From: Nitrospirota bacterium | GTDB lineage: Bacteria > Nitrospirota > Thermodesulfovibrionia > Thermodesulfovibrionales > Dissulfurispiraceae | Length of the DNA: 64,000 nucleotides | Reading direction: 5' to 3' | NCBI GenBank assembly: GCA_963710375.1 | Contig: CAVPZX010000003.1 | Location: 96,001-160,000, forward strand | In this document: positions 1-64,000 of the stretch, one piece after another | Position numbering within the stretch: position 1 is the stretch's first letter | How the letters are laid out: the number at the start of each line of letters is the position of its first letter | The notes under the pieces: generated by a model | Told to the model about the DNA's origin: nothing | The model's input: only the letters and a program-made list of their open reading frames with translations | Databases searched by the model: none | Made by a program: the position numbers and the translations under genes

Positions 1-42
1 TTCCTTTTTTTGAGACTGATCATCAGGAATCTTATTCTCCAA
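1..42 (-). CDS. possible 5' fragment of a gene running off the window edge
   Basis: Minus strand AAGGAG RBS then TTG start, reading MENKIPDDQSQKKE to the edge; too short to identify. Confidence 0.3.
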   Translation of the reverse strand, partial: MENKIPDDQSQKKE

Positions 43-208
43 ATACTCTTCTCCTTAACATCCAGGTTTTTCTCTTCGCTGATAATATTATTATAACTCA
101 AGGGGGCGACAAGGAGACAACACCGGCTAATTGCCCTAATTCACGGAATGTTTTTCATAGGTGTGGGTAGCTCTTTAAACAACTAATTGATTATAATATT
201 TATCTTAT

Positions 209-299
209 GGAGAGGTGCCGGAGCGGTTGAACGGGGCGGTCTCGAAAACCGTTGTGGGATTATATCTCACCCAGGGTTCGAATCCCTGCCTCTCCGCCA
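209..299 (+). tRNA. tRNA-Ser (anticodon CGA)
   Basis: GGAGAGG/CCTCTCC acceptor stem, GCGGT-CTCGAAA-ACCGT anticodon arm, long variable arm, GGTTCGAATCC T-arm, encoded CCA. Confidence 0.97.
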
Positions 300-321
300 T
301 TTTCAACTCTGACCAGGGATA

Positions 322-795
322 CTATTTCGTTCCAGCCATCACGCGCGTCCAAGTCGTTGACCCTCCTAAGAGAGGGATGCCGATGAAGCCCCTCACATTT
401 AATTGATCGGGTGAATTGAGTGTAATTCTGCCTCTGTACATCTTGCCGTTGTCCGAGTTGTATATTTTACCGTTCTCCCACAAATTATCGCCGGCGAACA
501 CAAAGTCATTAAGGATCCGTGTCCCAATCAGAGGTCTTTTTCTCAATTCAGGGTTCGGATTGTTGTGATCCAGTATCGGCGTACCCGGCGCCCCTTCTTT
601 TGAACCGGCAGGATAAACAGGTTCCTTCAGCCAGGCGATCTTGCCGCAGTATTTTGCGCCGCATTTAAAGATTTCAATTTTTGCGTCTTTTTCCTCGGTA
701 TTCCACAACCCCAGAATATCGTCCGGACCCGCGGCATAGGCAAATGCTGCGAGCAGTACGCTCGTGGAAACTATAAACGACATACACTGTCTCAT
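322..795 (-). CDS. DUF2147 family secreted protein
   Basis: Signal peptide; GLW..., CGKIAWL, D.NNPNP.LR.RPLIG, W..GKIY...GK.Y, VRGFIG...G...TWTR motifs. Confidence 0.85.
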   Translation of the reverse strand: MRQCMSFIVSTSVLLAAFAYAAGPDDILGLWNTEEKDAKIEIFKCGAKYCGKIAWLKEPVYPAGSKEGAPGTPILDHNNPNPELRKRPLIGTRILNDFVFAGDNLWENGKIYNSDNGKMYRGRITLNSPDQLNVRGFIGIPLLGGSTTWTRVMAGTK

Positions 796-1059
796 ATAAA
801 CCCAGTTGACAAGGCGTCTGATGTCCATCCCGCATTGCAAGTTGTATTAATTGAAATTATAACAGAGTCTGAATACGTTGGAAGATGGTAAAATCTTAAT
901 TGCAGAAAGCGGATTTTCATTATCCATGGGAATGAATCTGCCTCGCCTCGGCCTTCTTTCTGCCTTGACATTTTAGTTCTTTTGATTGACTTCTCCACAG
1001 ACATTGATAAACTGTAAATATACAAGTACGTGCAAGGTATTAGAAAAGGGGAGGGCTGA

Positions 1060-2278
1060 ATGGCGCATCCAAAGGTTCTTGCATTGGTTCTGGCAGGCGG
1101 GAAAGGCGAGCGGCTTTTTCCGCTTACCGTTTTTCGCTCGAAGCCGGCGGTCCCGTTCGGAGGCAGATACCGTATTGTTGACTTCGTGCTGAGCAACATG
1201 ATTAACTCTCATATCTATTCAATCTATCTCCTTGTGCAATACAAATCCCAATCCCTCATCGAGCATATCAGGAAGAACTGGAGTTTCTCCTCTGTTGTGA
1301 CTGACCATTTTATAGCAGTTGTTCCAGCCCAGATGAGTAAGGGACCAGAGTGGTTCCAGGGCACCTCCGATGCGGTTTATCAAAACATTAACCTTATAAA
1401 GGACCACCATACCGACCATGTGATCATTTTCGGCGCCGACCACATTTACAGGATGGATATAAGGCAGATGATCGACTTCCACCTGGAGAACGACGCCTAT
1501 GTTACGGTCGCTGCCCGTCCCGTACCGCTCGAACAGGCGTCGGACTTCGGAGTAATCGTGACGGACAGCGAAAAACGCATTACCGGGTTCCAGGAGAAGC
1601 CTAAAAATCCTAAACCCATGCCTGGCGATCCTTTTCGGGCCTTTGTATCCATGGGCAATTACATATTCAGAACCGATGTTCTCGGCGATGTCCTTATGAA
1701 AGCTGAGAGAAAAAGAGAACATGATTTTGGCGCCCATATCATACCCAATCTGATAGACACGGGAAAAGTTTTTGCTTATGATTTTGGGACCAATGTAATC
1801 CCAGGCACGAAACCTTACGAGGAACAGGGCTACTGGCGTGATGTCGGGTCTATAGCCTCATATTATGATGCCCACATGGATTTGCTTAGCGATACACCGT
1901 CCTTTGATACTCATAACTCCCGATGGCCGATCCATCCCTCGGCGTTCGAAGGACCTCCTACCAAGATATATGACGCCCGAATAAAGAACAGCCTCATTGC
2001 CGAAGGATCTGTTATCAAAAAAGCTAAAATACAAAATTCCATCATCCACTGCGGTGTGACTATAGAGGATGACACAGTCATAGATGGGTGCATTATTATG
2101 GACCAGGTAACCATCAACAAAGGGTGTCGCCTCCACAAGGTAATAGTGGACAAGTTAAATGTAATCAAAGTACGTGAGGCTGATTGGATTCGATCCTGAC
2201 AAAGACCGCTTCCGCTGTCATTTAGATCAGGCCTCAGGAATAGCTATCATACCGAGAGGCGGCAGGCTCGGCATCTAA
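1060..2278 (+). CDS. glgC: glucose-1-phosphate adenylyltransferase (frameshift near 2175)
   Basis: LAGGKGERLFPLT..RSKPAVPFGGRYRIVDF, WFQGTSDAV, FQEKP, YWRDVG; C-terminus IGFDPDKDRFR...GIAIIPRG continues in another frame to TAA at 2278. Confidence 0.95.
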
Positions 2279-2322
2279 CCCCGCACCTCGACCTAGTCGT
2301 TTTGAGGACAGGGGCTTTTTTC
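2279..2322 (+). terminator. probable intrinsic terminator after glgC
   Basis: CCCC..CCTC / GAGG..GGGG imperfect stem followed by T-run. Confidence 0.5.
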
Positions 2323-2403
2323 CACAAATAGTTGTGTGCTATAGTTATACAGAAAAAAACCGATAATTAATAATGCATAGTAAAAAAGCATAACGGGGAG
2401 CAG

Positions 2404-3903
2404 ATGAAAAGATTGGGAGTATTGTTTGCTGTCTTAGTCTTTTTTGGACTCACACCACTCTCATTTTCCGGCGACAAACCCTCTGTGGAAAAAAGCGCAC
2501 AACCGGCTGACCGCGAAGCGGTGCACTCCGGGCAAAGCAAAGGGGCGGACATAATGCTGCTTATCGACAGCTCCGGTAGCATGAGGAAGACCGATCCCCA
2601 TGATTACAGGAAGACGGCGGCGGAACTTTTTATATCACTTCTAAGCAGCGATGACCGCGCCGGCGTTGTGAGTTTCGGCGATTCTGCAAAGCTGCTGCTG
2701 CCGCTTACCCGTTGCAGCAAAGAAAGTTATGGTAGGTTCACAAGCGCGATAAACAAGATATCATCAAGGGAGTTTTCTACTAATATTTACGATGGCGTAA
2801 AAATGGGATTCGATGAGCTGAAAACGTCTCAAAGCAGCAAGAAAGTATTGCTCCTTTTGTCGGACGGGAAGCTTACACTCGGTTCAAAAGAGAAAGAAGC
2901 CGAGGCACTCAGCAGCCTTTCCGCATTGCTTCCTAAACTGGTGAAGTCCGGTATTACGCTCTCAACAATAGCGTTCAGCGATCAAGCAGATGCAAAGTTC
3001 CTTGATGACCTGGCAAGGGCCGGAGGGGGGTTCTTCAAACTCGCACTTACTGACCAGGACATACATATCATATTCGCGTCGATGTTCGAGAAAATCAAAT
3101 CTCCTGACGAGGTCCCTTTTGATGGAAATTCATTCAGCATTGATAAGGATATAAAAGAGGCGATAGTTTTCATAAGTAAGAAGGCCGGCACTATGACAAC
3201 ATTGGTGGACCCGTCGGGGAAGAAAAACACCCCGGCAAAATTTGGTCAGAACATACAATGGTACCAGACAAACATTTTTGATTTGATAACAGTCAGTGAC
3301 CCTGTACCTGGAAAGTGGCAAGTTAACCTGAGTACGAAACAAGGCAACAAGGTATTCGTTATAACTAATCTTAGCCTCAAAACTTCGTTCAATACTAATT
3401 TTGTGAATAAAAATGAAAAAGTGAGGGGCGATGTATGGCTTGAGAAGGATGGCGGCATACTGAAAGAAAGGGACATTCTTGATCAGGTGGTATTCTCTGC
3501 GGTCCTTGCAGGACCTGACGGCAAGTCATCTAAAATCGAGCTTCATGCCGGCGGTCAACCGCAGGGGGGAGTATTTTCTTTTGAATTTGTTGTCCCGCAA
3601 ACAGGTGATTATGCACTCACTCTTATGGCTCAGGGCAAGACATTCAAGCGCACGAAGACGATCCAGTTTAAGGCGGTGGAGCATGCGCCTGCGCCGCCGG
3701 CCGCGGAGAAGAATCCCCAGGTACCTGCATTAAATAAGAAGGCTTCAGTGCCTGTCAATACGTGGGGACCGGTCCTGATAAAGTTCGGCATTATAAACGC
3801 AGTGCTTCTTGCGGCGGCCGGAGCCCTTTTTGTGATTAAGAAAATTAAGGATGGCAGGAATAACAGGAAAACAAATAAAAAAGGGAGGGCCTCGAAAAAA
3901 TAA
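2404..3903 (+). CDS. VWA-domain protein with signal peptide and C-terminal membrane anchor
   Basis: MIDAS motif DSSGS, LLSDG, Pro/Ala linker, C-terminal TM and basic tail. Confidence 0.85.
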   Translation: MKRLGVLFAVLVFFGLTPLSFSGDKPSVEKSAQPADREAVHSGQSKGADIMLLIDSSGSMRKTDPHDYRKTAAELFISLLSSDDRAGVVSFGDSAKLLLPLTRCSKESYGRFTSAINKISSREFSTNIYDGVKMGFDELKTSQSSKKVLLLLSDGKLTLGSKEKEAEALSSLSALLPKLVKSGITLSTIAFSDQADAKFLDDLARAGGGFFKLALTDQDIHIIFASMFEKIKSPDEVPFDGNSFSIDKDIKEAIVFISKKAGTMTTLVDPSGKKNTPAKFGQNIQWYQTNIFDLITVSDPVPGKWQVNLSTKQGNKVFVITNLSLKTSFNTNFVNKNEKVRGDVWLEKDGGILKERDILDQVVFSAVLAGPDGKSSKIELHAGGQPQGGVFSFEFVVPQTGDYALTLMAQGKTFKRTKTIQFKAVEHAPAPPAAEKNPQVPALNKKASVPVNTWGPVLIKFGIINAVLLAAAGALFVIKKIKDGRNNRKTNKKGRASKK

Positions 3904-3927
3904 TGAGCGGAACGGGGCATAATGTAA

Positions 3928-4779
3928 ATGGTGAAGATTGATCCACTTTATTTTTTATTGCTGATAGAGCTTGCCCTTATATTGTTTGTGCTCGCAATCT
4001 TTCTGTTTATTAGGAACAGGAAACATAAAGACCTTTACCAGAAAACATTGAGAAAGTTAAATGACCTTAAGAGCGAAATAAGCGTGGAGACTCTTGACCG
4101 TCCTGCGTCAAGTGAATCAGCTCTTGCTGAAAACCTGCCAGAAAACCTGATGGAGCAGGAGCAGCAGCCGCTTCAGGATTCCGGCGTGGCGGAGTTTATT
4201 GAGTCCGGGCAGCCCGAGGAGAGTGAAGGCGGGGCGATGCCTGGTCAGCTCAGACGGCTGCAGCGCATGGTGAATTCTCAGAAAAGCACTATTCTGGAAC
4301 TAATGTGCTACAAGGATGTGTTTGATGGAGCCAGAAAACGGTTGGCCTTACTGCAAGAGGAAAACAACGGACTGCAGGACAAGATAAAGGACCTTATCAA
4401 GGGCGGCGCTGAAAGTGAAGGGTTTGCAGAGGTCGTGTCCTCGTTAGAAGAAAGTAACCGCGAGGTGGAAAAATTCATAACTATTATTAACAGGGAAGAT
4501 GAAAGGCTTACCGACAAGTTTCAGAGCTGGGAGGAAGAGTTTAAGCGCATCGAAGAGGATATGGAAAAGGGTCCAGATGCAGCGGCTATTGACGATTCAA
4601 AATATGCCGAGATACTTCAGGAAAAAGAAATGCTGACCGCCAGGAGTAAGGAATTCCAGGAGAAACTCGAAGAAAAGGACAAAAACCTCGAAGCCATGCA
4701 GGCCCAATACGAAGACCTCGAAAAAGAATATATGGTCCTTTACCGGCAGCAGCAGGCCCAGCAGCCCCAGGATCAATAG
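3928..4779 (+). CDS. membrane-anchored coiled-coil protein
   Basis: N-terminal TM helix then E/K/Q-rich heptads; 24 bp after the VWA gene. Confidence 0.75.
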   Translation: MVKIDPLYFLLLIELALILFVLAIFLFIRNRKHKDLYQKTLRKLNDLKSEISVETLDRPASSESALAENLPENLMEQEQQPLQDSGVAEFIESGQPEESEGGAMPGQLRRLQRMVNSQKSTILELMCYKDVFDGARKRLALLQEENNGLQDKIKDLIKGGAESEGFAEVVSSLEESNREVEKFITIINREDERLTDKFQSWEEEFKRIEEDMEKGPDAAAIDDSKYAEILQEKEMLTARSKEFQEKLEEKDKNLEAMQAQYEDLEKEYMVLYRQQQAQQPQDQ

Positions 4780-5291
4780 ATCAAAGCACCTAATAACCCT
4801 GCGCCAAGAATTACAAAAGTAGGGTCTATCCTTGTAAAGGAGATGACGGCGAAACCGGTTATGGCTATCCCGAAGGTCGGTAAGTCCACGAGGGAAGTGT
4901 GGCCCAGCGAAATGGCCACTGCGCCGAGAAGTCCGATCACCGCTGCCTTTATGCCCCTGAAGCTGGAAAACACAATTATTGAATCCTTATATGCATAATA
5001 GAATTTTGCCACCAGGGTCACAATGATAATGCATGGCAAATAAGAACTGATCATTGCCATGACCGCGCCTGAAAGCCCGTGAATTTTGTATCCGATAAAA
5101 GCGTTCATTACCGTAAGAGGCCCTGGAGTGACCTGTCCTATGGCGATTGCATCCAGAAATTCCTGATTGCTTATCCAGTGATATTTTTCGACGAATTCCT
5201 TTTGAAGCATAGGGAGCATGACAAAGCCTCCACCTATGGTTAATGCATTGACTACAACCAATATCCAGCAGAATTTAAGCAGGACCATCAT
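4773..5291 (-). CDS. short-chain chromate transporter (CHR), second half
   Basis: IGGG..M, FLDAIAIGQVTPGP motif. Confidence 0.9.
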   Translation of the reverse strand: MMVLLKFCWILVVVNALTIGGGFVMLPMLQKEFVEKYHWISNQEFLDAIAIGQVTPGPLTVMNAFIGYKIHGLSGAVMAMISSYLPCIIIVTLVAKFYYAYKDSIIVFSSFRGIKAAVIGLLGAVAISLGHTSLVDLPTFGIAITGFAVISFTRIDPTFVILGAGLLGALIY

Positions 5292-5292
5292 C

Positions 5293-5832
5293 TTATTTCC
5301 TCCGCCCATAAACGGCCAGCCCGAGTATGCCGGATGCCAGAATCAGTCCGATGGGGTTAAGCCTGAACAATGCCAGCGCAAAAAAGGACGACAGCGCGAA
5401 GATGGCTGATTTGTAATCTTTGATGGTCTTTACCGCCATTTTGTAAATGATGGAAAGTAGAAGACCAAGCACCGCGGCGCCCACCCCCTTCGTGATTGAA
5501 TGCAACAGATTATTGTCTTTGGCTTTTAAGTAGAAAATTGCGAGCATGATGGCAAGAACAGTCCCGGGGAATGACTGCCCCACAGTCGCAGTCAAAGCAC
5601 CTTTTATTTTTTTTAGCTTGTATCCGACGCAGATCCCCGTATTTACAATGGGTGGTCCCGGCGTCATCTGTCCGATAGCCACTGCTTCAATGAATTCATC
5701 TTGTGTGAGCCACTTGCGTTTTTCGACTAACTCCTTTTCAAAAAAGGCGAGCATGGAATAAACCCCTCCGAAGGAAAAGGCGCCGATTTTAAGGAAAGCT
5801 AAGAAGATTTTTTTTAAAGAAATATTCCTCAT
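5293..5832 (-). CDS. short-chain chromate transporter (CHR), first half
   Basis: FLKIGAFSFGG, EFIEAVAIGQMTPGP motif. Confidence 0.9.
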   Translation of the reverse strand: MRNISLKKIFLAFLKIGAFSFGGVYSMLAFFEKELVEKRKWLTQDEFIEAVAIGQMTPGPPIVNTGICVGYKLKKIKGALTATVGQSFPGTVLAIMLAIFYLKAKDNNLLHSITKGVGAAVLGLLLSIIYKMAVKTIKDYKSAIFALSSFFALALFRLNPIGLILASGILGLAVYGRRK

Positions 5833-5910
5833 GACCGTATCTCCTCCGAATCGATTTGCATGGCGTAATTATAACCCTTTTCCATATGGAAAAAAATGAT
5901 GGAAGGGATC

Positions 5911-6088
5911 GGCAGGAGAAGGGGAACACTTGTTTTTTGACGCGATGCACGGGTCTACTGTAACAGGGGCGAGTAACGCCGAGCCCTACCTGAGAATGGA
6001 GTCGGGTATCGCTGCTATGGAAACGTTGGGATTTGCCGACAAACGTAGTTTCAGCGCGTCGAAAAACAAGTGTTCCCCTTCTCCTGCC
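5911..6088 (+). repeat. 178-bp element with 34-bp terminal inverted repeats (structured RNA or MITE)
   Basis: 5911-5944 GGCAGGAGAAGGGGAACACTTGTTTTTTGACGCG pairs with 6055-6088 at 33/34 positions; the mismatch is G-U on the + strand. Confidence 0.8.
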
Positions 6089-6172
6089 CTCCTTAAATTG
6101 ACAAAATACCGATTAAAAACTATAATTATTTTAACGGTTTTTTAAATTTTGTGTTACAGATTGGGAGGTATT

Positions 6173-6505
6173 ATGGCTGAAGGGATTGTGGATCTTACGA
6201 GTACGGCGTGGGACAGTGAAGTTTTACAGTCGAGCGGACTGGTTATGGTTGATTTCTGGGCGGTATGGTGCGGTCCTTGCAGGATGATAGCTCCGGCTAT
6301 TGAAGAATTGGCAAAGGAATACGCCGGTAAGATAAAAGTGGGAAAGTTGAATACAGATGAAAATCCCGAGGTTGCGACCAAGTACAAGATAATGGGCATC
6401 CCTACAGTCATGTTTTTCAAAGACGGACAGAAAGTTGACCAGGTAGTGGGCGCTGTCCCCAAACCCCAGCTTAAGGCCAAAATAGACTCGCTTCTGTCAA
6501 CTTAA
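6173..6505 (+). CDS. trxA: thioredoxin
   Basis: [22 protein letters not shown]. Confidence 0.95.
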
Positions 6506-7005
6506 TGAAAAGGCTTTATTATTTTTTTGTTGCAATATTTGTTGTTGTTTCGTTTTTTTCATGTTCTAGGACCGAAAAGGTGGCAACCGGCAGTGCCCCT
6601 ACCTTTGTCCTTTCCACAATCAAAAGTGACAGGCTGGCCCTCAATGATTACAGGGGCAAAGTGGTCATGGTTGAATTTTTCGCGTCGTGGTGTCCTCCAT
6701 GTCAGATGGCGGTGCCTGAACTGAAATCTCTTTATGAACAGTATAGGGGAAAGGGCTTTGTTGTGCTGGGGATAGCAATGGACGATGGGCCTACCGCATT
6801 ATCGAAAGTGAAGAGTTTTGTAAATGAATTCGGGATCCCCTATCCTGTCATGATTGACGATGGCAAAGTAAGCAGACAATACCAGGTGATCAGTATCCCG
6901 ACGAGCGTCATTATCGACAAAGTGGGTAATATCAGATATACGCATATTGGACTGGTCCCTGATTTGGCAAGCACCCTCTCAAAAGAAATACAAACTCTAT
7001 TATAA
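6505..7005 (+). CDS. TlpA/ResA-family thiol-disulfide reductase lipoprotein
   Basis: Lipobox FFSC, GKVVMVEFFASWCPPC, IPTSVIID. Confidence 0.9.
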   Translation: MKRLYYFFVAIFVVVSFFSCSRTEKVATGSAPTFVLSTIKSDRLALNDYRGKVVMVEFFASWCPPCQMAVPELKSLYEQYRGKGFVVLGIAMDDGPTALSKVKSFVNEFGIPYPVMIDDGKVSRQYQVISIPTSVIIDKVGNIRYTHIGLVPDLASTLSKEIQTLL

Positions 7006-7014
7006 AGGGAACAG

Positions 7015-8337
7015 ATGTTCGAATCGCTAAGCGACAAACTTGACGCCATATTCAAGAAATTAAAAGGTAGAGGACTCCTCAAAGAAGAAGACGTTGATGT
7101 TGCGCTTAAGGAGATACGGCTGGCCCTGCTCGAAGCCGATGTGAATTTCAAGGTAGTCAAAGACTTTGTTGATCACGTCCGAGTCAGAGCCATAGGAAAA
7201 GAGGTGCTGGAGAGCCTCTCGCCCGGACAGCAGGTAGTCAAAATAGTGCATGACTCTCTCTGTGAGCTTCTCGGCGTTTCCAATAGCCGCATACAACTTG
7301 CCCCTAATCCCCCCACTATAGTTATGATGATCGGCCTTCAGGGTTCCGGTAAGACTACAACTGCGGCCAAGCTTGCCCTTTTTTTCAAAAAAGAGGGCAG
7401 AAGGCCGCTGCTTGTTGCCGCTGATCTACAGAGACCTGCTGCAATTGACCAGCTCGCAGCACTGGGCAAGCAGATAAGCGTCCCTGTTTTTGCAACAAAA
7501 GAAACAAAAGATCCTGTGGCTGTCTGTGGCGATGCCGTCAAACAGGCAAAATTGGATGGAAGGGACGTAGTTATCCTGGATACTGCCGGTAGATTGCATA
7601 TCAATGAGGACTTGATGAACGAATTGCTGCGGGTAAAGCGCACTGTCAATCCCCGCGAAGTTCTGCTGGTTGCAGATTCCATGACGGGTCAGGATGCCGT
7701 TAACATGGCAAAGAGTTTCAATGAACAGATCGGCATAGATGGCATTATTCTCACCAAGATGGATGGTGATGCCAGGGGCGGCGCTGCGCTTTCGATCAGA
7801 AGCGTTACCGGCAAGCCTATAAAATTTATAGGCTCAGGTGAGAAAATAGATATGCTTGAGCCTTTCTTTCCCGACCGGATTGCCGGCAGAATACTCGGCA
7901 TGGGTGACGTGCTCACACTCATAGAACAGGCCCAGCAGTCCATTGACCAAAAAGAGGCTGAGAGGCTTCAAAAACAGATCATGGAGGAAAGTTTTACGTT
8001 TGAAGACCTGAGGGACCAGCTCAAGAAACTGCGCAGCATGGGCCCGCTCGAAAACCTGCTTGGAATGATTCCGGGAATGAACAAGGCCATGAAGAACGTG
8101 AAGGTGGACGAGAAGGAATTTGTCAAAATAGAAGCCATCATTAATTCAATGACTCCAAAGGAAAGGCGCAACCACAACATCATTAACGGCAGCAGGAGAA
8201 AGCGGATCGCTGCCGGCAGCGGCACAACAACGGCAGATATAAACCGGCTTGTCAAACAATACCTCGAGATGAAGAAGATGATGAAAATGTTTAAAGGGAA
8301 TAAGGGTTTCAGGCTGCCGAAAGGATTTTCTTTTTAA
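7015..8337 (+). CDS. ffh: signal recognition particle protein
   Basis: [26 protein letters not shown]-domain [11 protein letters not shown]. Confidence 0.98.
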
Positions 8338-8463
8338 TTTTTGCCTTGCATACAGGGTCTTGAATATATTAAACTATTCAGTTCTGATAAGGATGTTTTG
8401 ATTCTTTGAGTTATAATTAGTGAAATTCTTAATAGAGTTTTTTATCAATGCGGGAGGTGAAAT

Positions 8464-8700
8464 TTGGTTAAGATCAGGTTGACAAGGATGGGGGCCCATA
8501 AGAAACCGTTTTATAGAATTATTGTGGCTGACAGCAGGGCGAGAAGAGACGGCCCCTTTGTTGAGGTTATAGGCACCTACGATCCAAAGAAAGAGCCATC
8601 TGAAATAAAGGTCAATTTGGAGCGCGCAAAACACTGGATTGAACTTGGCGCACAACCTACGGATACCGTGAGGAAACTATTACAAAGAGCCGGCATGTAG
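8464..8700 (+). CDS. rpsP: 30S ribosomal protein S16
   Basis: [28 protein letters not shown] start after GGAGGT. Confidence 0.97.
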
Positions 8701-8773
8701 AACCGGAGTTTCCCAAACTTAATGTTTTTTGGGGGGAAGTGCTAAACCAATTTGCCAATTTGGAGGTGGAGAG

Positions 8774-9004
8774 ATGAAGACATTGATTGAGACGATGGCT
8801 AAGGCACTGGTTGATAAGCCTGAAGATGTTAAGGTGACTGAAATTGAGGGTGAGAAGACCACGGTATATGAACTCAGAGTATTTCAGACAGATCTTGGCA
8901 AGGTAATCGGCAAGCAGGGGAAAACCGCTCGTGCAATGAGGACGATTCTGGGAGCCGCCGGGACAAAAATTGGTAAACGGTGTGTCCTTGAGATATTAGA
9001 ATAG
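8774..9004 (+). CDS. khpA: KH-domain RNA-binding protein
   Basis: [18 protein letters not shown]; canonical position after rpsP. Confidence 0.92.
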
Positions 9005-9007
9005 AAC

Positions 9008-9145
9008 AAGGCTAAGGTTAAGGTTAAGGTTGAGACAAAAAAAATAGGACGTAGATATTAATACTTTCAATCTTAGCCTTGCCGCTGCCGACTTTGGTAG
9101 TTTTCATCTGAGCCTTAACCTTAACCTCGACCTTAACCTTTACCT
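9008..9145. repeat. inverted (AAGGTT)n / (AACCTT)n hexamer array
   Basis: AAGGCTAAGGTTAAGGTTAAGGTTGAG ... CCTTAACCTTAACCTCGACCTTAACCTT. Confidence 0.85.
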
Positions 9146-9153
9146 CCTTTAAA

Positions 9154-9945
9154 ATGAGTGCAAGATTTGATATAATTACTATCTTTCCCGAAATGTTTTC
9201 CGCCTATTTGGGAGAAAGTATTCTAAAAAGGGCGATACAAAAGGGATTGCTTGATGTAAAGTTATTCAACATCAGGGACTTTACGAGCGACAGGCACAGG
9301 ACTGTCGATGATGCCCCTTATGGGGGCGGCTCAGGCATGATTATGAAGATAGAGCCTATATACGACGCACTTAACTCGATCAAGGCTGATGGCCATGATC
9401 GATTGACTGTACTAATGAGTCCTCAGGGCAAACAGTATACGCAGCGCATGGCAGAGTCATTAGCTCAGGATTCCAGGAGGATAGTCTTTATCTGCGGTAG
9501 ATATGAGGGGATCGATGAGCGGGTCCGGCAATCCCTGGTCGATGAAGAGATTTCGATCGGTGATTATGTTTTAACTGGAGGAGAGTTGGCTGCATTGGTT
9601 ATAATAGACAGCATCGCAAGGCTTGTCCCTGGCGTGCTGGGTGACGAGAATTCAGCGAGGGAAGAATCTTTTTCCTGGGGCCTTCTGGATTACCCGCATT
9701 ATACAAGGCCGCCGGAGTTTATGGGCATGAAGGTTCCCGACGTGCTTCTTTCAGGCAACCATAAGGAAATATGGAGAAGCAGGAGAAGGGAAGCAATAAG
9801 ACTAACGCTGCTCAAAAGACCTGATCTTATCGAAAAGGCGTCTTTGAGCAGTGAAGATACGGAGATATTAAACGAGCTTTGCTCAGATGGATATGTGGTT
9901 AACAGCAGCAGGGAGGAAGAAGATGAATCAGATACACGCAGTTGA
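9154..9945 (+). CDS. trmD: tRNA (guanine37-N1)-methyltransferase
   Basis: [40 protein letters not shown]. Confidence 0.97.
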
Positions 9946-10273
9946 AGAAGGCTTTAGAAGGGAGGTCCCGGCCTTTAATATCGGAGACACTGTCAGGATA
10001 TATGTCAAGGTTGTGGAAGGGGACAAAGAGCGTCTCCAGCCCTTCGAGGGAATAGTGATTGCCCGTAAGGGGAGCGGAGTACGGGAAACCTTTATGGTCC
10101 GGAAGATGTCTTTCGGAGTGGGTGTGGAGAGGATATTCCCTGTGCATTCGCCTTCCATTGACAAGATTGAGACTATAAAACGTGGCAGGGTCAGGAGGGC
10201 GAAGCTGTATTACATCAGAGGGAAAAAAGGCAAAGAGGCCAAGATCAAGGAAAAATCCAGAGAAGCAAAGTAG
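9923..10273 (+). CDS. rplS: 50S ribosomal protein L19
   Basis: GDTV...[34 protein letters not shown]. Confidence 0.97.
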
Positions 10274-10293
10274 GGGTTTGCAGGGTTGTTTCT

Positions 10294-10974
10294 ATGCATA
10301 TCGAGCTCGTTCTTCTTGTCACTGAGTCGGTGCTGCTGCTTTTCACAATCGTTCTTCTTCTGTACAGCATCAGGGAGGGGAAGACGAGAAAGGCGATTAT
10401 CATGGAAGTCGGCAGGGCGTCGAAAATACTGACAAGACAGGAATATTTCATTGCAGTTACAGATTCCATGATGGATGCAAAAGAAGAAGTGGTTGGCTGT
10501 ATTACCGGAAGGATCCCCACGCAGGAAGATCAGAAGAGGACCAACGACATTATCAACAGAATCGAAAAATTAGTCACTGGCGGGGTGCGTATAAAATATA
10601 TGATGCCGAAATACCCGGACAGGCTTCACATAGGATCTCTGTACTCAAAAGCCGGAGCAGAGGTCAAATACAGCACCTGTCTTGCCGTGCACGATACAAG
10701 GTACATAGTAGTTGATGATTTGTTGTCAGTTATCGGGATAGCGGAAGGAGAGGGTGAAAAAGAGTCAACTAAAAAGGGGTACAGGATACCCTCTGAAGGA
10801 ATTGCAGAAATATTTAAAGAATTCTTTTATCGTTGCTGGGAGAGCAGCACAAACTACGAAGATTATGTAAGGGAAGTGCTGCAACAGACCGGCGCATCGC
10901 CGAAACATCTTGCACGTGAATTCCATATGGATGAAAGAGAATTGGAAAGAATCGGTAAGCGTTTCAATTCATAA
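10294..10974 (+). CDS. hypothetical membrane-anchored protein (possible TrmB/PLD-like fold)
   Basis: N-terminal TM; HDTRYIVVDD resembles a degenerate HxK motif. Confidence 0.6.
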   Translation: MHIELVLLVTESVLLLFTIVLLLYSIREGKTRKAIIMEVGRASKILTRQEYFIAVTDSMMDAKEEVVGCITGRIPTQEDQKRTNDIINRIEKLVTGGVRIKYMMPKYPDRLHIGSLYSKAGAEVKYSTCLAVHDTRYIVVDDLLSVIGIAEGEGEKESTKKGYRIPSEGIAEIFKEFFYRCWESSTNYEDYVREVLQQTGASPKHLAREFHMDERELERIGKRFNS

Positions 10975-10978
10975 ATAC

Positions 10979-11008
10979 AGCGCCGCACCTACAGCGAGCG
11001 GCGCTTTT
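10979..11008 (+). terminator. intrinsic terminator
   Basis: AGCGCCGC-loop-GCGGCGCT followed by TTT. Confidence 0.7.
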
Positions 11009-11087
11009 CTATTAATATCCCATCTTGCCCACCCAATGCCGGGAATGCGTGTTTGACTTACCCTATTAGCTCATTTAATATTAATTA

Positions 11088-13847
11088 ATGGATAAGCGTA
11101 TGATGAATATGTTGTCCGCCGACAGAGCTTTACATATCCAGGCAGAGCTTGCTCAAAGGGGTATTTACAAGACTCTGAAACAAGTGTTCATGGAAAACAG
11201 TGCCTTTGCAGGACCCGTGCCTGAAGATTATCCCGGCAAGCTATACGAAGAAATCCTTAGCAGAGTGGATTTGTTCAAGTCCCTGTTGCCTGAAGCACTT
11301 TCGGAGCTTGCTGCTGTGGCAGAGAACGTGATATTGCCGGAAGGTGATATAGTCTACAGGCATTCCGACAAGGGCAGCACGTATTACGTCATTGCACTTG
11401 GCTCTGTGACAGTGCGCAGGTATGGCATTGAAGGTGAGAACGTCACCTTTGCCACACTCGGGCCCTTCGAGGGGTTCGGCGAAGTTGCCTTGTTGACTGA
11501 TCAGCCCCGCACTGCTTCAGTGGAAACGATTGAGAGAACAAGCCTCATACTCATCCCGAAGGATGCCTTTTTAAAGGCGGTCTTCTCCAACCAGACTGCG
11601 GCGAAGACCTGTGCCAGGATATTGGCCGAAAGGCTTTTGAAAGGGAACCATCGCCTGGTGGAAGCATCTTCCGCCAATATGGCATATGTTCAGTTTATTT
11701 CGGAGCAGTTGAAGAGGGACGAGCCAATGCTCATCGGCAACAGCCGGGTCATCCTGAAACTGCTGTCTGAAATTGAGAATATTGCAGGCAACAACAAACC
11801 TGTTTTGGTAACGGGAGAGCCCGGGACCGAAATGTTTGATGTTGCCGGCCTGATAAATGAATTGGGAAAAGACTCTGAAAATCTCTTCATGAGCCTGGAT
11901 GCCAAGACCGTTGCCTTTGCAGAGATCCACGATGTCAACAGGAATGATCCGCTCTTTATCGAGCTGATCCAGTCCGGTATTCTCTTTGGCCGGGGTCATA
12001 ACGCTCTGCCTTTCGCGCCTGACCGGCGCGTCGGCCTTCTTACCATGGCTGGCGGCGGGATGGTTGTCATCGAGGACATCGAATGCCTGGCGCCGCGGGT
12101 CCAGCAGTTGCTCGCGGATTACATGGAAAATGGTTGCTTCCATGCTGTTGGCGAGAAAGATATACTCCATTCGAACGCCAGGATCATCGTTACGTCAAGT
12201 GCCGATCTGACAGCCCTAGCAGCGAGCGGTGGGTTTGACAGGCGATTGAATGGCCTGATTTCGGCCCAGATCATTACAGTACCTCCACTGAGAATGCGGA
12301 AGAAGGACATCGGTCTGATTGTGGATGAACTCATCAAGCGGAGCAACTGGCAGATGGGCAAAAATGTCTCAGGGATTGATGAAGAGGCGTATAAATCGAT
12401 CATGGGCTATGACTGGCCCGGGAATACGGAAGAATTGAGGGTAGTCATTCGGAGGGCTGTCAGTATAGCGGCCGGCGATAAACTCACGGTGGAAGACCTC
12501 TTTATAGGTCCTCCGCCTGTGACCGGGAAGTTCACCTTCAACCTCCTTAATCTTGAGCCTGTAATGAAGGTCTTCCAGAGCAAGCTCTATCCAAAAGCAG
12601 CGCTTTTGATCACTGCCCCTTTTATTGCTTTGATTATCGGCCTTGGACTGTTCGGACCGCAGGACCCTGAACGCAACGCTGCCCTGGTGCTGACATGGGG
12701 TCTTTGGGAACCCCTCCTCATCCTGAGCACCTTCTTCGTGGCCCGGATGTGGTGCAGCGTCTGTCCGGTCCGCGCCCTGAGTAACTTGATACGGCGTTTT
12801 GCAGGCTTGAACCGAGGCGTGCCTTCGTTCATAAGGAATTATGGTTTTTATATAACTGCTGCCGGCATAGCCGCTGTTTTCTGGAGCGAGGCAGCCACAG
12901 GCATGCTAAGCTCTCCAAGGGCAACGGCCATGCTGATACTAGCCATTGTTGTGCTGGCTGCTGTTACCGGTTTTTTGTTCCAAAGAACCGCCTGGTGCCG
13001 ATATCTCTGTCCGCTGGGAGGCATGGTGGGTCTATTATCCCGCTGTTCGATCCTGGAACTTCGTTCTAATTATGAATTATGCAATAACACCTGTACGAAG
13101 CATGACTGCTATACCGGTACCGACCGGCGCGAGGGCTGTCCCATGTTCGAAGGGCCATTTTCGGTAAGATCTAACCAGAACTGCATCATTTGCGGCTCAT
13201 GCATAAAGATATGTCCCAGTCGCGCACCGGTACTAAATTTAAGACTGCCGGGATATGATCTCTGGGCAGCGCCGGCACCTGAAAAAAACTTTGCTGTCCT
13301 GGGTATAGCCCTCATTGGCACTCAACTGTTCCGCGGAATCGGCTATTTAGGGTACGAAGGATTATTAATTGGGAGTGGTACGGGAGCTGCGTGGTTCCGT
13401 ACCTTCCTTGCGATCTCCGGCTCAATTCTCCTGGCGGCTTTATATGCCATACTTGCGGGGCGGGCGGTCTTCGGCAGGGTTGGCTTTTCCGTTGGCAGTT
13501 CAGAGTACAGGATAGTCTATGTCTTAATGCCCCTGGCCTTTGCCTACGAAGTGGGGCTACATCTGGAGAAGCTGATTGATATGGGCGGAAGGCTGCTCCC
13601 TATCCTCGGCAGTCTACTGGGGTTGGCGATGCAACTTCCCAGCGCCGGCGCCTCACCTTTGACAGTGAAGACCCTTCAGGCACTTTTGGTAATTCTCGGG
13701 GCCATGGGCTCTTTGACTATAACCGGTAAGATGCTCCGTGAAAAAAGAGGCGGCGATAAACTGCTGAAGCTGTCTGTCAGGCACTATTGGCCCATACTGG
13801 TACTGGCACTTGTGTATCTGTCGATTTTCTTGCTGGGGGGAGTATAA
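11088..13847 (+). CDS. cNMP-binding / degenerate sigma54-AAA+ / membrane 4Fe-4S fusion protein
   Basis: FGEVALL...PRTASV (cNMP); VPPLRMRKKDI, YDWPGN (AAA+); WCSVCP, WCRYLCP, CIICGSCIKICP (NapH-like Fe-S) with many TMs. Confidence 0.85.
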   Translation: MDKRMMNMLSADRALHIQAELAQRGIYKTLKQVFMENSAFAGPVPEDYPGKLYEEILSRVDLFKSLLPEALSELAAVAENVILPEGDIVYRHSDKGSTYYVIALGSVTVRRYGIEGENVTFATLGPFEGFGEVALLTDQPRTASVETIERTSLILIPKDAFLKAVFSNQTAAKTCARILAERLLKGNHRLVEASSANMAYVQFISEQLKRDEPMLIGNSRVILKLLSEIENIAGNNKPVLVTGEPGTEMFDVAGLINELGKDSENLFMSLDAKTVAFAEIHDVNRNDPLFIELIQSGILFGRGHNALPFAPDRRVGLLTMAGGGMVVIEDIECLAPRVQQLLADYMENGCFHAVGEKDILHSNARIIVTSSADLTALAASGGFDRRLNGLISAQIITVPPLRMRKKDIGLIVDELIKRSNWQMGKNVSGIDEEAYKSIMGYDWPGNTEELRVVIRRAVSIAAGDKLTVEDLFIGPPPVTGKFTFNLLNLEPVMKVFQSKLYPKAALLITAPFIALIIGLGLFGPQDPERNAALVLTWGLWEPLLILSTFFVARMWCSVCPVRALSNLIRRFAGLNRGVPSFIRNYGFYITAAGIAAVFWSEAATGMLSSPRATAMLILAIVVLAAVTGFLFQRTAWCRYLCPLGGMVGLLSRCSILELRSNYELCNNTCTKHDCYTGTDRREGCPMFEGPFSVRSNQNCIICGSCIKICPSRAPVLNLRLPGYDLWAAPAPEKNFAVLGIALIGTQLFRGIGYLGYEGLLIGSGTGAAWFRTFLAISGSILLAALYAILAGRAVFGRVGFSVGSSEYRIVYVLMPLAFAYEVGLHLEKLIDMGGRLLPILGSLLGLAMQLPSAGASPLTVKTLQALLVILGAMGSLTITGKMLREKRGGDKLLKLSVRHYWPILVLALVYLSIFLLGGV

Positions 13848-13892
13848 GAGTGATATTGGCATTCTGACAAAATTCACTCACAACTCCATAGC

Positions 13893-14456
13893 TCAACCGG
13901 GATGTATCCTGGTAAATTTAGCTCCTTTCAGAGACACCCCTCCCATCAGACCCTTCTGGTCGAAAATAAAGCCTGCAATCGGGTGCTGGCTCCGCAGTGT
14001 CTCTACAGAAACGGCTGCACCTGTGTCAATGAGCGTGATCTCAGCGTCTACTCCTGCCTCCCAGTTATCACTTTTACGGAACTTATTCAATACCTCATCT
14101 GTCATGAACAGTACGACCATGTCGTACTTCTCGGCACCGATCTGCCATCCCACCGACCCCTCGGCAAGGCTGTAGTAGTCGACGATCTTGCCGCCAACCA
14201 TAAGCGCGCCCTGGCCGTACTTCCCGCCGATCACGAAACCCGCCTTGGTGATCCCGGGCATGACAAGCACCCCCTTGGCCCCCTTCAGATATGCTGTGCT
14301 GCCTTTCACCCGCTTCTCGAAGTGCTCCATCGCCGCTCTGACGCCGGTTTTTATTTCTCCCTTTGTCTTTGCATATGACACGCCGGAGAGCAAAGACAGC
14401 GAAAGAGTGAAACATAAGGCCAATACCAGAACTCTGAGAACATTACGTATCTTCAT
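13893..14456 (-). CDS. lipid-binding SYLF (Ysc84) domain protein
   Basis: AKGVLVMP..KAGFVIGG.YGQG, GSVGWQIG, KGLMGGVSL.G. Confidence 0.9.
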   Translation of the reverse strand: MKIRNVLRVLVLALCFTLSLSLLSGVSYAKTKGEIKTGVRAAMEHFEKRVKGSTAYLKGAKGVLVMPGITKAGFVIGGKYGQGALMVGGKIVDYYSLAEGSVGWQIGAEKYDMVVLFMTDEVLNKFRKSDNWEAGVDAEITLIDTGAAVSVETLRSQHPIAGFIFDQKGLMGGVSLKGAKFTRIHPG

Positions 14457-14654
14457 ATTTCCCAATCCTCCTCTTTGCAATATACCTCTCTGCGATCATT
14501 TATTACTCCCGGCAAAAACAGTTAAACACCGGTATGCTTCCCTTATCTAAATATAGGATAAATCATGTCCCGTTTAGAGTCAAGGAAATATTTTAATAAT
14601 ATTCTGTTCAGGGTCAAGTTATTTTCTCAGCGGATAGCGAACGATATAGACATA

Positions 14655-15026
14655 TCATTTAGTCAAGGCATACTTTATCGTTATGGAATATGCAGCATCC
14701 GAGCATTCAGGCGCCGAGCAATCATCACAATTTATTTTGCCTTTTAGTGCCGTTTTGCCGGCTCTGACCATCGACCTTATTATTTTGGTAAAATCAAAGC
14801 CGCCTTCGATACAATCGGAACATAGACAGTTTACCCTGAAAATAGCAAAACTATTAGGAGAAAAATTAATTGCCCGTGTCAAAGGTTCCAGTACCCCCGT
14901 TTGAGCATACGTCATGCTGATACCAATATTTACAACTTTGGGGAAGAGTTCAGAAACCAAACCTGCTTCTTCTCTTTGCTGTTTTTTTTCGGCCTTTGCG
15001 GCCATAATTTTCTCCCTGCGACTCAT
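14655..15026 (-). CDS. hypothetical Cys-rich protein
   Basis: GGAGG RBS; CLCSDC and CDDC...C clusters. Confidence 0.6.
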   Translation of the reverse strand: MSRREKIMAAKAEKKQQREEAGLVSELFPKVVNIGISMTYAQTGVLEPLTRAINFSPNSFAIFRVNCLCSDCIEGGFDFTKIIRSMVRAGKTALKGKINCDDCSAPECSDAAYSITIKYALTK

Positions 15027-15253
15027 TTGGCCTCCGTGAAATGGTCCCGAAGACTGACGGGATATTGTTTTCAAGCATTGAAAGAAGAATAACACGGCAG
15101 AAGGAACAATTCAACAAGGAGGCAGGCGGGTCCTCATACTTTCTTAGCTTGTTATGCGACTATTGTATTCACACTGGAGGGTTAGAGTGAATACTCTTTA
15201 TGTTCAATCCTGATGTTAGGTCTGATATACTATGAGAAATTGAAGTATGTGAT

Positions 15254-15688
15254 ATGAATCCTGATGATCCATATGATCTGAAGCGGTTTCTGAGCGCGCA
15301 GGAAGGTATATATGAAAGAGCGCTCGCAGAGCTTACGCGTGGTCAAAAGCGGACTCACTGGATGTGGTATATATTTCCGCAGTTCGATGGATTGGGGTAC
15401 AGTCCAACGGCGAAGCGATACTCAATCAAGAGCATAGAAGAGGCTCGGCAGTACCTTAACCATCCTGTTCTCGGGAAAAGGCTGTTGGAATGCACGGAAG
15501 CGGTGATTGCTCTCAAAGGCGCATCGCTTTCAGAAATCTTTGGTTATCCTGATGATCTGAAGTTTAAGTCATCGATGACTCTGTTTGAAAAGATAGCAGG
15601 CTCTGGTTCTGTGTTTTCGTCCGCCCTTGATAGGTACTGCAATGGAGAGCGAGATGCTACGACGCTCAAACTATTGATGTATGCATAG
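15254..15688 (+). CDS. DUF1810 family protein
   Basis: DLKRFLSAQ, GQKRTHWMWYIFPQ, DDLKFKSSMTLF. Confidence 0.92.
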   Translation: MNPDDPYDLKRFLSAQEGIYERALAELTRGQKRTHWMWYIFPQFDGLGYSPTAKRYSIKSIEEARQYLNHPVLGKRLLECTEAVIALKGASLSEIFGYPDDLKFKSSMTLFEKIAGSGSVFSSALDRYCNGERDATTLKLLMYA

Positions 15689-16676
15689 GGTCGTACGGAT
15701 CGCATCGGTGCTGCTTCTATTGTTTTCTGCAGCGTTTTGCGCGGCATCCTGCAAAACCTATTCAAATCCCGTCCTCGTCGATACGTACCATATCAACCGG
15801 CCGGAACCGGCACGATACTTCGGCACGCTTGGTATAGGCGATCCAGCCGTAGTGCTGTACAAAGATAAATATTATCTCTACCCGACAGGGGACAACCACA
15901 GCTACCATGTCTATTTATCCGATGACCTAGTCCACTGGTCCAGGGGACCGAAGGTGTTTCAGAGCAACGAGAACGGTGTATGGGCGCCTGATGTCTTCTT
16001 CAACCGCGATGACGGCATTTTTTATCTCTACTACACGGTCAACGGCAAGATCGGCGTTGCTGAAGCAGACCGTCCAGTTGGGGAGTTCAAAGACCTGGGG
16101 TATCTGATCAGTAACGCGATAGATGCGCACATGTTCCGCGACGATGACGGCTCATATTTCCTCTATTACGCGCGGTACCCGGACTTCGGGATATTTGTCC
16201 AGCCTATGGCTACCCCTGTCCTGAAGAAGGGTGAACCCATTCGAGTCATCTCTCCTTCCGAGGCCTGGGAAATAACAAATGTGCCTGTTACCGAGGCACC
16301 ATGGCTACTCAAACACCAGGGTGTCTATTACCTCCTATACTCTGGTGGCAGTGCTAATACGGAGCATTACGCCATCGGGTACGCAACGGCACAGGGCCCC
16401 TTAGGTCCTTTTACCAAGTACCCAGGAAATCCTATCATTCGAGAGGGGGGTGGCGTGCTCGGGCCGGGGCATGGGAGTGTCACGAGGGATCGGGAGGGGC
16501 AACTCTGGCTGGTTTATCACCAGCAGAAGGATAAGACACCAGGCTGGAACAGGGTCATCTGTATCGACCCCATCTGGTTCGACGAGAAGGGTGTCCTCCA
16601 TGGGAAAGCCACACGGGCAACGCCACGGCCAGCGCCTGTGACAGCAGAGGAAACCGGGGGAACTGCGCTAAAATAA
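15681..16676 (+). CDS. glycoside hydrolase family 43 lipoprotein
   Basis: GDP, WAPD, IDAH, EAPW, GPGH motifs; lipobox AASC. Confidence 0.9.
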   Translation: MHRVVRIASVLLLLFSAAFCAASCKTYSNPVLVDTYHINRPEPARYFGTLGIGDPAVVLYKDKYYLYPTGDNHSYHVYLSDDLVHWSRGPKVFQSNENGVWAPDVFFNRDDGIFYLYYTVNGKIGVAEADRPVGEFKDLGYLISNAIDAHMFRDDDGSYFLYYARYPDFGIFVQPMATPVLKKGEPIRVISPSEAWEITNVPVTEAPWLLKHQGVYYLLYSGGSANTEHYAIGYATAQGPLGPFTKYPGNPIIREGGGVLGPGHGSVTRDREGQLWLVYHQQKDKTPGWNRVICIDPIWFDEKGVLHGKATRATPRPAPVTAEETGGTALK

Positions 16677-16733
16677 GTGCATCATACCAACTCTGAGCCT
16701 TTTTTTGCTTTGGCATGTGGATTTAAGGTTTTT

Positions 16734-17816
16734 TTACGGTAAAACGGGAACTTTTACTTTGATCTCTTCACCAGTCAATGCCTCGGTAAGAAATGTTTTC
16801 AGCCATCTCTTTTCAGCAGCGCTTAGTCCGAGCGGTTTGACAGCAGTGTTTCCTTCTCCTCCTCCCCTATCGAAAAAACCTATCACCTCGTCAAGTGTAT
16901 CGAATACACCGTTATGCATATAGGGTGCGGTCTTTGAGATTTCACGGAGCGTTGGTGTTCTGAATGCCTTCCAGTCCTTCTTGTCTTTTGTAATAAGATA
17001 CCTGCCTGGGTCCTCCTTAAGGTTCCTATAATCCCCATAATGGTAAACCTTGGCAACGAACCGCATGGTCGCAATAACCATCGGATCGTTCTGCAACTTG
17101 GAATTTTCCGGCACGTGCAGTGCGTGAAACCTGTCGTCATCGAGATTAACGCCGTAGTGACAATCGATACATTTCCCTTTGCCTGTGAATACCTCTATTC
17201 CCTTAAGGGCCTCTTTGGAAAGCGCATCTTTTTTCCCGTTCAGGTAGCTGTCGAGCGGAGCGTTTTTTGAAATGAGGGTCCTTTCAAATGATGCGAGCGC
17301 CATCGCGATTCTCTCTCGCGTGACCTCCCCATTGAAAACTTTGCTGAAGACAGCGACATACCCGGGGACCTGGCGAATGTGCTCCTCAAGGTAGTCAAGG
17401 TTCTTGTTCATTTCGAAGGCTGACATCATAGGAAAAAGCGCCTGGTCTTCAAGAGTTGCCGCCCTGCCGTCAGAAAAGAGCAGCTTTTGGAATGCCACAT
17501 TCATGAGTGTCGGCGAATTCCGCCAGTTTCTCGTTGTGGGATAACTCATCGATATATCCTGACCGTCTGAGAAGGCCAGTTCTGGAATGTGACAGGTGGC
17601 GCAGCTCATCGTGCCGTCACCGGAAAGTCTCCTGTCAAAAAAAAGCGTTTGGCCGAGTACGATTTTCTCAGCAGTCTGGGGATTCTTATCAGGTACTGGA
17701 ACAGACTTGATTGGCTCCAGTTGGCCGGCTTCCGAAGAGAACGACAGGGGGCCAAAAGAGAGCACGATCACAAGCAGCATAAATAGCAGGGGAAAGTGCA
17801 ATCTACCTTTTCGCAT
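16734..17816 (-). CDS. diheme cytochrome c peroxidase / MauG family protein
   Basis: LG..LFFD.RLS, CATCH, CIDCH, RNSPTL, FRTPTLR...TAPYMHNG. Confidence 0.93.
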   Translation of the reverse strand: MRKGRLHFPLLFMLLVIVLSFGPLSFSSEAGQLEPIKSVPVPDKNPQTAEKIVLGQTLFFDRRLSGDGTMSCATCHIPELAFSDGQDISMSYPTTRNWRNSPTLMNVAFQKLLFSDGRAATLEDQALFPMMSAFEMNKNLDYLEEHIRQVPGYVAVFSKVFNGEVTRERIAMALASFERTLISKNAPLDSYLNGKKDALSKEALKGIEVFTGKGKCIDCHYGVNLDDDRFHALHVPENSKLQNDPMVIATMRFVAKVYHYGDYRNLKEDPGRYLITKDKKDWKAFRTPTLREISKTAPYMHNGVFDTLDEVIGFFDRGGGEGNTAVKPLGLSAAEKRWLKTFLTEALTGEEIKVKVPVLP

Positions 17817-18389
17817 TCCCCAGTTCCTCTTCTATTATCTTTTTCAGATACTCATAGGGCCGTTCGCCGATGACTCTTCGGCCGTTGACAAAAAACGTGG
17901 GGGTATTGTATATGTCGAGGTCAACGGCGAGTTTCTTATCTCTTTCGATACTAGCAGCATGTTTCATGGTGTCCAGGGACGCGGTGAAGACCTTGACGTC
18001 AAGCCCGACTCTTTGGCGTAGGTTATGAGGTGTTCCCTGTCAAGCGCCGGAGATCTTTTTATCAGTAAATCGTGCATCTCCCAGTATCTACCCTGATCGC
18101 CTGCATCCAGAGATGCCTCGGCGGCTGTATGAGAAAAATCCCGGTATTTATAGGGATAGTTCTTGATAACAAGCCTGACCTTGCCCTTGAAAGTCTCCAT
18201 GATTTTCTTCACGACCGGACCGGCCGCAACACAATGCGGTCATTGGAAATCAATGAATTCTATGATCGTGACCGGAGCGTTCTTTGGGCCGAACGATGGT
18301 GAATCTTCCAGCGGTACAACGAATCTTTGTTCAGCAAAAGATAAAGAGAAAGATAGCAGAAGAATAATAAACACAACGAGTTTTTTCAT
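17803..18389 (-). CDS. DsbA/DsbG-like selenoprotein (UxxC; TGA at 18240-18242; frameshift near 18010)
   Basis: MKKLVVFII...GPKNAPVTIIEFIDFQ-TGA-PHC...AAEAS...YWEMHDLL; another frame continues GLDVK...NTPTFFVNGR...EEEL; SECIS-like hairpin after the TGA. Confidence 0.88.
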
Positions 18390-18410
18390 GAATAGTTTCC
18401 CCGTTCAAGA

Positions 18411-18451
18411 CACTGCTGCGGGGCAGGGTTGAAAACTGCCCCGCAGCAGTG
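18411..18451. other. 16-bp perfect intergenic hairpin (processing/attenuation or terminator)
   Basis: CACTGCTGCGGGGCAG-9 nt-CTGCCCCGCAGCAGTG between the nrfD-like and dsbA-like genes. Confidence 0.7.
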
Positions 18452-18452
18452 A

Positions 18453-19592
18453 TCAGTGCGTCGTTTCCGCCTGTGGGAAGACCCGCAGGTATTTCACCGC
18501 GACCTTAAAGCTGAAAATAGCCAATGATATAAAAGCAAGGGTCACGACAATCTCCATCCATGAAGGAAAATAGCTGGCCCCTCTTGCACTGGCGTCTCTG
18601 TAAATACCAAAAATCGAGACATTGAGTCTATTCAGAAGCACGCCGGAAATCACCAGGATATTGACAAAGAATATACTTTTGATATTCTCTCTTATGCTTT
18701 TAATCAGGAGCAGGCAGAGCGGAATGACAACCCCGATGCTCATCTCCAAAAGATACATGTTGGCTTCCATGGTGCCGTTAAATGGCGCACTTAACCCGGG
18801 TCCTTTCGCTAATATCCACAGCTTCATAATAAAATATATGATTGTTGCAATCAGCGTGCCTTTTGCGAGACCGGAAAGGATGCCGATGTCCGGAGTGTGT
18901 TTAAATACCCGGATGCTCAAGATAGTTTCGAAGCTTACCATCGAAAGTCCCATCATGACCGCAGAAGTAAGAAAGAGGATCGGCATTTGAGCGCTGTACC
19001 AGAAAGATGACAGTTTTTTCGGCACAATCAGATACACCGCTCCCAGAAAGGACTGATGCAGTATTGAGATCAGCACACCAAAAAGAACTACAGGGACAAT
19101 GATTTTGTTAATGAACTTTGCTGTTTTTTTCATGTTCAGCTTTTCAAAAAACATCGGACTGGCCTCTGTTGCAATGGTTGAAGTGTAGAGGACCACATTG
19201 ATCGCCACAAACCACATGATGGAATGCATCTGCCACATGGTGATTGGATGCCAGACATGCCAGGGCAGGCCGATGTCAAAGGTTATCGTGGTTGCCACCA
19301 GGGCATATCCGAAAAAGGCGTTCAGAATCGCGGCTCTGACAATAGGCTTGTATTTCTTCATGTTTAATATATAGACAGCTCCTGCGATAAGAAATCCTCC
19401 GGCTTCTATGGCTACCCCGCCAAGCACATCAAAACCTATCCAGAGCCCCCAGGGGAACCTGTCATTAAGGTTCGTAACAGCGCCCAGTCCTGCCATGAGC
19501 CTATAGATCAGAATTGCAGCACCCGCAGCCATGATAAGGAGCAAGATCACGGTTGTCGGCGTCCACATTTTTATTTCATGCTCTGATTCCAT
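18453..19592 (-). CDS. NrfD/HybB-type membrane subunit of formate dehydrogenase
   Basis: GLGAVTNLND.FPWGLWIGFD, LHQSFLG, LNRLNV, YFPSW.E; about 10 TMs. Confidence 0.9.
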   Translation of the reverse strand: MESEHEIKMWTPTTVILLLIMAAGAAILIYRLMAGLGAVTNLNDRFPWGLWIGFDVLGGVAIEAGGFLIAGAVYILNMKKYKPIVRAAILNAFFGYALVATTITFDIGLPWHVWHPITMWQMHSIMWFVAINVVLYTSTIATEASPMFFEKLNMKKTAKFINKIIVPVVLFGVLISILHQSFLGAVYLIVPKKLSSFWYSAQMPILFLTSAVMMGLSMVSFETILSIRVFKHTPDIGILSGLAKGTLIATIIYFIMKLWILAKGPGLSAPFNGTMEANMYLLEMSIGVVIPLCLLLIKSIRENIKSIFFVNILVISGVLLNRLNVSIFGIYRDASARGASYFPSWMEIVVTLAFISLAIFSFKVAVKYLRVFPQAETTH

Positions 19593-19594
19593 GT

Positions 19595-20378
19595 CTATTC
19601 CTCCTTATCCATGTTTTTATTACGCCGGGTAATTGCCCAGCTCGATCGCACCGGCAGTCAGAACAACTCCGATCACCGCGGGGATTTTGGTTATAAAAGC
19701 CCAGGTCAGATCGGGAACCGCAGTAGCAGGGATGTTCATGTTGAACCCAAGGGTTTCAAACGGTATCCCGGAAATATAGAGCCAGGAAGTGCCACCTGCC
19801 TCATCCTTCCCGTATATGTGGTTGACATATTTGCCGGGGTTGCCGGCGATTCGCTTGTTCGCCTCATTCAATATATCATCGGTTTCTCCGTATAGCATTG
19901 TATTGGAGGGACAGACCTTTATGCAGGCAGGGACCAGATCTGCCTTGATCCTGTCGGCACAGAACGTGCATTTCCGGATCCAGGGAACGGCTTTTTCCCA
20001 TTCATACTTTGGAATATAGAAAGGACATGCCAGCATGCAATAACGGCAACCGATGCAACGACTAAAGTTATAGGTGACAGGTCCTTCGGGTGTTTTTTTC
20101 AATGCACCAACCGGACAGGCCGAGGCACAGGCTGGATTCTTACAGTGAAGACATTGGTCCTTTACAAAGCTCCAGACCGGCACGCCGTTGGTTTCATGCT
20201 CGACATAGCGTATATTGGTAAAACACTCTGAATTGAGTTCCGGGGGATTTGTAAAATTCCCGTACATCCTGGTTTTCTTTACTGAACGTTCATTCCATTC
20301 CTTGCAGGCGACCTGGCAGCCCCGGCAACCGATGCACCTTGTAAGATCCACAAGCACACTTTTTTGAGGTGTTGTCAT
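19595..20378 (-). CDS. fdnH: formate dehydrogenase 4Fe-4S beta subunit (HybA/FdnH type; frameshift near 19645)
   Basis: CIGCRGCQVACK, CLHC..PAC.SACP, CIGCRYC..ACP, KCTFC..R; C-terminal TM completes as SWAITRRNKNMDKEE* in the shifted frame. Confidence 0.88.
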
Positions 20379-20387
20379 ATCCGCCCC

Positions 20388-23300
20388 CTATATCTTTTGG
20401 ACATTGACCATAAAGGCCTTTGTCTCTGGTATCATGGTATTTGAATCTCCAATGGTCGGGGTGAGGAGATTCGAACTGTCTCCTCCGCTGCCATCCTCCG
20501 GGAACTGCCATCCAAAGCACCACGGGAGACCGACCTGATGGACCGTCGTGTTCGCAACTTTGAAGGGTTTGAGCCGGCTGGTGACAACCGCCTTGGCCCA
20601 TATCTCTCCGCGTGCTGAGCTTACCTTTACTTTGTCCCCGTTTGCGATGCCCTTTTCTTTGGCCAATTCAATACTCATCTCGACGAAGATCTGAGGCACC
20701 ATCTCGAGCAGCCAGGACTCATGTCTTGTCATAACTCCTGTCTGCCAGTGCTCCGAAACCCTGTAAGTCGTTGCGACAAAGGGATAGCGTATATCGCAGG
20801 AAATGAATATATCCTCGGGCAGGGCCGTCTGGGAGCCGCTATAGAACAACTTTATAGTCGGGCTGTTATACTGGTGCGAAAGAGGGTTCTTCTCTATCGG
20901 GCATTCCAGAGGTTCGTAATGTTCCGGGAACGGACCGTCCGCAAGGCCCGGACCGAATATGCTGCCTACCCCGTCGGGCTTCATGATAAAGGGAAGCTTG
21001 CCGTCCTTTGCCGCAAGCGGCGGAGCAGGCCCGTCCGGGACATCGCCCTCCCAAACACCGGGCTTATTAGTAAGCGGATTGATCTTTGTCGGGTTCCATT
21101 TTATCACTGCCCGCTTTGGATCCCACGGTCTGCCTTCAGGGTTGACCGATGCGCGGTTATAGATAATCCTCCTGTTGACCGGCCAGGCCCATGCCCATGC
21201 GGGATAGAGGCCTATTCCGGTCGGGTCTGTCTTGTCCCTCCGCGCCATCATGTTGATGATTTTGCCATCCTTCTGAGTATAGCTCTGGCTGTAAATCCAA
21301 TTGCCGCATGAGGTTGACCCGTCATCCTGTAAGGTGACAAAGGAGGCGCAGAGTTCGCCCTTCTTGCCGAGGAGTTTCGGCGGTGTGGCTTTCTTATCAT
21401 AGACATCCTCGATATAGTAACCGTTGATCTCCTTTGCGACCCTGTGGATGTCTATCTCCCGCACTTTCCCGTTTGCCTCCCTATCTCCATAATCCCAGGT
21501 AAGGTCGATGATAGGAGAGGGATATTTGCCATTCTCCTTTTTATAAAGATGTCTGACCCTGTGGTGAAGTTCGTTCATGACCTCCGAATCGGGCTTTGAC
21601 TGTCCGATCGGCTTGATCGCGCGGTATCTCCACTGGGCAAGCCGGCCGGAGTTCGTTATGCTGCCCTCCTTCTCCACTGACGAGCAGGCAGGGAGGAAAA
21701 AGACCTCGGTCTTGATATCAGCCGGCTTTATCCCCGGGCCCCGCCAGAAAGAGCCTGTTTCATTGTCGAAGAGGTTCACATTGACCATCCATTTCAGTTT
21801 TGACAAGGCCTTGCGGACCTTGCCTGCGTTCGATCCCGAACAGGCCGGGTTCTGTCCCCAGGCAAAAAATCCCTCGAAGCCCCCCTTGAACATTTGGTCG
21901 AATAGCAAGAGCCAGGAATAGTTTTTTCCGCCATCTACCTTTGGCAGCCACTCATACCCGAAGTTATTTTCTTTCGTAGCTTTATTGCCGTAGATGGCCT
22001 TGAGATAGCTTGTCATGTACTTGCCCCTGTTGCTCCACCAGTTAACACTTTTCGGTTCCTTTGTCTTAGTAGTATATTTTTCGATATAGGCAGTGAGATC
22101 GGCAAGTGAGGCGTCTGGTACCGGCAGATACCCGGGGAGGACATTGAAGAGGAGCCCGTGGTCAGTAGACCCCTGGACATTCGATTCACCCCTGAGGGCA
22201 TTAACTCCCCCTCCTGCGAGACCGATATTGCCCAGGAGAAATTGGATGATCGTCATCGCCCTTATATTCTGGGTGCCTACCGTATGCTGGGTCCAACCCA
22301 TGGCATAGCACTCGGTCCCGACCCTGTCGCGCTTGCCGGTTGAGGCATACAGGGAGTAGACTTCGTGAAGCTTCTCTTTTGGCGTGCCTGAGATTTCGGA
22401 TACCTTAGCAAGCGTATACCTGGAGTACTGGTTCCTGAGAAGCTGGAATACGCAGTGTGGGTCTTTTAATGTAGGGTCCTTTTTTGGTATTCCCTTTTCA
22501 TCCACCTGAAAAGCCCAGGTCTTCTTGTCATACTTTCTTGTCTTGGGATCATAGCCTGAAAAAAGACCGTCTAGCTGCGTGGCATCCTTGAATTCCGGGT
22601 TGACGAGAAAGGCCGCGTTTGTATAGTTGACTACATATTCTTTTAAGTACAGATGGTTGTCGAGGATATACTTGATCATCCCTCCAAGAACTGCAATATC
22701 CGTCCCGGAACGCATCGGCGCATATACATTCGCCTTTGCAGCAGTCCGTGTGAATCTGGGGTCTACAACTATGAGTTTTGCGCCTTTTTCTTGTGCCTTG
22801 GCTATCCATTTCATGGATATAGGATGGTTTTCAGCGGGGTTTGCCCCCATAACCAGGATTACGTCAGCATTCCTGAGATCAATCCAATGGTTTGTCATTG
22901 CACCGCGACCGAACGACTCTGCCAGAGCCGCAACAGTTGCGGAGTGTCATATTCGGGCCTGATGTTCTATGTAGACAAGTCCCCATGAGCGTAAGAGCTT
23001 CTGGAGCATGTAGCATTCTTCGTTGTCCAGGGCTGCGCTGCCAACATGCGCAATCCCCTCGGTCCTGTTGACTACGAATTCCTTTTCGACCTCGGTTTCC
23101 TTTCCATCAGCCGATTTCTCCTTGACCTTCATCTTCGTTATAGCCTTGAACGTTTTGTCGCGAGTATCTTTCACCCGTTTTGCTATTTCATCGAGAGCCC
23201 AGTCCCATTCCACTTCTTTCCATTCACTTGCCCCTGGTGCGCGGTACTGAGGTTTTGTTATCCTTGCCGGATTATTGATTACCTGGTAGAGTGATGCGCC

Positions 23301-23564
23301 CTTTGAGCACAATGTGCCTTCGCTGACCGGATGATCAGGATCACCTTCGGTATGGATTACCTTGCCATCCTTAGTGTAGGCGAGAATACCGCAGCCTACG
23401 GAACAATACGGGCAGATGGTTGTTGTGGTCTTGGCACCCTGGGTGCGGAGTTCTTTGTCGTTCGCTTCGGACTGTTCGGCAGACAGTGCGATCCCGCCGA
23501 TTGTTCCCGCAGCAACAGCAGTTCCGCCCGAGAGCTTTAGAAAATCTCTTCTCGATAAACTCAT
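20388..23564 (-). CDS. fdnG: formate dehydrogenase-N alpha subunit, selenocysteine-containing (TGA at 22947-22949)
   Basis: Tat signal SRRDFLK, CPYCSVGC, EHQARI-TGA-HSATVAALAESFGRGAMTNHW in frame, ALRGESNVQG, TKAFMVNV. Confidence 0.97.
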
Positions 23565-23800
23565 GTCTAACCTCCCAAAAAGATTATTAAGAAATTAATA
23601 AGGAACAAAAGACGAAAAGCGCGAAGAAGGAACTGAACATGTAAACTATAGCTCGCCCGCATATCTATCCCCTGAGATAATTTATGCCCGGAGTTCATGA
23701 AGTAATGCATATTACGCCATTTCAGAATATATTATTTTGATGTGGTACTGTCAAGATAAATGTTGCAGGTGGGTGCAACGCCGAATTTTTACAATTCAAG

Positions 23801-24280
23801 TTATAACGCTGAACGAAGAAGGCGAGTCTTTATCTTGTCGATGGCGGTCTTAGCATAATAGGACTCAAAAGAATTTTTATTTCTCAAAAACGGCGTCAGG
23901 CGGTCGATGTCTTCTATCGAACCTATTATCCCCAAAACTTCCAGACTGATCATCCTAACATCCGGTTCGTCGGAATTTATTCCGTCCCTGACAACCTGTA
24001 AGGCCCTATTGTTCCCCTGAAAATACCTCAGACCATTTACAGTATGATAAAGTATCGCCGGACAGCCGAAATGCAGTTCTCCATCGTCATATACAGTAAT
24101 AAGTACGTCCAAAACTTTTTCGTTTCCTATAGGTGCAATTTCATCTATCAACTTAACTTTTTCGCGCCAGGGAGTGGTGCGATCCAGTATAAGATCTCTC
24201 GATTTATCAAAATCGACAGCAAAAACAATAGTGGGTATGAAAAGCAGGCAAAATGTAACCATAATGACTGTTTTTTTCAT
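23801..24280 (-). CDS. secreted HEAT-repeat protein
   Basis: Signal peptide; DVRMISLEVLGIIG, L.PFL....AKTAI repeats. Confidence 0.65.
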   Translation of the reverse strand: MKKTVIMVTFCLLFIPTIVFAVDFDKSRDLILDRTTPWREKVKLIDEIAPIGNEKVLDVLITVYDDGELHFGCPAILYHTVNGLRYFQGNNRALQVVRDGINSDEPDVRMISLEVLGIIGSIEDIDRLTPFLRNKNSFESYYAKTAIDKIKTRLLRSAL

Positions 24281-24504
24281 GTTTGTGCACTCCTACCCTT
24301 ATTTCCTTATAAGCAATACTCAAACATATAATAGCAATTGACCCGCTCCTGGTGTCAAATCTTTAGGTGCCATGTATTTTGCATAATTTTCGGTCCCTTG
24401 ATTCGCCATATTTGTGGGAACCCTAAATGTTTGCATTTTCGGAATTATTTTGATCTCATCGCATGGTTTGGTGTATCATTAATCAAATGACGTCAGGCCT
24501 GCAG

Positions 24505-25074
24505 ATGATTATCGAATGCGGATGTGACGAGGCGGGACGGGGAGCTGGTGCAGCGGAAGTATATGTGGGCGCTGTGATCCTCGATCCTGAACATCGCATT
24601 GAAGGTCTGGCTGATTCCAAGAAATTGTCCGCCGGCAGGAGGGAGACCCTCAGCGAGGAAATAAAGTTGTACGCGCTCAGCTGGTGCATAGAGAAGGCCA
24701 GTCTGGAAGAGATCGAGAGATTCAATGTGCTTCATGCAACACTCCGTGCGATGAAGCGTGCAGTGGAAGGATTGAAGATTAAGCCTCAAAAGGTACTGGT
24801 GGATGGCAATCATGCGCCGGACCTGGACATGCCGGTGGAGACGATCATAAAGGGCGATGATAAAGTCCCGGCGATAAGTGCGGCTTCAATACTGGCAAAA
24901 GTGGCCAGGGACAGAGCTATGGTTGAATACCATAAATTATACCCGGAGTATGGCTTTAATATAAACAAGGGATATTTTACACGTGAGCACATGGAAGCGC
25001 TGCATAAACATGGGCCTTGTCCCATTCATCGTCGCAACTACTCTCCTGTTTGTCAGATGCAGCTATTTATTTGA
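24505..25074 (+). CDS. rnhB: ribonuclease HII
   Basis: GCDEAGRG, LADSKKL, VLVDG, KGD...ISAASILAKVARD, GPCPIHR. Confidence 0.93.
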   Translation: MIIECGCDEAGRGAGAAEVYVGAVILDPEHRIEGLADSKKLSAGRRETLSEEIKLYALSWCIEKASLEEIERFNVLHATLRAMKRAVEGLKIKPQKVLVDGNHAPDLDMPVETIIKGDDKVPAISAASILAKVARDRAMVEYHKLYPEYGFNINKGYFTREHMEALHKHGPCPIHRRNYSPVCQMQLFI

Positions 25075-25089
25075 TTTTATCGGTTTATC

Positions 25090-27568
25090 ATGAATCGCTT
25101 TTTTTTGACTGTTAAAGGGACTGTTCAGGGAGTGGGGTTCAGGCCCTTTGTTTACAATCTCGCAAAGGATTTAGGCATTAAGGGATACATCAAGAATACC
25201 TCGGCCGGGGTCTTCATAGAGGCCGAGGGCGCCAACAGTGCGGGATTTATTGATGCCATTCAGAGGCGTCACCCCCCCCTCGCCAAGATCGACTGTATCG
25301 AGGTGCAGGAACTCTCTGCAATAGGTTACGACGATTTTGTTATTATCAGCAGCAGTGACAGCGGCAGTTTTACACTCGTTTCGCCCGATGTTTCAGTATG
25401 CGATGCATGTTTGAAAGAATTGTCGGACCCGCAAGACAGGCGTTATCTGTACCCGTTCATCAACTGCACCAATTGCGGTCCTAGATATTCAATCACCAAA
25501 CAGGTGCCGTATGACCGGCCTAATACGACGATGGCGCAGTTCCGCATGTGCCCGCTTTGCATGAACGAGTATAAAGACCCTTCTAACCGCAGGTTTCATG
25601 CACAGCCCAATGCCTGCCCCATATGCGGTCCTCAGGTATATCTAACTGTAAAGAATCCGCTGTTCACTGCCGATGCAGCCGGAGATCCGATAGCGGGAAC
25701 TATTGAACTCCTGAAACAGGGAGCGGTGGTAGCTGTAAAGGGACTCGGAGGATTTCATCTCTGTTGCGATGCTTCGAATGAGCGGGTTGTTACACTGCTT
25801 AGGGAGAAAAAGAGGAAAAGCAACAAGCCGTTTGCCCTGATGGCGCCGGACTGCGCGACCATCGGAAAATTCTGTGAGATTTCCGAAGATGAGGCGGCGT
25901 TGCTGAACGACATAAGAAGGCCGATCGTTCTTTTGAAAAAAAGAGTCAGCAGGCCAGGGGCTATGGGCAATCGGCTTTCCGATGATGTAGCGCCTCAAAA
26001 TATATATATTGGGTTCATGCTGCCTTATACCCCGCTTCACTACCTTTTGTTTCATCATCCGTGTGACGGGAGCAGCTTATCCGCTGTCAGCCTCTCATTT
26101 TAACGCCCTTGTGATGACAAGCGGAAATATTGCTGAAGAGCCGATTGTTGTTGACAATGACGATGCCCTGACCAAACTCTCAGGTATTGCCGACGCATTC
26201 CTTTTCCATAATAGGGATATTTTTATGAGGGTCGATGATTCAGTAATAAAAATAACAGGCAATAGGCAATGGGCAATGGGCGATGGGCAAAATACAAAAA
26301 GAAACGAACATAAGAACCTATTGCCTATAGCCAATAGCCCATTGCCTCGGTTTTCCTTCATCAGGCGTTCCCGCGGATATGTCCCTGAGCCGATACTGCT
26401 GAAAGATGACGGGCCGGACGTTTTGGGTTGTGGAGCTGACGTAAAAAATGTGTTTACTATTATGAAGGGCAATTACGCGATCATAAGCCAGCATATAGGA
26501 GATATGGAGAACATCGAGACCCTGCGTTTTTTTGAAGAAACACTTTTAAACCTGAAACAGGTGTACAGGTCTCAACCCGTTGCTATTGCATATGACCTGC
26601 ACCCCGGTTATTTATCGACTCGTTGGGCCCTGGAACAGATCCGGCAGCAAAAGATTAATGGATATGCAGTGCAGCACCACTATGCACACATTGCTTCCGT
26701 AATAGCTGAAAGCAGGCTGAAAGAGGAAGTGATAGGCATTGCTTTAGATGGAACGGGATATGGGACAGACGGCAATCTCTGGGGCGGAGAGTTCCTCGTG
26801 TGCAGCATAAATGGTTTTATCAGGGCTGCACACTTCGATTATATACCGTTGCCTGGCGGGGAAATGGCTATAAAGGAATGCTGGAGAACGGCAGTCGGCT
26901 TGGTAGTCAACGCTCTGGGCAGCCAGGAGGGAGGCCCTGAACGCCGGAATGAGGCTGTTATGGAAGCGCTCGATGCGACCGGGTTTATTGACAGGTATGG
27001 GCTGCAGCGAATTGAGAATATAGTGAAACTTGCGGGTAACCGCCATTTCTCGCCGCTGTCATCAGGCGCCGGCAGGCTGTTTGACGCTGTATCTGCACTC
27101 GCCGCCGTAAGTGACCGGAATACTTTTGAAGGCGAAGCTGCCATCGCGCTCGAAAATGAAATAGAAGAGGGCGTTTCCGGGGCGTATCCCTATACGGTGA
27201 CCGGGATTGATGGGCAAGGCCGGCCGTTGCGCATCGACTTATCGGAAACAGCCCTAAAGATAATTGAGGACATAAAAAATGGCGAGTTAAAGGGCAGGAT
27301 AGCAGCCAGGTTCCATAACACAATTGTTGAAGTCATCACGGCAGTGGCCTTGCGCTTAAGTAATATGTATGGACTGAGGAATGTGGTTCTGAGCGGCGGT
27401 GTTTTTCAGAACAGCTATATATTTGACAGGTCTTATAAAGCACTTGTGACACAAGGTTTCAAAGTATTTACAAATGTTCAAGTACCCTGCAATGACGCGT
27501 GCATATCTCTGGGACAGGCGTTCCTGCTCAGGGAGAGGCTGAAGGAAGGCGTGCAGCTCAAGGATTAG
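25090..27568 (+). CDS. hypF: [NiFe]-hydrogenase carbamoyltransferase (frameshift near 26075)
   Basis: GTVQGVGFRPFV, CTNCGPR, RRFHAQPNACP, VMTSGN, DLHPGY, QHHYAH, DGTGYG.DG, PCNDA.ISLGQ. Confidence 0.95.
26257..26347. repeat. in-frame palindromic GGCAATR heptamer insert in hypF
   Basis: AGGCAATAGGCAATGGGCAATGGGCGATGGGC ... CCTATTGCCTATAGCCAATAGCCCATTGCCT. Confidence 0.85.
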
Positions 27569-27586
27569 GCGATATCCTCATACTGA

Positions 27587-29653
27587 ATGAATATGTCTGC
27601 AAATATAGCTAACAGCAGAAGTTATCCGCTTGGCTCCGTAGTCTATCCTGCCGGGGTTAACTTCAGCGTTTATTCAAAAAGCGCCAGTGCGATGGAACTC
27701 CTGCTTTTTGATAATGCCGATGATGCGAAGCCGTCCCGAGTCATCCGTCTCGACCCGAAAACTAACAGTACTTACCACTATTGGCATGTTTTTGTTCCAG
27801 GGATCGGACACGGGCAGATTTATGCTTACCGGGCATACGGACCCTCAGAACATAGCAAGGGGTTCAGGTTTGACCCCGAAAAGGTTCTTCTCGATCCCTA
27901 TGCAAAAGCGGTGGCTGTGCCCGAAGTCTATGACCGCTTAAAGGCAAGCCTGCCGGGGGATAACTGTGCCACTGCGATGAAGAATATCGTTATGGACCTG
28001 CGGGGCTATGACTGGCAGGACGACATGCCTCTCAAGAGACCCTTTTCAAAAACGGTCATTTACGAGATGCATGTTGGAGGCTTTACCAGGCATCGAAGTT
28101 CGGGTATCCAGCCTGAAATAAGGGGGACATATGCCGGCGTAACACAGAAAATTCCTTACCTGAAGGACCTTGGCGTTACTGCGGTTGAGCTGCTGCCGGT
28201 CTTTCAGTTTGATCCTCAGGACTGCCCTCAATGGCTTGTCAATTACTGGGGATATTCTCCGGTCTCGTTCTTTGCGCCGCATCAGGGTTACAGCTCACAA
28301 AAGGGCGGGCTCGGGCCGTTGAATGAATTCCGCGATATGGTAAAAGCCTTGCACAGGGCAGGCATAGAGGTCATTCTGGATGTGGTTTACAATCACACTG
28401 CCGAGGGAAATCACACAGGGCCCGTACTGTGCTGGCGCGGCCTTGAAAACAGTGTCTATTATATGCTTCAGGCTGATCAGGCGCGTTATGCCGACTATTC
28501 AGGTACCGGCAATACCCTTAACACAAACAATACGATAGTCAGGAGGATGATCCTTGACAGCCTTCGCTACTGGGTGCAGGTAATGCATGTGGATGGGTTC
28601 AGGTTTGACCTGGCGTCAATTCTCTCACGGGATGAGGAGGGCAGACTGCTGTCAAAGCCGCCTCTTTTACTAGATATAGAGACAGACCCTGTGCTTGCCG
28701 GGATAAAACTTATTGCTGAGGCATGGGACCCTGGGGGTCTCTATCAACTCGGCTCTTTTATCAGCGACAGATGGAAGGAATGGAATGGGAAGTTCCGGGA
28801 CGATATCAGGAGTTTCGTGAGAGGGGACAACGGCTCTGTCTCAAAACTCTCAGCACGCCTGCTTGCCAGCCCGGACATCTTCGGCCATGAAAAACTTGAG
28901 GCAGAGCAGAGCATTAATTTTGTTACCTGTCATGATGGTTTTACCCTGAACGACCTGGTTACATACTCTCAAAAGTACAACCTCGCAAACGGCGAACAAA
29001 ACCAGGATGGCAATGACAATAACCTGAGCTGGAACTGCGGCTTTGAAGGTCCGACCGATGACCCTGGGGTTGAGAAATTGCGCTGCAGGCAGATAAAAAA
29101 CTTTCTCGTCCTTAACCTCCTCGCCCTTGGCACCCCAATGCTTCTGATGGGGGATGAGGCAAGGAGGACCCAGCTCGGCAACAACAATGCTTACTGCCAG
29201 GACAATGAACTGAGCTGGTTTGACTGGAGCCTCCCTGCCAGGCATAAGGGCCTCCACCGTTTTGTTAAAGAACTGATAGCGTTCAGGCTGCGGCGCATGA
29301 ACCCTGAAGGGTATGACGAACTGAGCCTGAACGAACTCCTTGCTCATGCACAGGTCAAATGGCATGGCGTCAGGCTTGACGACCCTGATTGGGCAGAATA
29401 CTCTCATAGTCTTGCCTTTACCGCATTTAACAGTACAAAAAAACTGCTGACCCATGTGATGATGAATGCCTATACAGAACCGCTCCAGTTCGAAATCCTG
29501 GCAGCAACGGGGAACCAGTGGAGACGGTGCATAGATACCTTTCTTGAATCGCCGGAGGACATAATGGAATGGGACGACGCGCCGGTTGTGCAGGCCCATA
29601 ATTATCTTGTACAACCACATTCGATTGTCGTGTTGTTCAGTGTCGGGGAATAA
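27587..29653 (+). CDS. glgX: glycogen debranching enzyme (GH13 isoamylase)
   Basis: NYWGY, DVVYNHTAEG, DGFRFDLAS, IAEAWD, FVTCHDGFTL, GNNNAYCQDN. Confidence 0.96.
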   Translation: MNMSANIANSRSYPLGSVVYPAGVNFSVYSKSASAMELLLFDNADDAKPSRVIRLDPKTNSTYHYWHVFVPGIGHGQIYAYRAYGPSEHSKGFRFDPEKVLLDPYAKAVAVPEVYDRLKASLPGDNCATAMKNIVMDLRGYDWQDDMPLKRPFSKTVIYEMHVGGFTRHRSSGIQPEIRGTYAGVTQKIPYLKDLGVTAVELLPVFQFDPQDCPQWLVNYWGYSPVSFFAPHQGYSSQKGGLGPLNEFRDMVKALHRAGIEVILDVVYNHTAEGNHTGPVLCWRGLENSVYYMLQADQARYADYSGTGNTLNTNNTIVRRMILDSLRYWVQVMHVDGFRFDLASILSRDEEGRLLSKPPLLLDIETDPVLAGIKLIAEAWDPGGLYQLGSFISDRWKEWNGKFRDDIRSFVRGDNGSVSKLSARLLASPDIFGHEKLEAEQSINFVTCHDGFTLNDLVTYSQKYNLANGEQNQDGNDNNLSWNCGFEGPTDDPGVEKLRCRQIKNFLVLNLLALGTPMLLMGDEARRTQLGNNNAYCQDNELSWFDWSLPARHKGLHRFVKELIAFRLRRMNPEGYDELSLNELLAHAQVKWHGVRLDDPDWAEYSHSLAFTAFNSTKKLLTHVMMNAYTEPLQFEILAATGNQWRRCIDTFLESPEDIMEWDDAPVVQAHNYLVQPHSIVVLFSVGE

Positions 29654-29815
29654 GAGTTTTCGGTTGTTGTTTGCAACTCGAATGGTTTCATGCAATAATT
29701 AGCTTATCAACTTCTTAACCTAGGTGCCACTTGGCGAAGGCAGCGAAAGTAAAACAGCTGACCTGACGACGTTGACAGTTCTTAAAACGCAAGACAACAG
29801 AAAGGAGTTAACACT

Positions 29816-30397
29816 ATGAGTGCAAAGAAAATTTTGATGCTTGTCGGCGACTACGTGGAAGACTACGAGGTAATGGTTCCCTTCCAGGCGCTCTCGATGG
29901 TGGGGCACACAGTCCATGCAGTCTGTCCCGACAAGAAGGCTGGTGAGACGGTGCGCACAGCAGTACACGATTTCGAGGGAGCCCAGACTTACAGCGAAAA
30001 GCCCGGTCACAATTTTACGCTGAATGCTACTTTTGCAGACGTCAAGGCTGAAGAATATGACGCGCTGATCATTCCCGGCGGGCGCGCACCGGAATATATT
30101 CGCCTGAACGGGACCGTGCTGAAGATAGTGCAGCACTTTTCGCAGGCAAACAAGCCCATTGCATCTATCTGCCACGGCGCACAGGTACTGGCTGCAGCCG
30201 GTGTTATTGAGGGCAAAGCCTGCTCCGCTTATCCGGCGGTGGGGCCGGATGTAACTCGTGCGGGCGGCAAGTATGTGAATATTCCGGTAGACAAGGCCCA
30301 CGTTGACGGCAAGCTGGTCACCGCTCCGGCATGGCCTGCTCATCCTGATTGGCTAGCCAAATTTCTGCAAGTGCTTGGAACGAAGATTGAACCATAA
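29816..30397 (+). CDS. DJ-1/PfpI family protein
   Basis: [20 protein letters not shown] nucleophile elbow; AGGAG RBS. Confidence 0.93.
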
Positions 30398-30494
30398 TGC
30401 GACTATGTAACATGCGTCGCACTGGTTCCGGGGAGACCATACTTAATACTGACTGGGTACTTATAATAAAAATAAAGTAAGTATGGTCTCCCCA

Positions 30495-31256
30495 TTAGGC
30501 AATACTTTCTTCTTCTTTTTGGGCAGGGGACCGCAGGTAGTTCATACCGGTCCAGAACAGGATAATCGCAAACACAAATCTCAACGCATCGTCGGATAGA
30601 ACTGAAGCAAGAGTTCCTCCCAGGAAGGTACCGACGACTATACCCGCGATCAGACCCGGAAGACATTTGGTCTCAACATTTCCGAGTTTATAGTGCGCAT
30701 AAGCACCTGCTGCACCTACCGGGACCATTGCAAGAAGTGAGCTGCCCTGTGCAATATGCTGACCCATGCCTACCAATAGGACCATAGCTGGAATCATGAT
30801 CGTGGCCCCGCCAACCCCCATCATTCCCGAAATGAATCCCGTAAAGACACCTGATGACAAAAGTATCATGATCTTTTCCCATCCTGAGATGTGAGAGGCG
30901 TGCGGGGTAACGTAAGGCTTGAAAATCAGCAGAATTGCAACAAGGAGAAGAAAACCTCCAAAGGACCGTTTAAGTTTCCATTCAGGCAAAGAATTGGCAA
31001 AATGGGCGCCGAAAGGGGCCGTAAATATGGCAGTGGCAGCGAGGGACACTGATGCGACAATATCGACAGTTCCAGCTACCGCATACGTAATAGCACCGGC
31101 AATGCCGGTAAAGACAAGCGCGACAAGGCTTGTCCCATGGGCTTTGTGCTGACCCAGCTTGAGCCCCTTCACCATGAAGGGGATCATCACTACCCCGCCC
31201 CCAACTCCGACGAAACCGCCGAATATCCCTGCCATGAGGCCGATAATCAAAATCAT
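30495..31256 (-). CDS. sulfite exporter TauE/SafE family membrane protein
   Basis: Duplicated GVGGG..IP motif, AHGTSL / AQGSSL. Confidence 0.9.
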   Translation of the reverse strand: MILIIGLMAGIFGGFVGVGGGVVMIPFMVKGLKLGQHKAHGTSLVALVFTGIAGAITYAVAGTVDIVASVSLAATAIFTAPFGAHFANSLPEWKLKRSFGGFLLLVAILLIFKPYVTPHASHISGWEKIMILLSSGVFTGFISGMMGVGGATIMIPAMVLLVGMGQHIAQGSSLLAMVPVGAAGAYAHYKLGNVETKCLPGLIAGIVVGTFLGGTLASVLSDDALRFVFAIILFWTGMNYLRSPAQKEEESIA

Positions 31257-31298
31257 ATTTATATGTTGATATATGAAAAATGAATTGCGGTTGACCGC

Positions 31299-32328
31299 CT
31301 ATTTCTTAAACATCGTTGTTCCGACAGCCCGCAGATCGCTTACAGCCTGTTTGACCCGCTCTGCCATGGCAGCTTCGGCAAACGTGAGGTATGTTCTCGG
31401 ATCATAGGCCTTCTTGTCCCCCATCTCTCCATCCACCTTGAGAACGCCATTGTAGTTCTTCAGCATGTGATCCGCGATCGGACGGGTGAAGGCATACTGG
31501 GTGTCGGTGTCGATATTCATCTTGACGACGCTGTAATCGATCGCCTCATGGATGTCCCGCAGTTCCGAACCCGAGCCTCCATGGAACACGAGGTAAAAAC
31601 GCGCCTTTTCCCCGTACTCTTTCACTACGGCCTCCTGGCAGTCCCTGAGGATCGAGGGCTTGAGCTTAACGTGGCCGGGTTTATAGACGCCGTGGACATT
31701 GCCGAATGTCGCGGCAAGGAGATACCGCGCGCCCTTGATGGCATTCAATTGCCGGGCAACCTCAAGGGTATCCTCTGGAGTTGTATAAAGCTTTGCGCCT
31801 GCCGCTCCCTTAACGCCGTCTTCCTCTCCTCCGACAACTCCTGCTTCGATTTCGAGTATGAGATCATTTCTCTGGAACCGTTCCAGGAGCTTAACAGCAA
31901 TGCCGAGGTTCTCTTTGAGCGGCAGGGCGCTTCCATCGAACATATGGCTGTTGAAAAGGTTAGGCCTGCCAGTCTGCCCTACGCCTTTCTGTCTCTTCCA
32001 CAAGAGGAATGACCAATTTGTCAAGCTTGTCAGCCTGGCAGTGATCAGTGTGAAGGGCGACATAGACGGGATACCGTTCCGCCGCTCGATGCACATGTTC
32101 TGCGATCGAGATCGCCCCAAGAGCCATGTCCTTTACGGAAGATCCTGAAGCAAAGGCGCCTCCGCCGGTCGAGACCTGTATAATGCCGTCGCTCTTGCTT
32201 TCGGCAAGGCCTTTGAGGACGGCATTTGCAGTTGTGAGCGATGTAACGTTAATGGCCGGGTAGGCAAAGTGTTCCATCCGTGCCCTATCGAGCATTTGAC
32301 AATAGATATTGTAATCGGCTACAGGCAT
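31299..32328 (-). CDS. fbaA: class II fructose-bisphosphate aldolase (frameshift near 31975)
   Basis: FAYPAINV, ALHTDHC; then LFNSHMFDGS, GGEEDG, GNVHGVYKPG, VFHGGSG, KMNIDTD. Confidence 0.93.
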
Positions 32329-32629
32329 AACTACCTCCATTCAAGCGGGAATTTTATAGCAGCATTAATTATGTTGGTTTTGCTTCATTCACACATTAAC
32401 CTTTTACGTCGCTCACGAAATACAGGGGTCAAGCCAGGGGCTACCCCGCTAATTTCACCGAACGCTTTTTAGTGATAGTTGGCAATTATACCATATCGCG
32501 GGCAGGCAGGTAGGTGGACGCAGTACTGAAGCGTACTGTCCCGCGTTGTGCAGGAGTGAAACATTTATGAATTGAAGTACGTAGTTACGCTGTGTTATTT
32601 TAGTATGCCTGTATAACGGGGGAGGCTGC

Positions 32630-33178
32630 ATGGTTAAAAATGACAGATGGATACATGAAATGGCGCTGGGAGGCATGATTGTTCCGTTTCAGGAGAGGCA
32701 GGCCCGGGAGGGAGTCATTTCATACGGCATAAGTTCTTACGGTTACGACATGCGTATAAGTGACGAGTTCAAGATTTTTACTAATATCAATACGACGGTG
32801 ATAGATCCGAAACAGTTCGACCCGAGAAGCCTGGTCGATTATAAGGGCGATATATGCATTGTTCCACCGAATTCGTTTGTTCTTGCCAGTTCTTTGGAGT
32901 ATTTCAAAATTCCCAGGGATGTGCTGGTGATATGTCTTGGCAAGTCAACTTATGCGCGATGCGGCATAGTAGTCAATGTCACTCCCCTGGAGCCTGAATG
33001 GGAAGGGCATATCACGGTAGAGATATCGAATACTACTCCGCTGCCGGCAAAAATATATGCGAATGAGGGTATTGCACAACTCATTTTTTTGCAGGCGTCA
33101 GAAGTATGCAGCACATCATATAAGGATAAAGCCGGCAAATATCAGGCCCAGAAAGGTATAACTCTGCCGAAGCTATAA
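32630..33178 (+). CDS. dcd: dCTP deaminase
   Basis: [36 protein letters not shown]. Confidence 0.96.
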
Positions 33179-33903
33179 TGCAACTTTCATGGAAAAATAA
33201 ACTTATTGTTGCACTCGATGTGTCCGACCGGGACAAGGCGCTTGATATTGTTGACAGGCTTGGCGATCAGGCTGCCGTTTTCAAGGTCGGCTTTGAGCTT
33301 TTTGTCACTGCGGGTCCGGACATTGTCAGGGAGATACAGAAAAAAGGCAAGAGGGTATTTCTCGATCTCAAGTTTCATGATATTCCGAATACTGTTACCA
33401 GGGCTGCTGTTGCTGCTGCGAGACTCGGCGTTTACATGTTCAATGTGCACACCTCTGGCGGCCTTGCCATGATGAAGCAGTGCACTGACGCTGTGGCGGA
33501 GTTGTGCATTAAGGAAAATATTCAGAGGCCTAAGATTATCGGTGTTACAGCTCTTACGAGCCTCGATACCGAAATACTCAAGAACGAACTTGGGATTCAT
33601 TACAGTCTGAAAACTCATGTTAAGCGCCTCGCCTCGCTTGCGTTTGCTGCCGGTCTTGACGGAGTTGTCGCGTCACCGCATGAAACAGTAATGATAAAGC
33701 TCCAATGCGGAAAGGATTTTCTTGTGGTCACGCCTGGAATAAGACCGTCCTGGGTCCCGCCGGACGACCAGAAGAGGACGGCAACCCCCAGGCAGGCGCT
33801 GCGGGATGGAGCTGACTACATTGTAATGGGCAGAGGGATCCTAAAGGACGAGGACCCGGCCAGGGCCCTGGAGCTTATTTCTCTTGAAATGCTCACCGCG
33901 TAA
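33178..33903 (+). CDS. pyrF: orotidine-5'-phosphate decarboxylase
   Basis: LIVALD, FLDLKFHDIPNTV, VTPGIR, DDQKR, VMGR. Confidence 0.96.
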   Translation: MQLSWKNKLIVALDVSDRDKALDIVDRLGDQAAVFKVGFELFVTAGPDIVREIQKKGKRVFLDLKFHDIPNTVTRAAVAAARLGVYMFNVHTSGGLAMMKQCTDAVAELCIKENIQRPKIIGVTALTSLDTEILKNELGIHYSLKTHVKRLASLAFAAGLDGVVASPHETVMIKLQCGKDFLVVTPGIRPSWVPPDDQKRTATPRQALRDGADYIVMGRGILKDEDPARALELISLEMLTA

Positions 33904-33909
33904 CTGAAC

Positions 33910-35410
33910 TTGAACCTCGACAAAACAGATTTCCTGGATCGCGCAGCGAGTGGGCGCATCCCGCCGCTTTTCGAAGAGATTCCTTATGTTGAACCCCATC
34001 TGTTTTATGAACGGCTTTCCGCATCGCGGCAACTGCATCATAGCGTTCTTCTTGAAAGCGTGAAGGGCCCATACAAAATAGCCCGTTATTCATTTATCGC
34101 TTTTGAACCGTATTTGGTGTTGAGTGCCAAAGACGGCGAAGTATGCGTCAGCTCTACCAACGGGGAAAAGAGTTCTATTTCACTCAGATCTCCGTTGGAC
34201 CGGTTGAGCGAACTCATTGCTGCTTATCCGCAGGACGCTGTCCCGGAACTCCCGCCTTTTCAGGGAGGCGCGATTGGATTGCTTTCCTATGACTTTGTAA
34301 GATACCTGGAAAATATTCCGAGAAATGCCGTGGCCGACCTCGACATCCCTGACATTCATTTTATGATGGCTGACAGGATTGCTGCTTTTGACCATCTTGA
34401 AAAAAGAGCCTGGATTATTATATCCCCGGGAGCGCGCCACACGCAAATGGGATTCAGGGACATCGCGGATATTGACTGGGACAGCGCATATGATGAAGCG
34501 GCTGAAGTTGTCAGGAGCATAGTGGGTCTGGAATTTCGCAGCGCTGACATCGGGCCGCAGGTAAGCCGGACGCCTTTGCTGAAATACGAGATGGACAAGG
34601 ACTCTTATATGAAGATCGTAAGGAAAGCCAAGGAATATATTGCCTCTGGGGACATATTTCAGGCGAACCTGTCCCAGCGCATCTCGGCATTCGTTGACGA
34701 TGTCGTACCGTGGGACCTTTATAAAATGCTGAGGCATATAAATCCTTCCCCTTTTGCCGCCTTTGCCGATTTCGGCAGTTATACTATTGTCAGACTCGTC
34801 GCCCGAACGTTTGGTAAAAGTAAAAGACCGCATTATTGAAACGCGGCCGATTGCCGGCACCAGGCCGCGCGGGCAAAGCGTTGATGAGGACTCACTTATG
34901 AGGGCTGAATTGCTGCTCAATGAAAAAGAGCGGGCAGAGCACATAATGCTTATTGACCTCGAAAGAAACGATATCGGAAGGGTGGCTGAGTTCGGCAGCA
35001 TAAATGTTGACGAGCTGATGATAACCGAGGACTACTCGCATGTTATACATATTGTCTCAAACATAAAGGGCATTCTCAAAAACGGCAAAACATGTTTCGA
35101 TGTTATACGGGCCGTATTTCCCGGCGGCACGATTACCGGTGTGCCAAAAGTGAGGTGTATGGAAATAATCGATGAGCTTGAACCTGTTGCAAGGGGGCCT
35201 TATACCGGCTCCCTCGGTTATGTAGGTTTTTCAGGCTCTATGGACCTGAATATTATTATCCGGTCTTTTTTAATTAAAGATCAACATGCATATGTTCAGG
35301 TCGGAGCAGGAATTGTCGCGGATTCAGACCCTGAGAGAGAATATTACGAAACGTTGAAGAAGGCTGAAGCCCTGATAAATACGATAGAGCTTTTGCATGT
35401 GAAGCAGTAG
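33910..35410 (+). CDS. anthranilate/aminodeoxychorismate synthase component I family (frameshift near 34790)
   Basis: LLES, FQGGAIG..SYD, GDIFQANLS, NPSPF; then SSPERL, RPIAGTRPRG, EHIMLIDLERND, FPGGTITGVPK, GAGIVADS. Confidence 0.92.
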
Positions 35411-35590
35411 TATTCAGGGTCTGTTTATATATCCCCTGCCGATGGAGAAGTTGTCGTTCGAGAGAGAAATGTTTTTTGTACAGATTTCATATATAATCTA
35501 CGAATTGGGCCGGCAGTTGTGGAATATCTGCGACCACTGTTCAGCCGGCAGGTTGTTCTGATATTTACAAACTGGGAGGATTAATTCTTT

Positions 35591-37304
35591 ATGAAGGCAT
35601 GGGTAATAGCTTTATTTATTCCGGCCATGTTACTTGCTTTACCTGCAATTGCTCCTGCGGTCAGTTTGCCCAGCGCCGGTTCGACTCAGCGTGAGATAGA
35701 GAAACAATTACAGGAACAGCAGCCCCAGCCGAGTGCTCCGGCCCCGGCTCCGCTCCCTCCTCAGCCTGCTGCGCCCGAGGGTGTCAAGGCTCTTGTCAAG
35801 GACTTCCTTATCACCGGGGAGAAGATATTCACTGAGAAGCAGCTCAAATCGCTCCTTACCGGATTTATAGGCAAAGAACTCAGTATCACGGAACTGGAAG
35901 GGGCCGCCCGGACCATTGATGAGTTTTACCGCAGCAAAGGCTTCATAGTGCGGGTTTACCTGCCGCAGCAGGAGATAAAGGACGGGGTAGTGCATATCGT
36001 TGTCATTGAAGGAAAGCTCGAAGGGGTTGAGGTTGACGAGAAAACCAAATCCCGCCTTGGCTCAGCAAAGGCAAAGAATTATATAACTGCTGCCCAGCCT
36101 CTTGGCGAAACGTTGCTCATAAACAGCCTTGAGCGCGGCATGCTTCTGCTGAACGACCTCCCCGGGGTTTCCGCCACATCCATACTGCATCCGGGACAGG
36201 AGGCAGGCACCTCCCGCCTTTTGCTGAAGGTCCAAGATACCCCTTTGTTTTCCGGCGGCACTTTTTACAACAATGCAGGTCAGAGGGCCACCGGCACAAG
36301 TCAGGGCATAATATACGCAAGCGCCAATGACATAACCGGCATTGGCGACCAGTTCACAATAACCGGGCTTCATTCTGACAAAGACGGCACAGATTTTTCA
36401 AGTGCAGCCTATAGTCTGCCGATAGGTTATTCAGGGCTCCGGGTCGGCTCTTCTGTTTCAGGTTTGAAATACAAGCTCGTCGGCGATTTCGCGTCCTTCG
36501 AGTCCAACGGCAGCGCAGAGACATATGACGTCAACGCCAACTATCCTATCATCCGAAGCCACTCTATTAATCTGATCACGAGCGTCAGCTATGACCATAA
36601 ATGCTATCTCAATAAGGTGGCAGGCTCAACTACCAGTGATAAAAGAGTTAACGTTGGATCATTTGCCCTAAAAGGGGATCTATTTGACCAACTCCTGGGA
36701 GGGGGACATACGACGGCTGGAATAACGCTATATAATGGGAGCCTTCAGACTCGGTAATGCCCCTGATGACAAAGCAGCTGATGAGGCGACAGCCCGTACA
36801 GAGGGACAATACCTGAAACTTGGATGGAATGCATCCAGGCTGCAGACCATATACACGAAGACATCGTTATACCTGGGATTTTCAGGCCAGTTTGCAGATA
36901 AGAATCTCGATTCTTCCGAAAAGTTCATCCTCGGCGGCCCTTATGGGGTGCGGGCCTATCCTGTAAATGAGGCATCCGGAGATGAGGGCGTACTCGCCAG
37001 CTTAGAGCTGCGCCAGAACATAATCAATGAAATCCAGGTCATTGGCTTTCTGGATTATGGACATATCGTTGTTAATCATACCCCCTGGGCCGGTTCTCAG
37101 GGCGCATTAAATACGCCGAACCGATACGATCTTGCCGGCGCAGGTCCGGGGATAAACCTTCTGTTTAATAAGCTCAAAATGAATGCAAATCTAAACGTTG
37201 CATGGCCCATAGGTGCGAATCCGGGGCGCGACGCTTTCGGTAACGACAATGACGGCACCCATAAAAGGCCGCGATTCTGGTTATCTGCGCAAAAATATTT
37301 TTAG
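35591..37304 (+). CDS. ShlB/FhaC/HecB (TpsB) outer-membrane transporter (frameshift near 36735)
   Basis: POTRA Y..KGF...VYLPQQEI.DG.V.I..IEG, LNDLPG; LDSSEKF.LGG..GVRAY; C-terminal F. Confidence 0.9.
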
Positions 37305-37433
37305 GGCAGAAAAAATCCCGGCCCGGAATTAATTTTGACATTAAAATTTACCAAACCAATATTGCATCATTAATGGATAATATTGTATGTTAATCAGACC
37401 ACTATTTATATAAAACTTCAAACGGGAATAAAC

Positions 37434-39263
37434 ATGAAAGTGCCATTTTCAAAGAAAATCGTGACGAAGCTGATTTTTTATCCGCTATTGTTGATGCTTG
37501 TGCTCTTTGCAGCCCTTTCCGCCGGCTTTTATTTCCTCGTCCCGCAGAATCCTTTTGTTGATTTTCCCAGGCGGGAGCAGATGAGTCTATTGTCCGAGAA
37601 AAGAGTCGCCGTTGATATGTGGTTTGAGCAATGTAAAAAAAGCACCGAATATATTTCGAAAAACGATATTGTCAGAGAGGCGATTTCCGTGCATACTTCT
37701 TCTGCGGCGGCAGCCGACAAACGGAGGAAGAAAGTGCCTGTTCCGGTAAGAGCGGCTGTTGAGGCTGCGTCGCAGAAGTTGCTTGATGATATGGTCCTTT
37801 CTTCTCCTTGCAAAATGTTCGCTCTTTTGTTAAAGGATGGGACAATTATCTCGAGCAGCCAGAAAGAACTGATAGGCAGCAACTGGTCGGATAGAGACTT
37901 TTTCACGAGCGTAATAGCTGATTTGCAATCTTCATCAGTGCGAGTATTTCGTAGTGCCGACAGCGGTATGGTTTTCCTTGCCCCTGTCTTTGCAGAAAAG
38001 GAGGGCATGGTAGGCGTTATTTATGCAATTCCTAATAATGAAAGGCTTGCCGGACTTTTACACGTCAACAACGCTGTGTACAAAACAGAAAAAGTCGAGC
38101 TGATTGACAGGGAAGGCAACCTGATACTAACGCAAAAAGGGTTTCCTGACAAGAGAATCAAATACAACGTACCTAACACCGATAAGGAGAAATCGGTCCA
38201 GTTAAAGGACAACCTGTTTTTCTACGTTGTTTCCCTCGGGAATGCACCTTTTCGTCTTATCTCGACCATTGACAAGTCTGAGGTCAAGCAGCCTTTGACA
38301 ATTGTTTTAGTGTTGTGCGCGGTATTCGCCGGTTTGTTCATTATCGTGCTGGTGTTTTGGACCCTCTATTACGGCCCGAAACTCGTTTCAAAGCCGGTAG
38401 CAAGGTTTATTTCTGCGTTGAAAGAAGTTTCTGAGGGCATTCTGAACAATATTAATTTGGGAAAAGATTATAGCGGGGAATTGCTCGACTTGAAAAAGTC
38501 AATCGAGTCGATGGTCAACGAACTTAAGACCAAGGAATCGTTACAAGCGGAGAGGCTTGAGGCAGAAAGGCTTGAGGCTGCAAAAGCAATGGCCTGTGCC
38601 CCTCTTGTAGACATTATATATGAATTAAGAGACCCTCTGAGCGATACTGCCGGCTATGCGGAAGAGGTGATCAAGAGTGATCAGCAGCTTAATGAACAGA
38701 GCAGGAAGAACCTGCAGGATATGCTCTTCACTTTGAAGGACCTTTTCCTGTTCGTGGACAATCTTTATCATTATGCTCAGATCGAGCAAAAGAAGTTTGT
38801 TACTGAGACTGAACCGTTTAATCTCTGCGAACTCCTGGATGACATTGGACAGTATGCAAAAGACCTTGCAGGCATGAAAGAAATAGAAGTGATCGTGGAG
38901 TGCCAGGAAGTGTTTATGGACAGGATGGTGTATACGGACGGATTGCTGCTCAAAAAATTGTTGATGAACCTTGTAAACAATGCAGTGAAAAATACCATTG
39001 CGGGGACTATCACCATATTGACTACTGAGGCATCAAAAGATGGGACGGAGTATATTGAGGTGTCGGTTGCCGATACCGGAAAAGGGTTTGACAGCGATGA
39101 ATTGGACCGATTATTCGGGGGAATATCCTCTCCCGATTCATCCTTGGGGCTTATTATGGCACGAAAAATGGCCGAAATTCTCAGAGGCAATCTTGAAATC
39201 GAGAGTTTGGCCGGCAAGGGTTCAGTTTTTACCGTCAATATTCCGATTAAGCCGATTGTCTGA
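37434..39263 (+). CDS. Cache/HAMP sensor histidine kinase-like protein with degenerate H-box
   Basis: Two TMs, HAMP, IYELRDPL, NLVNNAVK, VADTGKG, LGL, G.GS.F. Confidence 0.85.
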   Translation: MKVPFSKKIVTKLIFYPLLLMLVLFAALSAGFYFLVPQNPFVDFPRREQMSLLSEKRVAVDMWFEQCKKSTEYISKNDIVREAISVHTSSAAAADKRRKKVPVPVRAAVEAASQKLLDDMVLSSPCKMFALLLKDGTIISSSQKELIGSNWSDRDFFTSVIADLQSSSVRVFRSADSGMVFLAPVFAEKEGMVGVIYAIPNNERLAGLLHVNNAVYKTEKVELIDREGNLILTQKGFPDKRIKYNVPNTDKEKSVQLKDNLFFYVVSLGNAPFRLISTIDKSEVKQPLTIVLVLCAVFAGLFIIVLVFWTLYYGPKLVSKPVARFISALKEVSEGILNNINLGKDYSGELLDLKKSIESMVNELKTKESLQAERLEAERLEAAKAMACAPLVDIIYELRDPLSDTAGYAEEVIKSDQQLNEQSRKNLQDMLFTLKDLFLFVDNLYHYAQIEQKKFVTETEPFNLCELLDDIGQYAKDLAGMKEIEVIVECQEVFMDRMVYTDGLLLKKLLMNLVNNAVKNTIAGTITILTTEASKDGTEYIEVSVADTGKGFDSDELDRLFGGISSPDSSLGLIMARKMAEILRGNLEIESLAGKGSVFTVNIPIKPIV

Positions 39264-39304
39264 ATTGCAGATACTAAATACTAAAGAGGGGGAATTTTCA
39301 GACA

Positions 39305-40723
39305 GTGAGCGGCGATGAAAAAAGCAAGAGTATAGTTGACAGGATTTGGGATTTATTTTCTTCCATAAAGCTTGCGGTGGTAGTTTTCACCATTATCTCG
39401 GCCACCTCTATCGTGGGCACCGTAATTGAACAACAAGCCGAACCTGAGCAGAATATAAAACTGCTGGCAAAGTTTGTAGGTGTGGATTTTGCTCCAACTG
39501 CCTTTCGCATATTGGATACGCTGGGTTTTACCGATATGTTCCGCTCCTGGTGGTTCATGGCCCTACTGTTCATATTCACGGCTAATCTGGTCATCTGTTC
39601 TTTTGAGAGACTTCCCAAGATATGGAAGCTTGTCAAGGAGCCGGTCAAGCCTGTAACAGCTGAACGGTTAAATGCCCTGTCGATAAAACGGGAGATTATT
39701 TTAAAAGAGAAAGTTGACAAAGCCGCAGAGCATGCCGGGGCTGTACTGAAGAGGAATGGATTCAGGGCCGGCGAGAGGAAAGAGGACAACGGGGTCCAGT
39801 TATACGCTGAAAAGGGCAGATACAGCAGGCTTGGAGTATACATTACACATCTGAGCATACTGCTGATATTGGGTGGAGCGGTAATAGGGATGATTTTCGG
39901 GTTCAATGGCTCGCTTAATTTACCGGAAGGGATGTCATCCGTTGTAGCCTATAAGAGCAGCGGAATGCAGATACCGCTGGGGTTTGAGGTCCGGTGCGAT
40001 AATTTCAATGTTTCATTTTACGACAATACTGATACTCCCAAATCATATAAAAGCTGGCTGACTATAATAGAGAGCGGTAAGGAAGTAAAGGGAAAGGTGA
40101 TAGATGTGAACAACCCATTACAGCATAAAGGGATTACATTTTATCAGGCCAGTTACGGGTATGCTCCGTCGAGGAATTCGATATTTAAATTCAGCGTAAC
40201 ATCGAATGCCGGGACAAGAGGAGATGTGAATGTTAAATTTGGAGAACCGTTCACGATACCCGGGACAGCAGTGACCGGGAAAGTTATTGACTTTAGTCCT
40301 GCAATCGGTATGGACGAGTCCGGGAAGCTGTATACGTATGCGGAAATGATGAATAACCCGGCAGCATTTGTGGAATTTACAGAGAACGGGAAAATGAAAT
40401 ACCGGCAGTGGATACTGGTGCGGTTACCGCAGACATGGAAGGTGGCGGATGGGACAGTTGAGTTCAAGCATTTATGGGGAGCACAGTATACCGGATTGCA
40501 GGTGAGGAAAGACCCTGGAGTATGGCTTGTCTATCTGGGGTGCATGGTTATGGCCATGGGACTGTATACCGCATTTTTCATGGGACATAGCAGGGTATGG
40601 ATATGGGTGAGGGAAGACAAGGGCGGAGCAAAGGTTACGATAGCCGGGTCAGCGAATAAAAATAAGATCTCTTTTGAACAGAAGATAGATAAAATGACAA
40701 AAGAAGTAAGCAGTAAGCAGTAG
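39305..40723 (+). CDS. resB: cytochrome c biogenesis protein ResB/Ccs1 (System II)
   Basis: FSSIKLA, GTVIEQ, SWWF, HLSILLIL.G, VNNPL..KG..FYQASY, TGLQV.KDPG. Confidence 0.93.
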   Translation: MSGDEKSKSIVDRIWDLFSSIKLAVVVFTIISATSIVGTVIEQQAEPEQNIKLLAKFVGVDFAPTAFRILDTLGFTDMFRSWWFMALLFIFTANLVICSFERLPKIWKLVKEPVKPVTAERLNALSIKREIILKEKVDKAAEHAGAVLKRNGFRAGERKEDNGVQLYAEKGRYSRLGVYITHLSILLILGGAVIGMIFGFNGSLNLPEGMSSVVAYKSSGMQIPLGFEVRCDNFNVSFYDNTDTPKSYKSWLTIIESGKEVKGKVIDVNNPLQHKGITFYQASYGYAPSRNSIFKFSVTSNAGTRGDVNVKFGEPFTIPGTAVTGKVIDFSPAIGMDESGKLYTYAEMMNNPAAFVEFTENGKMKYRQWILVRLPQTWKVADGTVEFKHLWGAQYTGLQVRKDPGVWLVYLGCMVMAMGLYTAFFMGHSRVWIWVREDKGGAKVTIAGSANKNKISFEQKIDKMTKEVSSKQ

Positions 40724-40739
40724 GCAAAGGAGGTTATAC

Positions 40740-41825
40740 ATGGACAGTTCTCAGTTTTTCGGCATAGCGAGCATTGCGTATATACTGGCAATGGTTGCGT
40801 ATATAGCGTATCTGGCATTCAAGAATTCCGTGGTCGGGGTTATCGCGACAACAATAACAGTGGTTGGATTTATCTCGCATACAATAGCATTTATTCTGCG
40901 TTGGAAAGAGTTTTACGAAATCGGCCAAATGGGGATACTGAGAGCGATACCCCTTACGAACCTCTATGAATCGCTGATATTCTTTGTCTGGTGCGTGATA
41001 CTGGCGTATCTGATCATCGAGTGGAAATACAAGAACCGGTCGTTCGGAGCTTTTATCACCCCCATCGCGGGAATGGCGCTGGCGTTTATCGACATATCGG
41101 GGATGGATAAAAATATACACCCTCTGATACCTGCGCTTCAGAGCAACTGGCTGCTGGCGCATGTAACAATGAGTTTTCTCTCCTATGCAGCCTTTGCCAT
41201 ATCCTTTGCCACATCCATGATGTACCTGATTATTACGACTGAAGACAAAAAAAGCGCTCCTTATATTTTCTGGACGATTGCCTTGGGAGTATTTGTTTCG
41301 GTGTTTCTGGCCATGGGCATAGATTTTTTAGTATTCAAAGTTGCGATGAGTTCACCGGAATCGTTCATAAAGAGCTACCTGTTCAAGGCTACTTACAGGA
41401 ACAGTTCAGGGGCGGTATCGCTCGTCAGTTATTTAGGGACGGCTGTTTTTATCTTCGTAATCTGGAAGTACGGCTATTTATTAAGAAACGTTATAACATC
41501 GTTCTCTATCTCACAGGATCTGCTTGATGACCTGACATATAAGAGTGTAGCAGTGGGGTTTCCGATATTCACACTTGGCGGACTGATATTCGGTGCGGTA
41601 TGGGCAGACCAGGCGTGGGGCAGGTATTGGAGCTGGGACCCGAAAGAGACATGGTCATTGATAACGTGGTTTGTATATGCTTTTTATCTGCACGCGAGGT
41701 TTTTAAGAGGCTGGAGGGGCAGGAGGATAGCGGTAGTTGCGGTCGTGGGATTTGTCTGCACGGTCTTCACCTACCTGGGTGTTAACCTTCTGCTGAGCGG
41801 CCTGCATTCATATGGGGGAGGATAA
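40740..41825 (+). CDS. ccsA: cytochrome c biogenesis protein CcsA/ResC (System II)
   Basis: PLTNLYES, PALQSNWL..HV, GAVWA..AWG.YWSWDPKETW (WWD), GLHSY. Confidence 0.95.
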   Translation: MDSSQFFGIASIAYILAMVAYIAYLAFKNSVVGVIATTITVVGFISHTIAFILRWKEFYEIGQMGILRAIPLTNLYESLIFFVWCVILAYLIIEWKYKNRSFGAFITPIAGMALAFIDISGMDKNIHPLIPALQSNWLLAHVTMSFLSYAAFAISFATSMMYLIITTEDKKSAPYIFWTIALGVFVSVFLAMGIDFLVFKVAMSSPESFIKSYLFKATYRNSSGAVSLVSYLGTAVFIFVIWKYGYLLRNVITSFSISQDLLDDLTYKSVAVGFPIFTLGGLIFGAVWADQAWGRYWSWDPKETWSLITWFVYAFYLHARFLRGWRGRRIAVVAVVGFVCTVFTYLGVNLLLSGLHSYGGG

Positions 41826-41903
41826 AAGGCAAAGTTAAGGCTAAGGTTAAGGTTAAGCAAGGTTTCTTGTTTTTTCCTTAACCTTAACCTTGACCTCAAC
41901 CTT
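41826..41903. repeat. inverted (AAGGTT)n / (AACCTT)n hexamer array
   Basis: AAGTTAAGGCTAAGGTTAAGGTTAAG ... CCTTAACCTTAACCTTGACCTCAACCTT; same family as 9008-9145. Confidence 0.85.
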
Positions 41904-41930
41904 CTTTTATTATGAGATTTTCAGAGGAGG

Positions 41931-42761
41931 ATGTGTGAGATGGTTTTAAAAACTCCGTTAGTTGCATTGATGCTTGTCCTTGCGGTATTTATTGCAACTG
42001 CGAACGCTGAACCCCCGTATATGGACCCTGTTACAGGAATGGAGTTTGTATTTATTAAAGGCGGTTGTTATCAAATGGGTGACCCGACCGGCGACAGCAA
42101 TGACAGGCCGCCCCATGAGGTATGCGTTAGTGATTTTTACATGAGTAAGTACGACGTTACCAATCAGCAGTTCAGAAAATTCAGGCCCGAACACAGTAGC
42201 GGCAACTTTGAGGGTTTGTCGGAAAATGGTGACGAACAGCCGGTTGTGAATGTTACCTGGGAGGATGCGGTCGCTTTTGCCGGGTGGCTGTCTCAAAAAA
42301 GCGGGCGGACTTACAGGCTGCCGACCGAGGCGGAGTGGGAGTACGCAGCCCGTGCCGGATCACAGACCACATATTTCTGGGGCAATAACCCTGACGATGC
42401 CTGCAAATATGCTAATGTGGCTGATCTGACTGCAAAGAAGCGCTGGAAGAAATGGACCGTCTTTAATTGTGATGACAAGTTTCTGGTTACGTCTCCTGTC
42501 GGCAGTTTTCTGCCAAACAACAATGGGCTTTACGATATGCTCGGCAATGTTTGGCAATGGGTCGAGGACGTATACAATAAAGAAGCCTATATCAAGCTTC
42601 CTAAATACAACCCGGTGTACGAGGGTTCCGGCAAATATCGTGTCATGCGGGGCGGGGGCTGGAGCAACGGGCCTCTGGGTGTGAGGGTTTCCCATCGCGT
42701 TCCGCTTACACCGGATTTCGGACATCATGCTCTAGGGTTCCGGCTAGTGATGGCCAAATGA
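41931..42761 (+). CDS. secreted formylglycine-generating enzyme (SUMF1/FGE-sulfatase) domain protein
   Basis: PVVNVTWEDA, RLPTEAEWEYAARAG, GLYDMLGNVWQW, RGGGW, GFRL. Confidence 0.92.
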   Translation: MCEMVLKTPLVALMLVLAVFIATANAEPPYMDPVTGMEFVFIKGGCYQMGDPTGDSNDRPPHEVCVSDFYMSKYDVTNQQFRKFRPEHSSGNFEGLSENGDEQPVVNVTWEDAVAFAGWLSQKSGRTYRLPTEAEWEYAARAGSQTTYFWGNNPDDACKYANVADLTAKKRWKKWTVFNCDDKFLVTSPVGSFLPNNNGLYDMLGNVWQWVEDVYNKEAYIKLPKYNPVYEGSGKYRVMRGGGWSNGPLGVRVSHRVPLTPDFGHHALGFRLVMAK

Positions 42762-42818
42762 GAAGATTATTTTGAGAACTCTGAACGCCTTGCCAATTCG
42801 GGGACCACGGTTTTATAA

Positions 42819-43763
42819 TTGAACATGCTGATTTCGTTCCGTTTCGAAACGCTTTATAAATTACTCATTATTTTTTGTCTTATTCTCTCTGCTCTTCCCG
42901 GCTGCAAAAAGAGCGAAGAAGTCACTCCGAAGATGGCATCACCGGGTCCTGAAATCGTTATCGGACTTATTCCGGAACAAAACATCTTCGCACAGATGGA
43001 TAAGTACCAGCTGCTTTCAGACTACCTTTCGGCCAGGATCGGCAGGCCAATTCACTGGCGAGTCGAGCCCCATTACGGCACTATTATTGATGACTTTCGC
43101 TCTTCTAAACTTGACGGGGCTTTTTTTGGGAGTTTCAGTTATGTGCTTGTTCACGCAAGAACTGGCGCTGAGGTCATGGTGCGCGCCGAGGACCTTAACG
43201 GTGTGTTGACGTACAGGGGTCTTATTTTTGTGAGAAGGGACAGCAGAATTAAATCGGTAAAAGACATGAAAGGGAAACGCTTTGCTTTTGTTGACAAGGC
43301 GACGACAGCAGGTTACCTGTTACCACTGGCATATTTCAAGAAAATGGGTATTGACAACTACGCCGCTTACCTGAGAGAGGTTTACTTCACCGGAACTCAT
43401 ACGGACGCGATTTACGATGTGTTGAACCGGAAGGCGGATATCGGAGCTGCAAAAAACACTGTTTTAGAGAAAGTTGAAGCCGCTGACAGCCGCATAAAGA
43501 AAGAACTGATTGTTCTTGAAAAGTCTCCCGAGGTGCCTGAAAATGGCCTTGCTGTCAGAAAAGACCTTGATCCCGCACTTAAGAAAAAACTGAAGGATGT
43601 CCTGCTCGATATGTACCAGGATCCGGATGGACAGAACGTCCTGGAGCAGTTCGGGGCGAGAAGGTTTATCGAGACCACGGATCAGGATTATAAGGCAGTT
43701 TACGAATATACCCGGCAACTCGACATCGACCTCCAAACCTTCGACTACGGGGGCAAGAAATGA
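42819..43763 (+). CDS. PhnD/phosphonate-type periplasmic binding lipoprotein (no permease adjacent)
   Basis: Lipobox LPGC; Y.GLIFVR.DS, KGKRFAFVD..TTAGYL.P, GTH.DAI..V. Confidence 0.85.
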   Translation: MNMLISFRFETLYKLLIIFCLILSALPGCKKSEEVTPKMASPGPEIVIGLIPEQNIFAQMDKYQLLSDYLSARIGRPIHWRVEPHYGTIIDDFRSSKLDGAFFGSFSYVLVHARTGAEVMVRAEDLNGVLTYRGLIFVRRDSRIKSVKDMKGKRFAFVDKATTAGYLLPLAYFKKMGIDNYAAYLREVYFTGTHTDAIYDVLNRKADIGAAKNTVLEKVEAADSRIKKELIVLEKSPEVPENGLAVRKDLDPALKKKLKDVLLDMYQDPDGQNVLEQFGARRFIETTDQDYKAVYEYTRQLDIDLQTFDYGGKK

Positions 43764-45964
43764 AGAGACAAATTGTCATTGGACTGACTGCCTTTGCCAT
43801 GCTCTTTTTCCTCGGCGGCATTTACATTGTTTTTTCGGTCAACAAGGCGACAACTATGCTCGACCGTCTGATCTTGCTTCACCAGGTCGAGATCCTGAGA
43901 GAGCACCTGATGATAGAAATCAAGAAAGTGCAGGCTGATGTCAACTTGAAAAATACCCGTTATGCCAGGACCGTTGATACATTTGTAAAAGATGTGCAGC
44001 AGATGGATCAGGTTTCCCAGGAATGTTTTTCCTGCCATCACACGGAAGCTGTCGCCATGAGGCTCCAGGACATGGAACGGCAGGTCGGATTGTATAAAAA
44101 TGCCCTGAGCAGGGTGCTGACAATGCGCGCAAACGACGTCAGGCTGGACGAGGAGGACGATAACACTTACAGAGTAGGCGAAGAATTGGTCGGTAAGGTC
44201 AACACTATGATTGCCCTGGCCACCAGCGATCTTGATAAGGAGACGCGGATCTCACTCAGAAACATCCAAAACACGAAGAATGTGCTTTATGTGCTCGCCA
44301 CACTGAGTCCATTGCTCGGTTTTTGTTTGGCATTCGTCTTTATAAAAGGATTTACCAGACCGATAAAGGCCTTGCTGGATGCGACCAGGAAGCTGAAGGC
44401 CGGAAATCTGGACCATCGGATAGAAACTCTGAAAGACGAGTTTGGAGAGTTGGCCGATTCTTTTAATGAAATGGCCGGCGCACTCACCAGTCATATGAAG
44501 AGAGTGGAAGAGAGCGAGAAACGCTACCGTATGCTCTTTGAGAGCGCCGGTGATGCTATTTTTATAATCGAGGCAGAAGGCGGGAATGCAGGGCGGATAG
44601 CAGCAGCAAACAAGGCTGCGACAGTTATGCATGGGTATACCGTAGAGGAATTGGTAGGTATGAGCATCGGTGATCTTGATAGCCCCGATTCAGCCCTGGA
44701 AGTGCATGACCGTATCGCGAAAATACTCAGGGGAGAATGTCTCAACGAAGAAATAGGTCATGTCAGGAAGGATGGCACTGTCTTCCCTGTTGAAATAAGT
44801 GCGGTCTTGCTGGAGCTTGAAGGGCATAAATATGTCCTCGCTTTTGACCGTGACATCACCCGGCGCAAAGAGGTGGAAAAGGCTTTGCGCCAGTCTGAGG
44901 AAAAGTTTTCGAAGGCATTCCGCGCCAGCCCCGACTGGATTACTATCTCCACTCTTGATGAGGGGCGATACATAGAGGTAAACGACGCTTTCATGAGGAT
45001 CAGCGGCTACAGCAGAGAAGAGGTCATAGGGCGAACTTCGGGTGAGTTGGGCATTTGGGCTTATCCCAAAGAACGGGGGGAAATGTTGCCCGCGTTGAAG
45101 AAGGATGGGGCAGTATGGAACAAGGAAGTCCATTTGCGCACTAAATCAGGCAATGTCCTGACCATGCGGAGGTCCTCGCAGGCAATCGACTACGGCGGGG
45201 TGCGGTGTATTATCTCGGTGACTCACGATATCACAGAGCGAAGGAAGACCGATATGATGTTGCAGCGGGCAGAGCAGATGAAAGCGGTCGCCGAGATTGC
45301 GGTGGGACTTGCCCACGAAATAAAAAATCCCCTTGCGGGCATTAAATCGTCTATGGAGGTGCTGCATTCAGAAGGCGCCTGTTCGGGGGAGGGCAGTGAG
45401 ATACTGTTGAAAGTAATCAGTGAGATTCGCAGGATCGAAATGCTGCTTAAGGACCTGCTCAATTTTGCCCGACCGCCTAAACCGGAGTTAGGCTTGGTCG
45501 ATATCAACCCGTTACTCGATTCCACCCTGGAGTTCTCAGTGAACAAGGTCAGAATGGCGTCCCGACCAGGGATAACCATTGTCAGGGATTACGAAGAGGG
45601 CCTGCCGGCTGTGATTGCAGACGGCATGCAGATCAAGCAAGTGTTTGTTAATCTCTTTCTTAATGCGGTTGAGGCCATGCCGGACGGCGGCACTCTTAAA
45701 ATAAAAACGAGTTATGAGAAGGCGTCTTCGTCAGTCAGAATAGAAGTAGCAGATACCGGCAAGTGCATCGACGATGTTACGATGGACAAGATTTTCCAGC
45801 CCTTTTTCACTACTAAAGCAAAAGGCACCGGCATGGGATTAGCTATCTCGAAACGGCTTATTGAAGACCATGGAGGCACGATAACGCTGGGCAACTTGCC
45901 GGACCGAGGCGCTGTCTTTACCATCAGGATACCTGTCCCGCAGTACAAAGAGGTTAAGGCATGA
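43760..45964 (+). CDS. sensor histidine kinase: periplasmic CxxCH, HAMP, two PAS
   Basis: CFSCH between TMs; DEFGELADSFNEM; two PAS; AHEIKNPL; NLFLNA; GTGMGL. Confidence 0.93.
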   Translation: MKRQIVIGLTAFAMLFFLGGIYIVFSVNKATTMLDRLILLHQVEILREHLMIEIKKVQADVNLKNTRYARTVDTFVKDVQQMDQVSQECFSCHHTEAVAMRLQDMERQVGLYKNALSRVLTMRANDVRLDEEDDNTYRVGEELVGKVNTMIALATSDLDKETRISLRNIQNTKNVLYVLATLSPLLGFCLAFVFIKGFTRPIKALLDATRKLKAGNLDHRIETLKDEFGELADSFNEMAGALTSHMKRVEESEKRYRMLFESAGDAIFIIEAEGGNAGRIAAANKAATVMHGYTVEELVGMSIGDLDSPDSALEVHDRIAKILRGECLNEEIGHVRKDGTVFPVEISAVLLELEGHKYVLAFDRDITRRKEVEKALRQSEEKFSKAFRASPDWITISTLDEGRYIEVNDAFMRISGYSREEVIGRTSGELGIWAYPKERGEMLPALKKDGAVWNKEVHLRTKSGNVLTMRRSSQAIDYGGVRCIISVTHDITERRKTDMMLQRAEQMKAVAEIAVGLAHEIKNPLAGIKSSMEVLHSEGACSGEGSEILLKVISEIRRIEMLLKDLLNFARPPKPELGLVDINPLLDSTLEFSVNKVRMASRPGITIVRDYEEGLPAVIADGMQIKQVFVNLFLNAVEAMPDGGTLKIKTSYEKASSSVRIEVADTGKCIDDVTMDKIFQPFFTTKAKGTGMGLAISKRLIEDHGGTITLGNLPDRGAVFTIRIPVPQYKEVKA

Positions 45965-47340
45965 AGAGGAAGGGAAAGCTCTTTCTTGTCGATGATGATG
46001 AACTCATTGTCATGATGCTGTCACGGGCGCTGAAGGCAGAAGGATATGAAGTCTATACAGACACGGGTTCCAGGGATGTGGTGGACATAATAAGCTCCCG
46101 GACCCCTGATATTATTATGCTCGATATCGATTTGCCGGGACTGAAAGGAATGGACGTGCTCAAGGAAGTGAAAGCGAAACTATCTGTCGAAGTCGTGATG
46201 CTCACGGCTGACGAAACCGCCGAAACCGCTGTCAAGGCGATGAAGCTGGGCGCTGCCGACTATATGACCAAACCTTTCAGTATGGATGAGGTGAAAATCG
46301 TCATCGGCAACACTATGGATAAAATCAGGCTCAGGCACGAAGTTGATTACCTGAGAAAGTTGAATCATGAACTTTTCGAAAAAGAGATAATCGGCAATTC
46401 GACCGGTATACAGGAATTGAAGGAAAAAGCAGGGAAGCTCATAGCGGCACATGTCGAGACTATTCTGATCACCGGGGAGAGCGGTACAGGCAAGGAACTC
46501 GTTGCCAGGTATATTCATCGCCAAATGCACAGCGATGAAAATTATTCGCCTTTTGTGCGCGTCAATTGCGCGGCTTTGCCTGAAACTCTCCTCGAAAGCG
46601 AACTCTTTGGCAGCGAGAAGGGGGCCTTTACGAATGCTGTAGCCGACAAGAAAGGTCTTTTCGAGACTGCTGATGGAGGATCTATACTGCTGGATGAAAT
46701 AGGAGAGATGAAAACTTCCCTCCAGAGCAAATTGCTGAGAGTCATAGAGGAAAGATCGGTACGCCGCGTCGGCGGCAAGGATGAACTCCCGATCGATGTT
46801 GTCATTATCGCCACGACCAACAGGAACCTTCAGGAAGCTGTTGACCAGGGAGAATTTCGGCTGGACCTTTTTTACAGGTTGAACGCTTTTTCGATGCATT
46901 TGCCCTCTCTGAGAGACAGAAGGGAGGACATTCCCATGCTGGCAAGATACTTTCTCGCCCGTCTTTCCGCTAAGTACAATAAGACAATGATTTCGGGTTT
47001 TTCCCAGGAAGCTGAGAGGCTCATGGTTTCTTACCGGTGGCCCGGGAATGTGCGGGAGCTCAGGAATGTGATAGAACGGATTGTCGTGCTTGAGAGCACC
47101 GATATGATTTTGCCTGTGCATCTGCCAAAGGAGATCATCCAGCAGTCTAGTAGTACGGCGGCGGCCATTTCCGAAGAATTCCTGCTTCCTGATGGAGGCA
47201 TAGAGCTCGAAGAACTGGAGAAGAAGCTTACGATTCAGGCGCTGCAGAGGACCGGCGGGAACAAAACAGCTGCAGCAAAATTGCTGGGCGTCAGTTACGA
47301 CAGTTTTCGGTATCAAATCAAGAAATTCAGCCTTGAATAG
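45961..47340 (+). CDS. sigma54-dependent response regulator (NtrC/AtoC family)
   Basis: REC (DDD, D, KP), GESGTGKE, ESELFG, GAFTNA, LDEIGE, WPGNVREL, Fis-HTH. Confidence 0.95.
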   Translation: MKRKGKLFLVDDDELIVMMLSRALKAEGYEVYTDTGSRDVVDIISSRTPDIIMLDIDLPGLKGMDVLKEVKAKLSVEVVMLTADETAETAVKAMKLGAADYMTKPFSMDEVKIVIGNTMDKIRLRHEVDYLRKLNHELFEKEIIGNSTGIQELKEKAGKLIAAHVETILITGESGTGKELVARYIHRQMHSDENYSPFVRVNCAALPETLLESELFGSEKGAFTNAVADKKGLFETADGGSILLDEIGEMKTSLQSKLLRVIEERSVRRVGGKDELPIDVVIIATTNRNLQEAVDQGEFRLDLFYRLNAFSMHLPSLRDRREDIPMLARYFLARLSAKYNKTMISGFSQEAERLMVSYRWPGNVRELRNVIERIVVLESTDMILPVHLPKEIIQQSSSTAAAISEEFLLPDGGIELEELEKKLTIQALQRTGGNKTAAAKLLGVSYDSFRYQIKKFSLE

Positions 47341-47363
47341 GACTTTTGGGGAGTAATAAAACC

Positions 47364-48170
47364 ATGAATGCACTCAAGCGCTTTGTTTGTCCGGTCCTCT
47401 TCATTGTTGCTAGTTTTTTTTTCGTTAAAGATGCCTTGTCAGGTTTTCCAGTTGTGCCACCTCAGGAATACGGTCGTGTCGTCATAAAAAATTATTCGGT
47501 AGCTGCCGGGCTTGCTCCGGTTGTGTTTGATCATTGGCTCCACAGGGCACGTTTCACATGCAGGCTGTGTCACGTCGATATAGGGTTCGCCATGCAGTCA
47601 GGCGGTACCGGCATCAAGGCTGAAACTAACGGGAAAGGGTTTTATTGCGGGTCCTGTCACAATGGCTCGTTTACCTTCGAAGACAAAAAGGTGTTTGCGT
47701 CTTGTTCTACCAAAGCAAGTGACGCTGGAGACCCCCGCTGTGAGAGATGCCATTCGTATGGCAAAAAGGTCAAAAAGGAATACGATTTCTTCACTTTTAC
47801 CAGGGACCTGCCCAGGAAGGGACTCGGCAACGGCATCGATTGGGAAACGGCCGAAGAAAAAGGAATCATAAGACCTGTCGATTTTATTCCGGGAATATCT
47901 GTGAGGAGGAAGCCGCTCAAGCCGCAAGAGGACTTCACTATTAAAGCAAGGGGCAAATGGATAAAAGCCGACATTATATTTTCCCATAAGAAACACGTCA
48001 AATGGAACGGCTGTGAGGTCTGCCACCCGGATATATTCCCGATCACAAAGCAGGGACCACAGAGCTTCAGCATGTTCGATATATCAGGGGGACAATATTG
48101 CGGCCTCTGTCATGGGAATGTGGCATTCCCCATTAATGAATGCCGGCGGTGTCATACTAAACCTGTGTAG
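47364..48170 (+). CDS. periplasmic hexaheme cytochrome c, two c7-type triheme domains
   Basis: CRLCH, CGSCH, CERCH, CEVCH, CGLCH, CRRCH; VVFDH..H and IFSH..H; signal peptide. Confidence 0.9.
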   Translation: MNALKRFVCPVLFIVASFFFVKDALSGFPVVPPQEYGRVVIKNYSVAAGLAPVVFDHWLHRARFTCRLCHVDIGFAMQSGGTGIKAETNGKGFYCGSCHNGSFTFEDKKVFASCSTKASDAGDPRCERCHSYGKKVKKEYDFFTFTRDLPRKGLGNGIDWETAEEKGIIRPVDFIPGISVRRKPLKPQEDFTIKARGKWIKADIIFSHKKHVKWNGCEVCHPDIFPITKQGPQSFSMFDISGGQYCGLCHGNVAFPINECRRCHTKPV

Positions 48171-48184
48171 TGAGGAGGGTCTGA

Positions 48185-49102
48185 ATGAAAACATTTTTAT
48201 TTATGATTGTGCTTATCGTGGTTTTTACCGGACTGGCATTGGCCGAGACCGGCGTCAAGAAAAGAAGACCTTTGCCTTACGAATATGGGCGAGTGGTCAT
48301 TAATAACTACTCGACCAAGGCTTATCTGGCCCCTGTAGTATTTGATCACTGGCTTCACAGGTCCAATTTCACCTGCAGGCTTTGCCATGTTGACATCGCG
48401 TTTGCGATGAAGGCCGGTGCTACAGGCATCAGGGCGGCAGACAACATGAAGGGCTATTATTGCGGTTCCTGCCATAACGGGAAAATGCAGTGGCAGGACA
48501 GGAAGGTCTTTGAGGCATGTTCAAAGGAATATAGTCATCAAGATATGAGCAGGTGTGAGAGATGCCACTCTTTGGGCAAAGACGTGAAGAAGGAGTACGA
48601 CTTCAGCAAGTTTACCGAGAAGTTTCCTAAGGGACGGTTCGGCAACGGAATCGACTGGGTAAAAGCTGAAGATGAAGGGTTTATAAAACCTATCGGATTT
48701 CTGCCGGGAATATCGGTGAAAAGGCCTCCGCTTAAGGTCCAGAAAGACTTTTCCCTTGAGCCCAAGGTCCAGGGCATGCCTCAGATCATCTTTTCACACA
48801 AGAAACATATTGTCTGGAGCGGCTGTGAATTATGCCATCCGGAGATATTCGCCGGAGTTAAAAAAGGAGCGACGAAATACTCCATGCTGGAGAATTTTGA
48901 GGGTAAATACTGCGGCGCATGCCATGGGCTGGTCGCTTTCCCATTGCTTGATTGTCAGAGATGCCACACAAAACCTGTTGAAGGTACACCGGAAGGACAA
49001 CCTGAACAAAAGGAACCTGTTAAGCAAGGGGCAATCAGACAAATTCAACAGCAGCTATATGCCGGGCCTGCGTTGGCCGATGACAGCGGGGTGAAGCGAT
49101 GA
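48185..49102 (+). CDS. periplasmic hexaheme cytochrome c, two c7-type triheme domains (paralog)
   Basis: CRLCH, CGSCH, CERCH, CELCH, CGACH, CQRCH; closely similar to the upstream gene. Confidence 0.9.
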   Translation: MKTFLFMIVLIVVFTGLALAETGVKKRRPLPYEYGRVVINNYSTKAYLAPVVFDHWLHRSNFTCRLCHVDIAFAMKAGATGIRAADNMKGYYCGSCHNGKMQWQDRKVFEACSKEYSHQDMSRCERCHSLGKDVKKEYDFSKFTEKFPKGRFGNGIDWVKAEDEGFIKPIGFLPGISVKRPPLKVQKDFSLEPKVQGMPQIIFSHKKHIVWSGCELCHPEIFAGVKKGATKYSMLENFEGKYCGACHGLVAFPLLDCQRCHTKPVEGTPEGQPEQKEPVKQGAIRQIQQQLYAGPALADDSGVKR

Positions 49103-49419
49103 AGACGACCGGCGCAGGAAAAGCAGCCTCGACGATCGGACTCCTATTGCTGGCCATATATCTGATTTCGGCTTTACTATATCCTGGGATTGCCCGCACG
49201 GAAGATTCATGGTTGCAGGAATTTGAGGCAGTCTGCTCACAAACCGGTGACTCCATGGACATGACAAAGGACCAGCTGAACCAGTTGGTGGAGAGGTGTA
49301 ACAGGTTGAAGCCGGATATCGAAAAGCAGGACGAAATTACGAAAAAGGTGTACCTGAAAAGACTGGAGAGCTGTCGGGCGCTTTACGAGTTTATTCTCGA
49401 AACAAAGAATAAGCAATGA
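49099..49419 (+). CDS. small secreted helical protein with three Cys
   Basis: Signal/TM; W..EF..VC, L..RC..L, YLKRL..C..LY.F; overlaps the previous stop. Confidence 0.7.
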   Translation: MKTTGAGKAASTIGLLLLAIYLISALLYPGIARTEDSWLQEFEAVCSQTGDSMDMTKDQLNQLVERCNRLKPDIEKQDEITKKVYLKRLESCRALYEFILETKNKQ

Positions 49420-49493
49420 AGATGATGACAACAGCTATTTATCAGGAACACATAACTCTACTTAAACACTGAGAGAGCCGGCGTATCAAAGGG

Positions 49494-50011
49494 TCATACG
49501 AATTCGATTCCAGCCCGGTACATGTTGTTTTCGATAAGGATTGCGTTTCTCACTATACCGGTCTTATAATCGATCCCCTCTTTAACAGCGTCAAATCTGA
49601 TCGTAGAGCCGGGTCTTAAAGGATAACCGGTATAAATGCCCATTCCTGCTTTACTGATATCAACTATGTGCCCGTTCTGATGGAGAGTTTCGACGTTACC
49701 GATGCAGTACACAATCGCTTTGGAATACACTGCTCGCTCAATGCGCCTGCGTTCGTCCGCGGGTGTCTTTCCGTATATGGCGGCATCGGCAGAAGGGGGG
49801 AATGCTGTGCCGCTTTCCACAATTCCGTGTACGATTGCCTTTAGATACATGAGTTCAAAGGGGTCCCTGGGTGAAAAGATAGACATTTTCCTCTATTAGT
49901 TCCTTGAACCTGTCGTCAATGCATGAGACCGACATGGCCATATTTTTGCTTTCAGGCGACAGCCTCCTTAATATTCATCATTACATCAATAAATACCAGC
50001 ATCTTATTCAT
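49494..50011 (-). pseudogene. degenerate REC-PilZ copy (REC largely deleted; PilZ intact)
   Basis: Paralog of 50254-50940; most of the REC N-half, including the phospho-Asp, is missing, plus frameshifts; RRIER and DISKAG retained. Confidence 0.75.
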
Positions 50012-50023
50012 CGCATATTTGCT

Positions 50024-50039
50024 TGCAATAACAATACCA
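50024..50039 (-). promoter_or_regulatory. sigma54 (-24/-12) promoter
   Basis: TGGTAT-TGTTA-TTGCA on the minus strand, GG-N10-GC. Confidence 0.75.
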
Positions 50040-50137
50040 TTGCAGGGAGAAATAATAAGTCTTCAACAATGTTGTTTTAAATTAATATGTTACCGAAAAT
50101 CTGATAGCGCACGTAACCATTCCCACATTTGCGCATT

Positions 50138-50173
50138 CGGTGGAATCGCTAAACAGTAATGGTGTTTTTACCA
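50138..50173. promoter_or_regulatory. paired upstream activator site
   Basis: CGGTGGAATCGCTA-N8-TGGTGTTTTTACCA; recurs at 51068, 54313, 56701. Confidence 0.7.
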
Positions 50174-50253
50174 ACACAGTGGATCTGAGGAAGTGATATT
50201 GCGATTAAAATGCTGTAGACACCAACATTAGAGAGAGCCAAGGTGTCAAAGGG

Positions 50254-50940
50254 TCATACGAATTCGATTCCAGCCCGGTACATATTGTTATTGATCAGGA
50301 CCGTGTTTCTTACTATCCCAGTGTTATAATCGATCCCTTCTTTAACCGCGTCAAATCTTACCACAGACCCGGGTTTTACAGGATAATCTGTATGAATGCT
50401 CATTCCCGCATCACTGATATCAACTATATGCCCGTTCTGATTGAGTATTTCGACGTCATCCAGGCAGTTTACCTTATACATGATAGCTTTGGAATACGCT
50501 GTACGCTCAATGCACCTGCAGTTATCCGCGGGCGTCTTTCCGTATGTGGCGGCGTAACCGGCAGAATGAGGGAATGCTGTGCCGCTTTCCACAATTTGGT
50601 GTGCGATTGCCTTTACATGCATGAGTTCAAAGGGTTTTGGGATGAAAAGATAGGCATTTTTCTCTATCAGTTCTTTTAACCTGTCGTCAATGCACGAGGC
50701 CGACATGACGAGTATTTTGCTTTCAGGCGACAGCTCCTTAATCTTCATCATTACATCCACACCATGCATATCGGGAAGACACAGATCGAGAAAAGAGAGG
50801 TTGTAAAAACAGCGGCGGCTCTCTTCTACGGCATCTGAACCGTTGTTGACTGTTTTTACTTCCATCCCATCATTCTGGAGTGTTTTCGCCAGAGAATACA
50901 GGATTAATGGTTCATCATCTGCGATCAGTATTTTTTTCAT
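50254..50940 (-). CDS. response regulator with C-terminal PilZ domain
   Basis: ILIADDE, FLD..LP, MSA, KPF; RCIER (RxxxR) and DISDAG (DxSxxG). Confidence 0.88.
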   Translation of the reverse strand: MKKILIADDEPLILYSLAKTLQNDGMEVKTVNNGSDAVEESRRCFYNLSFLDLCLPDMHGVDVMMKIKELSPESKILVMSASCIDDRLKELIEKNAYLFIPKPFELMHVKAIAHQIVESGTAFPHSAGYAATYGKTPADNCRCIERTAYSKAIMYKVNCLDDVEILNQNGHIVDISDAGMSIHTDYPVKPGSVVRFDAVKEGIDYNTGIVRNTVLINNNMYRAGIEFV

Positions 50941-50954
50941 AGTATTCTTTTCTT

Positions 50955-50970
50955 TGCAATAACGATACCA
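50955..50970 (-). promoter_or_regulatory. sigma54 (-24/-12) promoter
   Basis: TGGTAT-CGTTA-TTGCA on the minus strand. Confidence 0.75.
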
Positions 50971-51067
50971 TGGCTGGAAGAAATAATAAGTCATCAACAA
51001 TATTCTTTCAAAATAATAGGTTACTCAAAATCTGATAGAGCACGTATCAATTCACCGTTTGGATATT

Positions 51068-51103
51068 TGGTTTAATTGCTAAACAGTAGTGGTATTTTTT
51101 CCA
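51068..51103. promoter_or_regulatory. paired upstream activator site
   Basis: TGGTTTAATTGCTA-N8-TGGTATTTTTTCCA. Confidence 0.65.
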
Positions 51104-51210
51104 ACACCGTGGCCCTGAGAAAATGATATCGCGATGAAAATGCTGTAGACACCCAAATTAAATGTTATAGTAATTGACGCGGTTATAGCAGGTTTTTTGG
51201 AATACATTTT

Positions 51211-53652
51211 ATGGGGAAAAAAAGTAAAAAACGAGTCGATGAGAGCAATTTAATCCGGTCTGATAATACATCTGCCTCGCATGAATCTTCCGGTCCGCAG
51301 TCATTGGCTAAGAACACCTTCGCTTCTAAAGCGCCTGCTGTTGGTGTCCATATAGCATGCCTGGTTTTTTTCATCATCATAATTTATTCCAATACCCTCA
51401 ATGCTCCGTTTCAGTGGGATGAGAGTTTCTTTATTGTCGATAATCCAATTATCAAAAACCTCCATTATTTCACAAGCCCGGCGACTGCAAAAGGGTTTAA
51501 GCTTTACACTGCTCTCATAAATAGATATGTCGGGTATCTCACCTTTGCCCTCAACTACAGGGTGCACGGCTTATCCGTGACCGGCTGCCATATCGTCAAT
51601 ATCGCTATCCATATCGCTAACTCCGTGCTGGTGTATTTATTTGTTTTAATCACATTCAGAACTCCGTTTTTCACTAAAACGGTGAATGGTGAAGAAGTGA
51701 AAGGTGAAGAGAACGTGAATGGTGAATGGGTGAATAGTGAATTAAAACCAGAAAAAAAGTCTTTCACTATTCGCGATTCACTATTCACTATTCACCATTC
51801 ACAGTCTTTAAACGATTCACAGTCTTTCATTGCTTTTTTCTCCGCGGCCATATTTGCAGTTCATCCTATACAGATAGAGGCAGTGACCTATGTGTTCCAG
51901 CGGTTTGCCTCTCTTGTGACATTTTTCTATCTGCTTTCTCTGGTAGCGTATACAAAATCAAGGCTGATGGCGGAAGGCGAATGGCGAAAGGGAAAAGGCA
52001 ATTTCGGGAGCGTCTTTCGCCTTCAGTCGTCTACTGTTTGGTTCTACATCGTTGCCTTAATTTCAGCTATTCTCGCCATGAAGACAAAGGAGAATGCCTT
52101 TACGTTGCCTATTGTGATCGTGTTGTATGAATTCTGTTTCTTCAGTCCTTCTCCCCGTGTTCCCGTGTCCCGGCGTCTCCGTTATCTTATCCCCATAGTC
52201 TTAACGCTAGGGATTATACCGCTTACTCTTATCAGTCTGACCGGGACTCATAACCTTGACCCCGGGGCATATGGGGCCAGTGAGTTTCCGCGGTGGGAAT
52301 ATTTTTTCACACAGTTCAGGGTCATTGTCACCTACCTGCGTCTGCTGTTCGTTCCTGTAAACCAAAATCTTGATTACGACTATCCCCTGTTTACATCTTT
52401 CTTCGACCCACATGTAATAGCGTCATTTCTGTTTCTCTCAGCGCTTTTTGTACTGGGTATATACATGATAACAGGCAATAGGCATTGGGCAATAGGCAAT
52501 AGGACGAAAGCTGAAAGTAAAGCAAACAGTTCACGATTCACGATTCACGATTCACGGTCTTTCAGGTTAATCGGTTTCGGGATACTATGGTTTTTTATTA
52601 CACTTTCGGTTGAGTCAAGCATTATACCGTTGGCGATGATTATAACTGAATACCGTGTGTATCTGCCCTCGGTTGGGATTATCATGAGTGTAGTTACTGG
52701 GGCTTTTATGCTAAAAGAAAGGCTGCGTGCCTCCCGGCTATCTATTGTTGGTTCACAAAAGTCCGGAAAGATTATAATGGGTATCTTAGCCCTTATACTT
52801 GTAGTTCTGTCAGTTGCAACCTATATGCGCAACGAAGTGTGGGGTGACGGCATAAGGCTATGGGAGGACACCGCCAGGAAATCCCCTGCCAAGGCACGTG
52901 CGTATTTTGCTCTTGGCAATATCTACAAAGATCGTAACATGCCTGATAAGGCAATAGAAAACTATCTGATCGCTATTAAGCTGAAACCGGACTATGTGGA
53001 GGCATATAAAAGTCTTGGCACCACCTACAAAGATCGTAACATGCCTGATAAGGCAATAGAAAACTATCTGACCGCCATTAAGCTGAAACCGGACGATGCA
53101 GATGCGCACGTTTATCTCGGTATCGAATATAAATCTCTCAACATGAATGATAAAGCTATGGAGCAGTATCTGGTTGCTATTAAAATGGAACCTAATAATG
53201 ATAAAGCGCATAACAATCTTGGCATTATCTATCAGGATATTAATATGACTGACAAGGCTATAGAGCAGTATCTTATTGCTATCAGGCTGAATCCGGATGT
53301 AGCGGAAACACATTATAATCTTGGACTTATTTATCAGGCGTCTAACCTGTATGACAAGGCCGTGGACCAGTATCTCATAGCTATCAAGCTAAAACCGGGG
53401 CTAGCTCAAGCCCATTTTAATCTTGGCAATGCCTATCAGGCCCTTAATATGATTGATAAGGCTATAGAACAATATTCGATTGCCATCAGGTTAAAACCAC
53501 AAGGTTACGCATATCCTCATTTCAATCTTGGGCTCCTCTACTATAAGATGGGGCAAACAGGAAAGGCGCGCCAGGAATTAACGGCTGGATTGATGATAAA
53601 GCCGGATGTCCAATGGGCACAACAATTACTAAAATCGATCCCGTCAGACTGA
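51211..53652 (+). CDS. TMTC-like GT-C membrane glycosyltransferase with C-terminal TPR repeats
   Basis: YSNTL..PF.WDE, H.VN..IH..N, FAVHP...EAV.Y..QR, KE.A..LP, EYR.YLPS, RN.VW....LW; about 8 TPRs. Confidence 0.85.
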   Translation: MGKKSKKRVDESNLIRSDNTSASHESSGPQSLAKNTFASKAPAVGVHIACLVFFIIIIYSNTLNAPFQWDESFFIVDNPIIKNLHYFTSPATAKGFKLYTALINRYVGYLTFALNYRVHGLSVTGCHIVNIAIHIANSVLVYLFVLITFRTPFFTKTVNGEEVKGEENVNGEWVNSELKPEKKSFTIRDSLFTIHHSQSLNDSQSFIAFFSAAIFAVHPIQIEAVTYVFQRFASLVTFFYLLSLVAYTKSRLMAEGEWRKGKGNFGSVFRLQSSTVWFYIVALISAILAMKTKENAFTLPIVIVLYEFCFFSPSPRVPVSRRLRYLIPIVLTLGIIPLTLISLTGTHNLDPGAYGASEFPRWEYFFTQFRVIVTYLRLLFVPVNQNLDYDYPLFTSFFDPHVIASFLFLSALFVLGIYMITGNRHWAIGNRTKAESKANSSRFTIHDSRSFRLIGFGILWFFITLSVESSIIPLAMIITEYRVYLPSVGIIMSVVTGAFMLKERLRASRLSIVGSQKSGKIIMGILALILVVLSVATYMRNEVWGDGIRLWEDTARKSPAKARAYFALGNIYKDRNMPDKAIENYLIAIKLKPDYVEAYKSLGTTYKDRNMPDKAIENYLTAIKLKPDDADAHVYLGIEYKSLNMNDKAMEQYLVAIKMEPNNDKAHNNLGIIYQDINMTDKAIEQYLIAIRLNPDVAETHYNLGLIYQASNLYDKAVDQYLIAIKLKPGLAQAHFNLGNAYQALNMIDKAIEQYSIAIRLKPQGYAYPHFNLGLLYYKMGQTGKARQELTAGLMIKPDVQWAQQLLKSIPSD
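51681..51802. repeat. in-frame palindromic GTGAATR / YATTCAC heptamer insert
   Basis: GGTGAATGGTGAA...GTGAATAGTGAA then TTCACTATTCGCGATTCACTATTCACTATTCACCATTCAC. Confidence 0.85.
52468..52557. repeat. in-frame heptamer insert (GGCAATA)n + (TTCACGA)n
   Basis: ATAACAGGCAATAGGCATTGGGCAATAGGCAATAGG ... TTCACGATTCACGATTCACGATTCACG. Confidence 0.85.
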
Positions 53653-53788
53653 ACATGCATAAATCAGGAGGGCAATGATGATGTGTACTGCAAGATTGAA
53701 TATACGGGGAACTCCCTCGTATTTTAAAAGTGACTTCCAATGTGGTATAAAATAAAGTTACGGCTTAACTTCTTTGGGAGAGATCAAG

Positions 53789-54258
53789 ATGAAATTAGCA
53801 CTTATAGTTTTAATTATACCGTCGTGTTTTCTGGCCGGCGTTGTTTCCGCTCAAGACTGGTCAGGCTATAGATATTTAAATAGAAACTTAGAGGTCTGCA
53901 GTCGGGAATTAGAGGCAATGCATGCGACCACACCTCTCAACACGGATCGGGTGATAAGGACCGGGTATTGCAATCCTTGCCTCAAGATGCACAAGACAAG
54001 ATGCTTTATATGTCTTACGTTGAGAGCATGATCGCAACGAACTTTATACTGCCGCGTGGTTTCTATAATAACCTCTCTGCGATTATCACCTTTAAAATTT
54101 CTCGAGATGGAAATATTACCAACAAGAATTTAGAGAGAAGATCCGGCAATCTCAGTTTTGATATGACTGCAATGCAGGCAATAGATGCTGCTACACCATT
54201 TGGCCTCCCGCCAAGAGAATTGACAGGAATGGAGATAAGGGTGACATTTCACCCATAG
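53789..54258 (+). CDS. secreted protein with TonB/TolA C-terminal domain (frameshifted)
   Basis: Signal peptide in one frame; FKISRDG.I....ERRSGN..FD..A..AI....PF..PP in another. Confidence 0.65.
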
Positions 54259-54312
54259 AGGCAAAGCAAAAAGTGAGGAGTGTGTCTTTATTCACTTCTC
54301 ACTAGCCTTTAT

Positions 54313-54349
54313 TGGTGAAATCGCTAACCCGGACTTGGTGTTTTCACTA
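54313..54349. promoter_or_regulatory. paired upstream activator site
   Basis: TGGTGAAATCGCTA-N9-TGGTGTTTTCACTA. Confidence 0.72.
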
Positions 54350-54424
54350 ATTTGATGAGGCCGGTTATCCCTTCTCCCAGCAATATCCCTCAATAGATCA
54401 ATAGCATATTATATGTGTTCAGGC

Positions 54425-54440
54425 TGGTACAATCTTTGCT
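54425..54440 (+). promoter_or_regulatory. sigma54 (-24/-12) promoter
   Basis: TGGTAC-AATCT-TTGCT. Confidence 0.8.
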
Positions 54441-54477
54441 TTTTCACAGATGTTTGAACAAACGGAGGTCCTTATTA

Positions 54478-54954
54478 ATGGCTGAAAATATACAAGCATA
54501 CGACACCATGATCACCAACCCACCCTTGTTGATCGGCGAGGACCAGCCATATATAGAAAATACCGATAGACAGAAATACCGAAAATCATCTTTGTCCGAT
54601 GATCAATCGTATGACATTCTCAAACAATTGCTCCATGTAATGAGAACAGACCGGCCTTTTGTCGATCCGGAACTCACCCTTCCGAAGCTTTCGAGCAGGC
54701 TTTCTGTATCTACCCATCACCTGTCACAAGTACTTAACGGAACCTTAAGAAAGAATTTTTATCACTTTGTCAATGAATACCGCACAAGGGAAGCCGGGAG
54801 GCTTTTGTTCTCTCCTGAATCCAGCCACTTATCGATCCTTGGCATCGCTATGGAGGCGGGATTTAACTCCAAGAACGCCTTCTATTCGGCCTTCAAAAAA
54901 CATACTGGGATGACCCCTTCACAATTCAGGCAACACAGGAGAAACGCTGACTAG
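54478..54954 (+). CDS. AraC-family regulator (DNA-binding domain only)
   Basis: DPELTL..LS..L....HHLSQVLN, NFY.FVN.YR, IAMEAGFNSK..FY.AFKK.TG.TPSQFR; GGAGG RBS. Confidence 0.92.
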   Translation: MAENIQAYDTMITNPPLLIGEDQPYIENTDRQKYRKSSLSDDQSYDILKQLLHVMRTDRPFVDPELTLPKLSSRLSVSTHHLSQVLNGTLRKNFYHFVNEYRTREAGRLLFSPESSHLSILGIAMEAGFNSKNAFYSAFKKHTGMTPSQFRQHRRNAD

Positions 54955-55183
54955 GCGGAAGATCCACTATCACATAGAAGCCTGTAATTGAGCGGTTTTA
55001 TCCTTTCAGCTGAAACTGCTTAGCTATCACAACACATTGTAACTCTTCAGAAAAGCTGTCCCTTCCTATAGGATAGGACGACAAACCTCCTCAGATCTCT
55101 GTATTTTAATTGCAAATTAAAACTACAAGGCGACGGCGTTACCGGCTTATAACCAACAAGCACAAAAAGGATGGAGGCTTGCA

Positions 55184-56572
55184 ATGAAAGGATCAAAACT
55201 TTTAATGGTGATCGCGGCGACAACTGTGGTGACACTCGGTTTAAGCGGCATCTCCTACGCATTCCATGACGGCAGCGTAGCTTATTGCGACGGTTGCCAT
55301 ACCATGCACAATGCGCAGGGTTCGACCCCGATGCAAGGTAACAGCGGCGCTGCGGGGAAGGGAAAATCAAACGGTGTGCAGTTTACCGGTAATCTCTTCC
55401 TGCTCCAGGGAAGCGATCAGAGCTCGACCTGTCTTAACTGCCATGGATCAACGAGTGCCGGCATTTACTATGAATACACGATTGGTGCATCGACAGCCAC
55501 TGTTCCACTCAACTTCACTCCGGGTGGTGACTTTGGCTGGCTCCAGATCGTTCCTGGCAACGGTTCTAGTGCCGGGCAGCTTTACAGAAGAGGTCACAAC
55601 ATCGTCGCCGTTGACTATAGCTTGACCGCATCACCGGTGTTCACGACCGCCCCGGGTTCAAATACAGTAAATGCTTATCCCGCTAGTAATTTCCACTGCT
55701 CAAGCTGCCATGACCCTCACGGCACATACAGGCACACGGGAGGAGATCCAGGCGTCAGTAGTGATATTAAAAGCTCTGTCTTTACGAGCGGCGGCGCAGG
55801 CGTGCAGACCATTGGTTCAGGCTCTTATGGTCAAACCGCTGCAGGTCAAGGCGCCACAGGTACTGAGGCAGTAGGCGTTTACAGACTTCTTGCAGGTGCC
55901 AAATACTTGCCTGCATCTGTTTCTACTACAGCATCAGCTTTTGTTAACGATGCTCCCATAGCAGAGGCCCCCAGTTCCTACAACTCATCGGAAGGCGTTT
56001 TCGGTACTACGAGTACTTCCGCAGGTTTGGGCGGCGCTACTGCTGAGCTCATAGTGTCCTATGGCTCCGGCATGTCGGAGTGGTGTGCAAACTGCCATGG
56101 CGCTATTCTTCAGGGCGGCGGCTCGATGACCAATTTTATCCATCCTGCAGGAAAAGGTGCGAATCTCGGCGCAGCTACTCTCGGCGCCCAGACGCTTGCT
56201 GCGAATTACAATAGCTATATCGGGTCTGGCAATATGACGGGTACTAATGTATATACTTCGCTGATCCCGGTAGAGAATGGTTCGATAACTACAGGTGCTT
56301 CTCAATTCGGCGGTATTGCACCGACTGTTACCGGAAACAGCAACGTGATGTGCCTCACCTGCCACAGGGCACATGCTTCAGCCTGGCAGAACATGACGAG
56401 ATGGGACAACACTACCGAGCTTATTACGAATAACACCGGGTATGCTCAGGGTCCAATCATAACCTACAACTACACCACGGCCCAGTTCCCTGCTGCCTAC
56501 AACGGCAGGCCGTATACTGCATTCGTAGCAAACCAGCGATTGCTCTGTAATAAGTGCCACGCAAAAGACTGA
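55184..56572 (+). CDS. OmcS-like hexaheme c-type cytochrome (copy 1)
   Basis: Signal peptide then FHDGSVAYCDGCHTMH, LLQG..QSSTCLNCH, TPGGDFGW, GHNIVA.DY, CSSCHDPHG, GMSEWCANCH, CLTCHRAHAS, LCNKCHAKD. Confidence 0.93.
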   Translation: MKGSKLLMVIAATTVVTLGLSGISYAFHDGSVAYCDGCHTMHNAQGSTPMQGNSGAAGKGKSNGVQFTGNLFLLQGSDQSSTCLNCHGSTSAGIYYEYTIGASTATVPLNFTPGGDFGWLQIVPGNGSSAGQLYRRGHNIVAVDYSLTASPVFTTAPGSNTVNAYPASNFHCSSCHDPHGTYRHTGGDPGVSSDIKSSVFTSGGAGVQTIGSGSYGQTAAGQGATGTEAVGVYRLLAGAKYLPASVSTTASAFVNDAPIAEAPSSYNSSEGVFGTTSTSAGLGGATAELIVSYGSGMSEWCANCHGAILQGGGSMTNFIHPAGKGANLGAATLGAQTLAANYNSYIGSGNMTGTNVYTSLIPVENGSITTGASQFGGIAPTVTGNSNVMCLTCHRAHASAWQNMTRWDNTTELITNNTGYAQGPIITYNYTTAQFPAAYNGRPYTAFVANQRLLCNKCHAKD

Positions 56573-56608
56573 TTGTTAGCCCTTAGTTATTCAATGAGGT
56601 AAAATGAG

Positions 56609-56637
56609 ATGCCGGTCCTTACGGACCGGCATTTTTT
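56609..56637 (+). terminator. intrinsic terminator
   Basis: ATGCCGGTCC-TTAC-GGACCGGCAT followed by TTTTT. Confidence 0.9.
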
Positions 56638-56700
56638 AGTGCTCCACCTTTTTGTTCAGCTTTACACAGCTATCTCCAGTCACTTCTCACGTGTCTTTAC

Positions 56701-56736
56701 TGGTGAAACCGCTTACCAGACCTGGTGGATTTACCG
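56701..56736. promoter_or_regulatory. paired upstream activator site
   Basis: TGGTGAAACCGCTT-N8-TGGTGGATTTACCG. Confidence 0.72.
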
Positions 56737-56811
56737 GTCCAATAGGGCATGGCATACCTGCAATGTGATAATAATCATTACATATCAATGACATAAATAA
56801 TTATCGCGAGC

Positions 56812-56827
56812 TGGTACAAACATTGCT
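56812..56827 (+). promoter_or_regulatory. sigma54 (-24/-12) promoter
   Basis: TGGTAC-AAACA-TTGCT. Confidence 0.8.
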
Positions 56828-56847
56828 TTCTATAGATTTCGTTTAAC

Positions 56848-57807
56848 ATGAAAAGAAAACTACTAAACAAAACTCATCTAATCCTTTTTTCAGCGTTCAT
56901 CCTGGCAATCGCCTTAATGCCGGTGAAGGTCCTGGCAGCAAGGGGTTCGTATCTTTATAGTCTTTCCAATTTTGATGGTATCGCGCCGTTTAACTGGGTG
57001 CGGATGCATATTGATGATGCTACTGGAGAAGTCTACGTCGCTGATCCGGCAACTCAATCCATCGTAATTTTTAATAATGTCGGCATGCAAATCTATGATT
57101 TCGACACTAGTGAGTTCGGCAGGGTTATGGATTTCGCGGTAGACAATGAGGGCAATTTCCTGATTTTAACATCTCAGTATGGCTCTGCTGCCACTCTCAC
57201 GAAATGCAACTACCGCGGCGAATTTGTTTCGAGGACCGAATTCAAAGGCATTCCGCCCGGAATCGCATCGAACTTTTCCCCAAATCGTTTTTTCTACAAA
57301 AATAACCGCTTTTACCTCGCAAGCGATGGAGCGATGAAAGTCGTTGTAACCGACATAAACGGTATTTTCGAGTCAAGTTACGATCTTAAATCGATGCTTA
57401 AATTGGATGAGAAGACACTGCAGTCCAGCACAGGCATTTTCGGTCTCACGGTCGATAATGCCGGCAGGATACTCTTCACCATTCCCTCTGCATTTTCAGT
57501 GTATATAGTATCTCCCGACGGCACATGGACGTCTTTTGGCCAGCACGGCAGTACTCCCGGGAAATTCAATATTGTATCCGGGATTGCCGAGGACGATAAA
57601 GGGAACATATATGTAACCGACAAGCTCAAATGCGCGGTCATGGTCTTTGACCGGAACTATAACTTCAAGACAGAGTTCGGGTACAGAGGGTCAGCTAAGG
57701 ATAATTTGGTTGTCCCAGATGACCTTGCGGTCGATAAAAGCGGCAAGGTATATGTAAGTCAATCGAGGAACCGCGGCGTAAGTGTTTTTCATGTGGATAT
57801 TGACTAA
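56848..57807 (+). CDS. secreted NHL-repeat beta-propeller protein
   Basis: GEVYVAD, FG..G..PGKF....GIA.D..GNIYVTD, P.DLAVD..GKVYVS. Confidence 0.9.
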   Translation: MKRKLLNKTHLILFSAFILAIALMPVKVLAARGSYLYSLSNFDGIAPFNWVRMHIDDATGEVYVADPATQSIVIFNNVGMQIYDFDTSEFGRVMDFAVDNEGNFLILTSQYGSAATLTKCNYRGEFVSRTEFKGIPPGIASNFSPNRFFYKNNRFYLASDGAMKVVVTDINGIFESSYDLKSMLKLDEKTLQSSTGIFGLTVDNAGRILFTIPSAFSVYIVSPDGTWTSFGQHGSTPGKFNIVSGIAEDDKGNIYVTDKLKCAVMVFDRNYNFKTEFGYRGSAKDNLVVPDDLAVDKSGKVYVSQSRNRGVSVFHVDID

Positions 57808-57923
57808 TGCAGCAGGTGACCACGCAGCTTGTGTAAGGAGGTGACCGCACAGAAGGAAGATAAGCAGTAAAAATACGTAGTAAGCAGTTAGTGATTGATA
57901 CCGGTTTTACCGGTAATAAAAAC

Positions 57924-58040
57924 CAATCCTCTGTAAAAGGTAAACCCATCGTAAGGTGGGGGCACAAAGTCAACGGGTCCCTGTTCAGCCCATATGTAAG
58001 GGACGGCCGGATTGCCGGAGTCAAAAAAAGTGGAGGATTG
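57924..58040 (+). ncRNA. GEMM-I / c-di-GMP-I class riboswitch with anti-RBS platform
   Basis: GGTAAACCCATC-GTAA-GGTGGGGGCACAAAG (P2 with GNRA loop), CGGGTCCCT...AGGGACGGCCGGATTGCC (P3), P1 CTCTG/CGGAG. Confidence 0.9.
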
Positions 58041-58042
58041 CA

Positions 58043-59425
58043 ATGAAAGGAATCAAAGTTTTATTTGTTATCATGGCAGCGGCCCTGATAACACTTGGCT
58101 TAGGCAGTACTTCTTACGCATTCCATGACGGCGGCGTCGCAGTTTGCGACAGCTGCCATACTATGCACAATGCGCAGGGTACAACGCCGATGCAAGGTAA
58201 CAGCGTTTCAGGTTATGGAAAATCAAATGGTGTGCAGTTTACCGGTAATCCATTCCTGCTCCAGGGAAGCGATCAAAGCTCCACCTGTCTGAACTGCCAT
58301 GGAGCAACTACTACCGGCTCTTACCATGAATACACGCTTGGCGCAGCGACAGCTACTGTTCCACTCAACTATACTCCGGGTGGTGACTTTGGCTGGCTCC
58401 AGATCGTTCCCGCCAACGGTACTAGTTCCGGGCAGAATTACAGAAGAGGTCACAACATAGTTGCAGTGGACTACGGATTGTCCGCATCACCGGTCTTCAC
58501 GTCAGCCCCGGGCGCAAATACAGCAAATGCATATCCCGCAAGCAATTTCTACTGCTCAAGCTGCCATGATCCTCACGGCACATACAGGCACACAGGAGGA
58601 GATCCGGCCGTCAATAGTGATATCAAAAGCTCTGTCTTTACGAGCGGCGGCGCAGGCGTGCAGACCATAGGATCAGGCTCTTATGGTCAAACCGCTACAG
58701 GTCAAGGCGCCACAGGTAGTGAGGCAGTAGGCGTTTACAGACTTCTTGCAGGTGCGAAATATTTGCCTGCATCCGTTGCGATTTCAGCATCAGCTTTTGT
58801 TAACGATTCCCCCATAGCAGAGGCTCCCAGCACCTACAATGTATCGGAAGGCGTTTTCGGCACTACGAGCGGTACCAAAGGTGCCGGCGGCGCCACTGCT
58901 GAGCTTATAGTGTCCTATGGCTCCGGCATGTCGGAGTGGTGTGGAAACTGCCATGGCGCTATTCTTCAGGGCGCCACAATGGGCAATTTTATCCATCCTG
59001 CAGGAGCAGCTGCGACTCTCGGCACAACGACAGTCGGCTCCCAGACGCTTGCTGCGAATTATAATAGCTATATCGGGTCTGGCAATTTGTCCGGTACTAA
59101 TGTATATACTTCGCTGATTCCAGTAGAGAATGGTTCGATAACTACAGGTGCTTCTAAATTTACCGGTATTGCTCCGACTGTTAGCGGAACCAGCAACGTA
59201 ATGTGCCTCACCTGCCACAGGGCGCATGCTTCAGGATGGCAGAACATGACAAGATGGGACAACACTACAGAGATGATTACGAATACCACCGGGTATGCTG
59301 CGGGTTATACCCCAATCTACAACTACACCACGACCCAGTACCAGGCTGCTTACAACGGCAGGCCGTATGGTGCATTCGTAGCAAACCAGCGTTCACTCTG
59401 TAATAAGTGCCACGCAAAAGACTAA
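58043..59425 (+). CDS. OmcS-like hexaheme c-type cytochrome (copy 2)
   Basis: FHDGGVAVCDSCHTMH, CLNCH, CSSCHDPHG, GMSEWCGNCH, CLTCHRAHASG, LCNKCHAKD; GGAGG RBS. Confidence 0.93.
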   Translation: MKGIKVLFVIMAAALITLGLGSTSYAFHDGGVAVCDSCHTMHNAQGTTPMQGNSVSGYGKSNGVQFTGNPFLLQGSDQSSTCLNCHGATTTGSYHEYTLGAATATVPLNYTPGGDFGWLQIVPANGTSSGQNYRRGHNIVAVDYGLSASPVFTSAPGANTANAYPASNFYCSSCHDPHGTYRHTGGDPAVNSDIKSSVFTSGGAGVQTIGSGSYGQTATGQGATGSEAVGVYRLLAGAKYLPASVAISASAFVNDSPIAEAPSTYNVSEGVFGTTSGTKGAGGATAELIVSYGSGMSEWCGNCHGAILQGATMGNFIHPAGAAATLGTTTVGSQTLAANYNSYIGSGNLSGTNVYTSLIPVENGSITTGASKFTGIAPTVSGTSNVMCLTCHRAHASGWQNMTRWDNTTEMITNTTGYAAGYTPIYNYTTTQYQAAYNGRPYGAFVANQRSLCNKCHAKD

Positions 59426-59452
59426 TTTAGCAAATGAAGTATAGTAAGTCGT

Positions 59453-59490
59453 AAGAAAAGAGGCCGGCAGCCGCCGGCCTCTTTTCTTTT
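59453..59490 (+). terminator. intrinsic (bidirectional-type) terminator
   Basis: AAGAAAAGAGGCCGGC-AGCC-GCCGGCCTCTTTTCTT. Confidence 0.9.
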
Positions 59491-59589
59491 TATCTTGTCC
59501 TGTATTGAATTATTACTGTTTTCTATTTTAGTATGTACCGTGATAGCGTATATCTTTATATGTACTTTAATTTAAGGGGGGGCATACTG

Positions 59590-61017
59590 GTGAAAAAATC
59601 ACTGGGCATAGCACTTTTAATCTTGCTTTTTATGGCAGGGTGTGAGTCAGTGAACACTCAGGTGAAGCCGGCGCTTGAGAATGAGGGGGAAGTGTTCGTA
59701 TATATCGCATCATTTCCTCAGGAGGCGGACAGGCTTACCGTCGAAATTGAGAGCGTTACCGCTGTGCGTAACGACGGCGCAGAGTTCCCCCTTACGCTTA
59801 ATTTTGTAACACTGAAAGGAAGCGACCTGAAGAGACAACGCTTCCTGGCTTCCGGCCGGCTGCCGCCGGGTCATTATACGGGCCTGTCCATAAAGACGAA
59901 GAGCGCGAAAGTGGCTGCTGAGGAGGGAGAAGCAGCGTTGCTCGTACCGCCCGAGCCTGTGAAGAACGAATTCTCTTTTGAGGTGACAAGGAAAAGAGCA
60001 CTCCTTCTCTCCCTTCTTTATCAGCCTTCCAAGTCCGTGCTGGAAGGCTTCACGTTCAGGCCGGTCTTCACGATCTCTATCCCGAGTGCGCCGCCAGTCA
60101 ACCTTATCGGTTATGTAACGAACAGCGGCGCCAATACCATTACGGTTTTTGATAAGCAGTCAGGGCTGGTAAGAAGCGTTATTGCAACAGGTGAGCGGCC
60201 AATGGGCATGGCCCTCGACCAGACTTTGCGTAAGGCCTATGTCGCTTTTGAGGGTGAAGATGCCGTGGGTATCATTGACCTGTTGTCCGGCACGATTGTA
60301 AACAGGATCTACCTCAGCGGAGGCGACATGCCCTGTGAATTGGCGCTCACCCCCGACCAGCAGTTCCTGTTAACGGTGAACACAGGTTCACAGACTGTCA
60401 GCATTATCAATACGCAATCCATGTTCGAAACAGCGAGGGTGCCTGTCGGACAAGGACCTCATTCAATAATTATCAACAGGACCGGCAGCAGGGCATATGT
60501 CTTCAACTCCATTTCGAACACAATATCGATCATTAATATTGCTGCCTGGTCATCGGGACGGCCTACTACTGCCCAGGCGGTTCAGACTGTCAGTACAGAG
60601 CCGGGTCCCATGACCGGCCAGTTCAGCAGCAGGGGAGACAAACTCTATGTGGTCCAGGAGCGCTCGCTATATATTACTGTACGGGATCCGGCCTCTAACG
60701 CTCTGCTAAACAGAATATACATGGGTACCGGAGGCAGGACGATCAAAGTGGACCCTAATACAAATATGCTCTATGTGGCGCCTGCCGGCGGAACAGATAT
60801 CGAGATCTATGACCCGTTCTCACTGATTGCCGGCTATTTCATGCCTATGGAAGGAGAAGTTGTTTCTATGACAATAGACAATGACGACAACACCTTATGC
60901 GCTGTGGTTCCCGAAAAGAGAATGGTGAAGATCATCAATCTCACGAGCAGGAAAGTGATCTCTGAGATGGACGTCGATGTCAACCCGTACTGGGTGGACG
61001 TAATGGGCGAACGGTAG
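59590..61017 (+). CDS. lipoprotein with N-terminal beta-sandwich and YVTN/YncE beta-propeller
   Basis: GTG start, lipobox FMAGC; YVTNSG.NTI.V.D, G..P.G, V.VG..P repeats. Confidence 0.88.
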   Translation: MKKSLGIALLILLFMAGCESVNTQVKPALENEGEVFVYIASFPQEADRLTVEIESVTAVRNDGAEFPLTLNFVTLKGSDLKRQRFLASGRLPPGHYTGLSIKTKSAKVAAEEGEAALLVPPEPVKNEFSFEVTRKRALLLSLLYQPSKSVLEGFTFRPVFTISIPSAPPVNLIGYVTNSGANTITVFDKQSGLVRSVIATGERPMGMALDQTLRKAYVAFEGEDAVGIIDLLSGTIVNRIYLSGGDMPCELALTPDQQFLLTVNTGSQTVSIINTQSMFETARVPVGQGPHSIIINRTGSRAYVFNSISNTISIINIAAWSSGRPTTAQAVQTVSTEPGPMTGQFSSRGDKLYVVQERSLYITVRDPASNALLNRIYMGTGGRTIKVDPNTNMLYVAPAGGTDIEIYDPFSLIAGYFMPMEGEVVSMTIDNDDNTLCAVVPEKRMVKIINLTSRKVISEMDVDVNPYWVDVMGER

Positions 61018-61034
61018 GTATCGGCCGGCCGGGA

Positions 61035-63347
61035 ATGTCAAGACTTTCACTGTTATTTTTTTTAGTGTGTGCCGCTGCGGTGATATATACGGAGGCGTTT
61101 AGTGGAAGAGCCTGTGCAGACGATATATCGGGCTATGCGGAACTGGACTATTCACATTCCAACCAGAAGACCGACAACGGAAACGGAAACGTTTCCACGC
61201 AGAAAACAGATGATGTCACACAGCGATATAACCTTTCGCTAACTAAGCTGCTTTATCCCAACCTTAAGTTTTTTGCAAACGGTATTTTTGAGAAGGATAT
61301 GGCATCTACCGTAGACGAAACCGGCAAGACAAATTCAACGACGACAAACATTCAGCCGGTCGTCAGCCTTACTTTAGGCACCCCGGTAATCGTGGCCGGG
61401 GCCACATATAACAGGCTCCAGATTAATACGCAGTCCTCAGGCGCCTCTCAGACCCTTATCAACGAAAATTACAGTGGTTCGCTCGGCTTAAGGCCGGAAG
61501 GGTTGCCGTCTTTCGACATCAATGAACAAATGACCAGGACTTATGACCCGGCGCATGTCGTTGAGAACCTGATAACGGACCGGCTGTCAGTGGGTTCAAG
61601 GTTTAGTCCCGTGAAGGGTCTTGATCTGGGTTATCAGTTCGGCTATACCGATACTAATGACAAGTTGGCAGATGTTACCACGACGCAGATCAACAACAGC
61701 GGCACATTTTCGTATAATCATAGTTTTTGGGGTAACAGGGTTCGTTTTGGCGTAGACGGCAACGTCTCGCAGCTTCAAACTAAGGCGACCATCGGCGCTG
61801 CATCTACTACCGGCACAGCGCAGTTCAGCCAGTCAGCCGTTTCTGGTCTGTATGCAGCGGACTCGACAGCAGACTCTCCACTGGGCGTGGATGTGCCGCC
61901 CCATACACCCGTCAACGATGCAATGATTTCCACAACCTTCCTTATCAATGGCGGCGATTTCCTCGGCAATGTGGGAAAGCTGAATATCGGTTTTCCTCAG
62001 ACGAACCCGGCGGACAACAACCCCCGTGATGTAGGTCTGGCTTTTGCGCAACCCACGGAGCTGGATGCCATTTATGTAACCGTTAACCAGGATGTCAACA
62101 GCATAGCTACATCATATTCCTGGGATGTATACATAAGCTCCGATACCAATATCGGGCAAGGGGTGAGTCCCACTGCCACGCAGCAGTGGACCCTATACCA
62201 GCAGGGGGCAACTTTTATCTTTTCAGAGATCGACAACACTTTTAGAATTAGCTTCCAGAAGGTTACAGCTCAGTTCTTCAAGGTGGTAACAAAGCCCCTC
62301 AGTGTGCCTGCTTCTGTGCCTGGAGTGGATGTCAATAACATACTTATCAGCCAGGTACAGGCGTTCGATACGACCGCTCCTTCGAATGCTCCGACAAACA
62401 AGACCACCACGACTACACAGAACTACGACATGAACTTGAGGGTGAGGATCCTCAATAAGCCGGTGCTCTACTACGACCTGACGTCCTATTATTCAAACAC
62501 GTCAAATAAAGGTTCAGGCTTCGCAGTGGGTCACCCCAGCCTGTTGACATACTACATCTCCAACGGCCTGTCAGGGGCATACCAGTTCAGCAGGGTATTT
62601 TCGACATCCGCAAGGGTCGCACTAGAGGACAGCAAAGACCAGCAGGGCTCCGGCGTCACCCAGATCTACAATGCCGCGGTTACCGCGGCGCCCCTTGAAA
62701 CGTTGAGCCACTCTCTCGTCTTCAGCAGCAGGCGGGAATCGATCCACGGAGCGCCTCAAGACATCACCTCGCTATTCCTGACTAATCTTGCCCAACTATA
62801 TAAAGGGATCAATGCTGCCTTTTCAGGCGGATTAAACTGGACCACCCAGACAACGCTTCAGAAAAACACGAGTGAAACCCTTAATGCCACCCTCAGCTTC
62901 GTCCCTTACAAAGTCCTTACTATTAACAGTGATTTTACCTACACGAACTCAAAGACAACAGGAGGGAACATACCCAACGTGCTGACAACATCTGAACGAA
63001 GCGATCTGGCGTTTACATATACTCCATTCCCGACACTGAACTTTTTAGGGTCCATAGGCGTGTTTTCCGGGGCAAATGTCCAGTCGAGCACTATCGTAAA
63101 CTATGGCGTGAACTGGTCGCCGTTCCCCAACGGCACACTCCTGTTCAATTTCTCCTACATTGAGGATCTCAACTCTTTGAACAGTGTAAAAGATACAACG
63201 ATATTGCCTACTGTCAGATGGAACATCAGCCCTAACACATATTTGACAATTACCTATAATATCTTCAAGACTAAATCCGTCGTAACAAATGTGCCTCAGA
63301 ACACATCCCTCGACACTTTAAGTACGGTGCTCCATGTGTCATTCTGA
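61035..63347 (+). CDS. large outer-membrane beta-barrel protein with an inserted soluble domain
   Basis: Signal peptide, long runs of alternating amphipathic strands rich in S/T/N/Y, terminal LHVSF. Confidence 0.75.
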   Translation: MSRLSLLFFLVCAAAVIYTEAFSGRACADDISGYAELDYSHSNQKTDNGNGNVSTQKTDDVTQRYNLSLTKLLYPNLKFFANGIFEKDMASTVDETGKTNSTTTNIQPVVSLTLGTPVIVAGATYNRLQINTQSSGASQTLINENYSGSLGLRPEGLPSFDINEQMTRTYDPAHVVENLITDRLSVGSRFSPVKGLDLGYQFGYTDTNDKLADVTTTQINNSGTFSYNHSFWGNRVRFGVDGNVSQLQTKATIGAASTTGTAQFSQSAVSGLYAADSTADSPLGVDVPPHTPVNDAMISTTFLINGGDFLGNVGKLNIGFPQTNPADNNPRDVGLAFAQPTELDAIYVTVNQDVNSIATSYSWDVYISSDTNIGQGVSPTATQQWTLYQQGATFIFSEIDNTFRISFQKVTAQFFKVVTKPLSVPASVPGVDVNNILISQVQAFDTTAPSNAPTNKTTTTTQNYDMNLRVRILNKPVLYYDLTSYYSNTSNKGSGFAVGHPSLLTYYISNGLSGAYQFSRVFSTSARVALEDSKDQQGSGVTQIYNAAVTAAPLETLSHSLVFSSRRESIHGAPQDITSLFLTNLAQLYKGINAAFSGGLNWTTQTTLQKNTSETLNATLSFVPYKVLTINSDFTYTNSKTTGGNIPNVLTTSERSDLAFTYTPFPTLNFLGSIGVFSGANVQSSTIVNYGVNWSPFPNGTLLFNFSYIEDLNSLNSVKDTTILPTVRWNISPNTYLTITYNIFKTKSVVTNVPQNTSLDTLSTVLHVSF

Positions 63348-63404
63348 AGCCTGGGGGTATTAGTGGAAATAGTATCAAATAATATGTTAATGTTTGTTTT
63401 TCGT

Positions 63405-63986
63405 ATGAGTAATATCGTATCTAAAATCAAAGCGATTGTTCTGTTAGCAGTGCTATGCTTGCTGCCCTGCTGCGGCGGACGCAGTTCTGATTCCTATCGG
63501 GATCCGAATATGGATTTCGCCTCTATACGGACCGTGGCCGTGCTGCCCTTTGCAAATCTGTCAAAAGACCAATTGGCTGGTGAGAGGGTGAGGGACGTGT
63601 TTATTCCAATGCTGATGGAGAGCGGGAGCATCTATGTTTTGCCTCCTGGAGAAGTAGCCCGCGGACTCTCAAGGATCAATGTTGCCAATCCCACTGCTCC
63701 TGCTGTTGAAGAGGTGACGAAACTGGCCTCGATCCTGAGAGTGGATGCCGTTATCACAGGTTTGGTAAGGGAATACGGTGAATTACGGTCGGGAAACACA
63801 GAGGCAAATGTCATTTCGCTGAGCCTCGAAATGCTCGATGGACAGACAGGAAGGGTAGTGTGGGTCGCCTCTACCACTAAAGGGGGGATCACGTTGAAAG
63901 ACAGGCTCCTTGGCGGCGGCGGCAGCGCCATGAACGATGTGACCGAAAATGCAGTGAATGATCTGCTTGATAAGCTTTTTAAATAG
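63405..63986 (+). CDS. CsgG/GNA1162(DUF799)-like lipoprotein
   Basis: Lipobox LPCC; TVAVLPFANLS, L.VDAVITG.V.EY, L..LD..TG.VVW; start uncertain. Confidence 0.8.
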   Translation: MSNIVSKIKAIVLLAVLCLLPCCGGRSSDSYRDPNMDFASIRTVAVLPFANLSKDQLAGERVRDVFIPMLMESGSIYVLPPGEVARGLSRINVANPTAPAVEEVTKLASILRVDAVITGLVREYGELRSGNTEANVISLSLEMLDGQTGRVVWVASTTKGGITLKDRLLGGGGSAMNDVTENAVNDLLDKLFK

Positions 63987-64000
63987 ATTTTTTTTGGTTA

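Follow-up and report, generated by a model that had tools for sequence, protein, structure and literature searches.

Gene content and limits of the cluster

The window, i.e., the whole stretch of 64,000 nucleotides (64 kb) that was analyzed, is found on contig G000:C3 of a soil Nitrospirota genome of Dissulfurispiraceae-like affiliation (G000; 98.8% complete) and harbors the first part of a 38-kb cluster (39,282-77,573) with 73 heme motifs in total. Plain positions refer to the window and those preceded by G000:C3 to the contig. A sequence-only reading of the window had described a complete island that probably continues past the window end; the continuation was borne out and the completeness was not, since the cluster reaches 77,573 and a further 13.6 kb on G000:C3 carry a second lipoprotein, a PPIase, a 26-heme and a 16-heme protein, an NHL protein, three opposite-strand genes, a third OmcS-like gene and a second resB-ccsA pair. 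The Nitrospirota-like host could be confirmed: by one marker, Ffh, the best named relatives are Dissulfurispiraceae (94% and 90%), followed by other Nitrospirota, and not Geobacterales. Likewise, ResB, CcsA, the PhnD-like binding protein, the kinase with one CxxCH, the sigma-54 activator, the propellers and a lipoprotein were all recovered where they had been placed, and an FGE-like protein, a 106-aa exported protein, an 813-aa membrane/TPR protein, a split TonB-C gene and an AraC fragment can be added to them.

The cluster begins with the left copy of a 2,634-bp direct repeat (39,282-41,915, +), extending from the resB ribosome-binding site to the tsaD start-codon position and containing resB (39,305-40,723, +; cytochrome c maturation system II; PF05140, E 3e-100) and ccsA (40,740-41,825, +; heme attachment; PF01578, E 3e-49). 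The right copy (G000:C3:170940-173573, +), with the second resB-ccsA, is followed by tsaD and differs by nine mismatches, eight of them within the last 94 bp. Both genes had been counted as island parts; their identity stands by Pfam but they are core genes rather than island-specific ones, resB adjoining ccsA in relatives, ccsA being present in 9/9 other genomes of the genus, and resB-ccsA-tsaD being contiguous in all nine ortholog loci examined. The relative G003 has a single resB-ccsA copy. Patchy presence at one site, an empty allele and flanking direct repeats were found, as in a mobile island. An integrative island carried by an integrase or transposase was rejected, as neither was found among the 34 ORFs scanned and the composition is not atypical (GC 48.1% vs. 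47.4%, no composition shift).

Sensor cassette and sigma-54 sites

Downstream of the left repeat, an exported FGE/sulfatase-modifying-like protein (41,931-42,761, +; PF03781), also found in the sensor cassette of G007 and G002, precedes an orphan PhnD/PtxB/AioX-like periplasmic binding protein (42,819-43,763, +; PF12974), whose relatives in the PDB are PtxB, PhnD, ArrX and AioX. The sensor histidine kinase that follows (43,760-45,964, +) has two membrane helices flanking a periplasmic domain with one CxxCH, which is kept in 20/20 homolog rows, and HAMP, two PAS, HisKA and HATPase domains. The binding protein is predicted to dock on this heme-c periplasmic domain: the modeled complex scored 0.84 (best of three controls, 0.00), at a mark passed by 116/157 solved complexes and 2/215 mismatched pairs, with 100% contact agreement between runs, a partner pLDDT of at least 90 and invariant residues in the modeled interface. 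The next gene encodes a sigma-54 activator (45,961-47,340, +; receiver, AAA+, HTH), in which the loop reads GAFTNA, with GAFTDA or GSFTDA in close homologs, and not GAFTGA; G000 encodes 18 other such activators, and rpoN is present. Two exported di-c7 hexahemes, c7a (47,364-48,170, +) and c7b (48,185-49,102, +; PDB 3OV0, E 7e-30; 86% to G007), both TIGR04257, and a 106-aa exported protein with no family above cut-off (49,099-49,419, +) complete the cassette. The two c7-type hexahemes announced from the letters are thus present, with six CxxCH each, but lie outside the conserved wire module, c7b being found in 1/74 loci and the pair being absent from the G003 cluster.

On the opposite strand, a stand-alone PilZ protein (49,494-49,886, -) is a partial duplicate of a receiver-PilZ gene (50,254-50,940, -), which can also be found in the G003, G007 and G064 clusters and in 6/74 named loci. 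Both had been recognized as PilZ proteins, and this holds: their Pfam matches (E 0.001 and 0.005) are below the cut-off, and the RxxxR and DxSxxG motifs are present. The four sigma-54 -24/-12 sites of the 64-kb window all lie inside the cluster (expected, 0.33; a broader pattern gives 0.9 per 39 kb across the genome). They are found at 50,024-50,039 (-), at 50,955-50,970 (-), at 54,425-54,440 (+), where the AraC fragment and then S1 follow, and at 56,812-56,827 (+), ahead of the NHL-S2-osc genes. A site precedes NHL1 in 16/39 loci vs. 1/40, 0/32 and 0/8 for three internal genes. The first two sites are duplicates of each other, and two of the four give very short leaders.

Between the cassette and S1, a multi-pass membrane protein with TPR repeats (813 aa; 51,211-53,652, +), which we take to be a TMTC-like glycosyltransferase, was matched through its TPR only; matches to it occur near OmcS-like genes in 17/74 loci, some of them by TPR alone. 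A TonB C-terminal gene split over two frames (53,774-54,258, +), which is a single ORF in G003, and an AraC-type HTH fragment absent from the G003 cluster (54,478-54,954, +) follow.

OmcS-family hexahemes and their riboswitch

Six CxxCH motifs and full-length similarity to OmcS can be found in S1 (55,184-56,572, +) and S2 (58,043-59,425, +), of which S2 is the likely main subunit and S1 a duplicate with 87% DNA identity. Both match 6EF8 by phmmer (E 1e-71 and 6e-73, respectively), with no PDB match other than OmcS, and keep 12/12 heme His. The inter-subunit His in the alignment, presumably His16 of OmcS (Wang et al. 2019), has an equivalent in S1, S2 and 86/99 family rows; S3 (G000:C3:169644-170912, +) has 11/12 His and lacks this likely inter-subunit residue. 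OmcS has 12 His ligands, one of them from the neighboring subunit (PMC6584659). The two OmcS-like subunits are therefore members of the family, and may be orthologs either of OmcS proper (GSU2504) or of OmcT/OmcJ/GSU2501-like genes. A quick tree covered 45 chosen rows, to which G. sulfurreducens OmcS does not belong (an earlier quick tree had left out 9/108 rows with fewer than six motifs). In it, a 16-row group (SH-aLRT 99) unites S1/S2 with genes of G. daltonii, G. luticola and H2geo, which are Clade-3A proxies, apart from the bemidjiense/bremense omcS-type copies. The Geobacter hexahemes of this group are not known to polymerize, OmcS itself being the sole known wire (bioRxiv 2025.11.06.686851). 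A recent transfer from Geobacterales was unsupported, the seven-row group containing S1/S2 comprising only Nitrospirota-labeled or same-genus rows (the tree is unrooted). The S1 monomer modeled without hemes is poor (pLDDT 46.5).

Extra S2 paralogs occur in both G000 and G003, the extra copy of G003 (443 aa) standing before the YVTN gene. In G000, S2 is directly upstream of that gene and is itself possibly oscC-like; the single-gene pattern, with no separate paralog at the oscC position, is known in Geobacter (bioRxiv 2025.11.06.686851). A terminator-like 16-bp hairpin (59,453-59,488, +) lies between S2 and the helper genes, the hairpin scan giving overall fewer sites (7) than shuffled sequences (12.9).

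Ahead of S2, a conserved c-di-GMP-I riboswitch region (57,925-58,040, +) contains an aptamer (57,930-58,020) above the Rfam gathering score, as the riboswitch assignment had anticipated; the 5' strand of its P1 stem has the S2 ribosome-binding site as an alternative pairing partner. With position numbers that we assume to be transferable from the Vc2 layout, the aptamer has G20 and C92. These are the residues of c-di-GMP-I riboswitches under the published specificity rule (PMC6140456). Control by cGAMP (GEMM-Ib/Hypr GGDEF) was rejected: the aptamer has G20 and not A20, and the GGDEF proteins found by regex, which can miss others, carry Asp in 3/3 cases and the Ser signature in none. In 9/12 leaders, the SD is at most 0.03 open, and 0.36-0.79 open with P1 forced, so that a c-di-GMP translational ON switch is predicted; 3/12 leaders are outside this model. 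The stretch in front of S1 gave no second riboswitch for E values up to 1. Taken with the predicted docking and the sigma-54 sites, the riboswitch model strengthens the idea that the island has a regulatory circuit of its own.

Helper block

The genes around and behind S2 correspond to an osc block, the Osc letters being assigned by gene order. An exported NHL beta-propeller, NHL1 (56,848-57,807, +; 43/74 loci), precedes S2, which is followed by a YVTN beta-propeller lipoprotein (OscD position; 59,533-61,017, +), a large outer-membrane beta-barrel with an inserted domain (OscE position; 61,035-63,347, +), a GNA1162-like lipoprotein (OscF position; 63,363-63,986, +; E 3e-6) and a second lipoprotein (OscG position; 63,958-64,000 in the window, G000:C3:159958-161145, +). 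Beyond the window lie a SurA/PPIase (G000:C3:161279-163108, +), the 26-heme (G000:C3:163105-165108, +) and 16-heme (G000:C3:165105-166394, +) genes, a further NHL gene (G000:C3:166391-167308, +) and three genes on the opposite strand (G000:C3:167371-169318, -). The beta-barrel had been named without a family, and none was found in Pfam or NCBIfam; its 770 aa are modeled as an all-beta barrel of about 28 strands plus the inserted domain (pLDDT 84.6), with MtrB as best fold match (TM 0.38). As for the "CsgG-like lipoprotein", the lipoprotein stands but the label is weak, since 63,363-63,986 matches GNA1162-like proteins and only the next lipoprotein matches CsgG, below the cut-off (E 0.008).

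At least three of five helper genes (YVTN, barrel, two lipoproteins, PPIase) were found beside an OmcS-like gene in 40/74 fetched loci, many of which are short; among the Nitrospirota-labeled loci, this holds for 7/17. Their order is the same in named Geobacter and Geomonas records. Genes for the 26- and 16-heme proteins are found in the block time and again. With an eight-gene block 3' of an OmcS-like gene that includes a 26-heme protein, a folding chaperone and an outer-membrane beta-barrel, the locus is, judged from its sequence, an omcS-companion (osc) cluster, hosted here by a member of the Nitrospirota with Dissulfurispiraceae-like affiliation.

The cassette in relatives

In the sister species G007, the cassette recurs at the same site beside resB-ccsA-tsaD, with FGE, binding protein, kinase, activator and c7b 80-87% identical to those of G000, and fronts an OmcE homolog (7TFS, E 1e-13) that has a separate sigma-54 site; in G064, the kinase and the c7 pair stand ahead of an OmcE cluster. 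G005, G008, G010 and G060 have the kinase with no wire cluster in the fetched stretch. From these neighborhoods, the cassette would be a module driving whichever wire cluster follows, osc in G000, G003 and G063 and OmcE-type in G007 and G064. OmcE itself has no match in G000. The osc barrel is found in 5/68 genomes of the family and OmcE-like genes in 17/68; mutual exclusion was rejected, for the overlap is zero but P = 0.23 over the 68 genomes. G063 has an osc cluster without an S3 ortholog, hence an S3 cap is not obligatory.

Proposed function and alternatives

Gene content and order, signal-peptide-like N-termini, the 12 heme His of S1/S2, the sigma-54 sites, the riboswitch and rpoN are read directly from the sequence. 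On this basis, we favor, at a probability of roughly 0.6, that S2, together with its duplicate S1, polymerizes into an outer-surface cytochrome filament that conducts electrons between the periplasm and a mineral or partner cell outside, and that it is controlled by the predicted binding-protein/heme-kinase/sigma-54 switch and the predicted c-di-GMP ON riboswitch. The binding protein would dock on the heme-bearing periplasmic domain of the kinase, and the riboswitch is predicted to block the S2 ribosome-binding site until the P1 stem forms. By analogy with Geobacter, heme would be attached by ResB/CcsA and the subunit folded by the PPIase, with the barrel and both lipoproteins serving in its export or anchoring; electrons would arrive through the 26- and 16-heme proteins, and His16 of one subunit would reach heme 5 of its neighbor. 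From the comparison, a chain would stop at S3, which lacks His16, and homologous recombination across the resB-ccsA repeat could loop out or amplify a 35.7-kb unit. Candidate electron feeders elsewhere in G000 are two c7 trihemes and NapC/NrfH-like and DsrOP/NrfCD-like proteins.

A porin-cytochrome conduit without a long wire, in which the 26-heme protein threads an MtrB-like barrel and S1/S2/S3 are surface monomers or short oligomers, would agree with MtrB of the Mtr complex as the barrel's best fold match, with the grouping of S1/S2 with hexahemes never shown to polymerize and with the recurring 26-/16-heme genes; it is unlikely in view of the retained His16 equivalent and of the special position of S2, which has a riboswitch, a 3' hairpin and extra copies in two genomes, as expected of an abundant subunit. 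The filament itself is compatible with a different use, electron uptake from a mineral or partner cell feeding Wood-Ljungdahl carbon fixation instead of Fe(III) respiration: a CdhC/ACS family is above cut-off, a DmsE-type decaheme and an MtrB/PioB-like porin are also encoded, and dsrA and narG were not found in the 98.8% complete genome. This direction of flow is doubtful, as it is not readable from sequence, the characterized homolog was studied in electron export and several quinol-oxidizing-type modules are present. In Geobacter, the role of OmcS in Fe(III) oxide reduction is disputed (PMC13194489).

The state of the locus can also be questioned. A decaying or silent cluster, carried but little used, is suggested by the split TonB-C gene and the AraC fragment in G000, by a frameshifted activator and a split lipoprotein in the G003 osc cluster, and by the rarity of the osc barrel in the family; it is quite improbable given that the G000 core genes are all intact, that most of them are 74-87% identical to their G003 counterparts, close to what the flanking genes show, and that promoter site and riboswitch are conserved. 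The duplication of resB-ccsA might, in turn, be an assembly artefact, or the integrated form might coexist with excised circles and empty sites in place of one stable chromosome. In favor of this are the near identity of the copies, the single copy in G003, and a contig from S3 that enters the repeat by 30 letters, one below the 31-letter bridging rule, in 2/4 runs, both from one study and one possibly the source. Against it, the repeat is a separate 2,540-nt contig in runs X1 and X2, with breaks exactly at the repeat ends and a depth, as a rough guide, of 26.8 vs. 15-18 (X1) and 15 vs. about 7 (X2), and in run X3, from another study, it is joined to the left flank (runs X6-X10, with a share of 0.35 or less, were left out). 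An artefact or mixture seems improbable.

Beyond this reading, it may tentatively be proposed, with the odds against it, that one wire switch (orphan oxyanion-type binding protein on a heme-c kinase, sigma-54 activator, PilZ) runs interchangeable OmcS- or OmcE-type cargo, which soil Nitrospirota would accommodate at a resB-ccsA hotspot. In G000, this cargo would be a wire of a hexaheme lineage that is not known to polymerize, S3-capped and c-di-GMP-translated, and it could loop out or amplify, taking its own resB-ccsA along. If true, this would give a handle on whether wires are also formed by OmcS-like hexahemes besides OmcS (bioRxiv 2025.11.06.686851), on the start and end of wires (PMC13712944) and on the signal activating wire genes. 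The cassette fronting both cluster types suggests that two unrelated wires share one physiological slot, and soil Nitrospirota in which dsrA and narG are not found would become candidates for exchanging electrons with minerals or other cells. The surprise is limited, since the cluster type is known and widespread.

Comparison with known systems

In the AioXSR and ArrXSR systems, a binding protein is combined with a sensor kinase and an activator. The cassette is similar, with an orphan PhnD-like binding protein, a kinase and a sigma-54 activator in one operon, but its kinase has a c-type heme motif and its neighbors are cytochrome clusters. AioXSR/ArrXSR proper was rejected, as no invariant Cys, expected for arsenite binding, is present in the binding-protein alignment and no aio or arr genes were found among the 34 ORFs scanned. 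With the MtrCAB conduit (6R2Q), the locus shares a large outer-membrane barrel beside multiheme cytochromes; its barrel, however, has 8% identity, a TM of only 0.38 and an inserted domain, and the cluster is without an MtrA-type decaheme.

Regarding the OmcE clusters of Desulfuromonadia, PMC13712944 describes a wire cluster inserted beside resB-ccsB, with a barrel and propellers. The G000 locus resembles them in these respects, and the same kinase fronts the OmcE type in G007 and G064; it differs in having no OmcE match and in the shared sensor cassette, unmentioned in the part seen of that paper. Neither this cassette nor osc clusters of the host family were found in the paper titles and abstract openings searched, a weak negative with gappy coverage. 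Like OmcS in its filament (6EF8, 6NEF), S1/S2 have the six CxxCH, the 12 His and the mature N-terminus FH-x-G, but score 246-250 bits vs. 372-439 bits for three Geobacteraceae homologs and have Gly/Thr-rich insertions, the G000 filament being putative.

The closest system is the osc cluster of G. sulfurreducens (GSU2504-GSU2493; PMC13194489, bioRxiv 2025.11.06.686851), compared here by its published description. It has OmcS-family hexahemes followed by eight genes (propeller, barrel, two lipoproteins, PPIase, 26-heme, 16-heme, NHL) and a cyclic-dinucleotide riboswitch within the operon (PMC6456294). With omcS genes of Thermodesulfovibrionia and Nitrospirota MAGs also in print (PMC8478452, PMC11312239), an "uncharacterised nanowire system in another lineage" was an overstatement. 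G000 differs in phylum, in its Clade-3A-like subunits, in its apparent lack of a separate oscC-position paralog and in the His16-less S3. The Geobacter riboswitch answers both cGAMP and c-di-GMP, whereas G20 is the residue in that of G000, where a Hypr-type GGDEF was not found either; of the two, G000 alone has the binding-protein/heme-kinase cassette, the c7 pair and the flanking resB-ccsA repeat. What the locus adds to the known cluster is therefore the predicted docking and the conserved sigma-54 sites, the same-site cassette before an OmcE cluster, the predicted ON riboswitch, an S3 without His16 and the 2.6-kb resB-ccsA bracket.

Cluster content and extent

ORF and family scans recovered every gene that the sequence-only reading had listed, and its expectation that the island would continue past the window end proved right. 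The cluster is not complete within the window, which corresponds to G000:C3:96001-160000 (contig C3 of the host genome, G000), since it extends 13.6 kb beyond position 64000, with, in order, a second lipoprotein, SurA/PPIase, 26-heme, 16-heme and NHL genes, three opposite-strand genes, the hexaheme gene S3 and a second resB-ccsA, followed by tsaD. It totals 73 CxxCH motifs, 25 of them within the window. The 770-aa protein finds no family match in these scans and is modelled as a barrel of ~28 strands into which a further domain is inserted (pLDDT 84.6), the nearest structure being MtrB (TM 0.38). The riboswitch scores above Rfam thresholds, no integrase was found among the 34 ORFs scanned, and cluster GC resembles that of the genome.

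Just left of the cluster (35591-37304), a ShlB/FhaC-type two-partner secretion transporter lies in two frames; it was not seen at the corresponding place in the related genomes G003, G005, G007 or G008. Three distinct short intergenic repeat families (window 41826-41915 and 56700-56829; G000:C3:169334-169549) have copies on other contigs. A tRNA gene can be found at 209-296, and formate-dehydrogenase-like molybdoenzyme genes at 18453-23564, where the large subunit is split between two ORFs, possibly through selenocysteine, judging from the sequence and one weak match.

Flanking repeat and empty sites

A direct repeat of 2,634 bp with 9 mismatches (39282-41915 and 74940-77573, in window numbering) begins at the ribosome-binding site of resB and ends at the start of tsaD. 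In all nine ortholog loci examined, chosen from 20 fetched of which the others are a distant paralog, tsaD directly follows ccsA. The site is empty in G005 and G008, and G003 carries the cluster there with a single resB-ccsA copy. Identity between G000 and G003 is 74-87% for most cluster genes versus 78-96% for the flanks, which suggests that the cluster is likely old at the resB-ccsA/tsaD site and that the identical repeat is likely recent or homogenised. Among the sequencing runs compared, contigs of X1 and X2 end precisely at the repeat ends, with depth ~1.6 to 2x that of the flanks; a contig from the S3 side enters the repeat by 30 letters, one fewer than the bridging rule, an X3 contig connects the repeat with the left flank, and the strain in X6 is more distant. 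An empty allele and a 35.7-kb circle would be the products of recombination between the two copies.

Hexaheme subunits

The sole PDB sequence matched by S1 (55184-56572) and S2 (58043-59425) is OmcS 6EF8 (E 1e-71 and 6e-73, respectively). OmcS has 12 His ligands, one of them donated by the adjacent subunit (PMC6584659). Both S1 and S2 keep 12/12 heme His. S3 keeps 11, with a Lys at the position of His16, which we take to be the inter-subunit ligand; 13 of 99 full-length family rows likewise have no His there. As S3 could take a His at heme 5 yet give none, it would end a chain. In a quick tree, S3 groups (SH-aLRT 100) with five other rows, one from G003, two from Nitrospirota and two from Geobacterales; five of these six genes have the same two small membrane genes as neighbours. 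The related genome G063 has the OmcS-companion (osc) cluster without S3. Geobacterales members of the His16-less group (L063:3065-4309 and L070:9851-11086) have seven CxxCH motifs each.

The description of S1 and S2 as OmcS-like filament subunits holds in that they are OmcS-family proteins by sequence. They are not called OmcS orthologs because a quick tree, with proxies assigned by species name and OmcS itself absent, separates them from the bemidjiense/bremense copies and places them in a 16-row group (SH-aLRT 99) that includes genes of G. daltonii, G. luticola and H2geo. The available text of bioRxiv 2025.11.06.686851 assigns the latter genes to Clade 3A, as GSU2501-like genes whose ability to form wires is not demonstrated. 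A solitary OmcS-family duplicate lies distant from the cluster in G003 (G003:C2:507208-508611, L016), with only a riboswitch 3' remnant upstream.

Sensor cassette and its cargo

The cassette comprises an FGE-like protein, a PhnD-like binding protein, a heme-c sensor kinase, a sigma-54 activator and c7 genes. G007, of the same genus and 98% complete, has no OmcS match; its order is kinase-resB-ccsA-tsaD, FGE, binding protein, heme kinase, activator, c7 genes, an OmcE-type cluster, receiver-PilZ and nupC. Its tetraheme protein matches OmcE (7TFS, E 1e-13; 9YUQ, E 2e-8), is surrounded by other multiheme and exported proteins, and has a sigma-54 site upstream of its gene. This OmcE-type cluster (G007:C3:208399-228863; L124, L125) harbors 13-, 11-, 8-, 7-, 7-, 5- and 4-heme cytochromes, including proteins of 1,166 and 853 aa. 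OmcE-like matches can be found in 17 of the 68 family genomes, and the kinase sensor domain in 24. In G064 the same kinase and c7 pair accompany the OmcE cluster, and in G063 the kinase occurs with an osc cluster; resB proximity was not seen for either cassette within the stretch fetched. The link between cassette and wire cluster is common but not fixed, because the stretches fetched around the kinase in G005, G008, G010 and G060 showed no wire cluster. The c7 pair accompanies the cassette and not osc, and may serve as either carrier or sensor partner. In Desulfuromonadia, OmcE clusters adjoining resB-ccsB are described (available text of PMC13712944). The activator (G003:C2:404463-405843) and second lipoprotein (382336-383518) of G003 each lie in two frames, through error or decay.

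The periplasmic CxxCH of the kinase is kept in 20/20 homolog rows, and the binding-protein gene adjoins the kinase in 15 of those loci. Predicted as a complex, the two score 0.84 (best control 0.00), with 100% contact agreement between runs and partner pLDDT >=90. Of 157 solved complexes, 116 attain the mark for this score, as do 2 of 215 mismatched pairs; both counts apply only roughly because custom alignments and a heme were used. Since PtxB, PhnD, ArrX and AioX in the PDB are relatives of the binding protein, the prediction may conceivably reflect likeness to a solved complex; for the kinase, PDB matches are restricted to the helix/HAMP part, with none to the sensor domain proper.

Sigma-54 control and riboswitch

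Four sigma-54 sites, two of which are duplicates, occur in the 64-kb window, every one inside the cluster (0.33 expected). Such a site lies upstream of NHL1, the NHL propeller gene before S2, in 16/39 loci versus 1/80 positions upstream of three internal genes. The genome has rpoN, and the cluster's activator is one of 19 sigma-54 activators and has a GAFTNA loop.

The S2 riboswitch has G at position 20, which denotes the c-di-GMP type (PMC6140456, available text). Position 20 is G in 8 of 10 other riboswitches directly 5' of OmcS-like genes outside the genus, a count that leaves out two further matches not adjoining such a gene. Of the GGDEF proteins found by motif in G000, 3/3 have the Asp signature. 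The P1 5' strand complements the ribosome-binding site of S2, and in 9 of 12 folded leaders this site is closed in the free fold and opened when P1 is forced, from which a translational ON switch is predicted; L055 and L080 depart from this pattern, and L094 is out of register. A second c-di-GMP-I riboswitch, also with G20, lies upstream of a small gene (G000:C3:198559-198637, L111).

Host genome

The Nitrospirota-like host proposed earlier agrees with Ffh, a single marker compared by similarity only: among its named relatives Dissulfurispiraceae rank first (94%, 90%), with Nitrospirae and Thermodesulfovibrionales entries next. The genome is 3.19 Mb and 98.8% complete. Five runs contain 87-97% of its sampled words; every one is a soil metagenome, and they come from two studies, of which one may be the source. 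The genome has a CdhC/ACS match, and neither dsrA nor narG was found in it. It also encodes two c7 trihemes and NapC/NrfH-like, DsrOP/NrfCD-like and DmsE/MtrB-like proteins, several below curated cut-offs. One gene run (G000:C4:151129-155122, L121) has an FGE-like paralog, a DmsE-type decaheme and an MtrB/PioB-like porin; at G000:C4:125119-134363 (L120), Rieske/cytochrome b/pentaheme genes face two NrfCD/DsrOP-like modules and an 11-heme NapC-like protein.

Distribution and comparison with known systems

At least three of five helper genes (YVTN, barrel, two lipoproteins, PPIase) lie beside an OmcS-like gene in 40 of 74 GTDB loci fetched, a set drawn from the best 80 of 169 confirmed matches in 12 of 64 GTDB parts; holders include 7 of the 17 Nitrospirota-labelled loci as well as Geobacteraceae, Acidobacteriota, Desulfuromonadales and Fibrobacteria records. 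The osc barrel occurs in 5/68 genomes of the host family and 2/10 of the genus, counts kept apart from those of the named loci, as the two sets may overlap. The Nitrospiraceae Ngb-4 record (L068) has two OmcS-like genes and the osc block (5/5 helper genes tested), and another Nitrospirota locus (L046:8461-18189) at least five tandem OmcS-like genes.

The G000 locus is a real, intact osc-type cluster of a known kind in a Nitrospirota lineage. The lineage stands from the claim of an uncharacterised nanowire system; the novelty does not, as this kind of cluster is already described and omcS genes are mentioned for Thermodesulfovibrionia or Nitrospirota MAGs (PMC8478452, PMC11312239, available text). 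It varies from that kind in the lineage of its subunits, in its control and in its genomic setting. What we say of its wire formation, expression and direction of electron flow is inference. The genes 3' of S2 correspond to the eight-gene block GSU2500-GSU2493 of Geobacter sulfurreducens, tied to OmcS maturation and secretion in the available text of bioRxiv 2025.11.06.686851, with roles of OscD-H given in that of PMC13194489. In contrast to the S2 riboswitch, of c-di-GMP type by its G20, that of the G. sulfurreducens omcST operon responds to cGAMP and c-di-GMP alike (PMC6456294, available text).

Follow-up and report, generated by a model that had tools for sequence, protein, structure and literature searches.

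The window (the whole stretch of DNA analysed, 64,000 nucleotides of genome G000, host likely Nitrospirota) carries two genes for hexaheme cytochromes of the OmcS family, hereafter p1 and p2. We consider it likely that both products are polymerising subunits: p2 would be the standard one, predicted to be turned on by c-di-GMP at the translational level, and p1 a duplicate, probably with a riboswitch-free promoter.

Two hexaheme cytochromes of the OmcS family

Gene p2 (58043..59425, plus strand; 460 aa) occupies the canonical omcS position; p1 (55184..56572, plus strand; 462 aa, signal peptide 1-26), characterized by profile, Cys/His pattern and model, is an extra copy. The start of p2 was set at ATG 58043, which has its own GGAGG, in place of the upstream GTG 57956 of the ORF list. 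Both genes were covered by contigs from independent short-read runs X1 and X2, and a single X1 contig spans p1, the NHL gene and p2 with zero differences; an assembly artefact is thus ruled out.

Each protein contains six CxxCH motifs in the OmcS order and no further Cys. A hydrophobic leader ending in SYA is visible by eye in both; residue 27 aligns to residue 1 of the PDB chain, and the mature chain starts with FH. The sole PDB match of either protein is OmcS (6EF8/6NEF), aligned over chain residues 1-407 with E-values of 1.1e-71 and 5.6e-73 for the two copies; identity to OmcS is 48.7% over 382 aligned mature positions, next to 48% to OmcT and 44% to OscC. All twelve His ligand positions, invariant in the homolog alignment, are kept in p1 and p2; at the six distal positions, 117-118 of 118 homologs have His, and the single deviating sequence is a fragment. 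An alignment-based model of p1 (pLDDT 82, pTM 0.85) matched OmcS in Foldseek (E 6.9e-30, TM 0.75/0.80) and by VIA (Z 35.9, rmsd 2.6 over 379 residues; next match Z 4.0). The fold of p2 was assigned via its 84% identity to p1, as a single-sequence p2 model reached a pLDDT of only 28.

The family assignment made in the preliminary description is thus borne out (E ~1e-72, Z 35.9 for the p1 model), as is its count of six CxxCH and six candidate distal His; far from the poor OmcS alignment named there as a ground for rejection, sequence and structure (p1 model) align end to end. The Gly/Thr-rich insertions are also present relative to OmcS (Gly/Thr/Ser-rich). The difference YYEY versus YHEY, in turn, is unlikely to concern a ligand: it falls in a variable column, with His in 78 of 118 homologs, and we rejected a Tyr-for-His ligand swap on that ground.

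Both proteins have H42, the His following the first CxxCH (55307-55309 in p1, 58166-58168 in p2, plus strand, by homolog alignment). We take it to match the CHTMH His that in OmcS serves as the inter-subunit heme ligand; Wang et al. (2019) reportedly saw this His ligate a heme of the adjoining OmcS subunit. In the portions of papers reached by our literature search, no paper naming the bridging residue was found. OmcT and OscC of G280 (G. sulfurreducens-type) have the CHTMH His as well, so its retention is no proof of polymerisation, being necessary at most.

This bears on an unlikely reading in which p1 and p2 have the OmcS fold but act as surface monomers or short oligomers relaying electrons from periplasmic cytochromes of 26 and 16 hemes, possibly like OmcT or OscC. 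According to the part of bioRxiv 2025.11.06.686851 consulted (section 6), wire formation is known for OmcS alone, while OmcT, OmcJ and GSU2501 are without known function, i.e. three of the four G. sulfurreducens homologs have no demonstrated filament; its authors caution that, beyond the genus, true wires cannot be told from sequence. OmcS filaments have also been argued to be preparation-dependent (PMC6771412, in part). The p1/p2 clade stands separate in our tree, where the backbone supports OmcS orthology neither way (OmcT at 48% is about as close as OmcS at 49%), and the inserts not found in OmcS could prevent stacking. Still, position and riboswitch, both of the omcS kind, favour p2 as the OmcS counterpart. 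Moreover, p1 and p2 are the sole His-complete candidates for the assembly machinery in G000, given that the genome has three family members and no separate OscC/OmcT-like gene. In a monomer, one heme would also lack its sixth ligand: 11 of the twelve His ligands of OmcS come from its own subunit (PMC6584659, in part).

The third family member, p3, lies beyond the cluster and lacks the bridging His. We rejected p3 as an OscC, since the gene at the OscC position in G280 has the His and falls elsewhere in the tree.

Regulatory elements of p1 and p2

A GGAGG stands 6 nt before the ATG of both genes (plus strand; 55173..55177 for p1, from sequence, and 58032..58036 for p2, from sequence and folding). 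A hairpin with a U-run lies 3' of each gene, at 56609..56637 for p1 (z -5.75) and 59453..59493 for p2 (z -7.64), both on the plus strand; none of 200 shuffled sequences was as stable, which agrees with the earlier claim of a separate intrinsic terminator for each gene. The terminator scanner assigned the p1 hairpin to the minus strand. A sigma-70 promoter scan gave 11 hits against 10.8 expected, i.e. chance level.

The leader of p2 contains a c-di-GMP-I (GEMM-I) riboswitch aptamer (57930..58020, plus strand; Rfam), with both RF03167 (59.9 bits) and RF01051 (58.5 bits) above the gathering score; in the p1 leader a covariance-model search returned no riboswitch even at E up to 1. The specificity base of the p2 aptamer, position 20, is G (57939) and not the A of GEMM-Ib (cGAMP) aptamers; G20 denotes c-di-GMP and A20 cGAMP in the parts of PMC6140456 and PMC6456294 consulted. 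In G000, same-genus G003, G270, G280 and G281 the riboswitch is flanked by the NHL gene and omcS, with G at base 20 in the first two and A in the Geobacter-type G270, G280 and G281. The canonical Asp is present in every one of the 10 full-length GGDEF domains in G000, and a rough motif search found no Hypr-type among the GGDEF domains of this genome. A riboswitch retuned because its host lacks a cGAMP synthase would be compatible with these data; such a link has no support across 17 genomes, where the same rough search found a Hypr-type motif in 6/10 genomes with G20 and 6/7 with A20.

An anti-Shine-Dalgarno strand (57924..57932, plus strand; folding) overlaps the 5' side of riboswitch stem P1 and pairs with 58032-58040 in a 9-bp helix (pairing probability 0.91-1.0). 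A helix of 7-10 contiguous pairs recurs in 17/17 omcS-type leaders; covariation outside the GGAGG core was not significant (42/60 pairs versus 38.3 shuffled, p 0.09). With P1 enforced, six pairs on the SD side persist. From G20 and folding we predict that the p2 leader responds to c-di-GMP: in the ligand-free state 57924-57932 would pair with the p2 RBS, and binding of c-di-GMP would fold P1 and free the first three RBS bases. The RBSs had been called strong in both genes; the motif is there in both, but in p2 we predict it to be masked unless the riboswitch folds.

Upstream of p1 we found an araC-family gene cut down to its DNA-binding part (54478..54954, plus strand; Pfam HTH_18). In its relatives the frame is open for 355-432 aa, and nowhere in G000 is there a match to more than their final 120-140 aa. 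An imperfect palindrome ending in GGACGAC (55058..55082, plus strand), detected by comparison with the relatives, follows; a similar palindrome (5 mismatches of 25) lies downstream of araC in 3/3 relatives, before unrelated genes, and within G000 the palindrome occurs once at up to 5 mismatches. It is likely an operator or promoter element of the araC cassette. As the araC gene before p1 lacks the sensor part, p1 may be constitutive or silent. The different regulatory elements before p1 and p2 lend support to the suggestion, made in the preliminary description, that the two genes may provide alternative filaments.

Origin and divergence of the two copies

The two genes had been described as near-identical with long identical DNA tracts, and recent duplication or gene conversion had been proposed. 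The identity is lower: 82% for the proteins (84% for the mature ones) and 1201/1380 nt (87%) for the DNA. The longest identical run, 44 bp, is no longer than expected (shuffled mean 46, p 0.54), and synonymous differences show no clustering (p 0.44); patchy gene conversion thereby finds no support. Origin by duplication holds, as p1 and p2 are sisters in the tree (SH-aLRT 99), but a very recent date does not: dS between them is 0.28, compared with 0.30-0.40 for most island genes between G000 and G003. G003 also has two copies. An ancient orthologous pair common to both genomes was rejected, since pairing of copies across species failed the AU tests (p-AU 3e-5 and 9e-5) and, of 88 sites, 62 favour within-genome grouping versus 11 and 15. 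The second copies of G000 and G003 have different contexts, hence we favour separate duplications over whole-gene homogenisation. The sequence comparisons support a p1/p2 duplication that is lineage-specific and not very recent. Duplicates, both tandem and lineage-specific ones, are common in the omcS family (27/73 loci), with published examples from Geobacter.

Since the duplication, p1 and p2 have come to differ in 1/135 conserved columns versus 69/299 variable columns. One could argue that p2 is the sole working wire subunit and that p1 is redundant, under relaxed selection and weakly or not expressed. The branch of p1 is longer (0.11 versus 0.039) and its private changes are more numerous (33 versus 15, 35 versus 15 and 31 versus 13), with the faster rate significant against 3/5 outgroups only and relaxed selection fitting as well; the one conserved-column change, G31S, is in p1; the neighbouring araC gene is truncated; and dN/dS is 0.36-0.52 for omcS pairs versus 0.14-0.27 for other island genes. 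These ratios are nevertheless well below 1, and raised dN/dS is general among surface cytochromes. After a dS of 0.28, p1 has acquired no stop or frameshift and has kept its 12 Cys, 12 His, signal peptide, RBS, terminator and 134/135 conserved columns. We therefore see redundancy of p1 as rather improbable.

Quite improbable, in our view, is an obligate pair, with p1 and p2 taking distinct roles and alternating or co-assembling in one heteropolymer. The genes adjoin, and with mature proteins 84% identical and charge counts equal, the p1 and p2 interfaces are likely compatible; G003, too, keeps two copies. Yet a fixed stoichiometry is hard to square with a terminator and a distinct leader for each gene, the G003 copies are separate in origin and lie 115 kb apart in other contexts, and G281 has a single omcS copy before its osc genes.

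Under the reading of two polymerising subunits, the duplicate would have copied RBS and coding region only, inserted behind the araC cassette and afterwards drifted faster at variable positions. By analogy with the family, p1 and p2 would undergo Sec export and heme attachment by ResB/CcsA, and Osc proteins would secrete them and build conductive filaments from them in head-to-tail fashion, with the CHTMH His forming the bridge to heme 5 in the adjoining subunit. The same kind of wire could then be made from two inputs, mixed wires being possible with both on, and minerals or partner cells would receive respiratory electrons through the wires.

Assembly cluster, island and known systems

The omcS-companion (osc) cluster was reportedly described by Shen et al. 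in 2025. In our window a gene for an NHL six-bladed propeller (56848..57807; Pfam NHL/DUF5128; 43% identity to the G280 gene) corresponds to the gene that precedes omcS in the Geobacter-type cluster. Downstream of p2 follow genes for an OscD-like YncE/YVTN beta-propeller lipoprotein (59533..61017; Pfam YNCE; 41% to the G280 gene), a large exported OscE-like protein (61035..63347; 35% over 727 aa to its positional equivalent in G280) and an OscF-like, GNA1162-like lipoprotein (63363..63986), all on the plus strand. No Pfam or NCBIfam family was found for the OscE-like product; its osc counterpart is described as a beta-barrel (PMC13712944, in part). Beyond the window, genes for a second lipoprotein, a PPIase, 26- and 16-heme cytochromes and an NHL protein complete the eight-gene block. 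Gene order in G280 is the same for the NHL gene and for the run that begins with the OscD-like propeller and ends with the 26-heme cytochrome (35-58% identity); the 16-heme and last NHL genes match in G281, as the G280 stretch compared ends before them. By gene content, the osc-type assembly cluster next to p2 is complete. A separate GSU2501/OscC-type hexaheme gene directly before the block, present in all 12 Geobacter carriers (bioRxiv 2025.11.06.686851, in part), is absent here and p2 itself precedes the block. None of the three family genes of G000 groups with OscC in the tree, and no OscC/OmcT-like gene was found in this genome; G003 has a further divergent paralog at the OscC position.

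The cluster belongs to a 33-kb nanowire island between two direct copies of resB-ccsA (cytochrome c maturation system II; Pfam ResB, Cytochrom_C_asm), the left at 39282..41915 (plus strand) and the right, which closes the island, at G000:C3:170940-173573. The copies share 2634 bp at 99.66% identity; the repeat is perfect over 2.5 kb, given that none of the four short-read runs shows the sole internal mismatch (39337). Approximately double depth in X1 and X3 and the right-copy junction in X1 and X4 rule out an assembly artefact. The island is missing at this site in 5/6 same-genus genomes examined. A foreign composition was not seen in the island (25/91 genome windows deviate as much), and dsrA was not found in G000 (98.8% complete). 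One may picture a self-contained, switchable kit outside Geobacter, with co-polymerising p1 and p2 tuning wire make-up by two signals (a translational c-di-GMP switch and an araC-type promoter), p3 as the missing nucleator or end-piece of OmcS wires, and an island that entered by a single crossover at resB-ccsA, can loop out or amplify via its perfect 2.5-kb repeats and carries its own heme-attachment genes; we think this doubtful.

Published work already covers omcS in Thermodesulfovibrionia (PMC8478452), duplicates of omcS and its riboswitch, and the locus adds an example to these rather than a discovery. Questions posed as open in the parts of bioRxiv 2025.11.06.686851 (section 6) and PMC13712944 consulted are which of the OmcS homologs make wires, why a genome has several and how filaments start and end; the locus offers a test set of two His-complete subunits 84% alike and one His-less, with no OmcT/OscC confounder.

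OmcS of G. sulfurreducens (GSU2504) shares with p1 and p2 the order of six CxxCH, the twelve His, the FH mature start, the CNKCHAKD end and the fold, and its locus, like that of p2, has the NHL gene and riboswitch upstream. Differences are the ∼28 additional residues of p1/p2, with the Gly/Thr/Ser-rich insertions, and fewer charged residues (K+R 15 and D+E 19, versus 27 and 30 in OmcS). OmcS forms filaments, for which p1 and p2 are candidates. The GEMM-I/GEMM-Ib riboswitch of the G. sulfurreducens omcST operon (PMC1950547, PMC6456294, in part) has the same place, a closely similar sequence and the same anti-SD by P1 as that of p2; it has A20, whereas the p2 leader has G20 in a genome with no Hypr-type GGDEF found. 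The osc cluster GSU2505-GSU2493 has the NHL gene and eight downstream genes in the order seen here (PMC13194489, bioRxiv 2025.11.06.686851, in part). Unlike the Geobacter cluster, ours lacks an OmcT/OscC-type gene ahead of oscD; it has one more omcS copy upstream and, past its end, a paralog without the bridging His. It is set in an island between duplicated resB-ccsA, and its host is likely Nitrospirota. The lineage-specific omcS triplication of G. bemidjiensis (section 6 of the same preprint, in part) belongs to another phylum and, unlike it, p1 and p2 have visibly different regulatory elements. The locus shows omcS moving across phyla in company with its assembly genes and the riboswitch.

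Two OmcS-family genes and the adjoining assembly cluster

Two forward-strand genes of the window, p1 (55184-56572, 462 aa) and p2 (58043-59425, 460 aa), with an NHL-propeller gene between them, encode hexaheme cytochromes of the OmcS family. Each product has six CxxCH motifs and no other Cys, and both genes were reproduced in short-read contigs from independent runs. The resemblance to OmcS noted in the preliminary description was borne out: in a PDB sequence search p1 and p2 each aligned along the entire OmcS chain (sole match 6EF8/6NEF). The structural alignment suggested there as a check agreed, as an AlphaFold2 model of mature p1 (119-row alignment; pLDDT 82, pTM 0.85) matched 6EF8 with TM 0.75/0.80 (Z 35.9, rmsd 2.6 over 379 residues; runner-up chain, 4.0). 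Since AlphaFold was probably trained with OmcS seen, this match confirms the family, not the filament.

The six distal His residues named earlier are invariant among 118 homologs save one fragment; the YH His (YYEY/YHEY site) occurs in 78/118. One of the six, the CHTMH His (H42), is a candidate bridging residue, which we take to be the OmcS ligand supplied by the neighbouring subunit. Of the 12 His ligands in OmcS, the subunit itself supplies 11; the remaining one, that of heme 505, comes from the neighbour (PMC6584659). Judged from sequence and the p1 model, p1 and p2 pass every OmcS-family sequence and fold test. They may or may not be strict orthologs of OmcS: in the protein tree they lie in a clade of their own, and the backbone does not group it firmly with OmcS or with OmcT/OscC.

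Downstream of p2 follow genes for a YncE propeller, a 770-aa protein, two GNA1162-like lipoproteins, a PPIase, 26-heme and 16-heme cytochromes and an NHL protein. They match the post-omcS genes of the Geobacter-type genome G280 in order up to the 26-heme gene (the end of the fetched G280 stretch), and all eight are matched in a second such genome, G281; mature OmcS of G280 has 407 residues and motifs as in the PDB chain. By gene content this block is the omcS-companion assembly cluster (osc) of Shen et al. 2025, as summarised in PMC13194489. No separate OmcT/OscC gene preceding the block was found among the family members of the source genome or in the tree. That p1 and p2 are surface cytochromes not forming filaments we consider quite unlikely.

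Elsewhere, a decaheme cytochrome gene adjoins one for a 722-aa exported protein (L223:1129-4242), a layout that resembles an MtrA/MtrB pair and represents a possible second electron route out of the cell.

Age of the duplication, spread of the family and a third paralog

The pair is less alike than first described. Said to be near-identical, p1 and p2 share 82% of amino acids and 87% of nucleotides, and in place of long identical DNA tracts the longest identical run is 44 bp, equal to the shuffled expectation. Their dS is 0.28. Between the source genome and the same-genus genome G003, seven island genes have a dS of 0.30-0.40 and two others one of 0.62-0.68; the duplication, for which a recent date or gene conversion had been suggested, is therefore not strain-recent. 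By sequence comparison it is lineage-specific. Copies of the two genomes group by genome at 62/88 informative sites; p1 and p2 are sisters in the protein tree, and the DNA tree supports the G003 pair and leaves the p1+p2 fork open. Cross-species pairing of the copies was rejected by tree tests.

Differences between p1 and p2 fall on 1/135 conserved vs 69/299 variable columns. Changes fall more on p1, with p 0.007-0.013 for three outgroups and 0.06 and 0.37 for two others. Decay of p1 would fit this skew and fits poorly with the sparing of conserved columns, and we regard it as unlikely. The dN/dS of omcS pairs is 0.36-0.52 (other island genes, 0.14-0.27), in agreement with the fast evolution of surface cytochromes described in bioRxiv 2025.11.06.686851, which also gives lineage-specific omcS duplicates in G. 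bemidjiensis.

OmcS-family homologs made up 4604/7997 scored candidates, and at least two full-length family genes were present in 27/73 fetched loci (of unequal lengths, some from one genome). In the Nitrospirota locus L027 a tandem array comprises five full-length omcS-family genes plus a fragment, and two of these are almost identical to each other. The family is present in 19/251 genomes of the source genome's class, where omcS has already been published (Thermodesulfovibrionia; PMC8478452), with a full-length member in 2/10 genomes of the genus. The nearest loci (79-80%) are titled Nitrospirota.

A third paralog, p3 (L001:11644-12912, or G000:C3:169644-170912 on the contig carrying the window), is conserved in G003. 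It keeps five distal His, lacks the CHTMH His and is much more highly charged. This His is absent in 81/101 full-length nearest p3 homologs (120 in the set, 19 shorter ones left out) and in 0/119 of the p2 set; on sequence, p3 falls within a charged clade most of whose members lack this His. As a candidate OscC it was rejected by comparison with G280 genes and by the tree. Among 120 p3 homologs, 17 (P0130, P0168, P0182-P0185 and others; 255-351 aa) have only four CxxCH; many of these cluster around 300 aa and may represent a naturally occurring tetraheme type instead of incomplete sequences.

The island and its repeats

The nanowire island (33 kb, C3:137916-170939) is bracketed by direct resB-ccsA repeats (window 39282-41915 and G000:C3:170940-173573), identical across 2540 bp with one window error discounted. 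The repeat is real, as shown by doubled depth in runs X1 and X3, a rough guide only, and by recovery of its right-hand junction from X1 and X4. Among six same-genus genomes examined, five (G002, G005-G008) have tsaD directly after ccsA and lack the island there; G003 has it at the ccsA/tsaD site with one resB-ccsA only. From the repeat geometry we infer entry by single crossover, and loop-out; recombination between the repeats could loop out or amplify the island.

At 41931-49419 lie genes for a sulfatase-modifying factor, a phosphonate-binding protein, a kinase, a sigma-54 regulator and two c7-type hexaheme cytochromes, a module also found after tsaD in G007, a genome without omcS. A response-regulator/PilZ-like gene (49471-51160) is a tandem partial duplication (83% DNA identity), in G003 too. 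The membrane protein with C-terminal TPRs at 51211-53652, which we guess to be a TMTC-like glycosyltransferase that could modify Ser/Thr-rich subunits, has three copies here in G003 and several elsewhere in the source genome. Frameshifts splitting a ShlB-like gene (36749) and a TonB-C gene (53901) are window errors, being absent from short-read contigs; an anthranilate-synthase-like gene (33910-35410) is also in two pieces in same-genus genomes, so this split looks natural.

Predicted control of p1 and p2 and the proposed mechanism

A c-di-GMP-I riboswitch (57930-58020, forward strand) ends 22 nt upstream of the p2 ATG and occupies the same place in G003, G270, G280 and G281; this RNA class was already linked to omcS (PMC1950547 and PMC6456294). 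Base 20 is A in the Geobacter-type riboswitches (G270, G280, G281), whereas the source genome has G, which selects c-di-GMP (PMC6140456). Of 12 GGDEF matches in the source genome, two partial ones were left unaligned; the 10/10 full domains have Asp at the cGAMP-synthase Ser position. A G20 riboswitch also occurs in six genomes with a Hypr-type motif, which counts against a simple G20 story. The same-order genome G249 (L149) has an A20 omcS riboswitch and Hypr-type GGDEF motifs. The source genome has a second c-di-GMP-I riboswitch, of G20 type (G000:C3:198559-198637, L129), which precedes a terminator-like stem and a small gene of unknown function.

No terminator was found between the p2 aptamer and the start codon. 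Positions 57924-57932, which overlap P1, are predicted to pair with the p2 RBS (probability 0.91-1.0), and enforcing P1 in folding freed the first three RBS bases. The anti-RBS helix (7-10 bp) occurs in 17/17 omcS-type leaders, hand-picked out of 22 distinct profile matches, with three compensatory changes between the source genome and G280; covariation beyond the core was not significant (p 0.09). A short palindrome directly upstream of the riboswitch (57900-57914), conserved in G003, may serve as a regulator site or form a 5' hairpin. The literature searched, which did not extend to the two most relevant papers, yielded no study of this lineage's cluster and none on how the omcS riboswitch might act on translation.

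No riboswitch was found upstream of p1. It is preceded by an araC gene without its N-terminal part and by a 25-bp element, whose counterpart lies downstream of araC in 3/3 relatives, ahead of unrelated genes. Upstream of the coding sequence p1 and p2 have only the RBS region in common. The second G003 copy, 115 kb away from its own cluster, retains an apparent 3' end of the riboswitch. An obligate heteropolymer of p1 and p2 would suit two sister subunits side by side and would sit badly with such different leaders; we hold it very unlikely.

The reading we favour, and think fairly probable from the sequences, is that p1 and p2 would be exported and loaded with heme, and that His bridging would join them into wires handled by the adjacent Osc proteins; translation of p2 would be under the predicted c-di-GMP control, and p1 would be a duplicate under other control. 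The two proteins would then work like OmcS.
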